DNA of 64,000 nucleotides from contig OZ237744.1 of NCBI GenBank assembly GCA_965178125.1, forward strand, positions 62,001 to 126,000. Reading direction: 5' to 3'. Below, piece by piece: positions 1 to 64,000 of the stretch (its first letter is position 1; the number at the start of each line of letters is the position of its first letter). This stretch comes from Bilabrum cf. latius (taxonomy: Eukaryota). Below the pieces are notes generated by a model that was not told the origin of the DNA, ran no database searches, and was given only the letters and a program-made list of their open reading frames with translations. The position numbers were made by a program, and so were the translations under genes.

Positions 1-3000
1 GTCCTCCTGGGCTCTGCATCGACCCGTCTGCGGACATCGCGCTGGCCCCGCGGCCGTGCCCTGCGGGCATGAGCTGTCGTCTCGACTACCCGTGGTGGCC
101 TCCCTCACCGCCCGGAAGCTGGATGTGGCGCCGCGAGGCCGCAATCTCGAGGTTCCGCATGGAGGCGAACTGCGCCATCATCATCTGTCTGGTGCGCTGT
201 GCGTGCTTGCGCATCTTCGAGTGGGGGTCGTGGTGGGTCGTGCAGCAGTTCTGCAGGACGCAGCCCACGATGACAAGGGCCACAAGCGATCCGGTCACGA
301 TCAGCGCGATCAGGCCGGTCCGCGTGCCGAACAGCCAGTCAGATAGTTCTCCCAAGAAGCTGGTCGTCGGGAACGTGCTCGTAACTAAATCTTCTCTTGA
401 TGCAGCGAGCTGCACGCAGCCGGGCCGCTGGGCATACACTGCGGCCCAGTAGGAGCCAGTCTGCGACCGCTCCGTCACGAGCAAAGAGGCCTAGCCGTCA
501 GCAGACGCCTGAATGGCTGCAAAATCTGCGACCTGTCTTGGCAGCACCGTCGCCACCAGGAGGGCCGGCACGGCGCGCAGATCGTTCGGATCCACCGCCG
601 CACCACCGCCGCCACCCACGCCTGTGCCTGGAAGGCCGATCACGACGGCATCATCGCCGTCGTCGGCGACACCAACACCCTGCCCGTTGTCGATGAACGC
701 GGGTGCATCGGCACACATCATGTCAGAAGCGTTCGTGGACACGTTCACATCCAGCGGGTGTCCCACCTTTAGCCTGAGTGCCCTTCCGTTCTGCAGGGGC
801 TGCTGCACCTTGACCAGCACTAGGTCGCCCTCGTTCATGTACTGCTTCTGGTCGCAGATCGAGCACAGGAAGTCGAGCGACTGTGCAGCGTCCACCAGTC
901 GGCTGAAGTCCTGGAACCGCGGGGAGGAGCACAGCGCGTCATCGCTGCCCCAGCCGGGCAAGCACTGGCACTGCAGTGATCCACTAGCGTTCACCAGAGT
1001 GCCTGACCCGCCGCACCTACGAGCGGTGCAGAAGTCGATAGCGGGAGACCGCAGCAGCGGACTCCCAACCGCCGCGCCCGTTTCGGCCGCCTCACCCTCA
1101 TCCCCATCCACCACCACAGCGGCACTCGCGTTCGCCGCCGCCTCCTGAAGATCACACAACCGGTCCACGCTCTCCAGATCTGTGCCGGTGAAGTCGACAG
1201 AGCTGGCTTGCACCCGCCGCGTCCCGGCCTCCTGACCCTCTGCATCCTCTCGTGCCGCGAGTCGCTGCGCCTGCGTGCGCGCGGCTGAAGCAAGGTCAAA
1301 GCTCTCATCGGCGATTGCCATGAGCGACAGGTCCACGGCGGCGTCCGCCTTTGCGTCCCTGGCGTTGTGCACGCCGATCACGAGGAACTAGGCCGTGGGG
1401 TCTTCGCGCGACACGAGGAGCGTCTGCCTGTGCTGGCCCACCGGGGCAATGGCTGAGCTCGTCGGGGTGCCAAGGATGTCCCACCCGACCCCGCTAGCTC
1501 GCGAAGCGGCTGTTGCGTTGGGATCAATTGCCTGGCCGCCAGAGCCACCGCTGTCTAGAACAGCCCGCTGCAGCTTGCCGTAAAGTCCGTTGGCTAGCAG
1601 AGCCTGTGCTCTCGCTGCGTCCTCCGTCACATTCGTGGAGGCAAACGACACCACCGCCTCGGTCTCGCCCTCCAGCGCCCGGCGATACCCCGCATAGTCG
1701 TACATGGCCAAGGCACCGCTAAGCCGGGCGAGGGGGCGGTTCAGGCGGGATTGCTCGAATGAGGCCACAACCAGAGGCCTCGCCTGATGCGAGCCAGCCG
1801 ACCTCGCCAACGCCGAAGCGCGGATCATGTCCAGCCTGACTTGCTTCGTGGACACGCCCAGACGGTGGATGAAGTATCGCCACTCGCCGGGTACGATGGG
1901 TCCCGCGAACGCCACATCGCCGCTCTGCAGTGGCGGCGCCTCTGTCTCGCACCTGGCTCCCTCGAACCCGAACGCGCACTCGCATTGCTGCCTACACACG
2001 GACCCCTCCCCGCCAATGCCGTGCCCGCTGCAATCGAATAGGTCGGGTGGGCACGCCCCCGTGGATACCTGCACGATCAGCCGAGCCTCCAGCCTGGCTC
2101 CGGCGTACCTCCCGTTCGCAACATCGACGAACAGCAGCTGATTGGCTGTGGTGCACGGGTTGTCTTCATCCTCCACCGGAAGAACCCTCTCGTACGAGGC
2201 CACGACCTCGTGGGTCTGCTGACCCGCGGCCCAGGCTCGTCTGTCACGCAAGGTGTCGGCCCCGCCTGCCTGGGGCTGTCCGTCCCTTCTGACGAGCAGC
2301 AGCGGGTCTGGCCTCCCCGCCAGAGGGTCCTCACCGGTAGAAGCAAAGTCTCCTGCCGATCCCGGGAGCGGTTCCAGGCGTGCGTACAGGGAGATGGGCT
2401 CGCTGAGCGGGAAGGTAAGCGAGTGTAGGCGGAACAGCTCCTTGAGGCGGCGGCGGTCCAGCAGCATCATGGTCTCCTACGAGCCCACGTCCAGGGATAC
2501 CCCCATTGTGAACGCAAGCGTGTGCCGAATGACGCTGCCAGGACGCGTCACCTCGACGGGGGTGACTGTGTCAGTGGTCAGGTAGCTGGAGCCGTTGGAC
2601 GATGCATTGGAGCCTTGCTAGCTCGCATCCACCTCCACCGTGACCTGACTCCTGGTCACAAATGTGACGTTATCCCGGCTTACATCGAAACGCGGGAAGC
2701 CCAGCGTCGAATGGCTAGGTACCGATCCGTCGTTCACCGTGATGGTGGCCCGCCCAGTGCGCGAGGCAGCGGCACGGCTGACGGGGTTGCCTGCTGCCGC
2801 CGAGCCAGTCTGTCCAGGCACTGTGGCGTTGCCCCGAATGTCATACTCTCCGCATGCGATGCCTTTGAACCCGTCCGCGCACTCGCACCTGGGCCTTGGG
2901 GCAACGTACGTAGTACCGTCGTCGTCCGAGCGTACGATGTAGTTCGGGTTCTCCGCAGCCGACTTGGTCGAGTCGTAGCCGTCCAAGTCTGGCCACACGC

Positions 3001-6000
3001 ACGTGCCGCGAGACGCTCCACCGCAGTCGGGTCGCCCGGGACAGTCGACAGCGGCGCATGTAAGCCCACCCCTCCAGCCGTACAGCACGCCCTGCACGCC
3101 GGGTGAAGGATCCGTGTCGGACACGAAGTTGCACTTGCAGGCCCCGTTCTCGCAGGGTACACCATAGGCACAGTCGAGGGTGGAGCAGGGGTCGCGCTGT
3201 AGACTGATTTCAACCTGCAGCGACTCGGGAGCGACTGCGGCGGCAAGCATGGTTCCGACAGAGGACAGCACGGCTTCTCCCGAGCTGTCCTGAGGGTCCA
3301 GGCGCATCTCCGTATAGTACCGCGTGCCTGCAACACCTGGCGTTGTGATGGTGCCGTTGCGATTCGCCGCGAACCGCGGGCCGGCAGGCGAAAAGGTCGT
3401 CCGCTGGAGGCCAGGCCGCCCATCCGTGGCATAGGACGCCACCAGTTGGGGCGGCTGGACGGAGGGGTTGTAGCCAGGGGGCGCGCCCACCACGGTGAGC
3501 CGGAGCAGCACGGCATACTCGAGCGAAGGCAGATCGAACGCGAAGTACTCGTACTCCTGCCTCTTTAGCGTGCCGGACCAGGCCAGCCATTCTCCCTCCC
3601 CGCTGATGTCAGCCGCACCCTCCACGCGCACCAAGGAGTTAGACTCGCCGCCCGAGCCTTGCGAAGCCTGCGCGCGCCGGCGCCACGCTGCGGCAGCGCC
3701 AAAGACGTCGCCCAGCTCGTGCACCTCTAGCTCCACGCCACGCACCTCTTCTTGGTCAAATAAGATAGGCCTGCTCTCCACGCGCCCCATCCCGGATGGT
3801 TTGGATGAGCCAATCATAAGCTGCCGACGGCCGAGGCCCAGCTCGATGCCCAGCCTCTCCTCGAGGGAGAGAGCCCTCCGACGAGCCGCACCCTGGTCGC
3901 CCGAGCCGCACTAGTCGCTGCCCGCTCCATTGTTGCCGGATCCAGTCGAGTTCGCCTGCGCACCAGTGCCGTTGCCGCTGCTGCCACCAGCGTTCAGGAA
4001 CTCTGGGTCTGCCGCCTCGCCCACGTAGCCGAGGAACGTAAATCCCACGCGACCATCGACAACTTGAGAGCAGTTCGCGCCCCGGTAGTGCACGTCTTCG
4101 CCGGTGACCTCGTCCACCTGCTCTGCGCAGATGCAGACCCCATTCTCAGAATCGCACAAGCCCTGCACGGCACCACTGCACGCCGGGGTGCCAGGACAGT
4201 CACGACGGCTGCAATCAAAACCGGTGAAGCCTGCGTCGCACTCACAAACGCCCCTTTGATCGTCACAAGTTCCTCGTGCACTGCACTCGCACACGGGCTC
4301 CCCGTTCGGGCCCGATCCAGCCACCTGCAGCAGGGGGTTAGCGGAGCACTCCGGTGAGGAGGAGGCCGCGCATCCCTGCAGAGCGCAGTCGCCCGCGCCG
4401 GGGGTCGAGTCCTTGTAGCCCTCGAAGCAGCCTCGAGAGCCTCCTTGGCTGTCCAGGCACTACCCCGCGCCGGTGTCGCAGAACCCGTGGCCGGAGCACT
4501 GGGTCATGTTGCCGCTCGTTGCGGGGCCCTTGGGGCATTCCTGCAGGTCGCAAGAGTACTCGGTTGAGCCGAAGAAACCGGCATCGCAGACGCACCTGCC
4601 GTCTTCCTGGCAGGCTCCATGCCCACTGCAGTCGTTCACATCGCATGGGTCTCCCGTGCAAAGCACAGAGGCGGGCGGGCAGTCTAGCGTTCCAACGAAC
4701 TGCGAGCCCGAAATGTCACCGAGGTTGACATTGCCGCCGTCCTTCGGGCACGTCACGGTCAGCTAGCTCCCGAATGAACCCTGCAGCGTGACCTCCAGCA
4801 GGTTCGTCTGCAGGGAACACGTGGCCTGCAGGCAGCCAGAGTGCTGCGACGGTGTCCTCGTCACGGAAGAGCGCTGGTAGGTGCCTGTGAAGCACCTCGA
4901 CTGGCTGGATGGCAGCTCTCCAAAGTACCAGAGGCTCCTGGTGTTGGGGTTCTGGCAGTCCCCCGAGGATAGTCTGGCGTAGTGGGGGCACATGTCCTTG
5001 TACTGGTCCGAGCCTCCGAGCCTGGCGTCGGAGAAGTACTGGTAGTCAACGTCAAAGGGATAGCGCACGAGATTGCATCGGGCCTGGTATCTCAGGTCCA
5101 CAGTGCACCCCGGCTGGTCCTGCACCGTGCAGAAATACCGGCTGCTCCAGTCGGAGCATCTCTGAGTCACGAAGGAGCAACCCTCGCCCCTGCCCCAGTG
5201 CAGGGTCTCTGCCCTGTCATAGGACACCCCGTACCAGCCAGAGTCCTGGAAGAGTGCCATGGAGATGGCGGAGTACACAGAGTTGGGGTCTGCCGTGCCC
5301 GTCATGAACTCGTTGTCCATGTCCCGCTTCTCCCAATGAGACCCGGCGGTGCCTGCGTAGCGATAGTAGAAAAGAAACAAATGAGGTGCTCAGCAGTTCA
5401 GGTGAGCAGTTGTGCACATACACGAGATTCATAGCATACAGGGCACGGGGCACGGGTGGTAGTCACCAATCGTGCGAACGGCAGTATGGGGTCTCAGCAG
5501 GAATCTGCTGCAAACCACCGGCAAGCGAATGCTGCGCGCTGCTCTCACCCGACCCTCCGAAATCCTCCAGCGCCCCTCCCGCGTTGGGCCAGCTGTCGCA
5601 CCCGTAATGCTCCTTGGCCTTCGCGATGACATTCTGGGTCACTATCTTCTTGATGCCGGTCTTGCCCAGCTCGTTGAAGTTGCGGATGATGTTCGAGTAG
5701 GACTCCCGCACGTTGGTGCCGGGCTTGCGGAAGGACGAGAACTTGCTCGAGCTGAAACCCAGTGCGTGAGCCTGCGAGCAATCGGTAATGGAAAAATAGG
5801 GGGGAGCGAGATGGCGGCGTGGGGGCGAGGAGCAGGAGGAGGAGCAGGAGGAGGAGGGCGGGGCGCGCGGGCGGCGGCACCAAGCTCACGATTTCATGGA
5901 TAGCTGTCGAGAGCTGCAGAGCGTAATCCTCCGGGGCCGTGGATATCCTCGCGGGTGAGAAGTTAGCATGGCCTGACACGGGGCGGCCGTACTGGTCGCT

Positions 6001-6983
6001 CTGGCAGGTTAGCGCCCACGCGATCGTGGATCCACCAGTGGGGCGAGCGGTCACGTGCAGCAAGAAGTCAGCGTTCGCCACACCGGTCGTCCTATACTCG
6101 CTTGGCATTAGGGATTCGCAGCACTTGAAGGAGTAGTAGACCACGCCCTCGCGGAAGCAGCTGAAATCCGCCATCGGGCTGTTCAGAATCAAATTTCCCT
6201 GTACCGGGGACACGGAAAGCGTGTCACTGAACCATTCCATGGCTTCCACCAGAATGGAATCCCTCAAAAAATTCTTCTTCTCGTTCGTGAGCACATCCTC
6301 AGCTTTGCATCGGTTTCGAGAATTGGCTGAGGTGCTAAGTGTAGGCAGGTACTGCGCACCATCCGACGCGCAGTTGAGGTTGCCCTCCCTGTGATAACAA
6401 AAGGGTATCCACTACGCTAAATATGTGATCACTGGCAGTAAATTTGTTGCAAGCTGCCAGCAGTCTTGCGACCACGCCAGCATGGCGCGACCTCATGAAG
6501 GACACATGAACGACGATGCACTCAGCGGGAAACGACGTGCAGGTATAATTAATTGCTTTAAAACATGCCTTGTCACCATTTTACTTAAAATAGGACTCAC
6601 CCAGTGCCGTCGAGGGCTCGATCATCCAAAACAATCCGTATCGGCTGCAGTGTTGACTGGAGCTTGCGAGTTTGCGGGCCCACTACTGTTCGGTTGCCCA
6701 TCTAGAAATGAACAGGCCGTAACACCTCTGACGCAGTTCCAGTAGCACCGTACGCTTGTTGAGACTGCGTGCGGCGATGGTGGTCCTCATGTCCAATGCT
6801 CGCCATAATCTGGTCATGGACGCACAAATGGTGGTTGTGATGGTTATGGTGGTCCTCTGAAGGCAGACTGGCCAGTTTTTGCCGCGATTCTTCCACTAGT
6901 CGGCGTGGTATTCGGCTGCATGACACTGAAGCAGCAGAAAGAGCCGCCACAGCAACTACCGCGGTAAACCTCCGCCACGCCAT
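1..6983 (-). CDS. Leishmanolysin/GP63-like zinc metalloprotease (peptidase M8) with EGF-like repeats and a C-terminal transmembrane helix; >2150 aa, 3' end runs off the window
   Basis: ATG at 6983 with signal peptide (MAWRRFTAVVAVAALSAASVSC) and propeptide HLCVHD. Introns 6389-6600, 5772-5889 and 5353-5548 (all GT-AG) join the motifs QPIRI, HEI|AHALGF (HExxH) and LEDFGGS|GTAGSHWEKR..NEFMTG. Several CSGHGxC EGF-like repeats and a TM segment (LIALIVTGSLVALVIVGCVL). One frame continues through in-frame TAG at 6702, 4763, 4460, 3911, 2618, 2477, 1388, 491 and 86. Confidence 0.92.
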
Positions 6984-7235
6984 GCTGGTTGAAATCGCCA
7001 AGAGACGACAAACTGGACTCAACAGTTCACTTCTTGTTTTGGATAAGTACTCAGCTATTCGCGACGAGGGCAGGTAGGTGCCCTCAGAAACCGTCCCGGA
7101 CCTGTCGCTACAACAACACGTTACAATTTGTTAAACCAGGCAAAACCACTTTTGCCACACGACCTGTGCTGCAGCAGCTATTTGGATTGCGAGATACAGT
7201 CAAATTAAAGCTCAACTAGAGTGTTTCAGCTACTC

Positions 7236-8981
7236 TCACAGGGCGCAGCCTTCGCAAAGCTTCCAAGTCTCAAAACCCGTACCACGGTCGCATTGCGACA
7301 AATCCACACTGCCCTTGCGGTAGCAATTCACCTGGCCGCCCCCTGCGTCAGATACAGTGATCCCGTCGCACTCCGCCGTGGACCGGCACTTGGCCTGGCA
7401 CGCCTCCAGCGACATGACCCCGCAGCTGGCCCCGGGGGGGTGCTCTAGGTCCCTTGCACCGTGCGGTGGATTCCCACCCCTCGCGCCGTAGCAGTTGAAT
7501 CCCCTTGCCTTCGCCCAGGCGCCCCGCACCCATTGGTCAAACCCGCTCCCCACGTCGCACCCGTCCAGCGATATCTCAGATTTTCGGAAACACGCCACGT
7601 CGCCGTCCTTGCCTGCCTCGGTGCTAGCCGCAGTCGTGGTTGTAGTCGTCACACCGGTGCACCCATCCAACCCGTTGCACTTGGCGAAGCAGCTGTCTAG
7701 CGGCATGCTCCCGCACGAGCTGCTGGGTGGCATCTCCAGGTCACTGGCCCCGTGGCGGGTGCCGGTGCTGCCGCGGGCTCCGTAGCAATTGAGGCCCTGT
7801 GCGCGCCCAGGTGGCGTTTGGGGGAACAGGCTAGGGGGGGGCGGGCCTGGTGGCAGGGGGCTTGCACAGCAGCTCGTCGATGGCGCGACCTACCGCCTGC
7901 CTGGATGAATCCACCGGTGGATTGAGAACGAGGTAGGACTGGTTGACGCCAGGAGTGACCCAGGTGTTTGCCCCGTTCTGGTCCACGTGGCACCTGCCGC
8001 CCCGTCCCACCTCGGTGCAGTGCACTGCCGGGTATCCTCGAATCGCCGCCATTGTGACGATGGGGTCCCAGCTGCAGCGCGGGTTGCCGGGGCCCTGCTG
8101 GTCTATGATGGCACGCCGGCACGGGTTGGAATCGGGCGCGCAATCAGTCAGGACTCCACCGGTGTACACTTCATCTCCAATATCGGAGAAGATCTGCTCC
8201 ACGGAAGCCGGCATTTCATCCACACCGATGGCAGAGGTGCCTGCGCAACCAGACGTGTTGTACACACCCGAAGCGCAGTTGAAGTTGTACGTCGGGTGCC
8301 CGAACGGGTGCTGAGGCGGGTACCAGCCGCCCATCCACACCACTCTCTTCACCTTCGCAGCCACCAGGTCGGTTCCGTTGAGTGGGCTGGCCTCGTCTGG
8401 GCCTGACTGAAGAAGTGCGGCGATGTTGGTTACGAAACCGATCGACGCGATCGTGATGCCCTGGTCTTCAGCATTCGCCAGCGCCCTGCGGTACACAGTA
8501 ACTGCGTCTTCCACCTGACTGGAGCTCGTCACCGGGCCTGGAAGATTTGCCACGATGTCGTCGATGTAGTGGCCCTTGACCCATGCGCCGCTTGGGGACC
8601 GACCGAACGGGCCTTTGTACGCACCGAGGGTCGTCTTGTCTCGGTTATACCAATGCATCAAACTGGACACAGCACCTGCGAACCAAGATGAACTCGAACG
8701 CGATAATGGCTCGGTCGCTCAATGGTAAGCGTGGATCTCAAAGGCGCACCATCGCTTACCGATTGCCTTGGGATAGCCTACATCATGAACCACCGCGGCA
8801 ATGCTAACCTCGCCAGCATCCTGTAACGCATTTGCCATGCATATTGCGATTACATCATCAACATCATAGGATGCATCGGTATATCAATGATCAGCTAGGG
8901 TGTGCCTGCGTCTGGTGCACCAATTGCACTGGAGGCAACAACTGTACAGACAATTGCGTAGCGCATGCATGCATGAAACAT
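7236..8981 (-). pseudogene. Secreted inosine-uridine nucleoside hydrolase-like protein with two C-terminal Cys-rich (PAN/apple-like) repeats; two apparent frameshifts (pseudogene or assembly error)
   Basis: ATG at 8981 with a hydrophobic leader. The motif LIIDTDASYDVDDVIAICMANAL is intact only if an extra AT at ~8881-8884 is removed. Intron 8676-8759. Motifs ITIASIGFVTNIAALL, VVWMGGWYP and RCSWDP are present. A second frameshift in the GCGCGC run at ~7801-7806 separates the hydrolase from two repeats (WAxAxGxNCYGARG...DLExPPxxSCGxMxLxxCxAKC). In-frame TAG at 8895 and 7831; ends TGA at 7236-7238. Confidence 0.7.
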
Positions 8982-9122
8982 CAAAAGTGTAGCGATACGT
9001 TCTGGTCGCAGGTCGCTCGCTCTGCTGGCCAAAACGAGCTTGGAAACTGGATGCAGGACCGGAACCAAATGTTGAGGGGCAGCCCGGCTCCGCCGACGCG
9101 CAAAAATTGCTCGATGCGTGGC

Positions 9123-12100
9123 ATGAGTGCATCAATCGCTAATTTTTTATGTATTGCCAGCCTATGCTGTCTTCGATCAACAGTCGCACTGGAACCCGAC
9201 CGCACAGTTGCAGTTGGCACTTCTCTTGATTTGGATGGGCAGGAGCTTCTCTGTGCTCCGAGAGGATACAATACTTCCGGGGCATCATCCAGCACTCAAC
9301 TGCAGCTAGACGCTCCGGGAGAGTACTTGGTCAGTGACGCTGGGACGAACCGAGTCTTGCACGCGAGCTCAACTGGATACCTTGTGGAGCATCCGGTGCT
9401 ACTGCAAGCATCGTTCACGAATTAGTCGTTGGCGCCAGGGCAGTCATCGTTTGATGGTAGCTCCGATTTTCGCTGCAAAGTGTTTGACGCGGGCGAGTGC
9501 GAGGCAAGCCTTTCCTCGCAAGGATTGGAGCTGCGCCCACCTCATAGCCATGCTGGGATGAACTGCGCACTGCGAGTCTCCGAATAGTCTGCAGCATCAC
9601 CAAAACCAATTGGAGCGGCAGTGAATTTCTTTCTGGAGCCGCTCAGCACGGAAATAGTAAATCTGAAGGTGCAGTAGGGAGCAACTGCCGTTGTTGGATT
9701 CGAGGTGGAGAGGGGCTGGACCAAGACAAACCCACCTCAGCTTGCCATCGAGCTCGGGCCTGGTCTCACTGGCGACCGTTCCAGTGGGGATGAATCAGAA
9801 ACCGTAAGGCTTGTGTCGGCAGGCGCGGGTCCCTTTGGCAACTCGACTGCAAAGGTCCTGTACTCCGTCCCTCTTGGCACCTGCTTGCCCACGCTGCACT
9901 CGTACGGCATACGGGTGCAGCTGCTTGCCGATAGGCAGAACGCTTCGTTTGTTGTCACCTGCGACGGAGGTGCCACTGTGCTCCGATCGCCGACCATGCC
10001 TCACGGCTTCGATCCGACGGCGTACGGACTCTGGTCCAACGGAAGTGCCCTGGTCTTTGCAGGTGCTCGCACGGCAACCGGTGGATTTCGGCTGACCAGC
10101 CGCGAGCGTACGCAAGCCTAGCAAAGCGAACCCCAGCTGAGGCTGCGCGGACTGACGATCAAATCCAACATCGGTGACTGGACTCTGCCAAGCGTGCTGC
10201 GGCCGTACACGGACACCGCACCAGCGACAAGCGCCTCGCTTGGGTCAGACCAGCCGATGCTCCCGAGCCTGGGCATTCTAGATGCCTCCCAGGAGCCCTT
10301 TAACGCGGATGGAACAGGCCGAGAGGACGCCAGCGGTGCAATCCGAGCAGCAATGGAATACGCCAAGAGGGAAGGCCTGGTGACGTACCTGCCGGCCGGT
10401 AGATACCGGATTGAGAGCACGGTGGAAGTGGTTCAGTTGCAGCGGCTGAGCATGGCGGGGCAGATCGATGCCGCGGGATTCGCAACTGAAGGTGCTGGTG
10501 CCTCTGCCCCTGTCACGCTGCGAGGCCATCAGCGACACCCAAGCGGCGATCGCACCGTGCTGTTCGTGCCGCCCAACACGCCTGCATTCTCGAACGCATC
10601 GTCTCCATCCTACATGCTCCACATCTGGGCCGAGTGCTTCGAGTCCTGCGACGAGGTCAAGCCCCAGCCCAACATTGGGTTCAGCAACACAGTGGAGAGC
10701 GTCGACTTCGAGGTGCAGGGAGGCAATCCGGGCGCGGTGGCTTTGCACAACCGAGGGGCACAAGGCACCACCATCGAAGACGTGAGGGTGACTCTGGCAG
10801 GGGACGCTCTGGCGGGGATCATGGGCCTACCGGGGTCCGGTGGCGCGTCTGCCAACGTTACGGTCGTTGGCGGCAGGTATGGGATCGACGGGCGTGGGGC
10901 GCAGCCGGGTCCCACAATCAGCGGGATCCGACTGCTGGGCCAGAGGTGCTCTGGTCTCGTGTACGGTGGCCTAAGCTCGCTGGCTGCGACTGGCGTACGC
11001 ATTCAAACGGCGCGTCTAGGTGACGGTAGCGGCCCGCAGCCCCCGGCAGTTGTCGCCGGGTGCCCCGTCGGCGGCCAGCTCTGGACCAACGCTTCGGACC
11101 CGACTGGCTGCCAGCTTCACACTGACTTACGGATTATTTAGCCTTGCGGCGGCGCTGTTTCGGGCCAGCTGTCTCTCGTTGATGCAGACTTGTAGGTGGG
11201 CTCCTACCGGCTGCCGAGCCGCGCCCAGCTGCCGGTCACACGGCATGTAGGCAGTCACGAGGCCAGCGCGGCGGTCATAACGACTCGCAGCGTGGTGCTG
11301 CAGAACGCATGGATCCGGGGTGCAAACTTGTCCGTGGCCCTAGAGCAGGACGACGGCCTTCCCCTGCATGGTGGAGCATCGGATCTTCTGGGCCCTGGCA
11401 CTGCTGCCGGCAGTGTTGCATCTAGGATACGTTTCTGGGCGAAGGGGCTCCTCCCACCGTTGTATGCGCGGGGCAATCGAACTTGGCAATACACGGCTCC
11501 TGCTGTGGTGAATGGATCCCTTCATGAGACCGGTACTTCTGTTGGGGGCATGAGCCTGTGCTTCGTGGCGACGAGCACTGGGCTGCGACACTCTACCCTG
11601 CGTGGGCTGGTTCCCCACAGCCTACCGCCTTGTGAGCTGCCCTCTAATCTTGTCGACAGGCACACATTTGGGCCAACGCGAACGTTTCCGTCCTGGGAGG
11701 CCCTGTTTGATCCCAATGAGAAAGACCGAGTGTTCAACGTGAAAGACTTCGGGGCACTCGGCGACGGCAAGTCCAACGACTTCGCTGCCATCACTGCAGC
11801 CCTGGCGCAAGCGAAGAGAGTTGCAGAGACATTTCAGGATCACAGTCGTGCAGATTCGAAGCACAACTCTGCTGTCTCTCCTCCAGTGGTAGTGCTGCCG
11901 CGCGGGGCCTACAACGTGAGCAGCACGATTCGAGTGCCCTGCGGAGTGGCGCTGGTCGGGGTGGGGCGGGTCTTCTCTCGTATTAACTCTGCTGCCAACG
12001 CCCGGTTCGTGGCTCCAGCCGTGGCACTTCCAGCGCCAGTGGGGGGCGTGACACAAGGGCCGGTGCTGCTGGTCGAGAAGTGCGACAGTAGCCAATCTAG

Positions 12101-13127
12101 ATCCGTTGATAGCAGGCAAGAGGATGCCCCGACTCACGAGGCTGGGGTGCAGGGCACTAGCAGCCCCGGCGGTCCTCCGGCACTGGGCACTGTCCTATCG
12201 CACATTCTGGTGGAGCTCTTCAACGCCGACAGCGCGCACATAAACGCATCTGTGGTGCTGTGGTTGGGCGGATTCCGAGGAGGGCAGCGGCAGCGGGCCA
12301 TGGACCAGGGCGACCTGGATGAGTACAGCATCGCAAATGTATGGAGGCAGATGAACCTGGAGCGAGGCGGTGTGTGCGGGCCGCTCGGCGGGACGGAGGG
12401 CTGCCAGCCGTGGAGACAGTCGCCCGAAGATGAGCTGCAGCCTTCTGCCTCTCTGCATGCTGATGCTGCGATGCATGCCGGCAGTCTCGGCCAGGTGATA
12501 CCGATTCACATCGGTCACCACGACGAGGCGTGCCTTCATGTGGCAGGGGCAGAAGCATCGCTGAGTGCCTACGATTTCATTAGCGGTTGCGGCGCAGAGT
12601 CAGGGGGCCCAGGATTCCGCCACGTCCTCATGCAGGGGACGAGCGGGCCGGTGCGGTTTTACCACCTCAACGCAGAGAGGAGCATGGGCGCCGCCAACAC
12701 CGAGGTGAGGGGATCTAGCGGAATCCGGATTTACGGGCACAAGACAGAGGGCAACATGGTCGCGGTGTGGGTGCGGGACTCCAGTGACGTCCTTCTGACA
12801 GGGTACGGCGGAAACGCCGCTGCATTTCCGAACACGAGCTCGTTGCCGCCGCCCTACCCTCAGGGGCTGGCCCCGGTGCTCTTCCGGGTGCAGGACACGA
12901 GCGAGTTCCGATTTTACAACCTTGTTGATCTTGGTAGGGTGCAGGGGGGTGTTCCGGGGCAGGGTGCGGGGGAGGGAGTTGACCCTTCCTCTTGGAACCT
13001 GGCGCTGTACCCGATTGGTCGCAACGGGACAGGAGCGACCGGTAGGCTCACACCGGTGCTGGCACGGCCGGTGGTCATGGGTCAGGGCAGCTGGGCTGTG
13101 AACTTGCAAGGGCCGGGCAGTAGCTGA
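9123..13127 (+). CDS. Large secreted beta-helix carbohydrate-active protein (two pectate-lyase-3/GH55-like modules), ~1334 aa, no intron needed
   Basis: Signal peptide MSASIANFLCIASLCCLRSTVA (alternative ATG at 9114). Two N-terminal-type motifs: ADGTGREDASGAIRAAMEYAK..LPAGRYRI and NVKDFGALGDGKSNDFAAITAAL..VVLPRGAYNVS. Single frame through TAG at 9423, 9585, 9675, 10119, 11139 and 11193; ends TGA. Confidence 0.75.
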
Positions 13128-13166
13128 GGCCCTTTGGTTGCGTCCAGCGGTCGGGTGATCCGTCGG

Positions 13167-13224
13167 CGTTCAAGACGATGGTGGGCCTGAAGACCACTGG
13201 CGGTGCCGTGAAGAAGGAGATCAA
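13167..13224 (+). repeat. 58-bp exact direct copy of the 3' coding end of the downstream phosphate-carrier gene (14908-14965)
   Basis: cgttcaagacgatggtgggcctgaagaccactggcggtgccgtgaagaaggagatcaa occurs identically at 13167-13224 and 14908-14965. Confidence 0.95.
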
Positions 13225-13581
13225 ATGATGCTTGACGAGGCGTAGGCTTTGGATGATGAGGGGGTCAGTGCTGTGTTGTGCGGATCAGGGTCTGTATTGA
13301 ATGTACAGAGCGTGACGCCCGGTTCGATGGCCTGACGACAGTCGGTATCCATGGTGCTGCCTGCCTGCTCTCAGCCAGTATTTTTCGCCAGATGCGTGCT
13401 GTCACCGCAGAACGGCTACACGACTGATCAAATGTCTTCGTCGGCGTAAGCAATACAGCCAATACAATGAGGATCTGAACTTGAAGGCCAAAACGCCTCG
13501 GATCCTATTTGTAACGTTATGATACAACGAAAAACAGGATTCACGTGGACGACATTACACTTTGAGGAAAGAACGGGCGAT

Positions 13582-14978
13582 ATGGCTTTCCGCGCTCTTT
13601 TCCCCGCCACTGCCGTCGCTGGTGCCGCATCTCTGATGTACTCTAACCAGAAGCGCCGCGAGAACATGGCGCTCTCTGCGGTTGAGTCGCTGGAGCTGTC
13701 GCGCCCGGCAGTGCGTGCCACCTCGGGAGCTGGCGAGGGCGCGCACGATGCCACTTACTACATGAAGTGCATGGTTGGCGGTCTCCTTTCTTGCGGGGTA
13801 ACTCATACCGCCGTAGTCCCCCTCGATATTGTGAAATGCCGCATGCAGGTGAGAAGAACAGGTTGAAACCATGCCCCGCGTTTGCGACAGGGCACCGCAC
13901 TCGTGTCGCATCACACACACATCACCGAGGTGCCTATAGTCAGGCCGCAGCTTGATTATATTCTCAATTTGTGTATTTCTTTGGGGCTCATGTCTGAATC
14001 GAATGCATCCAGGAGCCCGCATCTCAGTTCGATGTGTGCACACTCCGCGACGTATCTTGACTTGCCATGGGCGATAGCCCTGCTTTGACGGTGCAATGAT
14101 TACCAGAACCAGCGATGTTAATATTAATACAAGAAATCAAGATGCTGTCGACGCTGTGTCTCCATGGCCTATCGCAGACTAACCCCGAGGTGTACACTGG
14201 TCTCTTCTCCGGTCTGTCCAAGCTGTCAGCGGAGGGAACCAGCAGCCTCGCCATCGGGTGGCTGCCCACCTTTATCGGGTACTCCATGCAGGGCGTGTGC
14301 AAGTTCGGATTCTACGAGCTCTTCAAGGACGTCTACGCCGGCGCCATCGGCGAGCCCAACGCCACCACTTACAGGCAGATCGTGTGGCTGGCCGCGTCCG
14401 CCTCGGCTGAGTTCATCGCCGACATCGCGCTGGTGCCCATGGAGGCCATCAAGGTGCGCATGCAGACTTCGCCCCCAGAGGCCAAGTTCCCCACCGACCT
14501 GGGCTCGGCCATGGCCAAGGTGAACGCCGAGGAGGGCACTGCTGGCTTCTACAAGTCCCTGCAGCCTCTGTGGGGCCGCCAGATCCCGTACACGATGATC
14601 AAGTTCTTCGCATTCCAGCAGGTGGTGGAGATGTTCTACACGTACTTCCTGACTCGCCCCAAGGAGGAGTACTCCAAGGTGACCCAGCTGGGCGTGACCT
14701 TCGGTGCCGGCTACATCGCCGGTGTGTTCTGCGCGGTGGTGTCGCACCCCGCTGACACGATCGTGTCGAAGCTGAACCAGAACGACAGCGCTACGATCGG
14801 CGGGATCGTGGAGGAGATGGGCATGTACAACCTGGCCACCAAGGGCCTGGGCGTGCGCATCCTCATGATCGGTACCCTGACCGGCCTGCAGTGGTGGATC
14901 TACGACACGTTCAAGACGATGGTGGGCCTGAAGACCACTGGCGGTGCCGTGAAGAAGGAGATCAAGGACTCCAAGTAA
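13582..14978 (+). CDS. SLC25A3: Mitochondrial phosphate carrier (SLC25A3/MIR1 family), ~355 aa, one intron
   Basis: Exon 1 13582-13848 (..GGLLSCGVTHTAVVPLDIVKCRMQ), intron 13849-14177, exon 2 14178-14978 (GWLPTFIGYSMQGVCKFGFYE, PMEAIKVRMQ, PLWGRQIPYTMIKF, SHPADTIVSKLN, MIGTLTGLQWWIYD). Ends TAA and has no in-frame TAG. Confidence 0.97.
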
Positions 14979-15550
14979 GTTCCTTGCGACGATTGCGTGG
15001 CTTCGTGGCGTGCCTGCTACCGCCATTCGGCGACTGGTAGGCCTGCCGCGCTGCTTGGAGCATGCTTCTGACCGCCGATTGGATCAGATGTGCTGTTTGG
15101 TCGTGTGCGCCCAGCCAACAATGCTACAAGGTAGCATTTTGTGAATGGATTAGGGGTAGTGGAGGGTGGAGTTCGGTGCCTTGCTGACTGGCTGGTGTTG
15201 ACGCCTACAAACGCTTCTGAACAGAATTTTTGTCGGCAGCGATACATGTCCGGGTTCCAGCTGTCAACTTTAGCTGCTTGTCGTTGCAATCCTTCCCCTA
15301 CTGCCCAGTGTGTTGTCGGTGGTCGACCGTGACAAGTACTGTGTGAGACTCAGGCTATTGTGGCTTGCTGGGTGCATACAACTCGCGAAATTTCATTCCT
15401 ACGCGATACCTATTGAATAACGATCGATAATCTATGGGTTTATGTGGCTCAGTCCCCATGATTGTTGTGCATTCAGAGTATAGGTTGCATGTTGCTCCAG
15501 ATCCGCATGAGCCACCCGATTCGCCCCCATTCCTTTCATCTAAAGGAACC

Positions 15551-17212
15551 ATGGGTTAGCCTTGGAACAGAGCTGGGCGTGCTGCTTCATACGGTCGATC
15601 CCCATCGGATCGCGCCAGGCTACTGGACCGGCAGACCTCAGACAGCTCCTTGAACGGTACAGCTTTGGTGAGTGCGCCCTTGGCGCCCGCTTCGGCTAGC
15701 CCCACCCTTGGTGCAGCCAGAGCAAGAGCAGGAAGCGCTGCATTTCCACGAGATCGTCTTCCACAGACGAGGCAGCGCTCGTCGTCCATGTAGCGCTGGA
15801 ACATGCTGCCGAAGGTTGCTTGGAAGGAGCTTGATGTGGAATCGGCCTTCCTCGTCGGAAGGGGCGGCTACGGGCGCGTTTGGCGCTGTAGACACGTACC
15901 TTCTGGCCGCGATGTTGCTCTCAAGTTGTATGAGCACCCCATGGGGCGCGATGCTGGGGGGCTGCGGCAGTACGCGCAGGCGGCCATCCGCGAGAAGCGA
16001 GCTCTGGTTGCCCTGCGAGATGTCCCCTTCGTGGCGGCAGTTCTGGGCCTCACCCTCGGCGGAGGCAGGCCAGGGTTCTTAATCGAGCTTGCAGAGGGGG
16101 GCGAACTGTTCGCGGGGTTGCAGGATGGGCCCCTGGCAGGCGGCACGGGGTTCGGTGGCGGTGGCGGTGCCTCGGGTGTCGGCAGGGAGCCGCCGCAGGC
16201 CCCGCTGGTCGCGCGAAGGTTCGCTGAGGAGGCCGTGAAGTTCTACGCAGCCGAGCTGACGGTGTGCTTGGAGGGCATCCACCGGCAGGGCTACGTGTAT
16301 CGGGACCTTAAACCGGAAAACGTGGTGCTGACGAGGGCAGGTCACGTCCGATTGGTCGACTTCGGGTTTGCGGAGCCGACCGACCGCAACGGGAGAGTCA
16401 AGGGGCGCGTGGGAACGAGGGAGTTCCTGAGCCCAGAGGCGCTCATGCCGCAGGCGCTGGAACTCGGAATCACAAAGGCGGTCGACTGGTGGGCGCTTGG
16501 CTGCCTCTTGTTCGAGCTGGCCACGGGCCAGGTACCGTTTGCTGCGGGAGCATTGAACAAGCACGAGGCATACCTCGACATCATTTCGAAGCCCCTAAGG
16601 TTTCCATCGCACGTGTCTTCCTCCCTCAAGGGCTTTCTCATGTCCTTGCTTGACAGAAACTTCGACTAGCGGCTGCGGACCGGCGAGCAGGTCAGGGGGC
16701 ACTCCTTCTTCCGAGGCGTCGAGTGGCCGCACGTGAGGGATGGCAGGCTAGTGCCTCCGGTGCCTCCCGTCCCACCGATGCCGCCGCTGCGAGACTCCGT
16801 GCCTGCCCCTGCCCCAGGGAACAACAGGCACAGGCACCAGGGTTCCCACTTGAGGCAGGAAGCCAATGGGGGCGGTGTTGGAGGCTCGTCTTCGCCCCAG
16901 AGAGGCAGCGCCCGCAGGGTGATACCGTCTTCGCCCTCGTCTTCGGCCTCGGCCTCAGCCTCGGCCTCGACGGGTCTATCCGCTCACTAGCGAGACAACG
17001 GGCTGCCGCTGACCAGCGGTGCTGCCGGCCGGTCTGGGGCCGGGGGTGGTCCTTCGAAGCTGGGGAGCCCGGCGGGGGCGAGAGCTGCAGCGCTCAGGTC
17101 CGTGTCTGGCAGGTCGGTTGGCCGGGGCTCTTCCCGGCGGGTGGTTCGCGCGGGCGGTTGGCCCGAGGATGGACTCACTGTGGACCCAGTGGTGCTCTCG
17201 GAATTCATGTGA
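15551..17212 (+). CDS. AGC-group (PKA-like) Ser/Thr protein kinase, ~553 aa
   Basis: Kinase motifs GRGGYGRV, VALK, YRDLKPEN, DFG, GTREFLSPE and DWWALG. Subdomain XI (LLDRNFD*RL..HSFFRGVEW) crosses the TAG at 16667. The frame opens at acc-ATG-GGT-TAG (15551), passes TAG at 15557, 15791, 16667 and 16988, and ends ..VLSEFM-TGA, resembling the PKA C-terminal FSEF motif. Confidence 0.88.
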
Positions 17213-17498
17213 CGTGCTTCAAAGGTCTGGAAGCACCCGGCGCCTGCCGTGCCCGTCCGATGGATGCGTATGCACGCGCAGTACTTTTTGCCCTTAGTTA
17301 CATCCAGCCATATTCAATTCGGCTGGCTCAGCATCAAAACAAGCAAAAATGTCGCAGGCCCATCAAGAAAGAGCAATCGCCAGCCCCACAACTTCCATGA
17401 TGCCCGTGGCGCTTGGCGGGCGACATTGCCAGCCAAGACCAACACCAATGCTCGATCACACACCATCCCAAAGCCAAGTTAGTCACCGAAACGACGCA

Positions 17499-19039
17499 TC
17501 AGGATGTATTGATAGGGTCGTACATGCTCCCTCCCGAGCCTCTGCCGCCTTCCGTCCTGGTCCCACTTGAATCGGCGGCCGTGGGCGGCGCACCGGCCCC
17601 ATCCTCACCCACTGGGGGCGGCAGCAGCAACGGCTGGTCTCCACCCTCCCCATGGATACTCGCGCCGCTCGGCCGCCGGATCGGATCACCGCCCCCTGCC
17701 TGCCCTCCTTCCTCCTCGTCCCCACCGGCCCCCGCCCGCCCACCTCCGGCCTCGTCGTTGTCGAACCCTGCGTCCTGCTCGTCGTACGGCCAGGGCCTCC
17801 TGCAAACAGGGCAGGAATCGTTCGTCTTGAGCCACTCGCGGAGCGCCTGCGCCCCGAAGAGGTGGTTGCAACCGGGAAACTCCGACACCTCGTCTCCTTC
17901 TCGGAACGCCTCGAGGCTGATGGGGCAGCTCTCGCCCTCGCCCTCGCCCTCCGACTCCGCCCCAGATCCGCCAGTCTGCTGCTACTGACCAGCGGCTGCG
18001 GCGGTCTGGTGCGCGGGATCCTCCCCTGCGCCCGCACCAGCACTCGTCACACCAGTCGTCTGGTCGTTCGGCCTGCCGCCGCCCTCCTCCAAGGCGTTCT
18101 GCCGCGCCCCCTCCCTGTCCGCAGCACGGTACCGGAACACCGTCAGTTGATCCAGCCGCTACCTCTGCATACGCCTGCGGGTGGCGGGGTCCCGGAGGGG
18201 AATATATCCGAACAGTTCCTCTTCGTCTTCGAAATCGAACCTTCGTCGGTACATCACGCGGTAGGCGTACCTACACAGCACGGCCATGCACGTGCACGCG
18301 ATGATGCCTCCGCCCACCGAGATAGCCACCATGAGGACCAGCTGGAACATGGAGGTGGACGTGCACGGCGTGTTGAGACGAAGCGACATGGACTCCGAGG
18401 TGGCACCGCAGGTGGATGGCGATCCAACGGTGTCATTTGCCGCGCACGTTCTCTGAAGCACGCTCAAGATGCCATCCTCGATCTTTTCGCCAATTCCATG
18501 TTGCATGTTGCACGGCCCGCCTTCGCAGCAGGAGAATGGAAAGCAAAACTGCAGCACGTCCACTAGATTCTCCTCGCCCGTGAAGGGAGATTTCCAGTCA
18601 GCGGACGCTGATACTACCGTGCACCAGCCCGCACCAATACCTGTACAAATATCGCTGAATGCATCCTAAGCCGCAGCATTCGGGGTGAGAGTGACCTGCG
18701 ACCGCCGAGATTGGCAAACGATTTGCAAGCAACGATCTCCAAACCAAGCACAAGCTGTGGCACCGCAGCACTTTGAGAGGGGCGCATCGCATTCAAACCT
18801 GTCGTGCTTACCTATCTTGCGTAACCGCCGAATCCTTGTGCGCTGCCAGAGGCTCGCAACCGTCGTTGCTCCTGAAGCACGTCAGCCTACATCGTATCAA
18901 AGTATTGCAGGTACGCCGATGTGAGATTGACATTCGCAAACAACTTATCGACATCATCGCTACACTAGCTTGCTTGTGAAGCCGGTAAAGATGCGGCCGC
19001 AAAAACGGCTGCGAATATTGCTATTGAACTCCCCGTCAT
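17499..19039 (-). CDS. Type I membrane protein with C-terminal degenerate RING-H2 finger (putative E3 ligase), ~474 aa, one intron
   Basis: ATG at 19039 with signal peptide (MTGSSIAIFAAVFAAASLPASQA); intron 18696-18811; Cys-rich ectodomain; TM segment (LVLMVAISVGGGIIACTCMAVLC); RING CPISLEAF..CNHLFG..WL..CPVCR. In-frame TAG at 18965, 18887, 18812, 18666, 18159 and 17982; ends TGA. Confidence 0.8.
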
Positions 19040-19269
19040 GGTGATTGCACCTGCAGTCCAACCGGGCTCAAGGCAACTTCAGGCAACTAAACCCAAACTA
19101 AATCCTATATTTGCTCGAGATAATTCAAATTTCACTCAAAAAATCGCAGTGAGTATGCAAAACCGCAGCAACAGGTTGCCCTTTCCCGGGCATGTCTGGC
19201 CCCGTCACGGAACCAAGAAAATGCGCGGCGCCGCACGCGACCAAGGAAACTGACGGCCGAATCAAACGA

Positions 19270-20385
19270 TCACGTGCTCCGTGCTTTCTTTGCGCCTCCT
19301 CCAGCTTTACCCCCTGAAGTCCTGCCGCGCTTGGAGCCAGCCTCTCCCCCCCCGTCCCCATCCATCCCGCCACCGGCCTCGTCGTCATCGTCCACCATCG
19401 CCGACGACGAGATCTGGATGCCCTTGCCGCCACCTGCCGCGGATGCAGCCCCCGCCAGTGCCTCAGTGAGCGACATCTCATACCTGGCTTGCTCGAGCTT
19501 CTTCAGGGAGTACCTGCGGTGTGATGGGTGGATGGGAGAGTCCGTTGTGATTGATGGTTTGTGCATACACACTCCAGCGTGCTCGCAGTTGCTGCAAGTC
19601 TGCAACCGCAGTGCACCGCGTGCATGGCACCCTGAACCTGCATACATATATGCACGGCTGGCATTGGCTAGTTTCAGGAATAGGGGCATGGGAGCAGGAT
19701 AACGCGGGAACTCTAGGAAGGAGGGCAGAGGCAGCAGGTTTGGTACCACCAGGACGTCTGCTCACTTCAGCCCATCGCTCTTCTTCCGCAGAGACCCATT
19801 CCGGAAATCAAACCCAAGAACAGCTGCAGACAGCTGCTCCACTGCCTCCAAAGCGCGCTCCACGGCTGCAGTGTCCCTCTTCGCAGCACGCCGGATGGCC
19901 CATCGGACAGACTCCCCGGCGAAGTCCAACACGCCCCCAAGGTACTCGTCGCGGCTGCAAGGCTTCACTTCATCCATACGAGGGATACGGTTTGTGCGCA
20001 GCCAGCACTGGAACACTCGCGCCTCGGCGTACTCCTCCAGGGCAGCTGCCAATGACCCATGCCGCAGATGGGGCAGTCTCTCTGTAACCGGCAGCAGCTC
20101 TTCGTTTGCAATCTTTACGGCCTCCTCGAGCAACTAGTTTGCACGATCATTTTCTTCTCGATGCAGACAATAAATTGCTACTTTGGAATTCTTGAGGACA
20201 TCCCTCGAACGCTTGATGATGCCATCTCGTACCTAGTCGTCGTCTGCCATCTCCTTCGCGAGGGAAGCGAAATGCGCACTGTCCACAACCTAGACGGCAT
20301 CAGGCACAGTCGCTGGCTGCGATGCAGCAGCCGAAGAAGCTGATGCGCTTCCTGTAATTCCACTCGAACTGCTCGAGGCGGCCAT
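19270..20385 (-). CDS. Translin/TRAX-family protein, ~287 aa, one intron
   Basis: ATG at 20385. Motifs VRDGIIKRSRDVLKNSKVAIYCLHR, ALEEYAEA, DEYLGGVLDFAGE and FDFRNGSLRKKSDGLK|YSLKKLE across intron 19514-19765. In-frame TAG at 20290, 20233 and 20134 in the N-terminal region; ends TGA. Confidence 0.92.
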
Positions 20386-20686
20386 GGCAGCAAACGAACA
20401 CTACTAGGAAGGCCTCAACGCAAATGTCCTGACTCGGCCCGCCAAGCCCGAAAAATTGATGTGAGAGCAAACACGGAGCCTCTGAATCGCGCGCGCTGAC
20501 CAGAGAACTGCCACTCTGAACGATCCGCTTGGAGCCAATCCGGCCTGACGAGTGCTGCAGCGAAGAGATGGCTGTGCACTGCGGCTTGGTAGGCTCGCAC
20601 TGGCCGGTTGGTTGGGCACCGCCGTCGTGCAGAGGAACGAATAACTCACAAATAACCGCAGCTGCTTGCTCAATACACGAATTACA

Positions 20687-23095
20687 TCACTCGTGAACAA
20701 TCACAGGCCCTGCCATGGTGGTCCTGGTCGGCAGCCGAGCCGCCTCTGCGTCTGGATCCCCCGCCCTCCGTGCCTCCTCCCCGCCCATGCCCCTGTAGAA
20801 CTTGCTGTACCACAGCGCCACGGGTTCTCGGAGGCATGCCTTGTCCCCCACACGCTCCTCCATCCCGAGCTTGTGATCCTCCTGGCTGTCCAGACCCGCT
20901 GGCTTCTTGCCCATCGACGTGAAGTGCATGGTGAACACCCCGTCGTCGTACCCCGTGGGTCCCTCCCTGGGCCTCCAGGCCTTCCTCGCTTCAGAATCAT
21001 TCGCGTGGGGCTCGTAGGGAATCCGCACCATCAGCTGGGACCCGTACAGGAGCTCCTTCTCTTCCGCTGTCAGGGGGCGGAAGTGCCCTGTGGACTTGGA
21101 CGAGCCATTACCACTGCCACCGACCGTCGCATTCCCCTTCGATTGATTCTCCTTCTCTATTTGCTCGTCACCGGCTGCATCCTTTGATTCTTGCTCACTT
21201 TTTTCGCCGGTCAGCTGCCTGCTGCTGCCAGCAGCAACAGCACGCCAAGTGCCGTTCCAGAACGATTTGACTACCTCCACTGGGGGCTACTCTGGCCACG
21301 TGCCATGGATATGCCGCGTTAGGGGCCGCAGCTGCTACTTGGCATTCTTTGAAGGCAAAGTCAGAAGCCCTCTACTCTAGGCCCCAGCGTCCGCTTCCGC
21401 GACCAATTCCTTGTCCTTGCCTGCCCCTTCATGGCTCTCCGCGCCTGCTTCCGTCCCGTTGTCCTTGCCTGCCCCTTCACGGCTCTCCGCGCCTGCTTCC
21501 GTCCCGTTGTCCTTGCCTGCCCCTTCATGGCTCTCCGCGCCTGCTTCCGTCCCGTTGCCTTCACCCGTGCTGTGCTTCTATACATTGCCCTTACCTTGCC
21601 CCGTTCGCTTCGCCCTCCTCTCCGCAGCCAGCTCGTAGAACCTCCTCAGGGGAGGCAGCGGCTTGTCCACGGGCCTGCCCTTGCCGCAGGGCACGGGCAG
21701 CGCGGGGTCGCACCCGATGGCCCGGAGGTACCCCGGGATGGCCTCTTTCTTGTCATAGTCGAACCCGGGCGGGTGCATGGGCGGGCCGTACCACTCGTCA
21801 TACGCCGCGCTCGGTGGCCGCGCCTCCCTCTCTTTCTTGGAGGCGTTGAGGGGCGCGGGCCAGCGCATCCTCAGCCTGGCCAGGAGGTCGAATTCCACCT
21901 TGCGCCTGGCACGGGAATGCTCGGGGGCGGACCGAAGTATGCGCTCTTCGCGTGGGGTTGCAACCGCCCGCCAGGGCTCTGCGAATCCGGCCTCCACCGC
22001 GCTAGCCCGGGACAATCCCAGCCACTTGGAGTTGCACACACACATGTAGGCGATCTGGTCGTACCTGGGGTCCAGGAAATGGATCAGGGGCATGCCTTTC
22101 TGCCTCCTCTCCAGCTCCTTCTCGGGCAAATAGCCCTTGGGTATGGCGGCCGGTGCCCCCTTCCTGGGGTCCTTCCGCTGCCCCTTGGCGTAGTCGGGGT
22201 CGACGTACTGGACGTTGGGAATGTAGCCGTGGTCCTGGTCTGCAGTGTAGGGCCAGTAGTCTGTAGGGTCACCCTCGTGCCACGTCTTAGTGTACACCGA
22301 CCGAATGACGGCCATGTCTCCCTGCCGCCACTCCTCCTTCTGTGGGAGTGGCTTGTGCATCATGTCCTCGAAGAACTTGATCCTTTCCTTGGACGGCTTG
22401 AGGCTCCAGGTGCCCCCGCCCACCTTGCCGCCCTCGTTCTCGTTGCAAGCGTTCCCAGTTAGCGCGCAGATGAGCTCGTCATCCGTGAGCAGCAGGTGGT
22501 CTATGTTCCTCTGCACGATGATGTCCGAGTCCATCCAGAGCACCTTGTCAAACTCGTAAAAGCCCCACACCTTGAGCTTGCTGAGAGCCACGCCCCAGAA
22601 CGTGTTCAGCCCGCCCGCTACCTGTTTATTGTACTTTGTTTCTTTGAAGGCGTCTACCACTCGCACTTGGACGCCGAGCCGGTGAAACGCACGCAAATAC
22701 GCAGGTGAGGCCACTGCAAGCGGGCTCCTCGATGAGCCACACGATGTCTCGCCTTGCAGCAGCACGCTTTCCGCGTTCATCTTGCAGTACTGTGAACCCG
22801 TTGTTGGCTGGACTAGCATCGCAATTAGATTCGGTACCTGAGTTCCTACGTCCCGAAGACTCTGGAAGAGAGCCACGGCATTTCTGGCCGAATCGTCAGT
22901 TGCTGCCATCGTAACTATAGCTTTTCTCGACAGGTCGCTAGTCGCTAGCATTGCAGACATGAGACCACTGGATCGTAAATTGCGGCTGCTTCCATTAATT
23001 GCAGGGCGTGAAGGCCCAGAACTAGTATGCAATCCAACGGAGACTGGTGTGTACGCCACACAAACGGCTACTGCTACAACCCAAGCTAGCCCCAT
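20687..23095 (-). CDS. Glycosyltransferase family 8 protein with long C-terminal extension, ~802 aa
   Basis: N-terminal hydrophobic leader MGLAWVVAVAVCVAY and GT8 motif KLKVWGFYEFDKVLWMDSDIIVQRNIDHLL (DxD). The frame continues through TAG at 21578, 21377, 21335 and 21287 into the 20687-21280 ORF; ends TGA. Confidence 0.82.
21411..21554. repeat. 48-bp tandem repeat x3 within the GT8 gene (encodes NGTEAGAES[H/R]EGAGKD)
   Basis: Units start at 21411, 21459 and 21507 and are identical except for one substitution in the middle unit. Confidence 0.95.
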
Positions 23096-23253
23096 ACTGG
23101 AGTATGTTTCCAAGACCCTGGAGCAAGAGAAATCAAGCAAGGAAAGAAATAAAATCACGAGAGAGAGAGAATAGATATATATGTATCAAAGCACACACTA
23201 CCCAACTGCAACGACCACCCCGTGGGGCAATCGCATCAGGTAGGTCGAACGGA

Positions 23254-23740
23254 TCAGCAGGCTAACGCCGCAGGGTTCGCAAGCTGGGCTGCTCCTCCGT
23301 GGGGGTTCTGCGTTGCTTGCAATCCTTCGGCGTTCGCATTGCCTTCGTGTTCGATCGCGTCCGGATCAGCTGCCTGATCTGCTGCCTCACCATCAGCTCC
23401 TGCCGCAGGTGCGACGTTCACTGGTGGTATGACAGGCTCTTCAGCTGCCTCCAAACCCATGCCCTACGCACCGCCAGCCCCACCAGCCTGCTGCAGTGCC
23501 GCTCCGAGCTGCGCAGCCTCCGCTGCCACTTGCTCGTCCACTTGACCACCAGCTCCTGCTGCGGCCACTCCTTGTACACCAGTTGGTGCCATCTGCTTCA
23601 GCTGCTCACAAACGTTAAGGTTGAATTTGTTCGTGAAAGCGGCGTTCCGCATGGCCACCAGTCTGGCAATATCCCTGGCCCAGAACCTGACCTGGGCATC
23701 CACTGACTTGCTCCCGTTCTTCCCCAGTCGCTTTCGCCTG
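23254..23740 (-). CDS. Hypothetical Ala/Gln/Glu-rich ORF segment, 5' structure unresolved
   Basis: ORFs 23464-23703 and 23254-23460 share a frame, joined by TAG at 23464, and end TGA. A pyrimidine tract and CAG near 23738 look like a splice acceptor, but no clean upstream exon could be joined. Confidence 0.35.
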
Positions 23741-23988
23741 ATGCGTGCAAGCAGCTAGAGCAAGAGAGAGAGAGAGAAAATAGAGTTTTTGCACGCAATT
23801 CAATACCAGAGACAATCCGAGGACTGCCACCAAAGTAACGCGCACCTTAACAGGGGACCCAGCTGTACCCGCGTTGGCGGAGCCAGTCAGGACCTGAAAA
23901 GGCCTCTGAAGAAATAGTTGGTCTGGTTAAGACCGATACATGCCTAGGACCCGTGTCCTAAGCGCATCGCGTTGAGATCTCCTGGGAG

Positions 23989-24504
23989 TCAGACCCAGTC
24001 GAACGTCCGCAGTGAGGGAGCATGCGCGAGGAAGGCCTGGCGAGGCGTGAGGCGTTCAGCCTCTCGCCACCAGACCGCCACATAGTCCGCCTCTAGGACT
24101 TGTTGCCTGCTCCAGATCCGGGAGCGTGCTAGCCTTGCCGTTCCCTTCGCCCAGATGCGTTCTAGCACCTGAAGCTCCTTGCTGAGGGCGCAACGGCCCA
24201 GCGTTCCTGTCATCCACTCTCCGATGAACTAGTTCTCGGAGGGATTCAGTATGTGTCCGAGCGGTTGGGCTCGGATTGCAAGGTCTCGGGCTGTTGGGCT
24301 GCCCGAGCTGAGTTGTTCAGCTACGCACAGTTGGCAGGACTACAACCCCTCGATGGCTCGTCCGAAGCTCTCATTGGCCCTCTGCTACAAGCGTCGGATT
24401 GCACGTCGGCACCGTTCTTGGAGTTGTTCGAGGGTGCCTTGGACGATAGAGAGCTCCAAGGAGTCTGCGTCCCCTCGGTGTTCCTGTGTCAGCACCTGCT
24501 TTCG
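23989..24504 (-). CDS. Possible hypothetical ORF or gene relic (~170 codons with TAG read as sense)
   Basis: Frame free of TAA/TGA from 24504 to the TGA at 23989, with TAG at 24385, 24340 and 24229. No recognisable motif or clear start. Confidence 0.25.
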
Positions 24505-24697
24505 TCACGAATCGATTGCTTTCTTTTTCCGGGTTCAACGTTGTTTGTTGCGAGTGATACCGAAAGTCTGGTATAATATCGGAGCGGAGCACGGCGACAG
24601 CTGATGACTCAGTGATGAGGACCACAGGGCCAGATTTGACTGGTTTCGACGAGTGCAGTTTCACCCATAAGTACTATTAATCAAGATCAATCAAAGT

Positions 24698-27600
24698 ATG
24701 CTAGGTAAGATGGATGTTGTCTACACGCTTGCAAATATAGAGGCGAAGTGAAGTGATAACGCCCCGCTTCCCTTGCGCCACAGGAGAGCAATACTTGGAC
24801 TGTTGACGAATAAGGTGCTAAGTTGTCCACTTTTTCCTATATCGTTAATACAGGCAAGAACTAGCAAGGCGGAAATGCTCGCACGTCTCAGGTGGCCCCT
24901 GCTGTTGCATCGAAAGGCTCGAAGTCAGGTAGCTCCAAGGCTAGCACCGCACCGGATGAAGCCGATGTTCGCCGCATTACTGCAGCAAACACGAAAGGTC
25001 AGCACGCAGATATTAACGTTCTTGACTAGATCAAGCTCGGGGGCGGTGCCGGGCTAGGTCTTGATGACGGAGACCAGCAGGAGTCGGCGCTCGACAACTT
25101 CATCAAGTCTTGGAAACAAGGAATTAACGAACTGTTCCATCTTTTGCTTCGGGCGCCTGAAATGAATGGGTGGCTCCAAATTGGGTTGCTGTGCTTGGAG
25201 GCGCTCCAGGTCCTCTCGTTTGCGCTCTCGTACTCGAAGAGTTTGCCGTGGCGAGATACCCCAGCCGTCCGTCCCGTATCTGCCGCGCTGAACGTCTTCA
25301 ACCTGGGAATTCCGGAAGGAACATTTCCATAGAGCGGTAGGCTTGGTATCCTGTATGCCGTGCTGGTCGTTGTGATCCTTGTTGGCATGGCTAGCGTCTG
25401 GCTCGTGCAGCAAGCCACGGCACTCGGGGCCGAGCACCGGGCCAGGCTCGAGAATGGTGCCGTGCTTAAAGTTCTACGCTCGACCATGCAGATCCTCGCC
25501 ATGGGAGCATTCATGCCGATCGTTGGCGTGTTTTTCGACCCCCTCCGCTGCGAGGTCGGCAAGACTTGGAACGGCGGCCCGCACGCCTGCTGGGAGCCGG
25601 TGCACCTCGTCGCCGTGGTGGGCACGCTCCTGTGCCAGATCGTCTTCATTGGATGTGTTGCGCTTTACACTGTTGCTGTCGTGGATAGGAACCCCAAGGC
25701 AAATTCCAACCGGTTCGCCGCGGCGCACGGCAGGTCTCGCCTGATGGTGCTCGGCATCCGGACCATGCTCGTGCTCGTGTTCACCCTCGACCGGGTGGTC
25801 CCCTTCTGGATGCTCATCGCTGTGCTCGCTGCTGCAGGGCTTTCTGAGCTTTATGTAACGGTGACGTACCAGCCGTTCTACCGGCACTCCACCAACCAGT
25901 TTTACGCCGGGATGGCGATCCTAGAGGTGTGGGGAGCCCTCCTGGCGCTCATCGGGATCATGCAGCGCGGCGGCAGCGCGAACTTTCCGGCGGGCGCCGG
26001 CCGGAACCAGGAGAACGACATCGCGTTCATTTTCTATCTCGCCGGGCCGTTCGTGGCGTGGGTGGCTGCCGCGTACCTGAGCTACCGCTTCCGTTCCCTG
26101 GACGGCGAGGTCGAGCTCAGCTCCGTATACCTCGTCGAGCTGAAAGCGCGCCGCATCCTGCAGTCGGCCGGGACGGGATAGCGAGTGGACAAGCGCCTCG
26201 GGTTCAACGGTGGGTCTGCGGGCGATTCGGCCAGCGGCCTTGCCCAGTCGCAGGCCCTTGCCAGCAGCACGGGCTCGGGCGACGAGAGCAGAGGTGGGAT
26301 GGATGGCGTGTCGAACAGCCGGGCGGCGGCAGCCATCGACGAGGCCGAGACACTCCTAGCCGATGCACTGGAATTCTTCCCCAACAACACGATGCTGCAC
26401 GTGTTTGTGCAGATTTTCCTGGCTGCCTATAAGCCCAACAAGCACCTGGAGGCGTCTCACCTGGCTGCTCTCCGCAGCAAGGAGCCGGACTTTGACGAGA
26501 ACTTTGTGGCCTTCCATCGGAGGCAAATCCTGAGCGAGCAGGCCGCCAAGACCATGGGCGGATCCATGAACATCCAGAACCGAGTCCGCTTCGAAGAGTT
26601 CCAGCGCACCGCCGAGGACTACGAGGTAGAGGCCAGGCAGAAGACGATCGACTTCCTCAACCATCTCGTTGCATCCAGCCCGGACATCGGGGTGCTCAAC
26701 ACCTTCTCGAGGGACGTGTTTGACGCCCAGAGCAAGGCCGAAAACGCCTTTGCCCAGCTTCTCTCCATCAATCCGAGGAGCGTAGTGGTCCTCAGGCAGT
26801 ACGCGCAGTTCCTCCTCGAGACGGCCAATCAGCCTATCCGGGCGCAAAAGGTGAGGCCAGCGTTGTACCCGTGCAGCAGCACACCGGAACATGACAATTA
26901 TAGCTGCTATATCTAGAGTAACTCAACCCATGCTTCTCTCTTGTTTTCATGAAACCCATTTGCCGCAGCTGCTGGACGAAGCGGATGCGCTCGAGGATGA
27001 GGCCAGCCGCATGCACCAGGACCACGCTTCCAAGATCGATTTCATGTCACAGGACATCGAGATCGATGTTGCAGCAGAGGGCATGGGCGTGGTGCTTTGC
27101 AGCGACAATCCCTCCAATCTGGGCGAGATCCTGCAGGCCAACCCTGCCGCTATCCGCGCCTACGGTTACACGCGAAAAGAGCTCATCGGCAAGAACGTCG
27201 CGATGCTGTGCCCTGAGCCCATCCAGAGCATGCACGATTCCCACATCCTGAATTACCTTAGGACGGGCAAAGAGACTATCATGAACACGAGCCGTACCCT
27301 CTTCAGCCTCCACCGTGCAGGACACATCTTCCCAGTAGTGCTGGCGTGAGTGCGGTACTCGTCCAGTGCATACCGCGTTCGCTCTCATCTGACCGTATGG
27401 CCGCCCCAACCAGATTGACCACAGCCGCAAGCTTGTTTATCCGTACTTAATACATACCGTCTCGCAGTGTTCGTTCCATGGAAGGAGGCTTCGGTGGCCT
27501 CATCCAGGAGATCCGAGGGGCAGTCGACGGGTTTATCATGCTGCTGGGCAGGACGGGAATCATCACTGGGGCATGCAGCAAGACCATGCAGATGCTCGGC

Positions 27601-30600
27601 TTGCATGGCGACGATATCTCTTCCCTGACAGTGCGATTCGGCGACTTTGTGCCTAGCTGGCGGCAGGACATGAACTAGATGGGCGGGGACTCCAAGACGA
27701 GGTCCTACTTCCGATCCATCATCCACGCCAGGAATAGGCAGAAGAAGAGGCAGGAGAGGAGGAGGCGAATGCAGGGACACTCGTCCAGTGCTGCAGCGCA
27801 GGCCGCCGCTGCTGCTGCTGGGGTGGCTGCTGCAGCCGAGGTAGCCGCTGAGTCGGCAAAGGCGGCTGCAAGTGCCACTGCGGCATCTGCAGCCACCCAG
27901 AAGGCCAGCGAGGTCGTGGCGACGAGCGGCTCAGACCCTGACGAGATCAGCGAGGCGGATCAGGCGCAGAATCAGAGGGATCTGGACTATGAGGCCATCG
28001 CTAAGCTTCGCCGGCTGGGCATTGCTGACAGGCACTTCATCCTGTTTCAGAGGATCAGTAGGACCTTTGTAGGCCATGGGCTGCGCACCATACGCGACCG
28101 GCGCATTGTGGGCGCTTGGGCCACAGCTCGCATGTCACACGTGTCTGGCTCGCATCTGCCGGGTGCCCATGAGAAGGACAACTTGTGCCTAATCAAGTGG
28201 AGGCCTGGACCGTTTCCCAAGAACCATGCTTCACTGATCGGCTCTTCGGACGAGGAGCGTGCTGCCGCAGAGGACACTCCGAACGAAGCAGACGAAGATG
28301 GGGCTAAGCCGGATGGAAAAGCAGTGGTCGAAGCCGGGGGGGATGGTCCTCAGCCAAAAACTAGTGCAGTTGCAGCCACATTTGCTGCAGGGCTGCCCCC
28401 GCTGGAATCTGCCGGCGGTCTGCCCGCCACAGCGGATCCAACAATAGACGGAAGTACCTCGCCCGACACTCGCCGCAGCGAGCAGATGAAAGATGGAGGC
28501 GTGAACGAGGCGTCATCCGTTAGCGTCAACAACGACGGCGGTTCCGTTGACTCCATGGCAAATGCCAATGACGCAGAACAGCCGAATGATGCAAACTCCA
28601 GCGCTGCCGGAGCTGGAGGCGAGCCTGGCGACATTCCGGTGCAGAAGCTCGGCCTGGTTCGTGGACAATCCAATCGCATGTTTAACACGGGCAATGTAAT
28701 GGAGGATAACGGCAGCAAAGACGCGCACAGCACGTCTCAGCAATCCCAGAGCGTTGGACTTGAGGACGACGGAATGGAGCAGTTCATGATCGAAGTCAAG
28801 TCGCAGAGCAAGAGCGCTGGAGGATCCTCCAACACATCGAGCGGGTCAGCAGCTGCTATCCTTCGCAAGACCATCGAGCGCAACTCAGACGTGCTCGAGG
28901 ACAGCCTAAAGTTCCTGTATTACACCCTGCTTGGCATCTTGATCATGATCTGCTGCCTCAACATCGTCTCACTTGGAGTGACGAGGAATCTGCTGAACCG
29001 CCTCAAGAAAGACATGACCAAGGTCACCGAGGCGGGGCGCAGGCAGGTGCTCGGAGCAGAGATTCAGCTCAAGACCTAGGCACTGTTACACATGTCAGAG
29101 GGTGTGCATCTAGTGGGCAGAAGGCGCCTGCAAGACCTGGATCCTATGCAGTCTCCAATCGTGTACGCAGACTACTGGCACGAGAACGCACGAGAGGATG
29201 GGCTTCTGCCAGGCATGACCCCATTGCGCCAGCTTGAGGACACGTCAAGTAACGGGATCGATCGTGACTTCAACTCTACTATCCTGAGCCTCACGAACCG
29301 AGTGACAGAGATGGACCTGACTAGTAGGGGCCTCTACCTTGACTCCAATTCGCCCTCTATCCCACGAGAGAACGATGTGTACGTGGAGCAGTGGTTTGAT
29401 GTGCTTCGCTTCGAGGTGGGAGAGCTTGTGGCGTACCCTAGCAACTTGATGGATGCGTGCTGGGAGTACGTGTTTCGGGCAAGGCAGGCAGCCAAGACGC
29501 CCGAGTCGATGTGGAGTCTCGAAGACCGCAATGTGAGGTTCATCCTCGAGAACAGCCTGTACAACTTCACCGATGCGCTCAATGCATCAACACAGATCAT
29601 CAAGCAGACGACAGAGTTTGTGTTCCGCAACGCATATTCCACAGCAGCTGCGGTGCTTTTCTCTGCCATGGGCGGCGTCTTTGCGATGCTCGTGTTCGTA
29701 CTCTTGCCCATCGCGCGGTATGTGGAGACCATCCGTGACGAGGTGTGGCACCTCTTCCTGGACGTGCCTCTCGTTGTGATGCGCAATATGCGCGCGCAGT
29801 ACCAGAAGCGCCTCGATGTTATTCTGATGCAGCGTGAGGACGCAGACAACCTGGAAGCAGACGTGGGCGACGTGCATTCAGTGGTGCAGGACGACAACGA
29901 GGGCGGCGTAGACTGGGCGAATATCAACCTAAACAAGACCACCACCAATGATCGGAGCTTTCGGAAATCGTGGAACATTTTCATGTACCAGCTGTTTAAG
30001 CTCTCGTGGCCCCTCCTTCTCGCTATGCTGTATTTCGCCCTGTCGTACGTGTGGGTGACCAATACGATCGAGTTCAGCATCGCGGCGAGCAACAGCATCG
30101 TATTTTCTGCATAGCGGGAGGTCCTCGCGTCCCAGATCGACTTCTTTACCGTCGAGTGCGTTGCAGCCCAGACCGACGAGGCGCTATTCCGGTTCAGAGA
30201 CCTGGCCATCCAGTCCGCCGAGGACCTCGAATACGTTGACAAGCTGCTGCTCTATGGCGACTCCTCTCGCGGTGTTCACAGCGCACTCGACGTGTCCGAG
30301 CGGCAGAACACGCTGTTCCTGGACGACGGTTGCATGGGCGCCACGAACGAGAGATACGAGCGTTGCTCCACGTTCTTTGATGGCGTGCTGCGGCAGGGAC
30401 TGCTGCCCGCCTCCCAAGAATTCACTGCTCTCGCTAGGGGAGTGGTGAATGATATTGCCTCGGCTATCGCTGCAAACCAGACGCTGACTCGGGCGGAGAG
30501 GCTGCAAGATTCTAGGCTCAGCTACATCAGGGAATTGGGGTCAGTGCACCTCGGCACCGGCTACAAGCTAGCGACGTACATTACGCACACAGAGGTGGTA

Positions 30601-31188
30601 AACTACATTGACAGTTTCCTGCAGACTCACTTGTTGACCACGATACTGACAATATTGCTCCTGTCTATCGGCTTCATCTTTCTGTACCGCCCGTTGGTAT
30701 TCGAGCTGGACACGGACACCAAGCAGGCAAGGCTCATGCTGCTCATCTTCCCGGAGCGAGTGATCCGCGGCATCGATTCGATCAGGCAGCTGATTGCCAA
30801 GCTGTCTGGCAGGCGGGTGAGGGCCTCGAAATAGTCTCGGTTGCAGAGACGCATGAACAGCGGTGATGCATCCGTGCAGAGCTCAGATGACGAGGGTGCT
30901 ATGGGCCCTGCCAAAAAACAGCTCAAGCAGCATCCTGACAGCCGCACTGCGCGAGAGGATCATTTCGACAAGCAGCTGGAGGAACAGACACGCTCCTCAG
31001 GGGACAAGGGTGGTGCGTCCGCAAGCCGTGGGAGGGGCGCTGCCGCTACCGTGCACGATGTGGAGGATGCAGATCCCAGAGAAGCTCCCCGGGAAGAAAG
31101 GTAGCGGCGGACGCCACTGCGATCGGCACAGCGGTCGCCACGGATGCAGAGCAGAAAGGGGCGTAGTGGTGGAAAGAGAAGGCGGTAA
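24698..31188 (+). CDS. TmcB/TmcC-like (tiny macrocysts) multi-pass membrane protein with PAS domain, ~2033 aa, three introns
   Basis: Micro-exon ATG CTA G at 24698-24704; introns 24705-24853, 26851-26968 and 27346-27467. N-terminal TM bundle (LEALQVLSF, YQPFY), TPR-like segment (LLSINPRSVVVLRQYAQFLLE), PAS motif (NLGEILQANPAAIRAYGYTRKELIGKNVAMLCPEPIQSMHD) and C-terminal TMs (RLMLLIFP). TAG at 24862, 25027, 25330, 26179, 27676, 29077, 30112, 30832 and 31102; ends TAA. Confidence 0.85.
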
Positions 31189-31355
31189 GGCGTGGTGGGG
31201 CCTAGCAGCTGTGTGGTTTGACCTTGATCCTTTGATAAAATCCAATGAATGCAACGTATTGAAAATGACTACAAGGATCCATGATCCATCGGACCAAATC
31301 TGATAGGTTATTGCCTAAGTATAGCAAGCGATCTGTCGAATACCGGGAACCCGGA

Positions 31356-33497
31356 TCATTTAGTTACACTGGCAAGCAACAGCCCTATGCGCTGCGCCAC
31401 GATCTCATCGCTGCCAAGAGGGATCGACTTGAGTACCCTAGTCTCGCTGTCGGCGCTGCTGGACGCACGCCGGATCCCACCCGTGCTATCTCTTTGCAGC
31501 GAGGATTCTTCCTGGTCCGAGTCGGAGTCTGAGTCCGAGTCGGAGGCGAGATCGACCACGTCCTCTGCATCCATGGCAACTTGTCCAAGCTGCTTCGTAA
31601 CTCTACCCGTCGCATTGCTGGCATGCGCATCAAGCGGTGGCTCCATCTCGTAGTCGACCGATGCCGCGGACACAGCCGAGGGCCTGTAGCTGCGCCGGTC
31701 TTGTGGCACTGGCAGGGCATCCGACAGATGCGCGGCAGCAGCTCGAATAGCTCCCTTGATTACTTCGCTTACGCCGGCTTGCGATATCTGTGCGAGTCCA
31801 CCAGACGGGTCACTCGCAACTGTATCTCGCAGGTCCTCCAATAGATCCATCGCTTGGCCAGCACGGTCCCACACGGTCGACTAGTCGGGCGCGCTGTCGC
31901 CCATTGGAACAGTAGCGGCTAATGCTGCCTGATGATTAATTGATGGTGCGCATACCAGCAGGCGGACTAGAGCGCACAGCCAGGTCGCCGGGTCTGGAGC
32001 ACTGCTAAAAGGATATGCCCCCGCTGTTTGCCCAGGGGAAATAGCAGTATCTGTCGAGGCAAGACTGGTGCGATCCTACCCAGTCGTAACTTGATCCGGT
32101 GTCAACTTTGGACCAAGAGCAGCGAGCCAGGCCGGACATGCAGACCCACCCGTAATACCTTTTTCGAAATCTTCTTGTTCAACACTAGCAGCTTTGCTGC
32201 TGGCCATGCTTCTCGCATCGCCATCCATTTCGCCCCCGGCTATCATCGCATGCCGCGCTGGCGCTTTATGGGTCAAATCGTCGCGCGTACGCAGTGGGCG
32301 ATGCGCTACACCAGGAGCTGGATCTCGATCAAGATCAACTGCCGAGCCAGCCTGCCTCCACAACCACATGCCCGACCAAGGGACGCCGAGCGATTGGCTG
32401 AGCTGTTCAATTGCTTCAATTGCGTTTCGGAATGATAGGGACCTTGTCTGCACGAGCTTGCCAGACGCAGTAGTACCCAGCAATATTGGTGCTGTTGCAC
32501 TAGAGCTCGAACTGAGTGGTGCAGCCACTGAGCTTGAGGATGTGGCTGAGTGATTGCCGCGGGAGGCGGCTGCTGAGCTGTCGCCCGACTCATTGCCTTC
32601 CGACCCCATCTACCACGCAACGGGGGCAGATAAATCGTAAATACCTATCTTTTTGAAGCAAGCAGACGCGGCATCGGTTCCGCTTGACGCAGTTGAACCG
32701 TCCACTGGCAGCTTGGGGCTAGGTACGCTCGCACGCGGATGCCCGGCAGCCCGCAGTACATGGCCAGCCGAACCAGCTCCTGCTGGTGCTTCTTCGCCAA
32801 GAACATGCACGACGGACTGCACCCAGTTGGCCTCTCTCCGCACTGTCGCAGCATCAGATCGGGTCGTGACCTGCTTCCCGCCAGCAGAAGTACTCATGGC
32901 CTGGCCGGCCCACAGCTTGCCAAGTGGACCAGATGCTGGCTTCTTCGGCAGTAAATGAGCCGAACGGTCTGTTTGGGACTAGACTAATCTACGTGCTAGT
33001 GAAGCAAGCATGTTCAGCACAATATGTGATGCATCAGACACGCTACCCCTGCTCAAGACCCGCAGGCACGCTCTTGCTCCTCCACAAGCAGCAATCCGCG
33101 CTACCTATGCAGATTCAGCCATGCACATTTCCCAGACACGATTCAATCCAAAGACCCAATTAAAAAGACGAAAAGCTGGAACAACTGCAAGAGCTGCACA
33201 AAGTGTCTGTTGGCAGTACGGCCGCATAGCCAATTGCTCCAAAAGGATACTCGAAACTGCGTGGCTCGGTTGCAGCCCCAGTCTAGCCAGCCCTACAGCA
33301 AACGGTACGTTAATACATCCTGAGCGTCCCAGTCTGCAGCGAACTACCGCTAGGCATGCCTTCACTGCTGCTGGATGCAAGCGTTTCGCTGTCGAAATGC
33401 GACAACCATCGAGGACATCCTCGATACCAGCCTGGACGCCGTCTGCAGGCCTAATTCTGCATTCACCAATGATATCAGCGAGAATCAGCCTGTCCAT
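31356..33497 (-). CDS. Hypothetical protein, ~713 aa
   Basis: Four listed ORFs (33105-33500, 32610-32897, 32076-32609, 31356-31874) share one frame, joined only by TAG (33105, 32979, 32610, 32076, 31881); ends TGA. Start uncertain; no domain recognised. Confidence 0.65.
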
Positions 33498-33681
33498 CAC
33501 TTGCCATTGCTGCTAAATACGGTTGAACTTGTGGAGAGATTCTTGCGACAGGTTGCGACCGGCGGGCCGCCTTTCGCAGATCAACGGACCTTCGCGCGAT
33601 GCGAGGTTTCACAGCAATTTTGCGCAGGTACCAAGCACATTTGGCCTGCAGCTAGAAGCAATTCACTTGTATCATATAAAT

Positions 33682-36600
33682 ATGGCATCCAGATCTGAAA
33701 CGTATATGAAAGGGGTGAGATCGAGTGTACTATTTGATGGTACAAACTCTTCGGGAGAGACTGCCACCAGTTGCCGTTGCCTAGTTTATCAATTTGTACG
33801 CAGCTCGTGGCGAGAAAAGCAGAAGCCGATCTATATGAGAGTCTGCGTCAACATCTTCGAAGAGAAAACATCGTCATTGGGACAGCATCAGCAAGATCCG
33901 ACCCAAGCGGCAGACCACCGCCGATCCGTTTCGAGCACCTCAAAGCCCTTGCCCGGAAGCTGGGTCTCGCCAAGGACGACACAGGATTCTGGAGACGCCA
34001 CAATACATCTTTGTCGCTCGCCCTAGCGCTGGCTAACCACCTTTCTACGAGACAGCAACCAAAAGCAAGACGGAAGCCGGCTCCTCTGTACGCAGGGGCT
34101 TCCCCGCGCCAAGGTCGAGCTCGTTTGCGCCCGTCTGCTGGAGGCGTTTCTGAAGGTACGTTTCGATCTTTGGCGCTCGCAGCAAGCGCGCGCTGAACGT
34201 TTGCACGTGCCCATGTTCATCGTGCGCAGTTGTGCGCTTCCAGCTTGTACGCTTGTTGATTGCTCATTCTCGTATCGCGCAGGTAAGCGAGGTTCTACTT
34301 CCTAGAGAGTTGAATCTCGGCTCGGTTGTAGCTCGGGGGCAGCCGAATCGAAGTCTTAGGGGCCGCAATCGCAGCGGCTCGCGGTTTCGCAGGGATCACC
34401 CACCGGTGGATTCAGGGCTGCGCAGACAGAGGGTATCGGCACGGGAGCTGCGGCCCTGGGCCGCAGCCTGCCCCCCTACCGCACGGGTGACTTGTTCTCC
34501 CAGCGGGGGGACTACTACGAGAGCCTCTTGTACCTCAGCCGGCAGGCACCCGATGCCACAGTGATGGCAGCACGGCTCGCAGAGGCCCAGGCGGCAGAGG
34601 CACTGATCGAGAGGGGAGAGGGAACACAGGATGCGCCCGCCTCCACGCAGCACTACACGCTGGGTGAGAGCACCTTGCAGGCCGTGGAGCGCCGCCGCAG
34701 GGACGCGCGCGGCGCCCAGGGCTCCGAGTTCCGCAGAAGCAAGGGACCAGTGCCGCCCGGAGATAGGGCCGGCCTGTCAGCCTAGATGGGCCACGGCAGC
34801 AGCAGCGCCAGCGGCATCGGAAGGCAAAAGGCCAGCCAGTCCAACATCTCGGCGGCCCTCGCTGCGGCCCGCCGGGAAACAGAGGCACTGACTGCTGAGG
34901 AGGTGCATGCTCTGGACACGCGCGAGGCGGAGAGGGAGGACTCGAGGAGGATCTTCCTCGCGGGACTGGGATACGACCCCATGAGGGCCGCGCAGGAGGC
35001 CAGGGAACAAGGGATCGGAGTCACTCCGGATCGCGTGAATCGGCTCATGGAGAAGGCCGATCCCAGGTTCAACCCCCGCCTGTCCAGCTTCCTGAGGGAC
35101 TTCCACACGGGCCGAGAGGAGGCGGGCATGGCATTCGACCAAGAAACAATGAGCGCCACGGAGAGGCTCCAAGTCGCCGCGGAGATTGCCGCGAAGGCGG
35201 AGCAGGAGGGCACTTCGGGTCGAGTCGCGGGCGAAGACGACTTGGACCCACTGGCTGCTGCAGCCGCTCGGGAGGCCGCTTTGAGGGCGCTTGAGGAGTC
35301 CTCGGCTCCCTATGGTGCTCCCGCCGACTTCGAATTCGAAGAGGGAGAGACCATGCGACCCGGTGGTGGGGCAGGACCAGGGGCGCAAGGTGCTCCTGTT
35401 CCCCCGAGTGACCCCAGCTCTGGCAGGACTCGTCCGATGGGTGCTGCCGCCGCTCGCGGCAGGACTGGGCACGGAGAGCCCCACCAGGGAAGGGACCGCC
35501 AGGCTGCGGGGAACCAGCTGTCGCCTGGTGTTGCTCCCGGCCCCGGGGCCGTCAGCTCTGCAACGCTCGAGGCGGCTCGTAACAACGCCGGCGGCGACGA
35601 GGCACTGGGCCGCCCCAACACAACCGACACCCGCACTGCCTCGCCTGGCACCGCAGACGGTCGTGACTCGGCGGAGAAGGACGACAATCAAGAGAACGAA
35701 GAGGGCGACAGGCGCCTCGCTGGGCTCCTGGCCGGCCTGCGGGGGGAGGACGTGGAGGGTCTCCTGGGCGACATGGGGGGCCAGCTTGGCGCGCAGGACG
35801 CCGCCGATGCCGTGGAGGAGCCAAGCGCGTTGCCGCTCAAGCAGCAGTGCTCTTTGGCCCTGCGAGACATGGCCAGGGCACCTGCAGCCAGGTCCAGCGT
35901 GCTTGCCGAAGGGGCTGCGCGGGCGCTTCTCTCCGCCTTTTAGGACCCTGGCAATGCACGTACGAGGTCCGCGTGTCTCTGGGCACTGGCCATGCTCACG
36001 TGCACGCCACGGGCGCACGACCCGCTCAAGGCGAGAGCTGCTGCGGCGGCAGCAGCTGTTGCGGGGGATGCAGGCAGCGGCAACGGTCCCGCAGAAGTGT
36101 CCGGAGAGGTACTTGAGGTGGTGCCGCAGGTGTGGCATGCCGTGCCTGCAGAGCTCGGACAAGACGAGAACGAAGAGCCTGCCGACCATGACGCGTTCCT
36201 GCCAGGCAGCGCCAGCAGCGGTGCCGGTGGCCTGACCGGTACCCCAATGGCCTACAAGGCCGCTGCAGCCAGCGCGATGGCCGTGGATGATGCCGAAGAA
36301 GACAGGGTGATCGTGCGGACGGCGGGGCCGTACGCCGAGCCTGGCATCGTGTCTGCCCTGTCAGACGCGCTGAGGGGCCGCAGCTCCATCCGAGGCGAGG
36401 TGCGTTGCGTGATCGCTGCCACTCTGCACAACCTGTCGTGCGGTAGGGCAGCTCGGCAGCGCCTGGTCGCTGAGGGCGGCGTACAGGCACTCCTGAGTCT
36501 TCTCCGACCGATCGCAGTGGATTCGGCCAGGAAGGCCGCGGTGTCTCGCGCGAGGACGCTGGCGTCTGGCTCGGGCGGTGCGTTGGGGGGCGAAGGGCCT

Positions 36601-39600
36601 CTGCCGGAGATCCCCGGGGATGAACGTTCGCCGTCCGGAGTTGCTGCAGATACCGCTGGTGAGGACGAGTACGCTGATGACGGCTTTGAGCCGGAAAGTG
36701 GAGCTAACGCTTCCCCTGCACCGGGCAGTGGTGCTTCCGGGGCGGCAACTGCGGAGAAATCTCGTGCTGAAGGACGCCCCAAGCGCTCGCTCGCCGATGA
36801 CGAGCGCTGGGGAACGTTCGGTTCGCACGACGGGGGTTTCATCTCTCTCAGCTCCGTGCAGGCCATCGTCCAGCGCATCCTCGACGGCAGCCTCACTGAC
36901 TCTGGGCAAGAGGCTGGAGCTGCCGAAGAGAAGGGCGAAGGCAAGGCACAAGTCGGGGAGGATAAAGCGCAGGAAGAAGAGGAGCCGGGGCTGCAGGCGG
37001 CGGGAGAAGCCGGCGTGACGCAGGCATCGGAAGACGCCCTAGTGCTGTACCTGTGCATCCGAGCACTGTGCAACGTGTCAGGCTGCCCGGAAGGCACGGA
37101 GGCACTGCTGCAGCTGGGTGCCATGGGCACGATCTGCCACGTGTGGGACTGCCTTAGCGACGATTTGCGGTGTGCCCTCGCCGCGCACCTTTGCTACAAT
37201 TTGACGAGACTCAGGAGCGCCGCGCGAAAGGTGGCCGAAGAGGGCGGCGCATTGCTGTTGCGCGAGGTGGTGCATCACCTGGCGGGACACCTGCCCCCCA
37301 TGGCTGAAGAACCTGACGCTGCACCCGCGGCTGGCACAGCCCATGTAAACTCTCCATCGCAGTCTTCTGCCGCCCCTTCCTCTGCTGGGAGGGGACGCCG
37401 CGGCGACCCTCCGTCGAGCCAACCGACGGCAGCCGACAGGGTCGTCCTCAAGTCTGACCCTCTCCTGGCGCTCAGGGTCGCTCTCGCAGGCACTCCCTCC
37501 TACGACCCGGCCAGGAAGCTGGACCCAGCCCAGACGTTTTCTCTCCGGCGAGCGCTCCTGAGCTTGGCACGGCTGACGAGGGAACCCCAGGCGGCACAGC
37601 ACGTGGTGAGGACTGGGGGTGCCGCGGCTCTGGCGGCTGGTGCGATGCTGTTGTGCGCGTAGGCCGGGGTAGATGAGGACGCGGTGCTGCGGGAAGCCGG
37701 CGTGGTTGCCCTTGCGCCTGCAGGGCCTATGGGTGTGAAGCGCTCCACTGAGGACGACACGAAGGAGATCCTGAGCATCGCTGGCACAGCCGAGGGCAGG
37801 GCCGTCGGAGGGCTGGATTCGCTCGGGGCTCGTGTATCTGAGGGAGGCATCGCGGTGCTGAGTGCCATCCACGTGAGGCGCAAGGTCGCCGCGGCACTGT
37901 GTCGCCTGAGCTGGAGGCAGGACCGCGCCCTGGCCGCGGTGCAGTCTGCCTGTCTGGCACTCGGGCAGCTTTGCTCGCCGAGTCTGCGGGATCCGCCTAC
38001 GTGCAAGATTGCAGCGACGGCTCTGGCAAATATGCTGCGGCATCCAGGGGGTGCTGCCTTCGCCGTGGCCGACGGAGCCCTCGTGGCACTCGCTCTGTCT
38101 GCCACTGCGTCTACATCCCTGGATGGCTTCGAGCTGAGTGAGACCAACGAGGACGGTGTCGTGAGGGACAATCGGCTGTGGCTGCAGCTCTGCGCCAGGG
38201 AGCGCCCGCTGGTTGCCGTTTCGCTTTACAACGCGAGCTGCCACGCCAGCTCAAGGCGCATGATGCTCAAGCTGACTGACGATGACGCCGCGAGACAGAC
38301 ACAAATGTCGGCGGACGGGCGGAGGATCGTCATCTCGGGGGGTCTGAGCCAAGGCACGTCGCCTGCGGACGGGGCTGCTGCGCATGCGGAAGGGACGGCG
38401 AATGGCCCCAAGGAACCAGAGGTGGTTGGTGCGCCTGCCGTGCGGGCTTTGATTGCCCTTGGCGCGTTGGCCGGCCTGGTGATCGCTGAGGAGCGCAAGT
38501 GGAGGCACGAATCGCACGACGCCGCAGGGATGGCAGTGGAGGTGCGAGACGCGGACGAGGCACTGGATCGGATCAAGGTCCAGGCGGGCGGAGAGGAAGG
38601 TGGCCCTGAAGGAGGCTCGTCGAAGAAGCCGCAGCTTATGGAGATTCCCGAAGACGCGGCCGCTGCTGGCAGCAATGCGGGTGAGCTTGGAGCAGAGGCG
38701 ACTGGCCGCGAGACGATGGCGGTGGGCGTGATGTCCCACTGCCTTGCCGCCCTCAGGAATTTGTCCGCCGAACATGGATACGAGGCCCGCCTGGCAGGGC
38801 AGGGCGCGGTTGATCTGGTGCTGGCGGTGTTGTCGCCCGTGGAGGTGGCCAAACCCAAGCTAGTGGATCTTGCCCGCAGGATCGGAGCCTACAAGCTGAG
38901 CAGCCAGGACTAGGATGTTGTCACGGGCCGCGATTCTGGCGTGGCCCAGTCGAGCGACGCCTACTCGAGCGACGGTGACAGTGACACTGGAGTGTTTAAG
39001 GGGCTCGGCGTGTTCCCTCTTGAGTGCGTGTCTGATTCGATCGGATCGCTGGCTCGACTAGCTGATAGCCACGACGCCCGGCAGTTCCTCCCGCCCGAGC
39101 GCGTGATGCCGGTGCTGATCCCCATTGCCGCGGCATCGGACGATTCCGTGCTCCGGCTCGCCATGCACGGTTCAGAACTTGCGGCGCTCGCCGACTACGG
39201 CAAGGAGCAGACGAGGGTGAGAGAGGTTATCAAGGCGGCGAGGCGGTCGGCGAGACTGGTCAGCAGGTACGATCCGGCGGCAGGGCCCCTCCTCTTCATC
39301 CGAGATGCCTCCCTGCTTACAGAAGAACAGCGCAAGCAGCTGCTGGGGCGCAACGCGAACCTTCAGAAACTGCAGTCGCCCGGAGGTATCGTCAGCCGAC
39401 CGCCCACTTCCGACCGAGGCATGGGTGAATCCGACTCGACCGGCCGGAACACGCCTCAGAGCCAGGGGGGGGGAGGAGGCAGCTCCCCGCGCCCGCAGCC
39501 TCCCGTGGGTTCTCCTTCTTTCAACAGCGGTAGACCGGGCGGGCGATCCTTCGTGGCAGGGGGCTCCAAGGCAGGCATGCAGCGCCTGTCATCCCGGCCT

Positions 39601-42600
39601 GGGATGCGGAGCGGGATGGGCAGCTTTATGTCGACCGGGTCCAGCAGGCCGCCAAAGCCGATCGAGCCCGAGGACAACGCACAGACCATCGTGGTGGAGG
39701 GCGCGTACGGGGATGCTTTTCGCGAGGACGACCTGGATGACATGGACATCGAAGGGGGCAGCAGCGGCGCCATCCAGTCGCAAGCGAGCGGCCGGCAGGG
39801 CAAGAAAAAAGGCTTCTCGGTCGATGGCGCGACAGCCGCTCGCATCAAGGCGGATCGACGTCTGGGGGGCTCAGCTCGATCACAGTGCGCGCTGGCCTTG
39901 TCCGCGTTGGCCTGTGGCGATGTCGACGTTGTTGGGGAGCACGCTTCGGATGAGAACTCCACCTCTGGTGCAGCTGCCCAGGGGGGCGCCGCGCTGCTTC
40001 GACACTCGACTCCCGAACAGCGTGTGGCGATTCTGCGCGCTCTCATCGGTCTGTGCTCCTTCGGCACGGAGATCGGGCCGCCACAAGCCGCGGGAAAAGA
40101 CGCAAGCGACGCGATATCAGGCATGGAGGCGTTGCTGGATCGGCAGGACCACCAGGGTAGCGGCTCCGCTGCCAATGCAGTGCTAGCCGGCATTACCGGC
40201 GCGGCTAACCCCGCTGGGATCCGTCTGCGAGTGTCTGCCGCCCTGAGAGCCCTAGCAGCGCATGATCCCAACACAGCGAAGGAGCTGGTGTCCCTTGGGG
40301 CCGCTGATGTTGCAGTGGTGCTGTGCTCCAGCACGTCGGACGGAGTGAGGCGGAATGCAGTGGCAATCCTGGCGCACCTGACCGGGGCTCGGGAACAAGA
40401 GCAGGCGCTTATCGACGCCAAGGCTGTGCCCGCGCTGCTGGCCACGGGTTTGCTGCGGACCCACGATCCAGTGACCTAGAGCAGGTGCGTGCAGGCTCTG
40501 CACAACCTGCTTGCCTCACCCAGCTGCAGGGAGCAGGTGATGAAGCAGGGCGTCATTTGGGCCCTGCAGAAGCTCAGTTTGTCCTCCCATCCGCCTACAC
40601 AGCGTGCATGCGCCGTGACTCTCTACCGTCTCGCTTGCGATCCCGCGGCTCAGGGCGTCTTGGTGCGAGAGGGTGGTCTTCGCAGCGTGATTGAGGTGCT
40701 CTTCCAGAGCCACGCGTACGAGGCCGATGATGACGAGGCTGTTGGCAGCGGTGGTGCGTCGGGCGGCAACGCGGCTGCTCCTAGCCTCGTGCCAAAGGCC
40801 ACCGTCGCAGGGCCAGCGGACGACTCCAAGTCCACCGGTGGTGACTCTGCAGGCGGTGCATCCGTTACCGGAAAGGAGCCTCATGACGCAACCAAGCCCG
40901 ATCGCAGGGGTAGCGTGTCAAAGAAGAACGCCTCGGGCATGCGATCCGGAGTATCCAGGCGGCGGCGCGCGTCTGCAGCGCGTGGAATCGCAAAGGGTAG
41001 GAGGCGATCTATTGGAGGGGCACAGGTGAGTACTTTGCTCCCACCAATGTCCAGGCAAGGAGGGAGGCGACGCGGCAGCATCAGCGGGCGCAACCGGCGG
41101 GGCTCGTTCAGCAGCCGGAGGACGGGCAGCGCGGGGTCGGACCGCTCTCGTTCTGCGGATGGCGGGCGCGGCCACCACCACGAGAACGACAACCACATGC
41201 GCCTGGTGACTCGCAATGTAACCCAGGAGCAGCTCGGGTCTGATCTGTCAATTACGGCGGTGTTGGATGGCGCCCGACAGCACGGCAGGAAAGCTAGAGC
41301 CAAGGCAGCCGCTGGAATCGCGGACGAGATCGCACGAAGAAGGGGTCAGGCAGCCCGCGCTGGGCCTGGGCAGCGGGGTGGGCGGGCCTCCGGCCGTGAG
41401 CCCTCGCAGCAGCTGTCACCATTGGCTGCAAGCGCGGCTCGGAGGGGGTCTAACGATCCCGTCGTGGGGGCATTCTTCGCTGGCGTCCTCGCTGCGGTGA
41501 GCAAGCGGAAGGGGCACGAAGCAAAGCTGGTCGCCGAGGGAGCCGTTGAGGCTCTTGTGCTGCTCGCAAACGCCAGCCTGCGAGGCGAGGGTAAGAAAAA
41601 GAACAAGGTCCACGGCCGCGATTCCCCCGCGAAGGCCGCTGCAGGAACTGCTGGCAAACCAGAGGCCAGCACCTCTACCGATGATGACGTGGATGAGTCA
41701 GGCGGGGCTCCCGATGAAGCAAGGGACATCAGCCGACTGAGGCCTTCTTGTGCCCTGGGTCTCTTCAACCTAGCGTCAGCGCCCGATCCTGCCGTTCGCA
41801 GGCGCGTGATCGAGGGTGGGGCTCCCGCGGTATTTGCCCGGCTTGCGTCAGAGCACAACGAGGTTCCCAGGACAAGGCGGCTCTGCCTCCTTGGCCTGTG
41901 CCACCTGGCCTGGGGCGCGGCATCGGCGGATCGGAAGCGGGTGCTAGCAGCAGGTGCTGCGCAGGCGGCAGTGCTCATGGTTACGGGGCCGGCGGGTTAG
42001 GACACCGGGGCAGTCGCCACCGCCCCTGCTTCTGGCGCCGACGGAAACAGCGGGTTCGTCAGTGCCGCATCGGCGGAGCACTTCGTGGCAGCCACGCTGC
42101 TGCATGCACTGTCTTGCCACGCAGACACGTGGCCCCGGATGACTAGAGACGGTGCTGTGGAAGCCCTCGCTAAGCTCGTGGCAAGCGCAGAGTACTTTGA
42201 TGCACAGAGTGCCAGGGCGCACAGCAGAGATCTACAGGCAGCCGCCGCTGCATCAGGCGCGGCGGGTGTCGGGCCTGCGGGAGGGGCCGAAGAAGCGCAG
42301 CGCTCGGACACTGAAACCGCGCTCGCCTTGAATACCGCCTATATCGCGGCGGGTGCGCTGTCAAACCTCCTTCATCTGCCCGCAGCTGCTGCCAGGCTTC
42401 TGGGGTCCCCAAGCGGCGCCATTCATGCGTCTAGCAGTAGCAAGTCTGGCGTGGCAGCTGGCGCTGACGGCTTGCAGTCGTCTGAAGGCGCAGATGGTGT
42501 GCTGAAATCTCCCAAGCAGCACAAGCGCAGCAATCCTGTTCCGACACCGCTGCAGGAAGTCACGTCTGCCATGCGACATCTTCAAGAAGTCGCGTCCGAG

Positions 42601-45600
42601 CTGGCTTTGACCCTTGGTCAGCGCGTCGCTAGGAAGTTCCCGAGCTCCGCGTCGACCGGATCATGGGGTCAGGCCGCAACCCCACCGACCCCAAAGGAAG
42701 TTGCTCGCAGGATCCTCAGGGCGTTTCCTACACCCTCTGTGTACGCAGCCCTGGGAAGACTTGGCAGCGCTAGCGAAAGCAGTCGGCGGCTGCAGGCGTC
42801 ACCTGCCCTTGGTCGCAAGCGATCCACGGATGGAGTGGAAGGCGGCTCTGTCGAAGACGGCGTCAGCGCCGGTCCCCACGCCGACGCAGCTGATGCTTCA
42901 GCCGCGAAAAAGGGGGCAAGGGGGGTGCATTTTGGGCAAGGTGTGGCAGGGGTGCCCGAGCCCAGCGCCACTTCCTTAGCCAGCGAGCTGCTTCAGAGCC
43001 CCTCTGTCGGCCTGCACGAGCTGAGCAAGTCAGCTGCCTCAAGTGGCAGCGAGGGCAAGGACTCATCTCATCGTCGTGTCATCGCTCATGACGGCCTCGG
43101 CTTGCTCTCTCCCACTGGAGTCTCATCCGAGGTAAGCGCATTCGAGACGTGCCTGAGCACCATCGACGCAGCGCTTGCTTCGCTGAACCTGTGCGCCCTA
43201 CACAGCCGCGAGGCCGTGATGTCGCTGGCTGCACGCGAGCGCGCGAAGCGAGCCTCTGACGCTATGAAAAAGGTGAGCGAGCGAAGGAGGGGTAGGCAGG
43301 AGAGCGACGCGGATGAGTACGACGAGGACGAGGACGAGGACCTCCACGGGTCTCCAGGCGGTATCTACGACAGCGCGCACGCGCTTGCGGCCGGAAAAGG
43401 CGGGGTTGTGGATGCGCGCACGGCAGCCACGGCGAAAGCTGCCCTCGACAGGGAAGCTCTCCTGAAGGGTCTTGCATCGCTGTGCAAGGCCTAGGTGCCG
43501 CGACTGGCAGGAGCTGTCATCTCCGGAGTTGCGGGCGAAGCCATGCCACTTGCCGCACACGGCAGGGCTATCAGCCTCATGCGGCTGCTGGCCTCTACCA
43601 GGGGTGGTCGTGCTGCAGTGGCAGGGCAGAGGCATGGCGCGGCCGTCCGAGCAGCTGTGGTGCTAGCTGCGCGCTTGGTACGTCGCGAGCTGGTCGACGC
43701 AGCGAGGGACCAAGCAGCCGTCGCCGTTCGCGAGCACGTCCACAGTGGTGCCAGGAACGCATTTGGCCGGCTGAAGCGAGGCATTTCGTTCAGCAAAGGG
43801 CTTGAGAGCGCGCTCGCGGGGTCGCAGGGCAAGACGATGGATGGCACTGCTGGTCGCGCAGAGCCGGCGGCCGGGAGTCGATCTGGGGATGGGCCGGCGG
43901 GTGCTGGCACCCTAAGCATCCGCGCGGACAAGCGACTCAGCCGGGCCAAGAAGGAGGCGCTTCTGTCGTATTTGCAGCACGACGACGACGAAGGTATCGA
44001 GCTGCCCGCGGTCATGAATGAGCAGGACACCGAGGACATGCCGATGACGAGGCTGTCCGTCCGCGGACGGGGACTCTGGGGACTCGCAGCCCCTGTGGCC
44101 GAGGCGCCCATGCCCGTCGTGCCAAACGTCTCTGCCGCTGTGCACGGTGCGGCACTTCCATCAGGATCCGTGCCGCCGTCCGAAATAGCGGCTGCCCACG
44201 AGAAGCAGGCAAGCGTTTACAGGTAGCTGGCTGTTTTCGCCGCAGTTGACAACGAGATCGTGTCCGAAGTTGCGGATGCGCGAGTATGGAGCCGGGAGCA
44301 GGCCGCTGCGCTCCGATCCGAGATCGCCGCTGACGTCACGTTGCTGCTGTGCCAGCTGGCTCGCGACGAGGAGAGTAGGGCGAGTCTTGTGGTGGCTGGC
44401 ACTGCTGGGGCCTTGCTGAACCTGGTGGAGAGGAAGGGTTTCCCATCCGGCGTGGCGCAGTCGGCGCTTCGTGCGCTGTGCATGCTTGCAATCGACCGCG
44501 ACTCCACCATTGAGACTGCATCTGGAAGACAGGTGACCGCTGCTGCGCTTGCGGCTTCCGCCGCCGTGGATGATGAGGTGAGGCAGCAGGTCCGAGCCTT
44601 GGTGCGAAAGCGGCTGCGAGCGCTTCTGCGGCTGGGTGGAGTGGGTGAGGGCGAAGGTGACGGAGAGCGACCGCGCAGCTCGTCCTCTGGGCAGAAACCA
44701 GCTCAGGATAAAGGCAACAAGGAAGGCGGCGCAGTTTCTGGCGCTGCCAGCGACGAGCAAGCCAAGGCCCTGGAGCGGTCGCCGTCCGACCTCGCTGTCA
44801 TCTTCCAGGAAGCGCTGGAGGGAGACGCCAGCCGCGCAGCTGCGTCCTCGTCGGGACGACAGCGGCGCGACTCTGCCACCGGTGCTGGAGCCAGCAGCGG
44901 TGGCGCGCTCGAGACAAGCGGCGAAAACGTGGAGACTGGTGCCTCTGCAGATGGCCGGAGCTCCAGCCTGGTCGGTTCGCGGCCCTCCCTTCAGTCTGGC
45001 AAGGATGACGGCAAAGTTAGTAGCGGCGCGGTCGCGGCTCTGATCGCGGTCATGGGGGCCGGGGAGGGGCAGCTAGACGAGGCGTTCGAGGCTCACTTCC
45101 AGGCGGCGGTGGATGCTCCCGTGGTTGCAGAGCACGATGGCGTATCGAGCGAGACGGAGAAGCGCGTGGAGGACGGGGGTGGCAAGGGCGGGCGGAACGA
45201 GACCATGCCGAGGCTGGATGATCCATCTACTGGCAGTCTGCCCGCAGCCAGCAGAGTTTCGTTGCACGGAAGCACCTCCGTGCCTCAGATGCTAGGCGTT
45301 GTGGATGACCCCCTCGCTGTGGCGTGCCTGCCTGCCTGCTGGTGGAGATGCATGGATCCCGCCTCGTGGCTGTGGTCGCTGCCCAGCCCTGCCCTCTTGG
45401 CCAGGACAGAATCTCGGCTGGCTGGCCTCCCGTTCGTGCTGAACGGATACTGCCAGTTTTCGGGCTATTATACCATGCCAAAGAACGGGAAGGACTACTC
45501 GGCGAGCGTGGGCGTGCCCCTCGCGGCGTGCCCCCGGAGTCTTTTGAAGGCTGCGGCTGCTCTGGGCGCAGCTGCTGTGAGGCGCCGGGGGGCGTCCCTT

Positions 45601-48177
45601 CGGTCGCTGGGCCGACTGGTGGCGTACGCCCGCTAGGCATCCTTGAAGTAGCAGCAGCGCGCTTCCAAGGCAAAGAACGCGCTCGAGTCCCAGATGAGGG
45701 CTCGCAGCGACCTTCGCCCAAAGAAGTTCTCGCCGCTTGGACACGCCGATGTGCCGTGGGCCATCGTGCCCGCGCTGATTCGCCTGCCCGACAGCATGCC
45801 ACTCATGCAGGCCATTGAATCCTACCCTCCTCGTGCGGGTTCCACGGAGCGTGCTGCGCTCGCGTTTGGAGGCGGTGTCGATTTCAGGCACCACATCTGC
45901 GGGGAGGGGCACCAGATCCGCGACTCAGACGTGGGTTCAGGTGAGGTTTTGAGTTCGCGCCCGCCGCTGCGTCGGGACCTCTCTCGCTCTAGTGGTCTGG
46001 AAGAGGCTCATATGGTTAGTGCGGATGTCCCTTCTGGAGCCGATGGCTCGCACGCCGTGGACAGCTAGCACCTGATGCGATCTGCCATGGCCGAGGCAGA
46101 GGCTCTCCATCGGCGCCGATGGGATGCCGCGGAGGCCAAGCAATCGTCTCCCCGTGGTAGTGGCAAGTCGAGGGATGCAAGAGGCCATGGCAACAAGACC
46201 GCGAGCGGTGACAGTGACGCGAGCGACGATCGCGATGCTTCCGCAGGCGGTGCGTCGTCCGGTGGGATGAGCGAGATCAAACATGCCGTCAGGTACGGCT
46301 ACGCAACCACGGAGGCTGAGATTGTCGAAGCACAGCAGACTGCACCTGGCCTGCTTGTGGCGATGCTTGTCCCAGGGGTACTGCATGAGGGCGGTGCACC
46401 TGGGGCGGCTGCCGGCGCATCCGGCGGCCAAGACGCATCCGGTGGTGACACCAGCAACCCTCCTTACGGCAGGATGAAGCGGTCTCTCTCAGGGCGCTCT
46501 CTGACTGACGATCACACGGACGCGGAGAAAGCGGCCATGGTGGCAGATGCAGTGAAAGGAGTACCCGAGGCCGTGGGAGACGACGAAAAGGCTCCGTGGA
46601 GCAACAACACGGGCGCGACGACAGCCGTGAGTGATTTGCCGTAGGCTGCTGCTGACGGCTCAGATGGCACAACTCCCCCTGTGCGCGTGTCCAGTGGAGA
46701 CGCCTGGCCCAAGCTGCAGGTGACTGGCGACGGAAACGAGGACACGACAGGCTCCAGGGCGCCAGGCACCGAGGGACGCATCTTCAAGGCAGCCACCGCG
46801 GCGCCCGGTTCCGCTGGGGCGCCCGAGGGTGATTCGAGTGCGGTCGGTGGTGCCGCAGCAGCCAGCGGATCTCGTCGATCGTCGCTGCCTTTCGCTCCTG
46901 CTGCGGCTCGCGCCGCTGCAGCTGCAGTGCAGCGGGGGGCTGAAGACCCCATCCACGTGTTTGCCACGGCCCCTCCCGCACAGGGGTGGGCTGTCAGCAC
47001 GCAATCAGCAAAGAGATCAGCAGACAAACCCCCTCGTCGATCCAGAACGCAGCGGCTGGCGCTGTTAGCAATGGATGACACGGTCACTGCATCGCAGGAA
47101 GGCGACCTGCCGGGAGCATCCAGCGGTGTGCTGGCTGTGGGACCCACGCGTGGCGGTGCTTCACCAACTAGGCGCGCCGAGGCCGTATCGAGGACACCCA
47201 CAGATGCACTGGCCGCAATGGCGGAGCGCCGTGGGAGCATGGCTGGCGTTGGTCTGTCCGCGCACGAGTGGCCTGAGCTGCGTGCGATTGAAGGCATGGA
47301 TGATGAGGACGGAGCTCTGAGAGACGGGTGGGGCAGGCGGTACTCCTCCACGCTTGGAGGTGAGACCGAGCACGAGCATCAGGGTGGGAAGGGCGGCGAG
47401 GGTGGCGACTCGTCCAGCGGAAAATCACCCCGAGGCCGTGATGTGGACGGAGGAGCTCGCTGGGAGCTTGCCTTCCCTAGGACCTTTGAGCCAAGAGCGA
47501 TTTAGGGGCTGGTCCAGCGTCCGTACGAAGCGTTGGGCGAGATGCTGCGCGGGGCTTCCGGTGAGAACGCGAGCGCCGGCACGGATGGCTCTGGTGGTGG
47601 TGCCACGCTGCTGATGTCCCTGGTGCGGGCATCCCGCGATCGTCTTAGGAGAGAAAGGGGCGCAGAGGGGGCGGTGCTTAGGCTCCGTGCAGCCAAGGCC
47701 GCCCTGTCAGGTGCGGCTCCCGGTGGTTTGAGCGGTCGGAGCAGCCCTCGTGGCGGTGTTGGCATGGGGACCGGGCTAGGAGAGATGGATGCTCGGCCCG
47801 GTACGGCGCAGAGCTACCTGGGCGAGGCGGGTGAGGCTCGCCTGGCTGTGATGGAGGCGCTCGAGGAGATCGGCAGGGAGTTGGTCGCACGATCGCCGGC
47901 GCCGGGCATGCTGCAGGTGGTCGCAAACGTGCTGTTTTGCGCGAGCGAGGTGGCGGTGGCTGAGCTGGAGAGGCTCGGGCTGACCAAGGGAGAGTCCGGC
48001 GTTATCGACATGCACTCGGGGCAACTCGCGCTGAGCTCCGCCAACACGACCGCAATCGACAGCGCGGCGATGCCCCCGCGGGGCCTGTACGTCACCGTCA
48101 TCGAGCGGGCCAGCATACAGAGGGGCATGCTGGAGAAAGGGTCTCGACATGCCGGCGGCGGCACCACCATGGTGTGA
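33682..48177 (+). CDS. Giant armadillo (ARM)-repeat protein, ~4759 aa, two short 5' introns and a 13.9-kb terminal exon
   Basis: Exons 33682-33714, 33804-34155 and 34283-48177 (introns 33715-33803 and 34156-34282, phases compatible). Many ARM repeats (IAATLHNLSC..LVAEGGVQALLSLL, CIRALCNVS, CLAALRNLS, CVQALHNLL, CALGLFNLA). Thirteen listed ORFs lie in one frame; 15 TAG (34303, 34357, 34783, 35941, 37660, 38911, 40477, 41998, 43492, 44224, 45634, 45649, 46066, 46642, 47503) and no TAA/TGA until the TGA at 48175. Confidence 0.88.
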
Positions 48178-48486
48178 GGTACGAAAGAGCAGGCATATCT
48201 AGATTCCTGGCTTTTTCCTGTTAAATTGCGTTGAACGGAAACTCGTGACGAATTTTAAGATCAGAAGCACGGGAACCTGTCTGCTTGAAATTTTTGTGCA
48301 GATTGGCATGTTACCACGCTAACAGCCTAGCAGCGGCTGGACCCGCAGGGACGTCTTGGTTCAATGGGTCACAGCTGCATCAATCTTGAAAATGCAGGAC
48401 ATCCGGGATGCAGCACCGTCAGGTTGGACCCTCCTGTTGATCGCCAGGTGACAGAATCTAGCAGAGCTAAACTTGCAAGTAAAAAG

Positions 48487-51400
48487 TTATCTTTCTCGAC
48501 TTGCTACTATTTGCAAAAGCTCCCGGATCCCCTACACCGAAACAGGCTTCAGCAGCACATTTTCTGCCCCACACTCCTTGAAATGCTCAACATCCTCCGG
48601 CAGAGCATTCCCCGTCACGCCCACCACCGATATGCCTCGTACAGACTCGCGCTTATCAGCCCTAAGCCGAATCACCATCTCAGGCCCAGACATGCGCGGC
48701 ATTGAGAAGTCCAGCAGTACCAGCCGCACGGAGCACCTGGCGGCATCGACAGCGCCCGCACCACCACCGTTCTACACCTCCTCTTCAATAACCTCCAGCG
48801 CATGCACCCCGTCGCTGGCCTGCAGCACCCGAGTACCCTTCCATGCCGCCGGCATGCACCGCTTAACGATCGACGCAAGCAACACGCGATTAGAACGGCT
48901 GTCGTCCACAACGAGCACGCAAGGGGTGCGGGAGGTGAAAGGCAGCTCGCGGGGATTTGGCCCAGTCCCTGCTCTTGCAGAGGCTCCTGCGGGAGCATCA
49001 CTTGTAGCACCGGACCTAGGCACATCACGGATTGCCTGTAGAGCCGGTCTGCTGCCTTCCCCGGCCTTCTCTCGCTTTTTGACCACCCGCCTTTTCTTCT
49101 TCTTTGAAGGGGTACGGTCTTCACTTGGCGGTCTCGCGGTACCCGCGACCTTGAGCGCAGCAGACGAGCCATCGTTCGTCGGTTCGAAGCCCAAACCAGG
49201 ACGAGATATTCTTCGTACTTCGAATCGATTTGACTCATCTGACCCGTACTTTGTGGCGCTAGCATTCGCGATCTCCTTGCCCACCCGAGCATGGCTCGTG
49301 TCGGCGCTGCGATCATGGGGCTTATCGCCTGAGCCTTTTGGTGCCACATCCACAGTTTCAGCTCGCAGCCACAGGAAAAAGATGCTGCCCGCACCTGGAC
49401 AGCTGCTGAACCCGCAGCAGCCCCCGTGCAGCCGTAGCACCTGCGCCGCCACAGCCAGCCCAAGCCCCGACCCCTGCCCCTCCGATGTGAGGATCCCCGA
49501 GTGCAGCCCGTCCAGAGCAGAGAACACCCCGCCCCAGTCCCGGCGGTCTATCCCGTTGCCATTGTCTAGAACCCAAAGGCACACGTGCTGCTGAGATGCG
49601 CCGTCAGAGAGCAGATGTGTGAGCTAATCTGGACCTGCGTCGCGTTCCGGCGGCAAGGCATCCTGCCCTTGAGTCGTCACCAAGTCACGGTTCATGCTGC
49701 TCCTCTTCGACGCGCCTCCATTCATCTGCAAATCGGGTCGCGGAGTGGGTAAGGAGCGCTCGAGCTGCAAGTATTGGCCCGCACTCGCTGGTTCCACGCA
49801 ACAGACGCCCATCCTCTCATGAATACTCCCGTCTGTAGGGGCTTCCAAATCGGCAGGCTTCTCCTGCTCTTTCCCGTCAGTGAGCGAGACAGTGGAGACC
49901 AGCCCTGCTACTGCTGCACTGTTCGGCTGACTGTGCGTGTCTACAAAGTACTTGCTGCCGGTCTTGGTTGTCCCACTGCAAGCCGCGCCCCCGATGGCAG
50001 GGCCGGGGAGAGGCGGACCAGCCGATGATGCTAGATACACTGGCGGCTCGTCGGCATCAGTATCACGCCCCACTTCCTGTGGCATTCGAGAAAAGAACAC
50101 TGTGGCATTGCGTCTTACCGTAGGTCCGACTACGGCGGCCTTGGCACTGGGAGGCCCTCCTTGCCCGGTAGGGTTAGCCTCAGCATCTTCCACGACAGCA
50201 CCGAGGCCAGCCTGCCCCGCCACGAGGCTGGCTGTGCGGATGCTCGGTCTGCTGCTGCTGCTGCCAACGGTCACTTCTGCCGGGCCTACGGATGACTCGC
50301 TACGATCAGTTGTTTCAGTAATCGATGAATGCATGCCTTCAGAAGCATCAACTGAGCTCGACTGGGGCTCATGCGGCAGCTCAGCCTGCAATTTCGAGCG
50401 ACCATCAAAAACGACGCGGCACAATCGACCAGCTGTTGCTTTGCCCATCATATTGACGGCCCTGGCCCAATCTTGCTGAGTCCATAGATGCGGAGGTGCT
50501 CGTGAGCTGCCAATGAAGACAGATGATAGCGCACTTGCACTAGCAGCCGCACTGGCTTCCCCTGCTTCCTCCCGAGAGTCCCGTACGCTCCAGTGGATCG
50601 CGTTCGAAATCAGGGTGGTCAGCGCGGCCTGAAGCTTTTCAGAATCAAGATTGAAGCTATGATTCCACTGGCCAACTGACGCTGGCACCATCGAAGAAGA
50701 CAATTCGCTTGACTCGCGTTCCTATGAGGCTTCGGCCAGCTCTAGCTCGGTCCCGGATAGCAAATCTGTGTATTGGAGACGCACCTCGGAATGGGAAGCC
50801 TGCACGCTGAGACGGCCAGCCACTGATCTCAGGAGAGCCTCATCGATTCGAGTTGGTACTTCACGAATGCTCATGGTTCTCGTTTCTATCTGCTCCAAGC
50901 TGACCACATCGTTCAGCGTGGCCTGCATCGACTGTGCAGCTGTCTGCATCGACGGGATCACGGTCCGAAGCGAGCTAAGGGAGCCTTCCAGAGTAGGCTC
51001 GTCGTGGAAAGATCCGGACATGCTGGTGGGTTGCACATCACGTGGAGATTGCAACCAAGCGTGCCTCCTCCGTGTTCCATCGGCTGCCGCCTGCGCCTCC
51101 TTCGCTGCGTCGCTGGCGAATTCCAGACCCAGCACCACCGAGTTCAGAGGCACCCTACACTCGTGAGATACGAACCGAAGCCGCGCTCGCAGCGCAGCTG
51201 CGTGCTTATCCGCTTGCTTCACTGCCATTTCCAGCTCGTCGGATTGGACTGCAAATAGGTGCAAGGCAGCAAGAACCGACATACGCAGCACAAGCCATGC
51301 GAACCGCCAACCAACCTCGACTGTAACATAAACAATCGCTGCATTGTGCCAGTGGCGGCCGAGAAGGTCTGCAATGCTACTTCTCGCCAACTCTGAGTCT

Positions 51401-52209
51401 TTGCAGGGGAAAAATCCTCGTATTCCAGCAACTCTGGTGTATGCGCACGTGCAAATATTCGTTGGCTGCACGAGTGCGGCATCTTGCACAACGTTGGTGA
51501 TGACGAAGTGCAATAGGCACGCTGTAGCTAGTCCCTTCAGCACGCTCGCTAGAAAAACTGTTCTTGATCTGACTTGCTGCACCAGGGCAGCCCCAAGCTA
51601 GCTTTGCGCCGATGGTCGCAAGCCAAGCCCGTCACTGTCGCTGCTGCTGCTGTCGTGCGAGGCAAATGGCGTGGCATCACGCATCAGACCCTCTGCGACG
51701 CAGAACAAACTTTGCTTACTCTAATGGCCAATGCGGGACGCTGTACCAGATTGATTTACACTGGTGGGAGCCACTGCTGTGCTACGGTTGCGAAAGCACT
51801 GGCACGACTGAACACCTGGATCCAAGCCCACCAGCGCAGTGCGATAGAACGCATACACATCGCCACCCCGGAGAAGCCAATTCATGGTGGCATCATTGCC
51901 CGTCCCGGGTGCGACGGTCCTGTTCGTACGCCGAGTGTCGTCATCATTTGCCAGATTGCCGCGAGCTCCCATACATTCGCAGCTGCAATTCTCCTTGAAG
52001 TAACCACGCTCAACGGAAGCGAGGTATTCGCTGGCACTGTCTGGCGTGAATTGAGTGCCATCTTGTGAGAGAGCAGCAAGTACCACAAGCATCTATCTCT
52101 GACCCATACGCAATGCTGAGTCCAGGCCGGGGTTCGGCTGTGGTTTGGATTCTTTGCGACCAGCGGATCCGCCTGCGGGAACTGAACTGCAAGTCGGGTT
52201 GCAGCATGA

Positions 52210-52261
<52 letters not shown>

Positions 52262-54162
52262 CAGCATCTAGCAATTCTGTTCGACCGCACGGCATCGCAT
52301 ATGCAATACCCGCAGCATGCTGCTCTGCATGCTATCGAATCCAGGCAGGCACCTAGCAGTATCGAGGTTCGGATGGACACTGGCACGCTATCCATCTCAC
52401 AAATCTGGCTGAGCGTTACTCCAAGATCATGATGCTCAGAGCCACGCTGACCGCTGCTTGACCGTTGTGTTTTCGGGGAACGTTCGCTCGGAACAGGAGC
52501 GACCGCAAAGGCCGACGGCGGCAAGCGGTGGGTGGCACCACGGATCCTTTGCAGCTTCAATGACACGAAATGCCTCCCAAACTCTTCATCAGCAGTAATG
52601 ATGGCCTTATGCATGCCTACAGTTGGAGTGCATACAAATAGGCAAAATCCACACGGCACAAGCACCAGGTATGTCACCGCGAGCAGTATTGTCAGAGCCG
52701 GCAACACTGCGACCATGCCCTTCAACGGCTACTTGTACATCATCGGGTGGTCCGTACCGGTTCCATTCAGCACGGACCTAGCTTGCAGCGGAAATCTAAT
52801 GCTTGGACTCGAGTACTGCGCAGCCACCGAACGGGCGTACTACAAAGCAGCAAGAGCGACCGAGGCCTCCGCCGACGTTATACGGGCGAGGCACGCGTGA
52901 ATTATGTTGGATGTGGTCACCCCATTCACAAGCCCGGTCGCAGAAGAGGCTCTGGATCCGCCCTGGTCCAGCGCGGCACTGGCATTGGCCAGGTCGTTGG
53001 GCGCCAGGACCAGCGAGGCGTGCTGCTGCATGGCTAGGAAATGCACAGGCTGCCCATCGTTGCCCAGCAGTAGCGGTGCAGCCCATGGTTGGTATCCATG
53101 CTACTCCAGGTATGCGTGTGAGCCGTTGACCCGGCGAATCGTCTCTAGCTCCCGCACGGCGCTGACACCCGCAGTGTACGACTCGGTTGATGCATGCAGG
53201 TTCGAAAATCCGATAGAGACTGAAGCGATCGCGTTTGCGGCGAATCCGAACGCAACCATGTGGAGAATACCCCGCAGCCGTCCTCGTTTTGCCCGAAGCT
53301 CAGCGGCTGGGGATACAGCGTTGGCTGAGCCAATGATCATCGTCGCAATCACAGCCGTGCTGATAAAAACAGCTCCAGCCAGTGGTGTTCCAGGGGAAAT
53401 CGCAGCCGAGTGTGGCATAGATTCCCTAACATTACCAATTGTCCAATCGTTCCCATTCATTGCCTCGGAAAGGTATCTCGTAGCACCGATAGCCAAGTTG
53501 ATTGCCCCGGCAAACACGATGACCATCGGACCTCTCCCGAAAATCCCACCGTTTGATGCCGCACGAGAGGGGACTAACTAGAACAATGATTCAATTGCAG
53601 CCATAATTCCAAGAGCAAAGACCAGCAAGGACAAAATTGATCGGCGAGATGTACAGGCTTTCCCAGCTTTGGCATGGCATTCGCTAGCACAATGCCTTCC
53701 CCATGAGCAGCAGTTCAGCCCTGAATGGTATTTATATCTTGAGCTGTCAGAAAGAGCACATCCGCACAATGCCTGTGGGCCGAGCTTCACTTCTTGAGCA
53801 AACACTGACCCGAACACAAGGCAAGCCACAACCGACAAAATAATAAGAGCTACGCACGTGTTGCCGATGAATGTCTGCACCAGCGATACTGTGAGACCGT
53901 ACTTTTCATCACTTGATACATAGCCTGTAAGGGCAGACATGTTGGATTCCACTTCAACAGGCCAAGGTGCTGTCATGTCAGACATCACGTTGAGATGGCT
54001 GCGATACAGCACAGCATCTCCGAAAAGGCTTGCGAAGAAATCTAGAAGTAGAACCGCAACCAATAGTAGTAGGGATGAAATCATAAACGGTGCAAGCAGC
54101 GACTGCCGTGCTGTCGTCGCAAGAACGTTGGCTCCGGCAATGGCCGTTCGTGGTCGCATCAT
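48487..54162 (-). CDS. Multi-pass membrane hybrid histidine kinase (HisKA, HATPase, receiver), ~1891 aa, no intron needed
   Basis: H-box LRFVSHECRVPLNSV, N-box LISNAIHW, G1 VLDNGNGI, G2 GSGLGLAV..LHGG..GAGSIF, receiver VLVVDDSRSNR..LVLLDFSMPRMSG..GVTGNA..KPV. Single frame through TAG at 53578, 53101, 52840, 52729, 52093, 51721, 51598, 50722, 49624, 48772 and 48532; ends TAA. Confidence 0.88.
52213..52257. repeat. (GCA)15 microsatellite, read as (TGC)15 = poly-Cys in the histidine kinase frame
   Basis: Perfect trinucleotide run, in frame with the minus-strand kinase ORF (RCCY-C15-SSCC). Confidence 0.93.
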
Positions 54163-54529
54163 AATCTGGTGTGCGTTGGGGCAATCAGCTCGTCTGGTTC
54201 ATGCAGCCAAGACTGAAAATAAAACACTTGAATAGCTTGCAATTAGCCGAGACCGAGACAAAAGTAGAGTCGTTGAACAGTGTGTTAGATCTAAATTGAA
54301 TTTGGGTGTGGAATTGGCACTGGAGCCGCAACAATGCGCTGCACCCGCAACTGATGATGACCCTGATAACGAAAAGGTCATTATGTAGCACAGGCTGTGC
54401 CGCTCGGTAGTCTAAAACACACAATCTATTGATAGTTTCATTGTTCCTTCGGCCACAACCATAAAATTCGTCTATTGCAGGCATGCAACGGACCTACTCC
54501 CCTCGAGCTTGAACGGGGCATGAATAAAA

Positions 54530-57500
54530 TTACTTGCCCTTCGATGACTTTGCCACTAGCCGCAACCGGGTGTACAGCAGCTGCATAGACCGTGCTTGCT
54601 TTCTGCCGAACTGCTGCAAGGAGTGGGCCGGCTCCTCACCCGCCTTGCCCTCCTTTGCGTCATCCAGCCCCTTCACCTCAAACCTCTCGGTGGGACGGAC
54701 CGATCGCAAGGGTGACGTCGGGTGCAGCAAGTGGTGGGAGGCAGAGGCGGGCAGCATTACTGGCACCCCAACAACCTCTTCGAGCTCGTCATCGCTCCCG
54801 ATCAGGTCCAGCTCTTCCTCGTGCAGCAGCGGCTGGCCCTCCCTTCCCTCCATGGACTGCAGCATCAGCCGGACGGAAGTGCGGTCTACCTTGCCGCTGG
54901 CCGACCGCCAGGCCTTCCTGCACACCTCCAGCTCAGCTTTATACGCAGTGCTCAGCTGAAACGAAGGCGTGGAGGCTCCACTGCCGCCATGCCGCGCCCC
55001 GCTGCCGGCCCCAGTACCATGCCTGCCAGCGCCAGCAGCACTCACCGACGGTTGCACGTACTGCGTCATGTCCGTGCAACCGCCCTCTACAACTAGCGCG
55101 CCATGGATAGCCAGGTCTTTGCCATCCAATGGCCGCATCAAATCGTGGCCCCGCGGCAGCCTTGTTGACAAGGGGTGCGAATCGCACCACGCAAGCCACT
55201 GCCTTGCATGCGATGCCACGGCTGCAGACCCGCGGCACCAGCGCAGCACCTCCGTTGAGCGCACGCACAGCCTCCCAATCCCTCGGAGCACGGCCTCTGT
55301 CCACCTGTAGTACGTCTGCCCCCTCTTGACCTCGTCGAAGAGCCCAAGGAGCACGGTTTCTCTCCTCCACTCGGTCAGCGAGTCCACGAGCGCGTCCTTC
55401 ACGGCAGACAGGTCCCCGCCCATCTCGAGGTATGCCTTGTCGACCGCCTCCGTATCATCTTCATCCAGGTCGCCTTTGGCGATAGCCTTGGCGACTCGTT
55501 TGGCTCGCTTGGCACACCACTTTAGTCGCCTGTACGAGCCCGCCAGCAAACCCACCGCGCGCATAGGCACCTGAGTCCCTGTGCCTTCCTGCTCCCGAAC
55601 GGCCTGCACCGCGGCAGCGCATGCAACCTCGGACACGGTCCTATTTTCCCTGCACAACAGGGAGAGGACTCGGCGCCCCAGCCGCGATCTGGTCGAGTCA
55701 GACATGGAGTGCGCCAACACCCTCAAGAATGCGAACGAAGTCACGCTGCTCCCGAACCTCCCAGCGCCTAGCTTACCCTGAGCTGCCCCTCCGCTAGCCG
55801 CACCGCCTTCTGCTACCTACCCAGTCGATTCACGCTGCTGCGAGGCTGGCAGCAGCTCCGCCAGCAGCTACAGGCAGGGCGTCGGCAGGCTAACAACGCA
55901 GTCGTTCGGCGAGACCAGCTCGACAGCAGGCGCTGCGGTGCCAGCACTCGCTGAGGCAGCCCTCGCGTTCGTCACACTTGCCATGGCCGCCGCAAGCCTC
56001 CGGACGGCGCCCGCATCCCCGGCACCTGCGGCTGCGATCAGCTCCACCCACTGCCCTTCGATGCCCTCGAAGGGGCCCAGGCCGGCCTTCGCGATCGCCT
56101 CGAGCAGACCGGCCACGGCGGCCACCCGAGAGGACCCGGGGCCCATTTGAGACACGGATAGGAGACCGCACGGCGGGCCGTCGTCGTTGCTTGCTGCTGA
56201 TCCGCCGGCTTTCTTGATTGCTTCCGCGTTCACTTTCTCATCGGCGTCGGAGGCAAAGGCAGTCGCGAACGCGGCGGGCAGCGTCGTACGGCACAGTCGC
56301 TGGACGATGTTCAACTCAGTTGCATCCCCGGTTGTTACGTCGCTCGCAGAAGCAGCGGATACTTCATCGCCAGCACTGCTCTGTGCCGCTGCGAGATACG
56401 GCTGCAGGGTCCGGACGGCAGAGAGCAGCGCTTGCGCCACGGCCTGCCTCACCTCATCGTGCCCGCACTTGGCAAGCATGGACTCCAGCATGGTTGACCT
56501 GCCGACCGTCTCTCCCATGAACTCAAGGAACCACGCCGCACCGTCGGCGTAGCGGCGCAGCAATTGAGTGCATAGCACGTGCCGCCACTGGCCCATTGGC
56601 GTCCGGCCAGCCGCGTCCAACCGCGAGAGGGTGCCAAAGAGATACTGAGCAGCGAGCTGCACCTGCGCCACTCCGGACGCCCCTGGACCCGCGGATTCGG
56701 CGCCGGAATCTGCCACAGAATCTGCGGCGCGGGGGCCTCCCCGCAGCATGTCTCGAATTCTCGCGGCGTCCATGCGGCCCGCTGCCCTCGCATGTGCCTC
56801 GTCAAGCGCAATTGACGTGGCTTCCTCTAGCGCCTTGGCAGCTTCCAAGTCGTCCTGCGGGAAATGGACCTTGATCCCCGGTGGCAGCTCAAGCTTGATG
56901 CTGTGGCCTTGCAGGTCCGTGGGCGGCGCCTCGTGCATCGCTGCCACGTCACAGGCAAACGCAGCGTACGACGGTTGCGTCACCACGTCGATGTACTGTC
57001 CCTCCAAGTTCTGCGACCATGCCTCCTCCCAGATCTCCCGGGGAAGAGGCACTCGGCCCGAGCTCTCTCTGGCGTTCGTGACGTGAGACTTCGTGCGGCG
57101 TAGCCTGGGTGCTTGCCCAGGGTTGTCTCCGCCTGCACCGCTCGATGGACCCTCGCTCTGCGGCCCACTGCCGCCAGCAACACACTCCTCCTCCTCCTGC
57201 TCTTCATCTTCCTCATCTTCTTCCTCGTCCTCTTCGTTGTCGCCGGCCGGAGCTCCGGGTGACCCGGCACTATCGTTCGCCCCCTGACCCACCTGTACAC
57301 CGGCAGCCTTCTCGCCCTGGGGACCCTTTCGCCCCTCCACCGGCTCCTACAGGGCCTGGTGATACACATCCACAGCACCTTCAAGCCAGTCCACGACGGT
57401 GTCCTCTGACAGGCGGTCGTACATGAGAAGGAAGCCGTTCTGATTGCCCCCATCGGACCCTCCGAAGGCCTCAGTGACGATCTTTGACTTGGGGAACGGA

Positions 57501-60500
57501 TCCACCCGCCTGTCGTTGAACTCGAACCAGCCTGCATCCTCGTCCAGCTCCAATTCTTTCATGGCTGCCTGCAGCGCGCCGTTCTGCCTGGTTTGCAGGT
57601 GATGGTCAGTCAAGCCCGCCCAGGACACGGCGCCCTCGCCCCGCAGCGCGCTCTCGGCAGCCTGCAGCAGCTCCGCCGCCTTCTCCTTGGACTCCGGAGC
57701 CTTGGGGGCCTTGAGCACGACAGGCAGTCTGCGGTCGCGGATGAGGCTGTAGTAGTGACCGGCTTGAGCCGTGCCTCTGTGAATGACCACACCGCTCAGC
57801 AGGAAAACGGACCTGCACGGCGCCTCGCTCTGCGATGTGAGCTCTTCGGGGAGGGCGGCAACGCTCGGATCCGGGGTGATGCTGGGACTGGCGGACGGCT
57901 GCTTGCTCTTTAAAGGGGGTTGTTTCGGACTGATCTTTCCTCCTTCCGCGTCTTCCGCAGCTGCCTGTGCTTGCGCCTTGATTGCGTCTCTGTGCCGCCT
58001 GGCAAGGCCGGCTGCCGTGTACGGGTGCATGTCCAGTACGTGCGGGAACGCATAAAAATCGTTCACCTTCTTCATCACGAAGGTCTGCATGTCAAACGCA
58101 AAGCGCCTCAGGTGGAGAACCATGTGTGGCGGCAGCGACTGCAGCATCTGTCGCTTGGAGGTCCGTTTCGCGACGCTTGTAATCGCGCCATCCGGGCTGC
58201 TATCGTCCAGCTGCTCCCACTTGTAGTCATCGACCACATCCGCCTCCATGGCGGCATCCAGCCCTTCCTCCAGGGTGCTCTTTCCCTCTACAGGCACAGA
58301 GAGGAACTTCGAGGGCTCTAAGCGGGTCTTGAAGTACCGCAACTTGCTGGCATGCTCGATCGTAACAGGGGGTTCGCCTGCGCTGTCAGTTTGCTAATCC
58401 GACTGCCGCTCGCCGCCATCCAGCACGCTCACCTGCTCAATGTCAAGAATATCTGCGAGCATCTTTCTGTGTGTGGTACCGCTGACGGAATTATCAATGA
58501 TCTGGAAAAGTTTGGTGAGGAACTCGCTCGCGTCCTGCTGCCTGCTCGTGTCGACCGGCGCGCCGTCCCACTGCAGCTTCTTGCAGAAATGAGAGGGATC
58601 GTGGTACCTCATCTGCGACTCTTGCAGGGAGCCAAATACTCGCTGTAACTCGTACATGAGCTGTAGGTCAGTTTCATCCGTGCCCTTGCAACCGTAATCG
58701 CAGCTGAATAGGCTGCTTTCTCCTGCCGCGCTAGGCTCCTCGTCACCGGTGCTGACGTCCCACCGAATGACAGGCCTCTCGTCCTCTGACGTGTTGTCGA
58801 AGGAAAGAACAGCTTTCCTAAATGGCAGGATCATGAAGAACTGCTGCAGCGAACTGTTCATGTAGCAAGTGGAGCCCAAGTTGTGAAGACCAACGAACCC
58901 CGTCTCGCTGCGTTGTGCCGAGGTGGAGGCTACGGCACCGCTCGCAATATCCCAACGGTCCCCATCCGTGCCCTGAATCCTACCTTTGGCAGACATTAGG
59001 GCGTCCATGGAAGGGACAGACAGCCACAACGGCAAATCGGGGAAGCTCTCGATGAGCTCGTCGGCCTGCTGCGCTGCCTGCCTCGCGACTGCCGCTGCGG
59101 GGCCGCTAGCTGGGCCGTGCTGCGAGGCCAAGAGACGTACTACATGCTCGTGGCACTCTGGCCGCCCCCTGCACAGCGCAGTCAGCATCTCAAGCGCCCT
59201 CGATCGGCTGATCTTGGTCTTGGCCATCGGAGCCATGGCCTTATCGGCACGGTTCTGCTCGATCAGCCCAGTGCTTGCCCCCGTGGCCTGGCCCCCAAAC
59301 GCGAAGAGCACCCGGAACCAGAGCCAGTTGAGAAGCAGGGGCGCCCCCTTGGCGATCGTGTCGTCTGTCGAATCCGTCCCAGACGCCAGAGCGGTGGCAT
59401 CATCTCCATTGCCAGAGGACCTTCCAGCTGCAGAACCAGTGCCAGGGCCTCTTTCCTTGATCTGAGCTTCCCGCCCGATGAGCCCTGCGATTGCCATGAG
59501 CATAGAGACGAGAGCTGTGTCCCTCGAGTCTGTGGACCTGGTTTCTGCAACTGGCAGTGCTGCCGCTTCCACAACGAGCCGGGCAAAGAGGCTGGCAGAG
59601 GATGATGGCGCAGCCACCCCGATGGCTCTGCAAAGGGCGCGCATCATGGTCGAGAACGCCATGGATCTGGCCCTGTGCTTGCCCCTGGTGCTTGGCATCA
59701 TGGACAGGCACCTGTCAGCGAGAGCGATGAGAGGCGCGTGCGCGTCCATGGACCTAACCGCGCGCTCGGCCGCCTCTTGCGACATTGCTGGGGCATGCTC
59801 TCGGGCAGCAGAGAGGAGGGTGGCCGACGCCTGCGCTGCTAGCTGAAATGCCAGCCTCGTGGCACCGGCGCGAGCGTGGGGGTCCTTGGCCACAAGCGCG
59901 CAATCGAGCAGCTGCTGCTAAAGATTCGAAACTCCAGCAGCTGAGCTACCGCTTTCGCGGGAGGTTCCATCCTAACCGCAGTCGTTTCGAAGGATGTCCA
60001 GCGCCGCAGCTGCACGGTCATCGGCGCTCGGCAGCAGCCCGATGGCTCTTGTCAGTAGCCTGCCAGCCCACAGCATGGCAGCTCCTGCAGTGCTGCACAC
60101 CTCTTCAGACGGCGAAGACTTGGAGAAGCCCAGGCCGCTCGCCCAAGCAAGCGGAGCCCTCCGCGCTAACTGTGTGTTGGACGAGGCTCTAGAGGCGAGC
60201 CGGATGACAGCCAGACCAGCAGCTATCAGCTTCGTGTGAACTTCTGGCGCGGGCATCCCAAACACCGATGCCAAATCTACCGGCTGCGCGCCTTCGGTGG
60301 ATGGCTCTGCCTTACCAGCATCTTCACCGCCATCTTCGCACGGAGCATGCAACGATGCCATGATGCACAGCATTCGGCACGCGATTGCAGCGGACGCGAG
60401 CTGCATGGCCCCTGCCGACCTGCAGGCCGCGTCAGCTGCCGCAACCACCGTACCATCTGCCGCGCTTGAGCTCTGCCTCTCGAGCCCGGATGCGGCCGAT

Positions 60501-63500
60501 TGCAGCCCTGAAGGATCCACCGCCAACAAAGATTGCAGCATGGGTGTACCATCGCTGACGTCGCCTGACTCATCCGGACGGGTCGCAGTCACCAGATCCA
60601 GCAGAGCCGCAGCCCCACTGCTTCGAGAAAACGCGTCAAACCAAGCCCTGCCTCGGGTCTAGGATGAAGATGAAGACGATCCTTCTTTAGAACCCGCCTT
60701 TACAACCGCACCAGTTATCCCCAATACTGCCGCTGCCCCCGCATCGACTCGTGCTGGCGAGCCAGCTGATTTACCCTTGGTGCCTGCACCACGATCGGCT
60801 GGTTTCCCCGCCGCAGCCTTCCCATCCTTACTATCAGCCTCCTCCGCTTCCTTCTCCTTCTCCCTTGCAGCTTCCAGCATCCGCACCTCTAACGCCTGCA
60901 GACCGAGCAATAGCCGCAGAGACGGGGTGAAACCGCCACCTTCCCCGGTTCCCCACAGTCTCGACCACTGCTCCGGTCCCTTCTCATCCGAGCACGCCAG
61001 CTGCTTGATGGGCTTTGCTCCCGATGGAATAGAAGCTACCGTGCTTGCAAGGGAACCTTCCTTCTCGTCGGCCGCAGGATCGGACCCGACCAGTAGCCCG
61101 CCGTGCTTTGCCACATCCTCATTGAACTGGAAGGCAGGGCACTTCCCTTTCCGTAGCATCTTCAGGATAGCATCTGGCAGAGGGAAGAGCGATAGCAGTC
61201 GCCAAGCAAGAGCGCCCAGGCGCGCACCTGCAAGCTGCAACGAGCTGCGAGGCCGGGGTGTGCCCGAAGCATCTGCCACGACGCACCGGGACACGTCGCT
61301 GTCCGCATCTGCAAGGGTCAGCAGGGCAACTATGGCGGAGCATGCGGCGGGGTGTTCCGATAGGACTCCAGCAAATGCAAGCCGCGCGTCCGTTTCATCC
61401 ATCCCTGCATGCGGCGACCACGCATCCACAGGGACGGCATGGGCCGCACTGGAAGAGTCCACGCCGAGGGCGACCCACCCGCCGGCGCTGACAGATTCAC
61501 CGGCATCCGATCTGAGGGCGCGGTCTTGCACTGCAGTGCCATGCATCGAACCGATCCCAAACTCCCTAATACGCTTAGCCTGGATGTTGTCGATTGCGTC
61601 CCCGCCCGTTTTTCTCGACAGCAAGGTGGGCTGAGCCGGCCTCTGCCTCCATTCGAGTGCCCTTAGCATTTGCTCTGCCGGTGGGACCTCGTCGCCGGTC
61701 CCTGCAGCAGCAGGGGGGCCCAGCAGCGAGCCGCTGCCAGCGGCGCTAGCCCCTTCGTCTGCACTCGAACCTACCTTGTTCCCCACATCAGGTTCCGTCT
61801 CCTCTTCTTCGCCATCCAACGCGGTATCTTGCGCTGGACTCAGGAGCAGCTCGGCTCGAAGATTGGCCATGATGCCAACCGCAGATATCTCGACGATGTC
61901 GAAATCGACAGGGATAGGGGTGGCATCGCCCGCAGTCTTTCTAAGCCGTACTCGGGTCACGCGCCAGCCTGCATCCTTTGCGATGACCTTGCGCATGTCG
62001 CCCACCGTTGCGTCGGGAGGAACACGAACCTCATGCCTGATGAATAGCGGCTTGCCTCTCTTTCCCGCCCTGCCGCCTTTGCTTGGCTCCATTCGCTCCA
62101 TCTATATATTGACAGTGTACGCCTTGGTCTTCTATTTCCGATCATACACGTACCTGGTCCACTTGAGCTGACTGCTCTGCACTGGGTGCGATGACTTGCT
62201 GCCTGGAGAGTTGGGCTTGGTGCCCATTGTGCTCAGGTCGGCACTGCCACTCCCAGACGACGAGGACTTCCCCGCAGACGAGCCAAGCGTTCCGTCCCTG
62301 ATCGATCGCAGGGAAGGCACCTGTCCGTGACGTCGACCACCTGAGCCGCCACCGGTGAACTGGCTGGGGTGCTGCCTGGGGTCGAACCCGCCTCCGTGGC
62401 GGCTGGCCGCGCTACGTCGAGCAGCAGCCGCGAGGCCGCCCTCCCCGCCCGCCGGAGCGCCTCCACCCGTCGCCCCGGAGCGATCTGCCATCGACAGGCG
62501 ATTCATGATTGCCCGGCCAAACCGGATTAGGAGAGACAGAGCGGGGCCTGCCCTCCGCAAAACATCCCGGCACACCGTCTATACCCTGGATCTATCACAT
62601 TCGCTACCCGAGCCAGCGCCACGGACAGTGAGGCCCGCCTTGTGCGATATCTCAACGCCGTAACTCAGCAGCACCGCGGTCACTCGCCTCAAGCACTCCA
62701 TGGTAAAGTCGCGCCACGTGGCTCTGTAGCCGAACTTGTGCCTCTGGTTCCGCTTGATGTGCAGGTGGCACGCGAGAAGGAGAGCACGTGCGTGCTGTAC
62801 GCTGCTGCACTTGGCACCGCCCGTGCCCCCAGTCTCCAAGGTCTCGAGGGGTTCGCCCGCCTCGTTCACGCCTAGAATGTCATCTCTGTGGAAACAAGAT
62901 ACCCTCCCGCCGTCCCTGCCCCGCAGCACCGCCTGCACTAGGTCGTGCAAGGGAGAGGGTGCCACCGGCGAGCTCTCTGTCCCGTTCCCAAGCGGGACAA
63001 AGTCAGCAGGTTCCAATGCATCGGGGCGCAAGCTAAACGTCCACAGAGCGTCAACGCCGCTAATCTCAAGAAGGGGCCGGTTCGGCTGCAGGTCCAAGTC
63101 CTGTGGGAGCAGCCCGACGCCCCGCGCCCCCGCCGTGGGGTCAGCGTCTGTACCCCCACCGGCAGCCTTGAATGCCTGCAGCTCCCCATTCATCCTCCCA
63201 AACATCCTCCAGAGCGCTCGGAACAGCCTGAACGTCGACATCCGCAACGATCCCGCGAAGTATGCAGCATGAGGCTCAGGCTTACTGAGACAGTCTTGCA
63301 AATCAGCAATACCTCCACTACTGCCGTCACCAGCCCCGGAGGCAGCTGCGTCCGACAGTGTCGCGCCCTTGGACAAGACCAAGTCGATTGGCAGAGCGAC
63401 GCCCAGCGTTGCGTCTTGAGGCTCACTACCATCTCCTGTCTGACCAGGTGCAGTGCCTTGAATTGCGGGGAGAACCTTGCCAACATACAGCACCTGCGCT

Positions 63501-64000
63501 TCCTCAACGTCGATAAAGTCGTTGCACGTGGTCGACGAGGCCCCGACAGGCAGCGAGTACAGAGGCAGCCCGCTGCGTACGAAGTCCATGCAGGCCTTCG
63601 CCTCGCGCGGCTCGACAGCCTGCAGCACCATCACGGTCCACATCTTCTCCAGCTGCCCCGCGGGCACCTTGGCCTGGCTGGCCACTAGGACGTACTTGAG
63701 GAAGGACAGCCTGTCCTCGATGCCCGCCTGCAGCGCGCCGCAGCTGCGACCATTCGTGGCATCGCCCGGCACGTCCACGGACGATAAATCACCGAACTTC
63801 ATCAGGTCTCCAGAGCTGAGGCGCCCGTCGAGGAGCCGCTCCAGCGCCCACTCCCTTGCTTGTGCAAGCGAGGGCACCGGAGTGCCGGGACCTCCATGGC
63901 TCCCGTCCTCAGACTTGCGCATGGCAGACCAAGCCGACAGCTCGAAGAGTTTCCTGCGGTCAGGCAGGGCACCAACGCCACCCATCGCGTCTCTCTTCGC
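54530..64000 (-). CDS. Large ubiquitin carboxyl-terminal hydrolase (USP9/USP24/USP34-like, peptidase C19), >3150 aa, 5' end outside the window
   Basis: Cys box GFVGLHNLGSTCYMNSSLQQFFMI, QQDASEF, LHLRRFAFD, His box LSGVVIHRGTAQAGHYYSLIRDR and WFEFND. Single frame from the window edge through TAG at 62579, 62132, 62102, 60659, 59972, 59918, 58394, 57347, 55868 and 55817; ends TAA. Confidence 0.92.

What the first reader, a model, noticed from the sequence alone, without database searches (positions are those of the whole stretch)
1..64000. Variant nuclear genetic code: UAG is a sense codon (most likely Gln) while UAA and UGA remain stops
Seen: about 84 in-frame TAG codons (hand count) in 12 of 13 genes on both strands. 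The same frame and protein resume after each, and no internal TAA or TGA occurs in the intact genes. TAG falls inside conserved domains: kinase subdomain XI (16667), translin helices (20233, 20134), the receiver domain (48772, 48532), between the USP Cys and His boxes (58394), an EGF repeat (4460) and ARM repeats. All 12 visible gene ends are TGA (7236, 13125, 17210, 17499, 19270, 20687, 31356, 48175) or TAA (14976, 31186, 48487, 54530). Established: nuclear reassignments normally change UAA and UAG together (ciliate, diplomonad and ulvophyte code). UAG-only reassignment is rare, reported for the fornicate Iotanema spirale (Gln), an uncultured rhizarian (Leu) and some phyllopharyngean ciliates. 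Inference: this GC-rich genome with 84-329 nt introns does not look like a ciliate, so it may be an independent origin, possibly in a stramenopile-like flagellate. It implies an eRF1 that ignores UAG but reads UAA/UGA, plus a tRNA with a CUA anticodon.
Basis: partly seen in the sequence, partly recalled or inferred. Interest (0 to 1): 0.97.

Follow-up and report, generated by a model that had tools for sequence, protein, structure and literature searches.

The report
UAG read as glutamine, stramenopile flagellate
This nuclear DNA comes from a protist related to the flagellate Cafeteria that reads the stop codon UAG as glutamine but still stops at UAA and UGA, a rare change of the genetic code that I did not find reported for this group.

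Summary
Under the standard code the longest open frame is 643 aa. With TAG read as sense, frames of 4886, 3156, 1903, 1796, 1439 and 1245 aa open; reading TAA as sense adds nothing. Sixteen long frame segments hold 87 in-frame TAG in 19,319 codons and no TAA or TGA, although those are common out of frame.

Spliced, polyadenylated transcript contigs from three runs keep TAG unchanged at 20 of 31 sites.

Close relatives were found: a syntenic metagenome contig that also carries in-frame TAG, and Logan protein fragments. They give 16 TAG-to-residue pairs. Of the 12 in conserved context, 7 are Gln, 2 Ser, 2 Glu and 1 His. The three Gln pairs checked at DNA level are CAG versus TAG. Gln beats every other residue by at least 8 log10 likelihood units. 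Ser (Scotinosphaera type) and Leu (rhizarian type) are rejected.

All 12 visible gene ends are TGA or TAA.

The nearest named relative is Cafeteria (bicosoecid stramenopile), on one gene only. The suppressor tRNA and eRF1 could not be examined. This is a new member of the known UAG-to-Gln code type, probably an independent origin.

The parts
2..5389 (-). Leishmanolysin (M8) C-terminal part, EGF repeats and a long extracellular/TM tail; runs off the window end; 8 in-frame TAG (4763, 4460, 3911, 2618, 2477, 1388, 491, 86)
   Evidence: Pfam PF01457 E=4e-40, EGF_2, EGF_TEN; TAG positions
5548..6492 (-). Upstream exon of the same M8 peptidase gene (profile positions 93-223); 1 TAG in the frame (6412), possibly outside the coding part
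   Evidence: Pfam PF01457 E=6.9e-27
7236..8718 (-). Two overlapping frames (nucleoside-hydrolase-like; Cys-rich repeated domain) ending at TGA 7236; 3 TAG (8103, 7890, 7831); exon structure not resolved
   Evidence: Weak PF01156 hit, below its cut-off
8808..13127 (+). Secreted protein with two pectate-lyase-like beta-helix domains; 6 TAG (9423, 9585, 9675, 10119, 11139, 11193); TGA stop at 13125
   Evidence: PF12708 E=5.6e-25. Relatives' fragments, 79-94% identical, give E, Q, E, fragment end, Q, Q at the six TAG sites
13471..14978 (+). Mitochondrial phosphate carrier; intron 13845-14173 (329 nt, GT..AG); no TAG; TAA stop at 14976; poly(A) loose end at 15230
   Evidence: PF00153; spliced contigs in X5, X6, X7 and the poly(A); homologues end within about 10 residues of the same C-terminus
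15431..17212 (+). AGC-type protein kinase; 4 TAG (15557, 15791, 16667, 16988); TGA stop
   Evidence: PF00069 E=3.7e-39; PDB matches to PKA and S6K; transcript contig 15421-17254 with 0 differences; orthologue in L001
17499..18881 (-). RING-H2 finger protein; intron 18694-18809 (116 nt); 3 TAG (18666, 18159, 17982); TGA stop
   Evidence: PF13639; spliced contigs in X5, X6, X7
19270..20700 (-). Translin/TRAX-family protein; intron 19512-19763 (252 nt); 5 TAG in the frame (20404, 20401, 20290, 20233, 20134); TGA stop at 19270
   Evidence: PF01997 E=4.9e-15; PDB translin and TRAX matches; spliced contigs; last-exon frame
20687..23185 (-). Glycosyltransferase-8-like protein with a repeat-rich middle; 4 TAG (21578, 21377, 21335, 21287); TGA stop
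   Evidence: Weak PF01501 hit; contig X6 20842-21440
24814..26949 (+). TmcB-like membrane protein with TPR; 5 TAG in the frame (24862, 25027, 25330, 26179, 26914); may continue into the next frame
   Evidence: PF25474 E=4.5e-15
27451..31188 (+). 1245-aa membrane protein with no known family; 5 TAG (27676, 29077, 30112, 30832, 31102); TAA stop
31356..33608 (-). Expressed 750-aa frame with no known family; 6 TAG (33513, 33105, 32979, 32610, 32076, 31881); TGA stop
   Evidence: Transcript contig 31246-33299 with 0 differences
33517..48177 (+). Giant single frame of 4886 codons (alanine/glycine-rich, helical repeats); 16 TAG; TGA stop at 48175
48487..54198 (-). Hybrid histidine kinase (membrane sensor, HATPase_c, receiver); 11 TAG; TAA stop at 48487, directly after the receiver domain
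   Evidence: PF02518, PF00072; relatives P0137, P0296 and P0138 at 54-62% identity, with Q opposite TAG 51598
54530..64000 (-). Giant USP-type ubiquitin hydrolase, 5' end outside the window; 10 TAG; TAA stop at 54530
   Evidence: PF00443 E=1.2e-37

Best explanation
The window is nuclear DNA of a heterotrophic stramenopile whose nearest named relative is Cafeteria (Bicosoecida). In it UAG is an ordinary sense codon for glutamine, making up about 11% of Gln codons (87 TAG, 570 CAG, 161 CAA). UAA and UGA are the only terminators. This is the code written as NCBI table 15. Shown here: UAG is read through in expressed, conserved genes; it stays in the mRNA; it lines up mainly with Gln and with CAG in close relatives; and at least one related sequence shares the trait. 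Inferred, not shown: decoding by a tRNA-Gln with anticodon CUA (one base away from CUG) that pairs with UAG but not UAA, and an eRF1 that has lost UAG recognition while keeping UAA and UGA.
For: (1) Frames: the longest is 643 aa under the standard code. With TAG as sense they reach 4886, 3156, 1903, 1796, 1439 and 1245 aa. TAA as sense changes nothing among the longest.
(2) In-frame versus out-of-frame counts: TAG 87 vs 120 and 130; TAA 0 vs 50 and 66; TGA 0 vs 336 and 356.
(3) Real genes: 11 Pfam families, with TAG inside 6 domain envelopes.
(4) RNA: contigs of runs X5, X6 and X7 skip three GT..AG introns, and X5 carries a poly(A) loose end. They cover 20 of the 31 TAG sites in 13300-33299 with 0 differences. 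No run shows another letter at any of the 31 sites, including the evenly covered DNA-like run X1.
(5) Meaning: of 16 TAG-to-residue pairs with close relatives, the 12 in conserved context give Q 7, S 2, E 2, H 1. An empirical substitution table from the same alignments (2798 residue pairs) puts Q ahead by 8.4 log10 units over K and 10-11 over E and S; with all 16 sites the lead is 6.3. The three Q pairs checked at DNA level are CAG versus TAG. At TAG 11139 the relative and 4 more distant homologues, including Monosiga, all have Q. Q is also the commonest residue there among 42 distant homologues aligned without a gap (14 of 42).
(6) Stops: 12 of 12 window gene ends are TGA or TAA. The carrier ends at TAA and the kinase at TGA at the same C-termini in L001.
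(7) L001 is syntenic (carrier then kinase) and has 4 in-frame TAG of its own in these two genes.
(8) Taxon: the carrier is 70% identical to protein clusters that contain Cafeteria, and 58-64% to other named eukaryotes. In the tree it groups with L001 (100) inside a 10-row group with Cafeteria (SH-aLRT 93).
Against: Five of the 12 conserved-context pairs are not Gln (2 Ser, 2 Glu, 1 His). Real CAG/CAA Gln is conserved at 78% in the same alignments, against 58% for TAG. At the TAG in L001's carrier, the window and the next relative have Ser, and none of 131 homologues has Gln (K 45, R 43, S 17, G 15). That column is simply variable. There is no tRNA gene in the window or in L001-L004, no eRF1, no genome and no protein-level data. 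The RNA evidence is from assembled contigs, not raw reads, and the runs' RNA nature is inferred from splicing and the poly(A). Only 12 (+2) gene ends were seen, so occasional UAG termination is not excluded. The placement rests on one gene, and the branch joining it to Cafeteria is below the tool's 95% mark.
Confidence: 0.88

Rival explanations
1. UAG is a sense codon for another amino acid: Ser (as in Scotinosphaera), Leu (as in the rhizarian exLh and some ciliates), Glu or Lys.
For: Two Ser and two Glu stand opposite TAG in conserved context. One TAG follows a run of six Ser in the USP. UAG=Ser with TAA/TGA stops exists in a green alga (passages).
Against: The likelihood is 10-11 log10 units worse for Ser and Glu, and 8.4 worse for Lys. 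Leu appears in 0 of 16 pairs. The Ser codons opposite TAG are AGC and TCC, not the one-step TCG, whereas the Q pairs are one-step CAG/TAG. The organism is not a green alga.
Confidence: 0.04
2. UAG is ambiguous. It is mostly read as Gln but still terminates some genes depending on context, or it is read by near-cognate tRNAs with mixed products.
For: Only 14 gene ends were seen. TAG is conserved as Gln less often (58%) than CAG/CAA (78%). C after TAG is somewhat more frequent (29 of 87) than after all codons (24%), but this is not significant.
Against: None of 12 window ends and neither of the 2 L001 ends is TAG. In-frame TAG is about 70% as frequent as out-of-frame TAG and is spread along whole genes, up to 16 per gene. 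Near-cognate readthrough could not sustain that.
Confidence: 0.05
3. Both UAA and UAG are reassigned (ciliate/ulvophyte table 6), and TAA is merely rare because the genome is GC-rich.
For: The usual coupling of UAA and UAG (passages). TAA is the rarest stop trinucleotide in the window (192 vs 400 TAG).
Against: There are 0 in-frame TAA, where about 25 would be expected from the CAA:CAG ratio applied to 87 TAG. Reading TAA as sense joins no two long frames. Four genes end at TAA. These include the carrier, at the C-terminus shared with homologues and with L001, and the histidine kinase, directly after its receiver domain.
Confidence: 0.01
4. Artefact or non-functional DNA: assembly consensus errors, pseudogenes, or RNA editing of UAG before translation.
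For: None found.
Against: Four independent runs (one DNA-like, three transcript-like, from three studies) agree at the TAG sites that their contigs cover, and none shows another letter at any of the 31 sites. The genes are spliced, polyadenylated and conserved, and related sequences have TAG at other positions in the same genes.
Confidence: 0.01

Closest known systems
Iotanema spirale (Fornicata) nuclear code, UAG=Gln (Panek et al. 2017, PMC5304391; passages seen)
   Same: Only UAG is reassigned, to Gln, and UAA is kept as a stop. A tRNA-Gln(CUA) and an eRF1 change are predicted.
   Different: Iotanema is an anaerobic metamonad known there from a transcriptome. This is an aerobic stramenopile (it has a mitochondrial phosphate carrier), GC about 61%, with genomic DNA. 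Both UGA (8 of 12) and UAA (4 of 12) are used as stops.
Ciliates with UAG=Gln only: Hartmannula sinica, Trochilia petrani, Protocruzia tuzeti (McGowan et al. 2024, PMC11687900; abstract and passages seen)
   Same: The same codon table (NCBI table 15 type).
   Different: A different supergroup lineage. The ciliates strongly prefer UAA as stop, whereas here TGA is the commoner stop.
Scotinosphaera sp. (Ulvophyceae), UAG=Ser with TAA and TGA stops (Li et al. 2021, PMC8271138; passages seen, supplements not seen)
   Same: A UAG-only reassignment with both other stops kept, in a nuclear genome.
   Different: The residue is Ser there and Gln here (Ser is 11 log10 units worse). That organism is a green alga; this one is a stramenopile.
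Rhizarian exLh and TARA phyllopharyngean ciliates, UAG=Leu
   Same: UAG-only reassignment.
   Different: Leu appears opposite TAG in 0 of 16 pairs.
UAR=Gln codes (NCBI table 6: many ciliates, hexamitin diplomonads, some ulvophytes, Amoeboaphelidium)
   Same: Gln as the new meaning; a tRNA-Gln anticodon mutation as the likely route.
   Different: UAA is still a terminator here (0 in-frame TAA; 4 gene ends).

Membership tests
UAG=Gln, UAA/UGA=stop nuclear code (NCBI table 15 type) | In-frame UAG in conserved, expressed protein-coding genes | tested here: met
   87 in-frame TAG in 19,319 codons; TAG inside 6 Pfam domain envelopes; transcript contigs keep TAG at 20 of 31 sites laid
UAG=Gln, UAA/UGA=stop nuclear code (NCBI table 15 type) | UAG aligns predominantly with Gln in homologues | tested here: met
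   Q in 7 of 12 conserved-context pairs; Q ahead by at least 8 log10 units; CAG/TAG at 3 of 3 Q pairs checked
UAG=Gln, UAA/UGA=stop nuclear code (NCBI table 15 type) | UAA and UGA still terminate | tested here: met
   0 in-frame TAA or TGA, against 50-66 and 336-356 out of frame. 12 of 12 gene ends are TGA or TAA, and two of them are confirmed against L001's C-termini
UAG=Gln, UAA/UGA=stop nuclear code (NCBI table 15 type) | UAG not used as a terminator | tested here: inconclusive
   0 of 12 window ends and 0 of 2 L001 ends are TAG. The sample is too small to exclude rare use
UAG=Gln, UAA/UGA=stop nuclear code (NCBI table 15 type) | Cognate tRNA-Gln with anticodon CUA | not testable with these tools
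   No tRNA gene in the window or in L001-L004; no genome held
UAG=Gln, UAA/UGA=stop nuclear code (NCBI table 15 type) | eRF1 N-domain changes that weaken UAG recognition | not testable with these tools
   eRF1 is not in the window, and no genome or transcriptome is accessible
UAG=Ser code (Scotinosphaera type) | UAG at conserved Ser positions | tested here: not met
   S in 2 of 12 conserved-context pairs, with codons AGC and TCC; likelihood 11 log10 units below Gln
UAG=Leu code (rhizarian exLh, TARA ciliates) | UAG at conserved Leu positions | tested here: not met
   L in 0 of 16 pairs
UAR=Gln code (NCBI table 6) | UAA also read as sense; UGA the sole stop | tested here: not met
   0 in-frame TAA; 4 gene ends at TAA; frames are not joined when TAA is read as sense
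Bicosoecida / Bigyra (stramenopiles), as the organism's lineage | Groups with Cafeteria in phylogeny | tested here: inconclusive
   One gene only. It is 70% identical to clusters holding Cafeteria, against 58-64% to other named taxa. The tree group with Cafeteria has SH-aLRT 93, not starred. No rRNA in the window

The most novel reading that the evidence does not exclude
This is the first nuclear genetic-code change in stramenopiles. It would be an independent origin of UAG=Gln in a small clade of Cafeteria-like flagellates, shared by at least two related organisms, while more distant relatives in the same carrier tree show no sign of it. It arose in a GC-rich genome, where UAG is not expected to have been a rare stop. 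That would favour an ambiguous-intermediate route over codon disappearance. The organism also appears in several public culture-derived runs, so it may be cultivable and experimentally tractable.
Probability: 0.55. Interest if true: 0.82.

Novelty: new member of a known kind. Interest (0 to 1): 0.75.

Why it matters
UAA and UAG almost always change meaning together, and UAG-only nuclear reassignments are known from only a handful of lineages (passages). A further, apparently independent case adds a data point on how eRF1 can be made to ignore UAG alone, and on whether a codon must first become rare before it is captured. This case lies in a different supergroup lineage and a GC-rich, intron-bearing genome, with genomic DNA, transcript data and at least one relative sharing the trait.

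There is also a practical point. Standard-code gene callers shatter this organism's genes. The relatives' proteins in public databases are split at the predicted TAG sites; for example, three fragments lie on one 4613-bp contig. Any assembly or metagenome bin of this clade therefore needs table 15.

Tried and rejected
- **Whole genome:** none is held.
- **RNA genes:** no tRNA in the window or in L001-L004, and no Rfam family in the window. The suppressor tRNA and rRNA-based placement were therefore out of reach.
- **Neighbour-residue classifier for the TAG residue:** it recovered held-out Gln only 12.5% of the time and ranked R, T, L, V, S within 2.3 units. I dropped it as powerless.
- **PDB alignments of kinase and translin:** the TAG columns are variable (K, E), so they were uninformative.
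- **Whole-USP homologue search:** 3 weak hits, best 30% identity over 12% of the query, and no close relative of that length.
- **Protein atlas on the carrier:** only generic carrier clusters, with no taxon signal.
- **Sequencing-run search:** no holder is on record as RNA. The RNA nature of X5-X7 is inferred from spliced joints and a poly(A). Regions 24639-31308 had next to no transcript-like cover, so 11 of the 31 TAG sites laid have no listed transcript contig.
- **High-depth stretch 23300-24500:** no tandem repeat and no Pfam family.
- **L001's 527-aa downstream frame:** no Pfam family and no counterpart in the window.
- **Literature:** searches found no report of a nuclear code change in stramenopiles. 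The library holds only CC-licensed PMC papers and bioRxiv, and supplements were not consulted, so an existing report elsewhere is not excluded.
- **Considered and rejected:** a green-algal (Scotinosphaera) origin, suggested by the Ala/Gly/Ser-rich giant proteins, is rejected by the carrier's relatives. Pyrrolysine or selenocysteine is rejected because of the alignment with Gln and CAG.
Full report
**What is in the sequence.** The window has 61% G+C. Under the standard code its longest stop-to-stop frame is 643 aa. With TAG read as sense, frames of 4886, 3156, 1903, 1796, 1439 and 1245 aa open on both strands. Reading TAA as sense instead leaves the top of the list unchanged, and reading TGA as sense gives at most 1001 aa.

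In 16 long frame segments (19,319 codons) there are 87 in-frame TAG. Fifteen of the 16 segments carry at least one; the mitochondrial carrier has none. On the same coding strands TAG occurs 87 times in frame and 120 and 130 times in the two other frames. TAA occurs 0 vs 50 and 66 times, and TGA 0 vs 336 and 356. From the out-of-frame rate, a 4886-codon frame without TAA or TGA has probability about e^-103.

**These are real genes.** Pfam finds:
- leishmanolysin plus EGF
- a pectate-lyase-like two-domain protein
- a mitochondrial carrier
- a protein kinase
- a RING finger
- translin
- a GT8-like protein
- a TmcB-like protein
- a hybrid histidine kinase (HATPase_c plus receiver)
- a USP hydrolase

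TAG lies inside the M8, EGF, kinase, translin, receiver (twice) and UCH envelopes.

**The codon is in the DNA and in the mRNA.** A run search found four runs of one sample holding about 95% of the stretch's words, and three further runs from two other studies holding 54-83%. I laid four runs on 13300-33299.

X1 covers the region evenly (depth about 34-39) without differences at TAG sites. X5, X6 and X7 have very uneven depth. Their contigs skip three introns with GT..AG ends: 329 nt at 13844/14174, 116 nt at 18693/18810 and 252 nt at 19511/19764. X5 carries a poly(A) loose end at 15230. They are therefore transcript assemblies, although the run records do not say so.

The listed contigs cover 20 of the 31 TAG sites in the laid region with zero differences: kinase 4, RING 3, translin 5, GT8-like 3 and the 750-aa frame 5. 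No run shows another letter at any of the 31 sites. This excludes consensus error and, at contig level, RNA editing. The other 11 sites lie in poorly expressed genes with no listed transcript contig.

**Which amino acid.** The literature shows that UAG-only reassignments exist for Gln (Iotanema, three ciliates), Leu (a rhizarian, TARA ciliates) and Ser (the green alga Scotinosphaera, which also keeps TAA and TGA as stops) (passages).

Distant PDB homologues and a neighbour-residue classifier were uninformative. The mitochondrial carrier, however, revealed close relatives: 89% and 79% identical unnamed proteins.

- **L001.** A metagenome scan returned L001, a 5444-bp contig with the same gene order, carrier then kinase. 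Its longest frames also lengthen when TAG is read as sense (453 to 612 aa and 344 to 527 aa). L001 has in-frame TAG of its own: two in the kinase and two in the carrier.
- **Histidine kinase.** A search restricted to shorter proteins found two fragments, 62% and 54% identical (2 hits among 8000 candidates scored), and a third fragment (58%) from their cluster.
- **Pectate-lyase-like protein.** The exhaustive HMMER search found 1161 hits, of which the best 150 were listed. The top ones are four fragments 79-94% identical. Three of them lie on one 4613-bp contig, that is, one gene split by the gene caller.

Together these give 16 TAG-to-residue pairs. In the 12 whose ±5 context is at least 60% identical, the partner is Q 7 times, S 2, E 2 and H 1. 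The four poorly aligned pairs give S, P, D and H.

I built a substitution table from the same alignments (2798 residue pairs). With it Gln is best by 8.4 log10 units over Lys and by 10-11 over Glu and Ser in the 12 sites, and by 6.3 over Lys in all 16.

At DNA level the three Q pairs checked are CAG versus TAG. The His pair is CAC versus TAG. The two Ser pairs are AGC and TCC, not the one-step TCG.

At TAG 11139, Q stands in the close relative and in all four more distant homologues aligned, including Monosiga. Q is also the commonest residue among 42 distant homologues aligned there without a gap (14 of 42).

One relative fragment ends exactly where the window has TAG 10119. Two others end opposite a window Gln. 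This fits TAG in the relative, but I could not see that DNA.

Against this, TAG is matched by Gln less often (58%) than CAG/CAA Gln is conserved (78%). At L001's carrier TAG, none of 131 homologues has Gln, although that column is variable (K 45, R 43, S 17, G 15).

**Stops.** No in-frame TAA exists, where about 25 would be expected if TAA shared TAG's meaning at the CAA:CAG ratio. Reading TAA as sense only lengthens frames by 42-186 codons at their ends and joins no two long frames.

The carrier ends at TAA at the C-terminus shared with its homologues, and L001's carrier also ends at TAA. Both kinases end at TGA after the same last residues. The histidine kinase ends at TAA directly after its receiver domain. 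No gene end is TAG (0 of 12, plus 0 of 2 in L001). The sample is small.

**Who it is.** No rRNA is present. The carrier's best named matches, at 70% identity, belong to two 90% clusters that contain Cafeteria roenbergensis/burkhardae proteins. Platysulcus, Cantina, Fabomonas, oomycetes, Vitrella and Diplonema are at 58-64%.

In a 30-row maximum-likelihood tree the window and L001 pair with full support and join an unnamed metagenome sequence (85). They sit in a 10-row group with both Cafeteria paralogues (SH-aLRT 93, below the tool's 95% mark).

The organism is thus a stramenopile, probably in or near Bicosoecida. It is not a ciliate, green alga, fornicate or rhizarian. This rests on one gene.

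Other carrier-bearing contigs of more distant relatives show low TAG:TGA trinucleotide ratios (0.11-0.20, against 0.49 in the window and 0.78 in L001), and one ends its carrier at TAG. This suggests the change is confined to the window/L001 clade.

**How it most likely works.** This part is inference from established knowledge (passages in PMC5304391). A tRNA-Gln with anticodon CUA, one mutation from CUG, reads UAG but not UAA. An altered eRF1 no longer recognises UAG but keeps UAA and UGA. Neither component could be examined.

**Novelty.** Seven full-text searches and passages in three further papers gave no report of a nuclear code change in stramenopiles. The library is limited to CC-licensed PMC papers and bioRxiv, and supplements were not consulted. 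The code itself is known (table 15 type), so this is a new member of a known kind, probably of independent origin.

**Verdict.** Confidence is 0.88 for UAG=Gln with UAA/UGA stops in a Cafeteria-related stramenopile.

Noticed in passing
window 23300-24500: This stretch between the GT8-like and TmcB-like genes has about 20-30 times the depth of its surroundings in the DNA-like run X1 (795-1155 vs about 37), so it is a multi-copy element. It is also present in transcript-like contigs (23913-24500). It has no tandem repeat and no Pfam family in its frames.
   Followed up: partly
window 52213-52266 (- strand): The histidine kinase holds a run of 17 Cys interrupted by one Tyr, encoded by a TGC trinucleotide repeat.
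   Followed up: no
window 21695-22550 and 21887-21953: Contigs in X1 (depth 45) and X6 show a second, diverged version of part of the GT8-like gene, with many substitutions within short spans. This could be an allele or a paralogue. No difference falls on a TAG site.
   Followed up: no
window, all 87 TAG sites: The base after TAG is C in 29 of 87 cases (33% vs 24% for all codons) and G in 25 of 87 (29% vs 41%). The next codon is Gln in 9 of 87 (10% vs 3.8% background). By my hand calculation the base skew is not significant (chi-square about 6.7, 3 df).
   Followed up: partly
window 13471-14978: The most highly covered transcript in the laid region, the mitochondrial phosphate carrier, has 12 CAG/CAA Gln codons and no TAG. 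This fits avoidance of the new codon in highly expressed genes, but one gene is too few to test it.
   Followed up: no
L001 3863-5443: Synteny with the window ends after the kinase. L001 continues with a 527-aa multi-pass membrane frame (3 in-frame TAG) that has no counterpart in the window, where a RING-finger gene on the other strand follows.
   Followed up: partly
L033 5494: A more distant carrier homologue (58% identity) ends at TAG at the conserved C-terminus, so that organism uses TAG as a stop.
   Followed up: no
P0129 (member of the cluster of P0011): A protein in the Cafeteria carrier cluster (at least 90% identity) is filed under a Symbiodinium assembly, and the window's own sequence is held by runs labelled with several different organism codes. 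Bicosoecid-like flagellates evidently travel as unnoticed companions in cultures of other protists.
   Followed up: no

Follow-up and report, generated by a model that had tools for sequence, protein, structure and literature searches.

UAG is very probably a glutamine codon, with UAA and UGA as stops, in the nuclear genome of a bicosoecid stramenopile

In the last exon of a gene for a transmembrane RING-finger protein, the minus strand reads CAG-TAG-CAG-CAG in frame, which raises the question of whether TAG is translated here and, if so, as which amino acid. The motif lies in a window of 64,000 nucleotides, the whole stretch of DNA that was analysed (G000:C10:62001-126000), from a genome of 48.6 Mb in 111 contigs. 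The initial annotation of this window held that TAG, embedded among glutamine codons, is a synonym of CAG. Both the motif and its frame are confirmed, and the gene around it is organised as follows.

17976..17987, minus strand: CAG-TAG-CAG-CAG (read as four Gln) in a low-complexity linker, the TAG being 17982-17984; identical in spliced contigs of runs X1, X2 and X3
17499..18695, minus strand: last exon of the transmembrane RING-finger gene, with TAG at 18666, 18159 and 17982 and a TGA end at 17499-17501
17799..17930, minus strand: RING-H2-like domain (Pfam PF13639, zf-RING_2, E 4e-10, 40.3 bits, cut-off 27.3)
18696..18811, minus strand: GT-AG intron of 116 nt, joined in X1, X2 and X3; the joint is absent from X5
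18812..19513, minus strand: exon with the first ATG at 19039 and TAG at 18965, 18887 and 18812
19514..19765, minus strand: GT-AG intron of 252 nt in the 5' leader

Translation from the ATG at 19039 gives a protein of 474 amino acids with a signal-like start and a transmembrane helix. The RING domain begins 18 codons downstream of the motif, and all six TAG codons of the gene lie upstream of it; the domain itself is without several zinc ligands, Ser, Gly and Ala replacing Cys or His. All six TAG codons are covered by the spliced contigs (runs X1, X2 and X3, from two studies, taken to be RNA from their spliced joints, with no run on record as RNA), and no other letter occurs at any of them (0), bearing in mind that contigs drop rare variants and would hide low-level editing. 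The TAG codons of the RING gene are kept in the mature mRNA, neither spliced out nor edited.

Six further contexts had been cited alongside this motif, and each is indeed an in-frame TAG with the neighbours described.

9675..9677, plus strand: TAG after CAG in a pectate-lyase-like gene (Pfam), frame 8808-13127 with 6 TAG
21335..21337, minus strand: TAG before CAG in a GT8-like gene (Pfam match under its cut-off), frame 20687-23185 with 4 TAG
24862..24864, plus strand: TAG before CAA in a TmcB-like frame, 24814-26952, upstream of the first ATG; may not be coding
45649..45651, plus strand: TAG before CAG-CAG in an ARM-repeat gene, frame 33517-48177, 4886 codons with 16 TAG
58394..58396, minus strand: TAG before CAA inside the USP-domain span
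59918..59920, minus strand: TAG before CAG-CAG in the USP gene, 4734 codons with 24 TAG, whose frame runs past the window

Once TAG is read through, chains of abutting short frames become frames of up to 4886 codons; shifted frames of these same window genes contain ~300 TGA each. Between the GT8-like and TmcB-like genes (23200-24500), X5 depth rises 20-40-fold over variant copies of a high-copy repeat. To speak of polyglutamine runs at the TAG sites was an overstatement, the runs being 2 to 4 codons long.

Nor do seven hand-picked contexts identify Gln by themselves. Across 11 window frames trimmed to the first ATG (16,976 codons), Gln provides 9 of the 141 neighbours of 71 TAG codons against a shuffle mean of 5.25, an excess within chance (164 of 2000 shuffles reach 9; p ~0.08). 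Lys neighbours are equally raised (1.8x), CAG's own Gln neighbours stand at 1.03x, and a neighbour-profile classifier was uninformative in the window, ranking Gln eighth. With about ten times more sequence (156,319 codons and 765 TAG, from 44 non-redundant frames of contig C10 and 39 dynein pieces), the expected enrichment of Gln beside TAG proves real, with 89 neighbours versus 62.8 expected (1.42x, p 0.001; 1.48x for CAG) and 14 TAG-plus-two-Gln triplets versus 4.0 expected, with the members of a tandem family and three shadow frames left out of the triplet and end-of-frame counts. It is not specific, however: because TTG (Leu) has 1.36x Gln neighbours and TAG-plus-two-Lys occurs 9 times versus 3.8, context alone does not single out Gln.

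Homologue columns do. We used 19 dynein heavy-chain genes (39 pieces, 96,804 codons, 431 TAG), 18 of which form one frame over the fetched stretch with TAG read, the other having a short break, and aligned the pieces to the best 40 of 268 homologues with one near-identical fragment excluded; columns backed by 20 or more homologues hold 199 of the 431 TAG, and the other 232 were dropped. Where columns are at least 90% conserved, 20 of 24 TAG face Gln, 2 Glu, 1 Val and 1 Tyr, so that the proposed synonymy with CAG stands and neither Glu, Leu nor any other residue dominates. At the same threshold CAG faces Gln in 266/330 and CAA in 23/32 columns, and the controls behave similarly (GAG-Glu 453/513, TAC-Tyr 339/375, TTG-Leu 130/138). 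Lowering the threshold to 70% gives Gln 27/48 and Glu 11/48; this Glu excess over CAG and CAA (64/667) has a stratified p of 0.037 in one of nine tests and is absent at the 50% and 90% thresholds. The pooled TAG profile (Gln 22, Glu 13; CAG has Gln 25, Glu 12) correlates at 0.993 with that of CAG, 0.99 with CAA and 0.55 with GAA, and the log-likelihood for TAG is +98 for Gln and -174 for Glu, the next residue. In the genome's own paralogues, TAG faces Gln at 20.2% and Glu at 11.4% of sites (CAG 22.2% and 11.8%), and Tyr at 1.1% versus 0.7% (TAC 41.6%).

Individual genes agree. The motif WDTAG-x-E/D has 10 matches, in which x is encoded by CAG in 5, by TAG in 2 and by other codons in 3; both genes with TAG at x are Rab-type GTPases, and their TAG falls on the switch-II Gln, which in Rab GTPases has a catalytic role. 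The release factor gene eRF1 carries one TAG at position 44, where 89/94 homologues have Gln, and a second at position 69, where 89/95 have Leu and 6 have Gln; in P0273 and P0276, two near bicosoecid rows, the residue there is Gln. In a sister lineage represented by metagenome contig L110, eRF1 has TAG where this genome has CAG, at one of five Gln codons, with 37/64 four-fold sites differing. The anticipated CAG/TAG polymorphism thus appears between orthologues and once between paralogues, and strains show no difference at TAG sites among the 40 differences listed. Most paralogue codon pairs are misaligned or frameshifted, leaving that single clean TAG/CAG site, which belongs to a tandem family at G000:C10:158560-190449 with two interleaved genes, 11 copies and frameshifted variants. 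TAG is a minor codon that accounts for roughly one in ten Gln codons. Its share declines with GC3 (rho -0.67, n=27), and such avoidance in high-GC3 genes is what one would expect if a single tRNA gene serves the codon. Five low-GC3 dyneins (L076-L079, L082-L083, L088-L091), several longer than 6000 codons, carry 3 to 10x more TAG.

Gene ends show that TAA and TGA terminate genes and are unused inside them. At the homologous end, the 13 dynein ends fetched (13/13) are TGA in 10 and TAA in 3. In the ER-retention test, for which 30 of 45 matches were examined, the 4 real gene ends are all TGA and none of the 8 examined TAG matches is a convincing gene end. The eRF1 gene ends in TAA, and TGA ends 49/58 long frames. 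Among the 13 dyneins, 4 ER proteins and eRF1, no conserved gene end falls on TAG. The code in which UAR is Gln (table 6) was rejected, as TAA ends conserved genes. Taken together with the homologue columns, these ends argue strongly that the nucleus uses a variant code in which UAG is Gln and only UAA and UGA are stops, a reading that we hold with high confidence.

The last codons of genes nevertheless give an alternative some footing, namely that UAG is dual, Gln inside genes and wholly or partly a stop near some 3' ends, with TGA or TAA as back-up nearby. Over the last 15 codons of the 44 non-redundant C10 frames, whose ends were taken from DNA frames, 10 of the 25 Gln-class codons are TAG, versus a share of ~0.12 inside; over the last 30, dyneins included, there are 17 TAG versus 8.0 expected, an excess that 6 of 5000 permutations reach. 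One frame ends TAG-TGA, and eRF1 keeps its GTS, E55, NIKS, S70 and YxCxxxF elements. Against this, the excess appears in one of three frame sets: it is absent in the 13 dyneins alone (1 TAG in the last 30 codons) and in 31 other frames under a high-GC3 filter (3/34 vs 34/510, p 0.5). TAG is also read close to ends, once 19 codons before the conserved end of a dynein and once at the following site.

48532..48534, minus strand: TAG 14 codons before TAA, within the receiver domain of a hybrid histidine kinase

The PF00072 match of this kinase extends to residue 1895 and so spans the TAG at codon 1889, which means that TAG is read close to the gene end. (The same gene, window 48487-54198, encodes 16 cysteines in a row towards the N terminus.) With no conserved end on TAG, and with relic stops extended by a few codons predicting the same excess, we consider a dual UAG unlikely, and prefer to see in the excess the ancestral stops of genes that would since have been extended by a few codons.

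How UAG might be read is suggested by a tRNA with a CUA anticodon at G000:C23:907607-907679 (minus strand, 69.8 bits), the best-scoring nuclear tRNA match, which is single-copy and adjoins a gene with an in-frame TAG. As 63 of 780 tRNA candidates were scored, three pattern searches were added (7, 44 and 2 matches); at the loci checked from them there is no second CUA tRNA and no UUA tRNA, bearing in mind that the patterns miss intron-bearing tRNAs. The motif of the CUA tRNA has 0 matches in viral contigs. We propose that this tRNA would pair with UAG and not with UAA, and would receive Gln, probably from the single cytosolic GlnRS that we found.

Its sequence is a mosaic. Set against the tRNAs recovered from this genome, which do not include Leu(CAA), Ser(CGA), His or Asp, it has 50 positions in common with tRNA-Tyr, 42 and 39 with the two Gln tRNAs, 42 with Glu and 38 with Trp, the last too few for tRNA-Trp to be kept as its source. 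With tRNA-Tyr it has in common 12 of 14 acceptor bases, C1-G72 and the 5-nt variable loop. Twelve acceptor bases are reached by 2 of 224 non-isoacceptor pairs; the link to tRNA-Tyr is suggestive only, since four pairs exceed 50 matches overall. It agrees with tRNA-Gln(UUG) in the D stem, in the T loop and at A37 and G73, but the G1-C72, C2-G71 end common to both Gln tRNAs of the genome is missing. Simple membership of the tRNA-Gln isoacceptor family was rejected (closest to Tyr; C1-G72; a 5-nt loop against the 4-nt loop of Gln), as was an ordinary eukaryotic tRNA-Tyr (C1-G72 and U35 are present, but with G73 and C34). In the available text of PMC9976931, eukaryotic Tyr identity comprises A73, C1-G72, G34 and U35, G73, G2-C71, G10, U35 and A37 belong to the Gln set of E. 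coli, and a eukaryotic Gln set is not given; yeast amber tRNA-Tyr variants take trace Gln from E. coli GlnRS, according to the part of PMC1483225 consulted. These mixed identity elements and the trace charging make it plausible that the tRNA began as a suppressor derived from tRNA-Tyr and gradually acquired Gln identity. A diverged tRNA-Gln stays a rival origin, because the two Gln tRNAs are themselves alike at no more than 39 positions.

Two other tRNA observations are recorded here. The tRNA-Trp(CCA) at G000:C40:414993-415065 (L273) has an A-C mismatch at 31-39 and a 4-bp anticodon stem; none of the genes examined hints at internal TGA. A Met-labelled family in G000 (C3:1133102, C9:698618, C25:323122, C5:282086, C7:1154419, C3:1096994) has an acceptor stem almost identical to that of tRNA-Pro(UGG), three copies having an odd anticodon loop and low scores, and may possibly represent another identity switch.

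A mosaic tRNA might also be charged loosely, and UAG would then be ambiguous, standing for Gln in most cases and for Glu or Tyr in the rest through mischarging by GluRS or TyrRS. The Glu excess at the 70% threshold, one dynein TAG at a column with Tyr in 38/39 homologues, and C1-G72 and U35, two of the eukaryotic Tyr identity elements (PMC9976931, as available), fit this idea. The pooled TAG profile nonetheless equals that of CAG, Tyr in the genome's own paralogues is as rare as given above, TAG occupies invariant Gln sites of Rab GTPases, and the tRNA is without A73 and G34, so we regard ambiguity as quite improbable. That TAG is a stop or an artefact (pseudogenes, sequencing error, introns that remove it, or U-to-C editing to CAG) is barely credible, even though contigs drop rare variants and could hide low-level editing: frames of thousands of codons are interrupted only by TAG, DNA run X5 and the spliced contigs from X1, X2 and X3 have the same TAG, which refutes the idea for the RING gene, and TAG recurs in the essential single-copy genes for eRF1 and GluRS and in the independent sister contig. 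Another single residue (Leu, Glu, Tyr, Ser, Trp, Lys or pyrrolysine) can be dismissed with near certainty, for although ARAGORN labels the tRNA tRNA-Pyl, eRF1 column 69 is a Leu column and the acceptor stem is Tyr-like, all others lie at least 270 log units below Gln, which refutes them at the sequence level, the genome has no PylRS match, and the tRNA has no long variable arm.

Under the preferred code, eRF1 would have lost most of its affinity for UAG through changes in its stop-reading N domain. Its gene (G000:C35:455550-457423; L051:1551-3424) has three introns, and the protein is changed at 18 of 84 conserved N-domain columns versus 9 of 141 in the M and C domains; the same count gives 7/86 (N) and 11/142 (M and C) for Cafeteria and 10/86 (N) for the relative P0276. 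The N-domain changes include G29A, N30D, I35V, S60V, L69Q, F117P and K130H, of which N30D, I35V, F117P and K130H have no parallel among 87-96 homologues, and the UAG-critical residue T32 is unchanged. In yeast assays, L69A read-through was slightly higher at UAG and N30A was without effect, as described in the available part of PMC4381064, so no single change is a proven cause. The gene needs two UAG read as sense within its own N domain, which would amount to negative feedback if eRF1 still competes at UAG. The cytosolic GlnRS is changed at 10 of 55 conserved anticodon-domain columns versus 6 of 146 catalytic ones, a count made without a matched control. One GluRS was likewise found (G000:C15, L104:1799-4093), with an in-frame TAG directly before its EFSRL motif.

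Sequence comparison places the host, a flagellate of marine type, as a bicosoecid stramenopile near Cafeteria. The best named matches are Cafeteria proteins (dynein 60% identical, eRF1 69%), and in two single-gene trees the query joins Cafeteria with a support of 99 (dynein, FastTree) and shares a clade supported at 99/95 with it and with Bicosoecida sp. CB-2014 (eRF1). Cafeteria is taken to use the standard code, and the eRF1 of C. roenbergensis/burkhardae, the closest named relative, has the standard G29-N30, S60 and L69. A metagenome scan of 80 loci yielded one true sister contig, L110, with 93% protein identity and in-frame TAG. On a separate bicosoecid branch, metagenome contig L152 (1-1310) holds an eRF1 gene with two in-frame TAG and a TGA end, whose product is differently and strongly altered (QIKS, Ala at 70), possibly a second TAG recoding; L149, between the query and L152, has no in-frame TAG in its eRF1, the one gene compared. 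The 38-kb mitochondrion reads TGA as sense, and 23/23 of its long frames end in TAA. An 18-kb contig carries a further, unrelated eukaryotic 18S gene (G000:C95:6099-7900, L092), which differs from the tandem 1700-nt array on C12, is presumably dinoflagellate-like and probably comes from a co-assembled organism.

The codon table is that of NCBI translation table 15 (TAG as Gln, TAA and TGA as stops), for which the crAss-like phage cases are said to involve bacterial release factors. To our knowledge, UAA and UAG almost always change meaning together, and the few uncoupled nuclear codes known come from transcriptomes or partial assemblies. Among these, the nuclear code of Iotanema spirale, with UAG as Gln, UAA kept as a stop and an altered eRF1 N domain, is the most alike, but this organism is an unrelated fornicate, its eRF1 has T32G where T32 is intact here, and its tRNA is only predicted, as a mutated tRNA-Gln(CUG), whereas the tRNA found here is not closest to Gln (PMC5304391, part of the text). 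The ciliates Hartmannula sinica, Trochilia petrani and Protocruzia tuzeti likewise reassign UAG alone to Gln; in the available text of PMC11687900, UAA is the near-universal stop of recoded genomes, whereas TGA dominates here, and neither H. sinica nor T. petrani yielded a suppressor tRNA. The rhizarian exLh also uncouples UAG from UAA with a change at eRF1 position 69, but with UAG as Leu and L69A (PMC5304391, in part), where this genome has Gln and a TAG at 69, the residue of 6/95 homologues. The UAR = Gln code of Tetrahymena, hexamitids and ulvophytes (PMC11687900, in part) agrees at UAG and differs at UAA: in the present genome TAA ends genes, and the tRNA searches gave no UUA anticodon. 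For the UAG = Gln cases, the available texts of PMC5304391 and PMC11687900 report no tRNA.

No nuclear stop-codon reassignment in a stramenopile appeared in the literature searched, which takes in few subscription papers; the word stramenopile is absent from the available texts of PMC5304391, PMC11687900 and PMC10553269, and that of PMC13768787 holds no such case. An earlier report may exist, though we think this rather unlikely. We offer, tentatively, a more specific reading: that this would be the first stramenopile nuclear stop reassignment, made by a route that had not been foreseen for codes of this kind, in which an amber suppressor copied from tRNA-Tyr (GUA to CUA) then switched to Gln (A73 to G73, A37 and the D stem of a Gln tRNA) while GlnRS and eRF1 changed along with it; that old TAG stops would persist as Gln codons before new ends; and that L152, with its different eRF1, would have been recoded separately.

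For this lineage, standard-code annotation cuts short most genes, as the public fragments P0262 and P0271 illustrate. One 48.6-Mb assembly of a GC-rich, TGA-ending genome holds the tRNA, GlnRS and eRF1 together, and Cafeteria serves as a named standard-code control, so two questions become testable: how eRF1 drops UAG yet keeps UAA and UGA, and where the reading tRNA came from. A tRNA/eRF1 pair freeing UAG alone is also relevant to genetic-code expansion in eukaryotes. What is found here is a known, rare type of code in a new branch, where a single assembly supplies an unusual tRNA along with the full translation toolkit.
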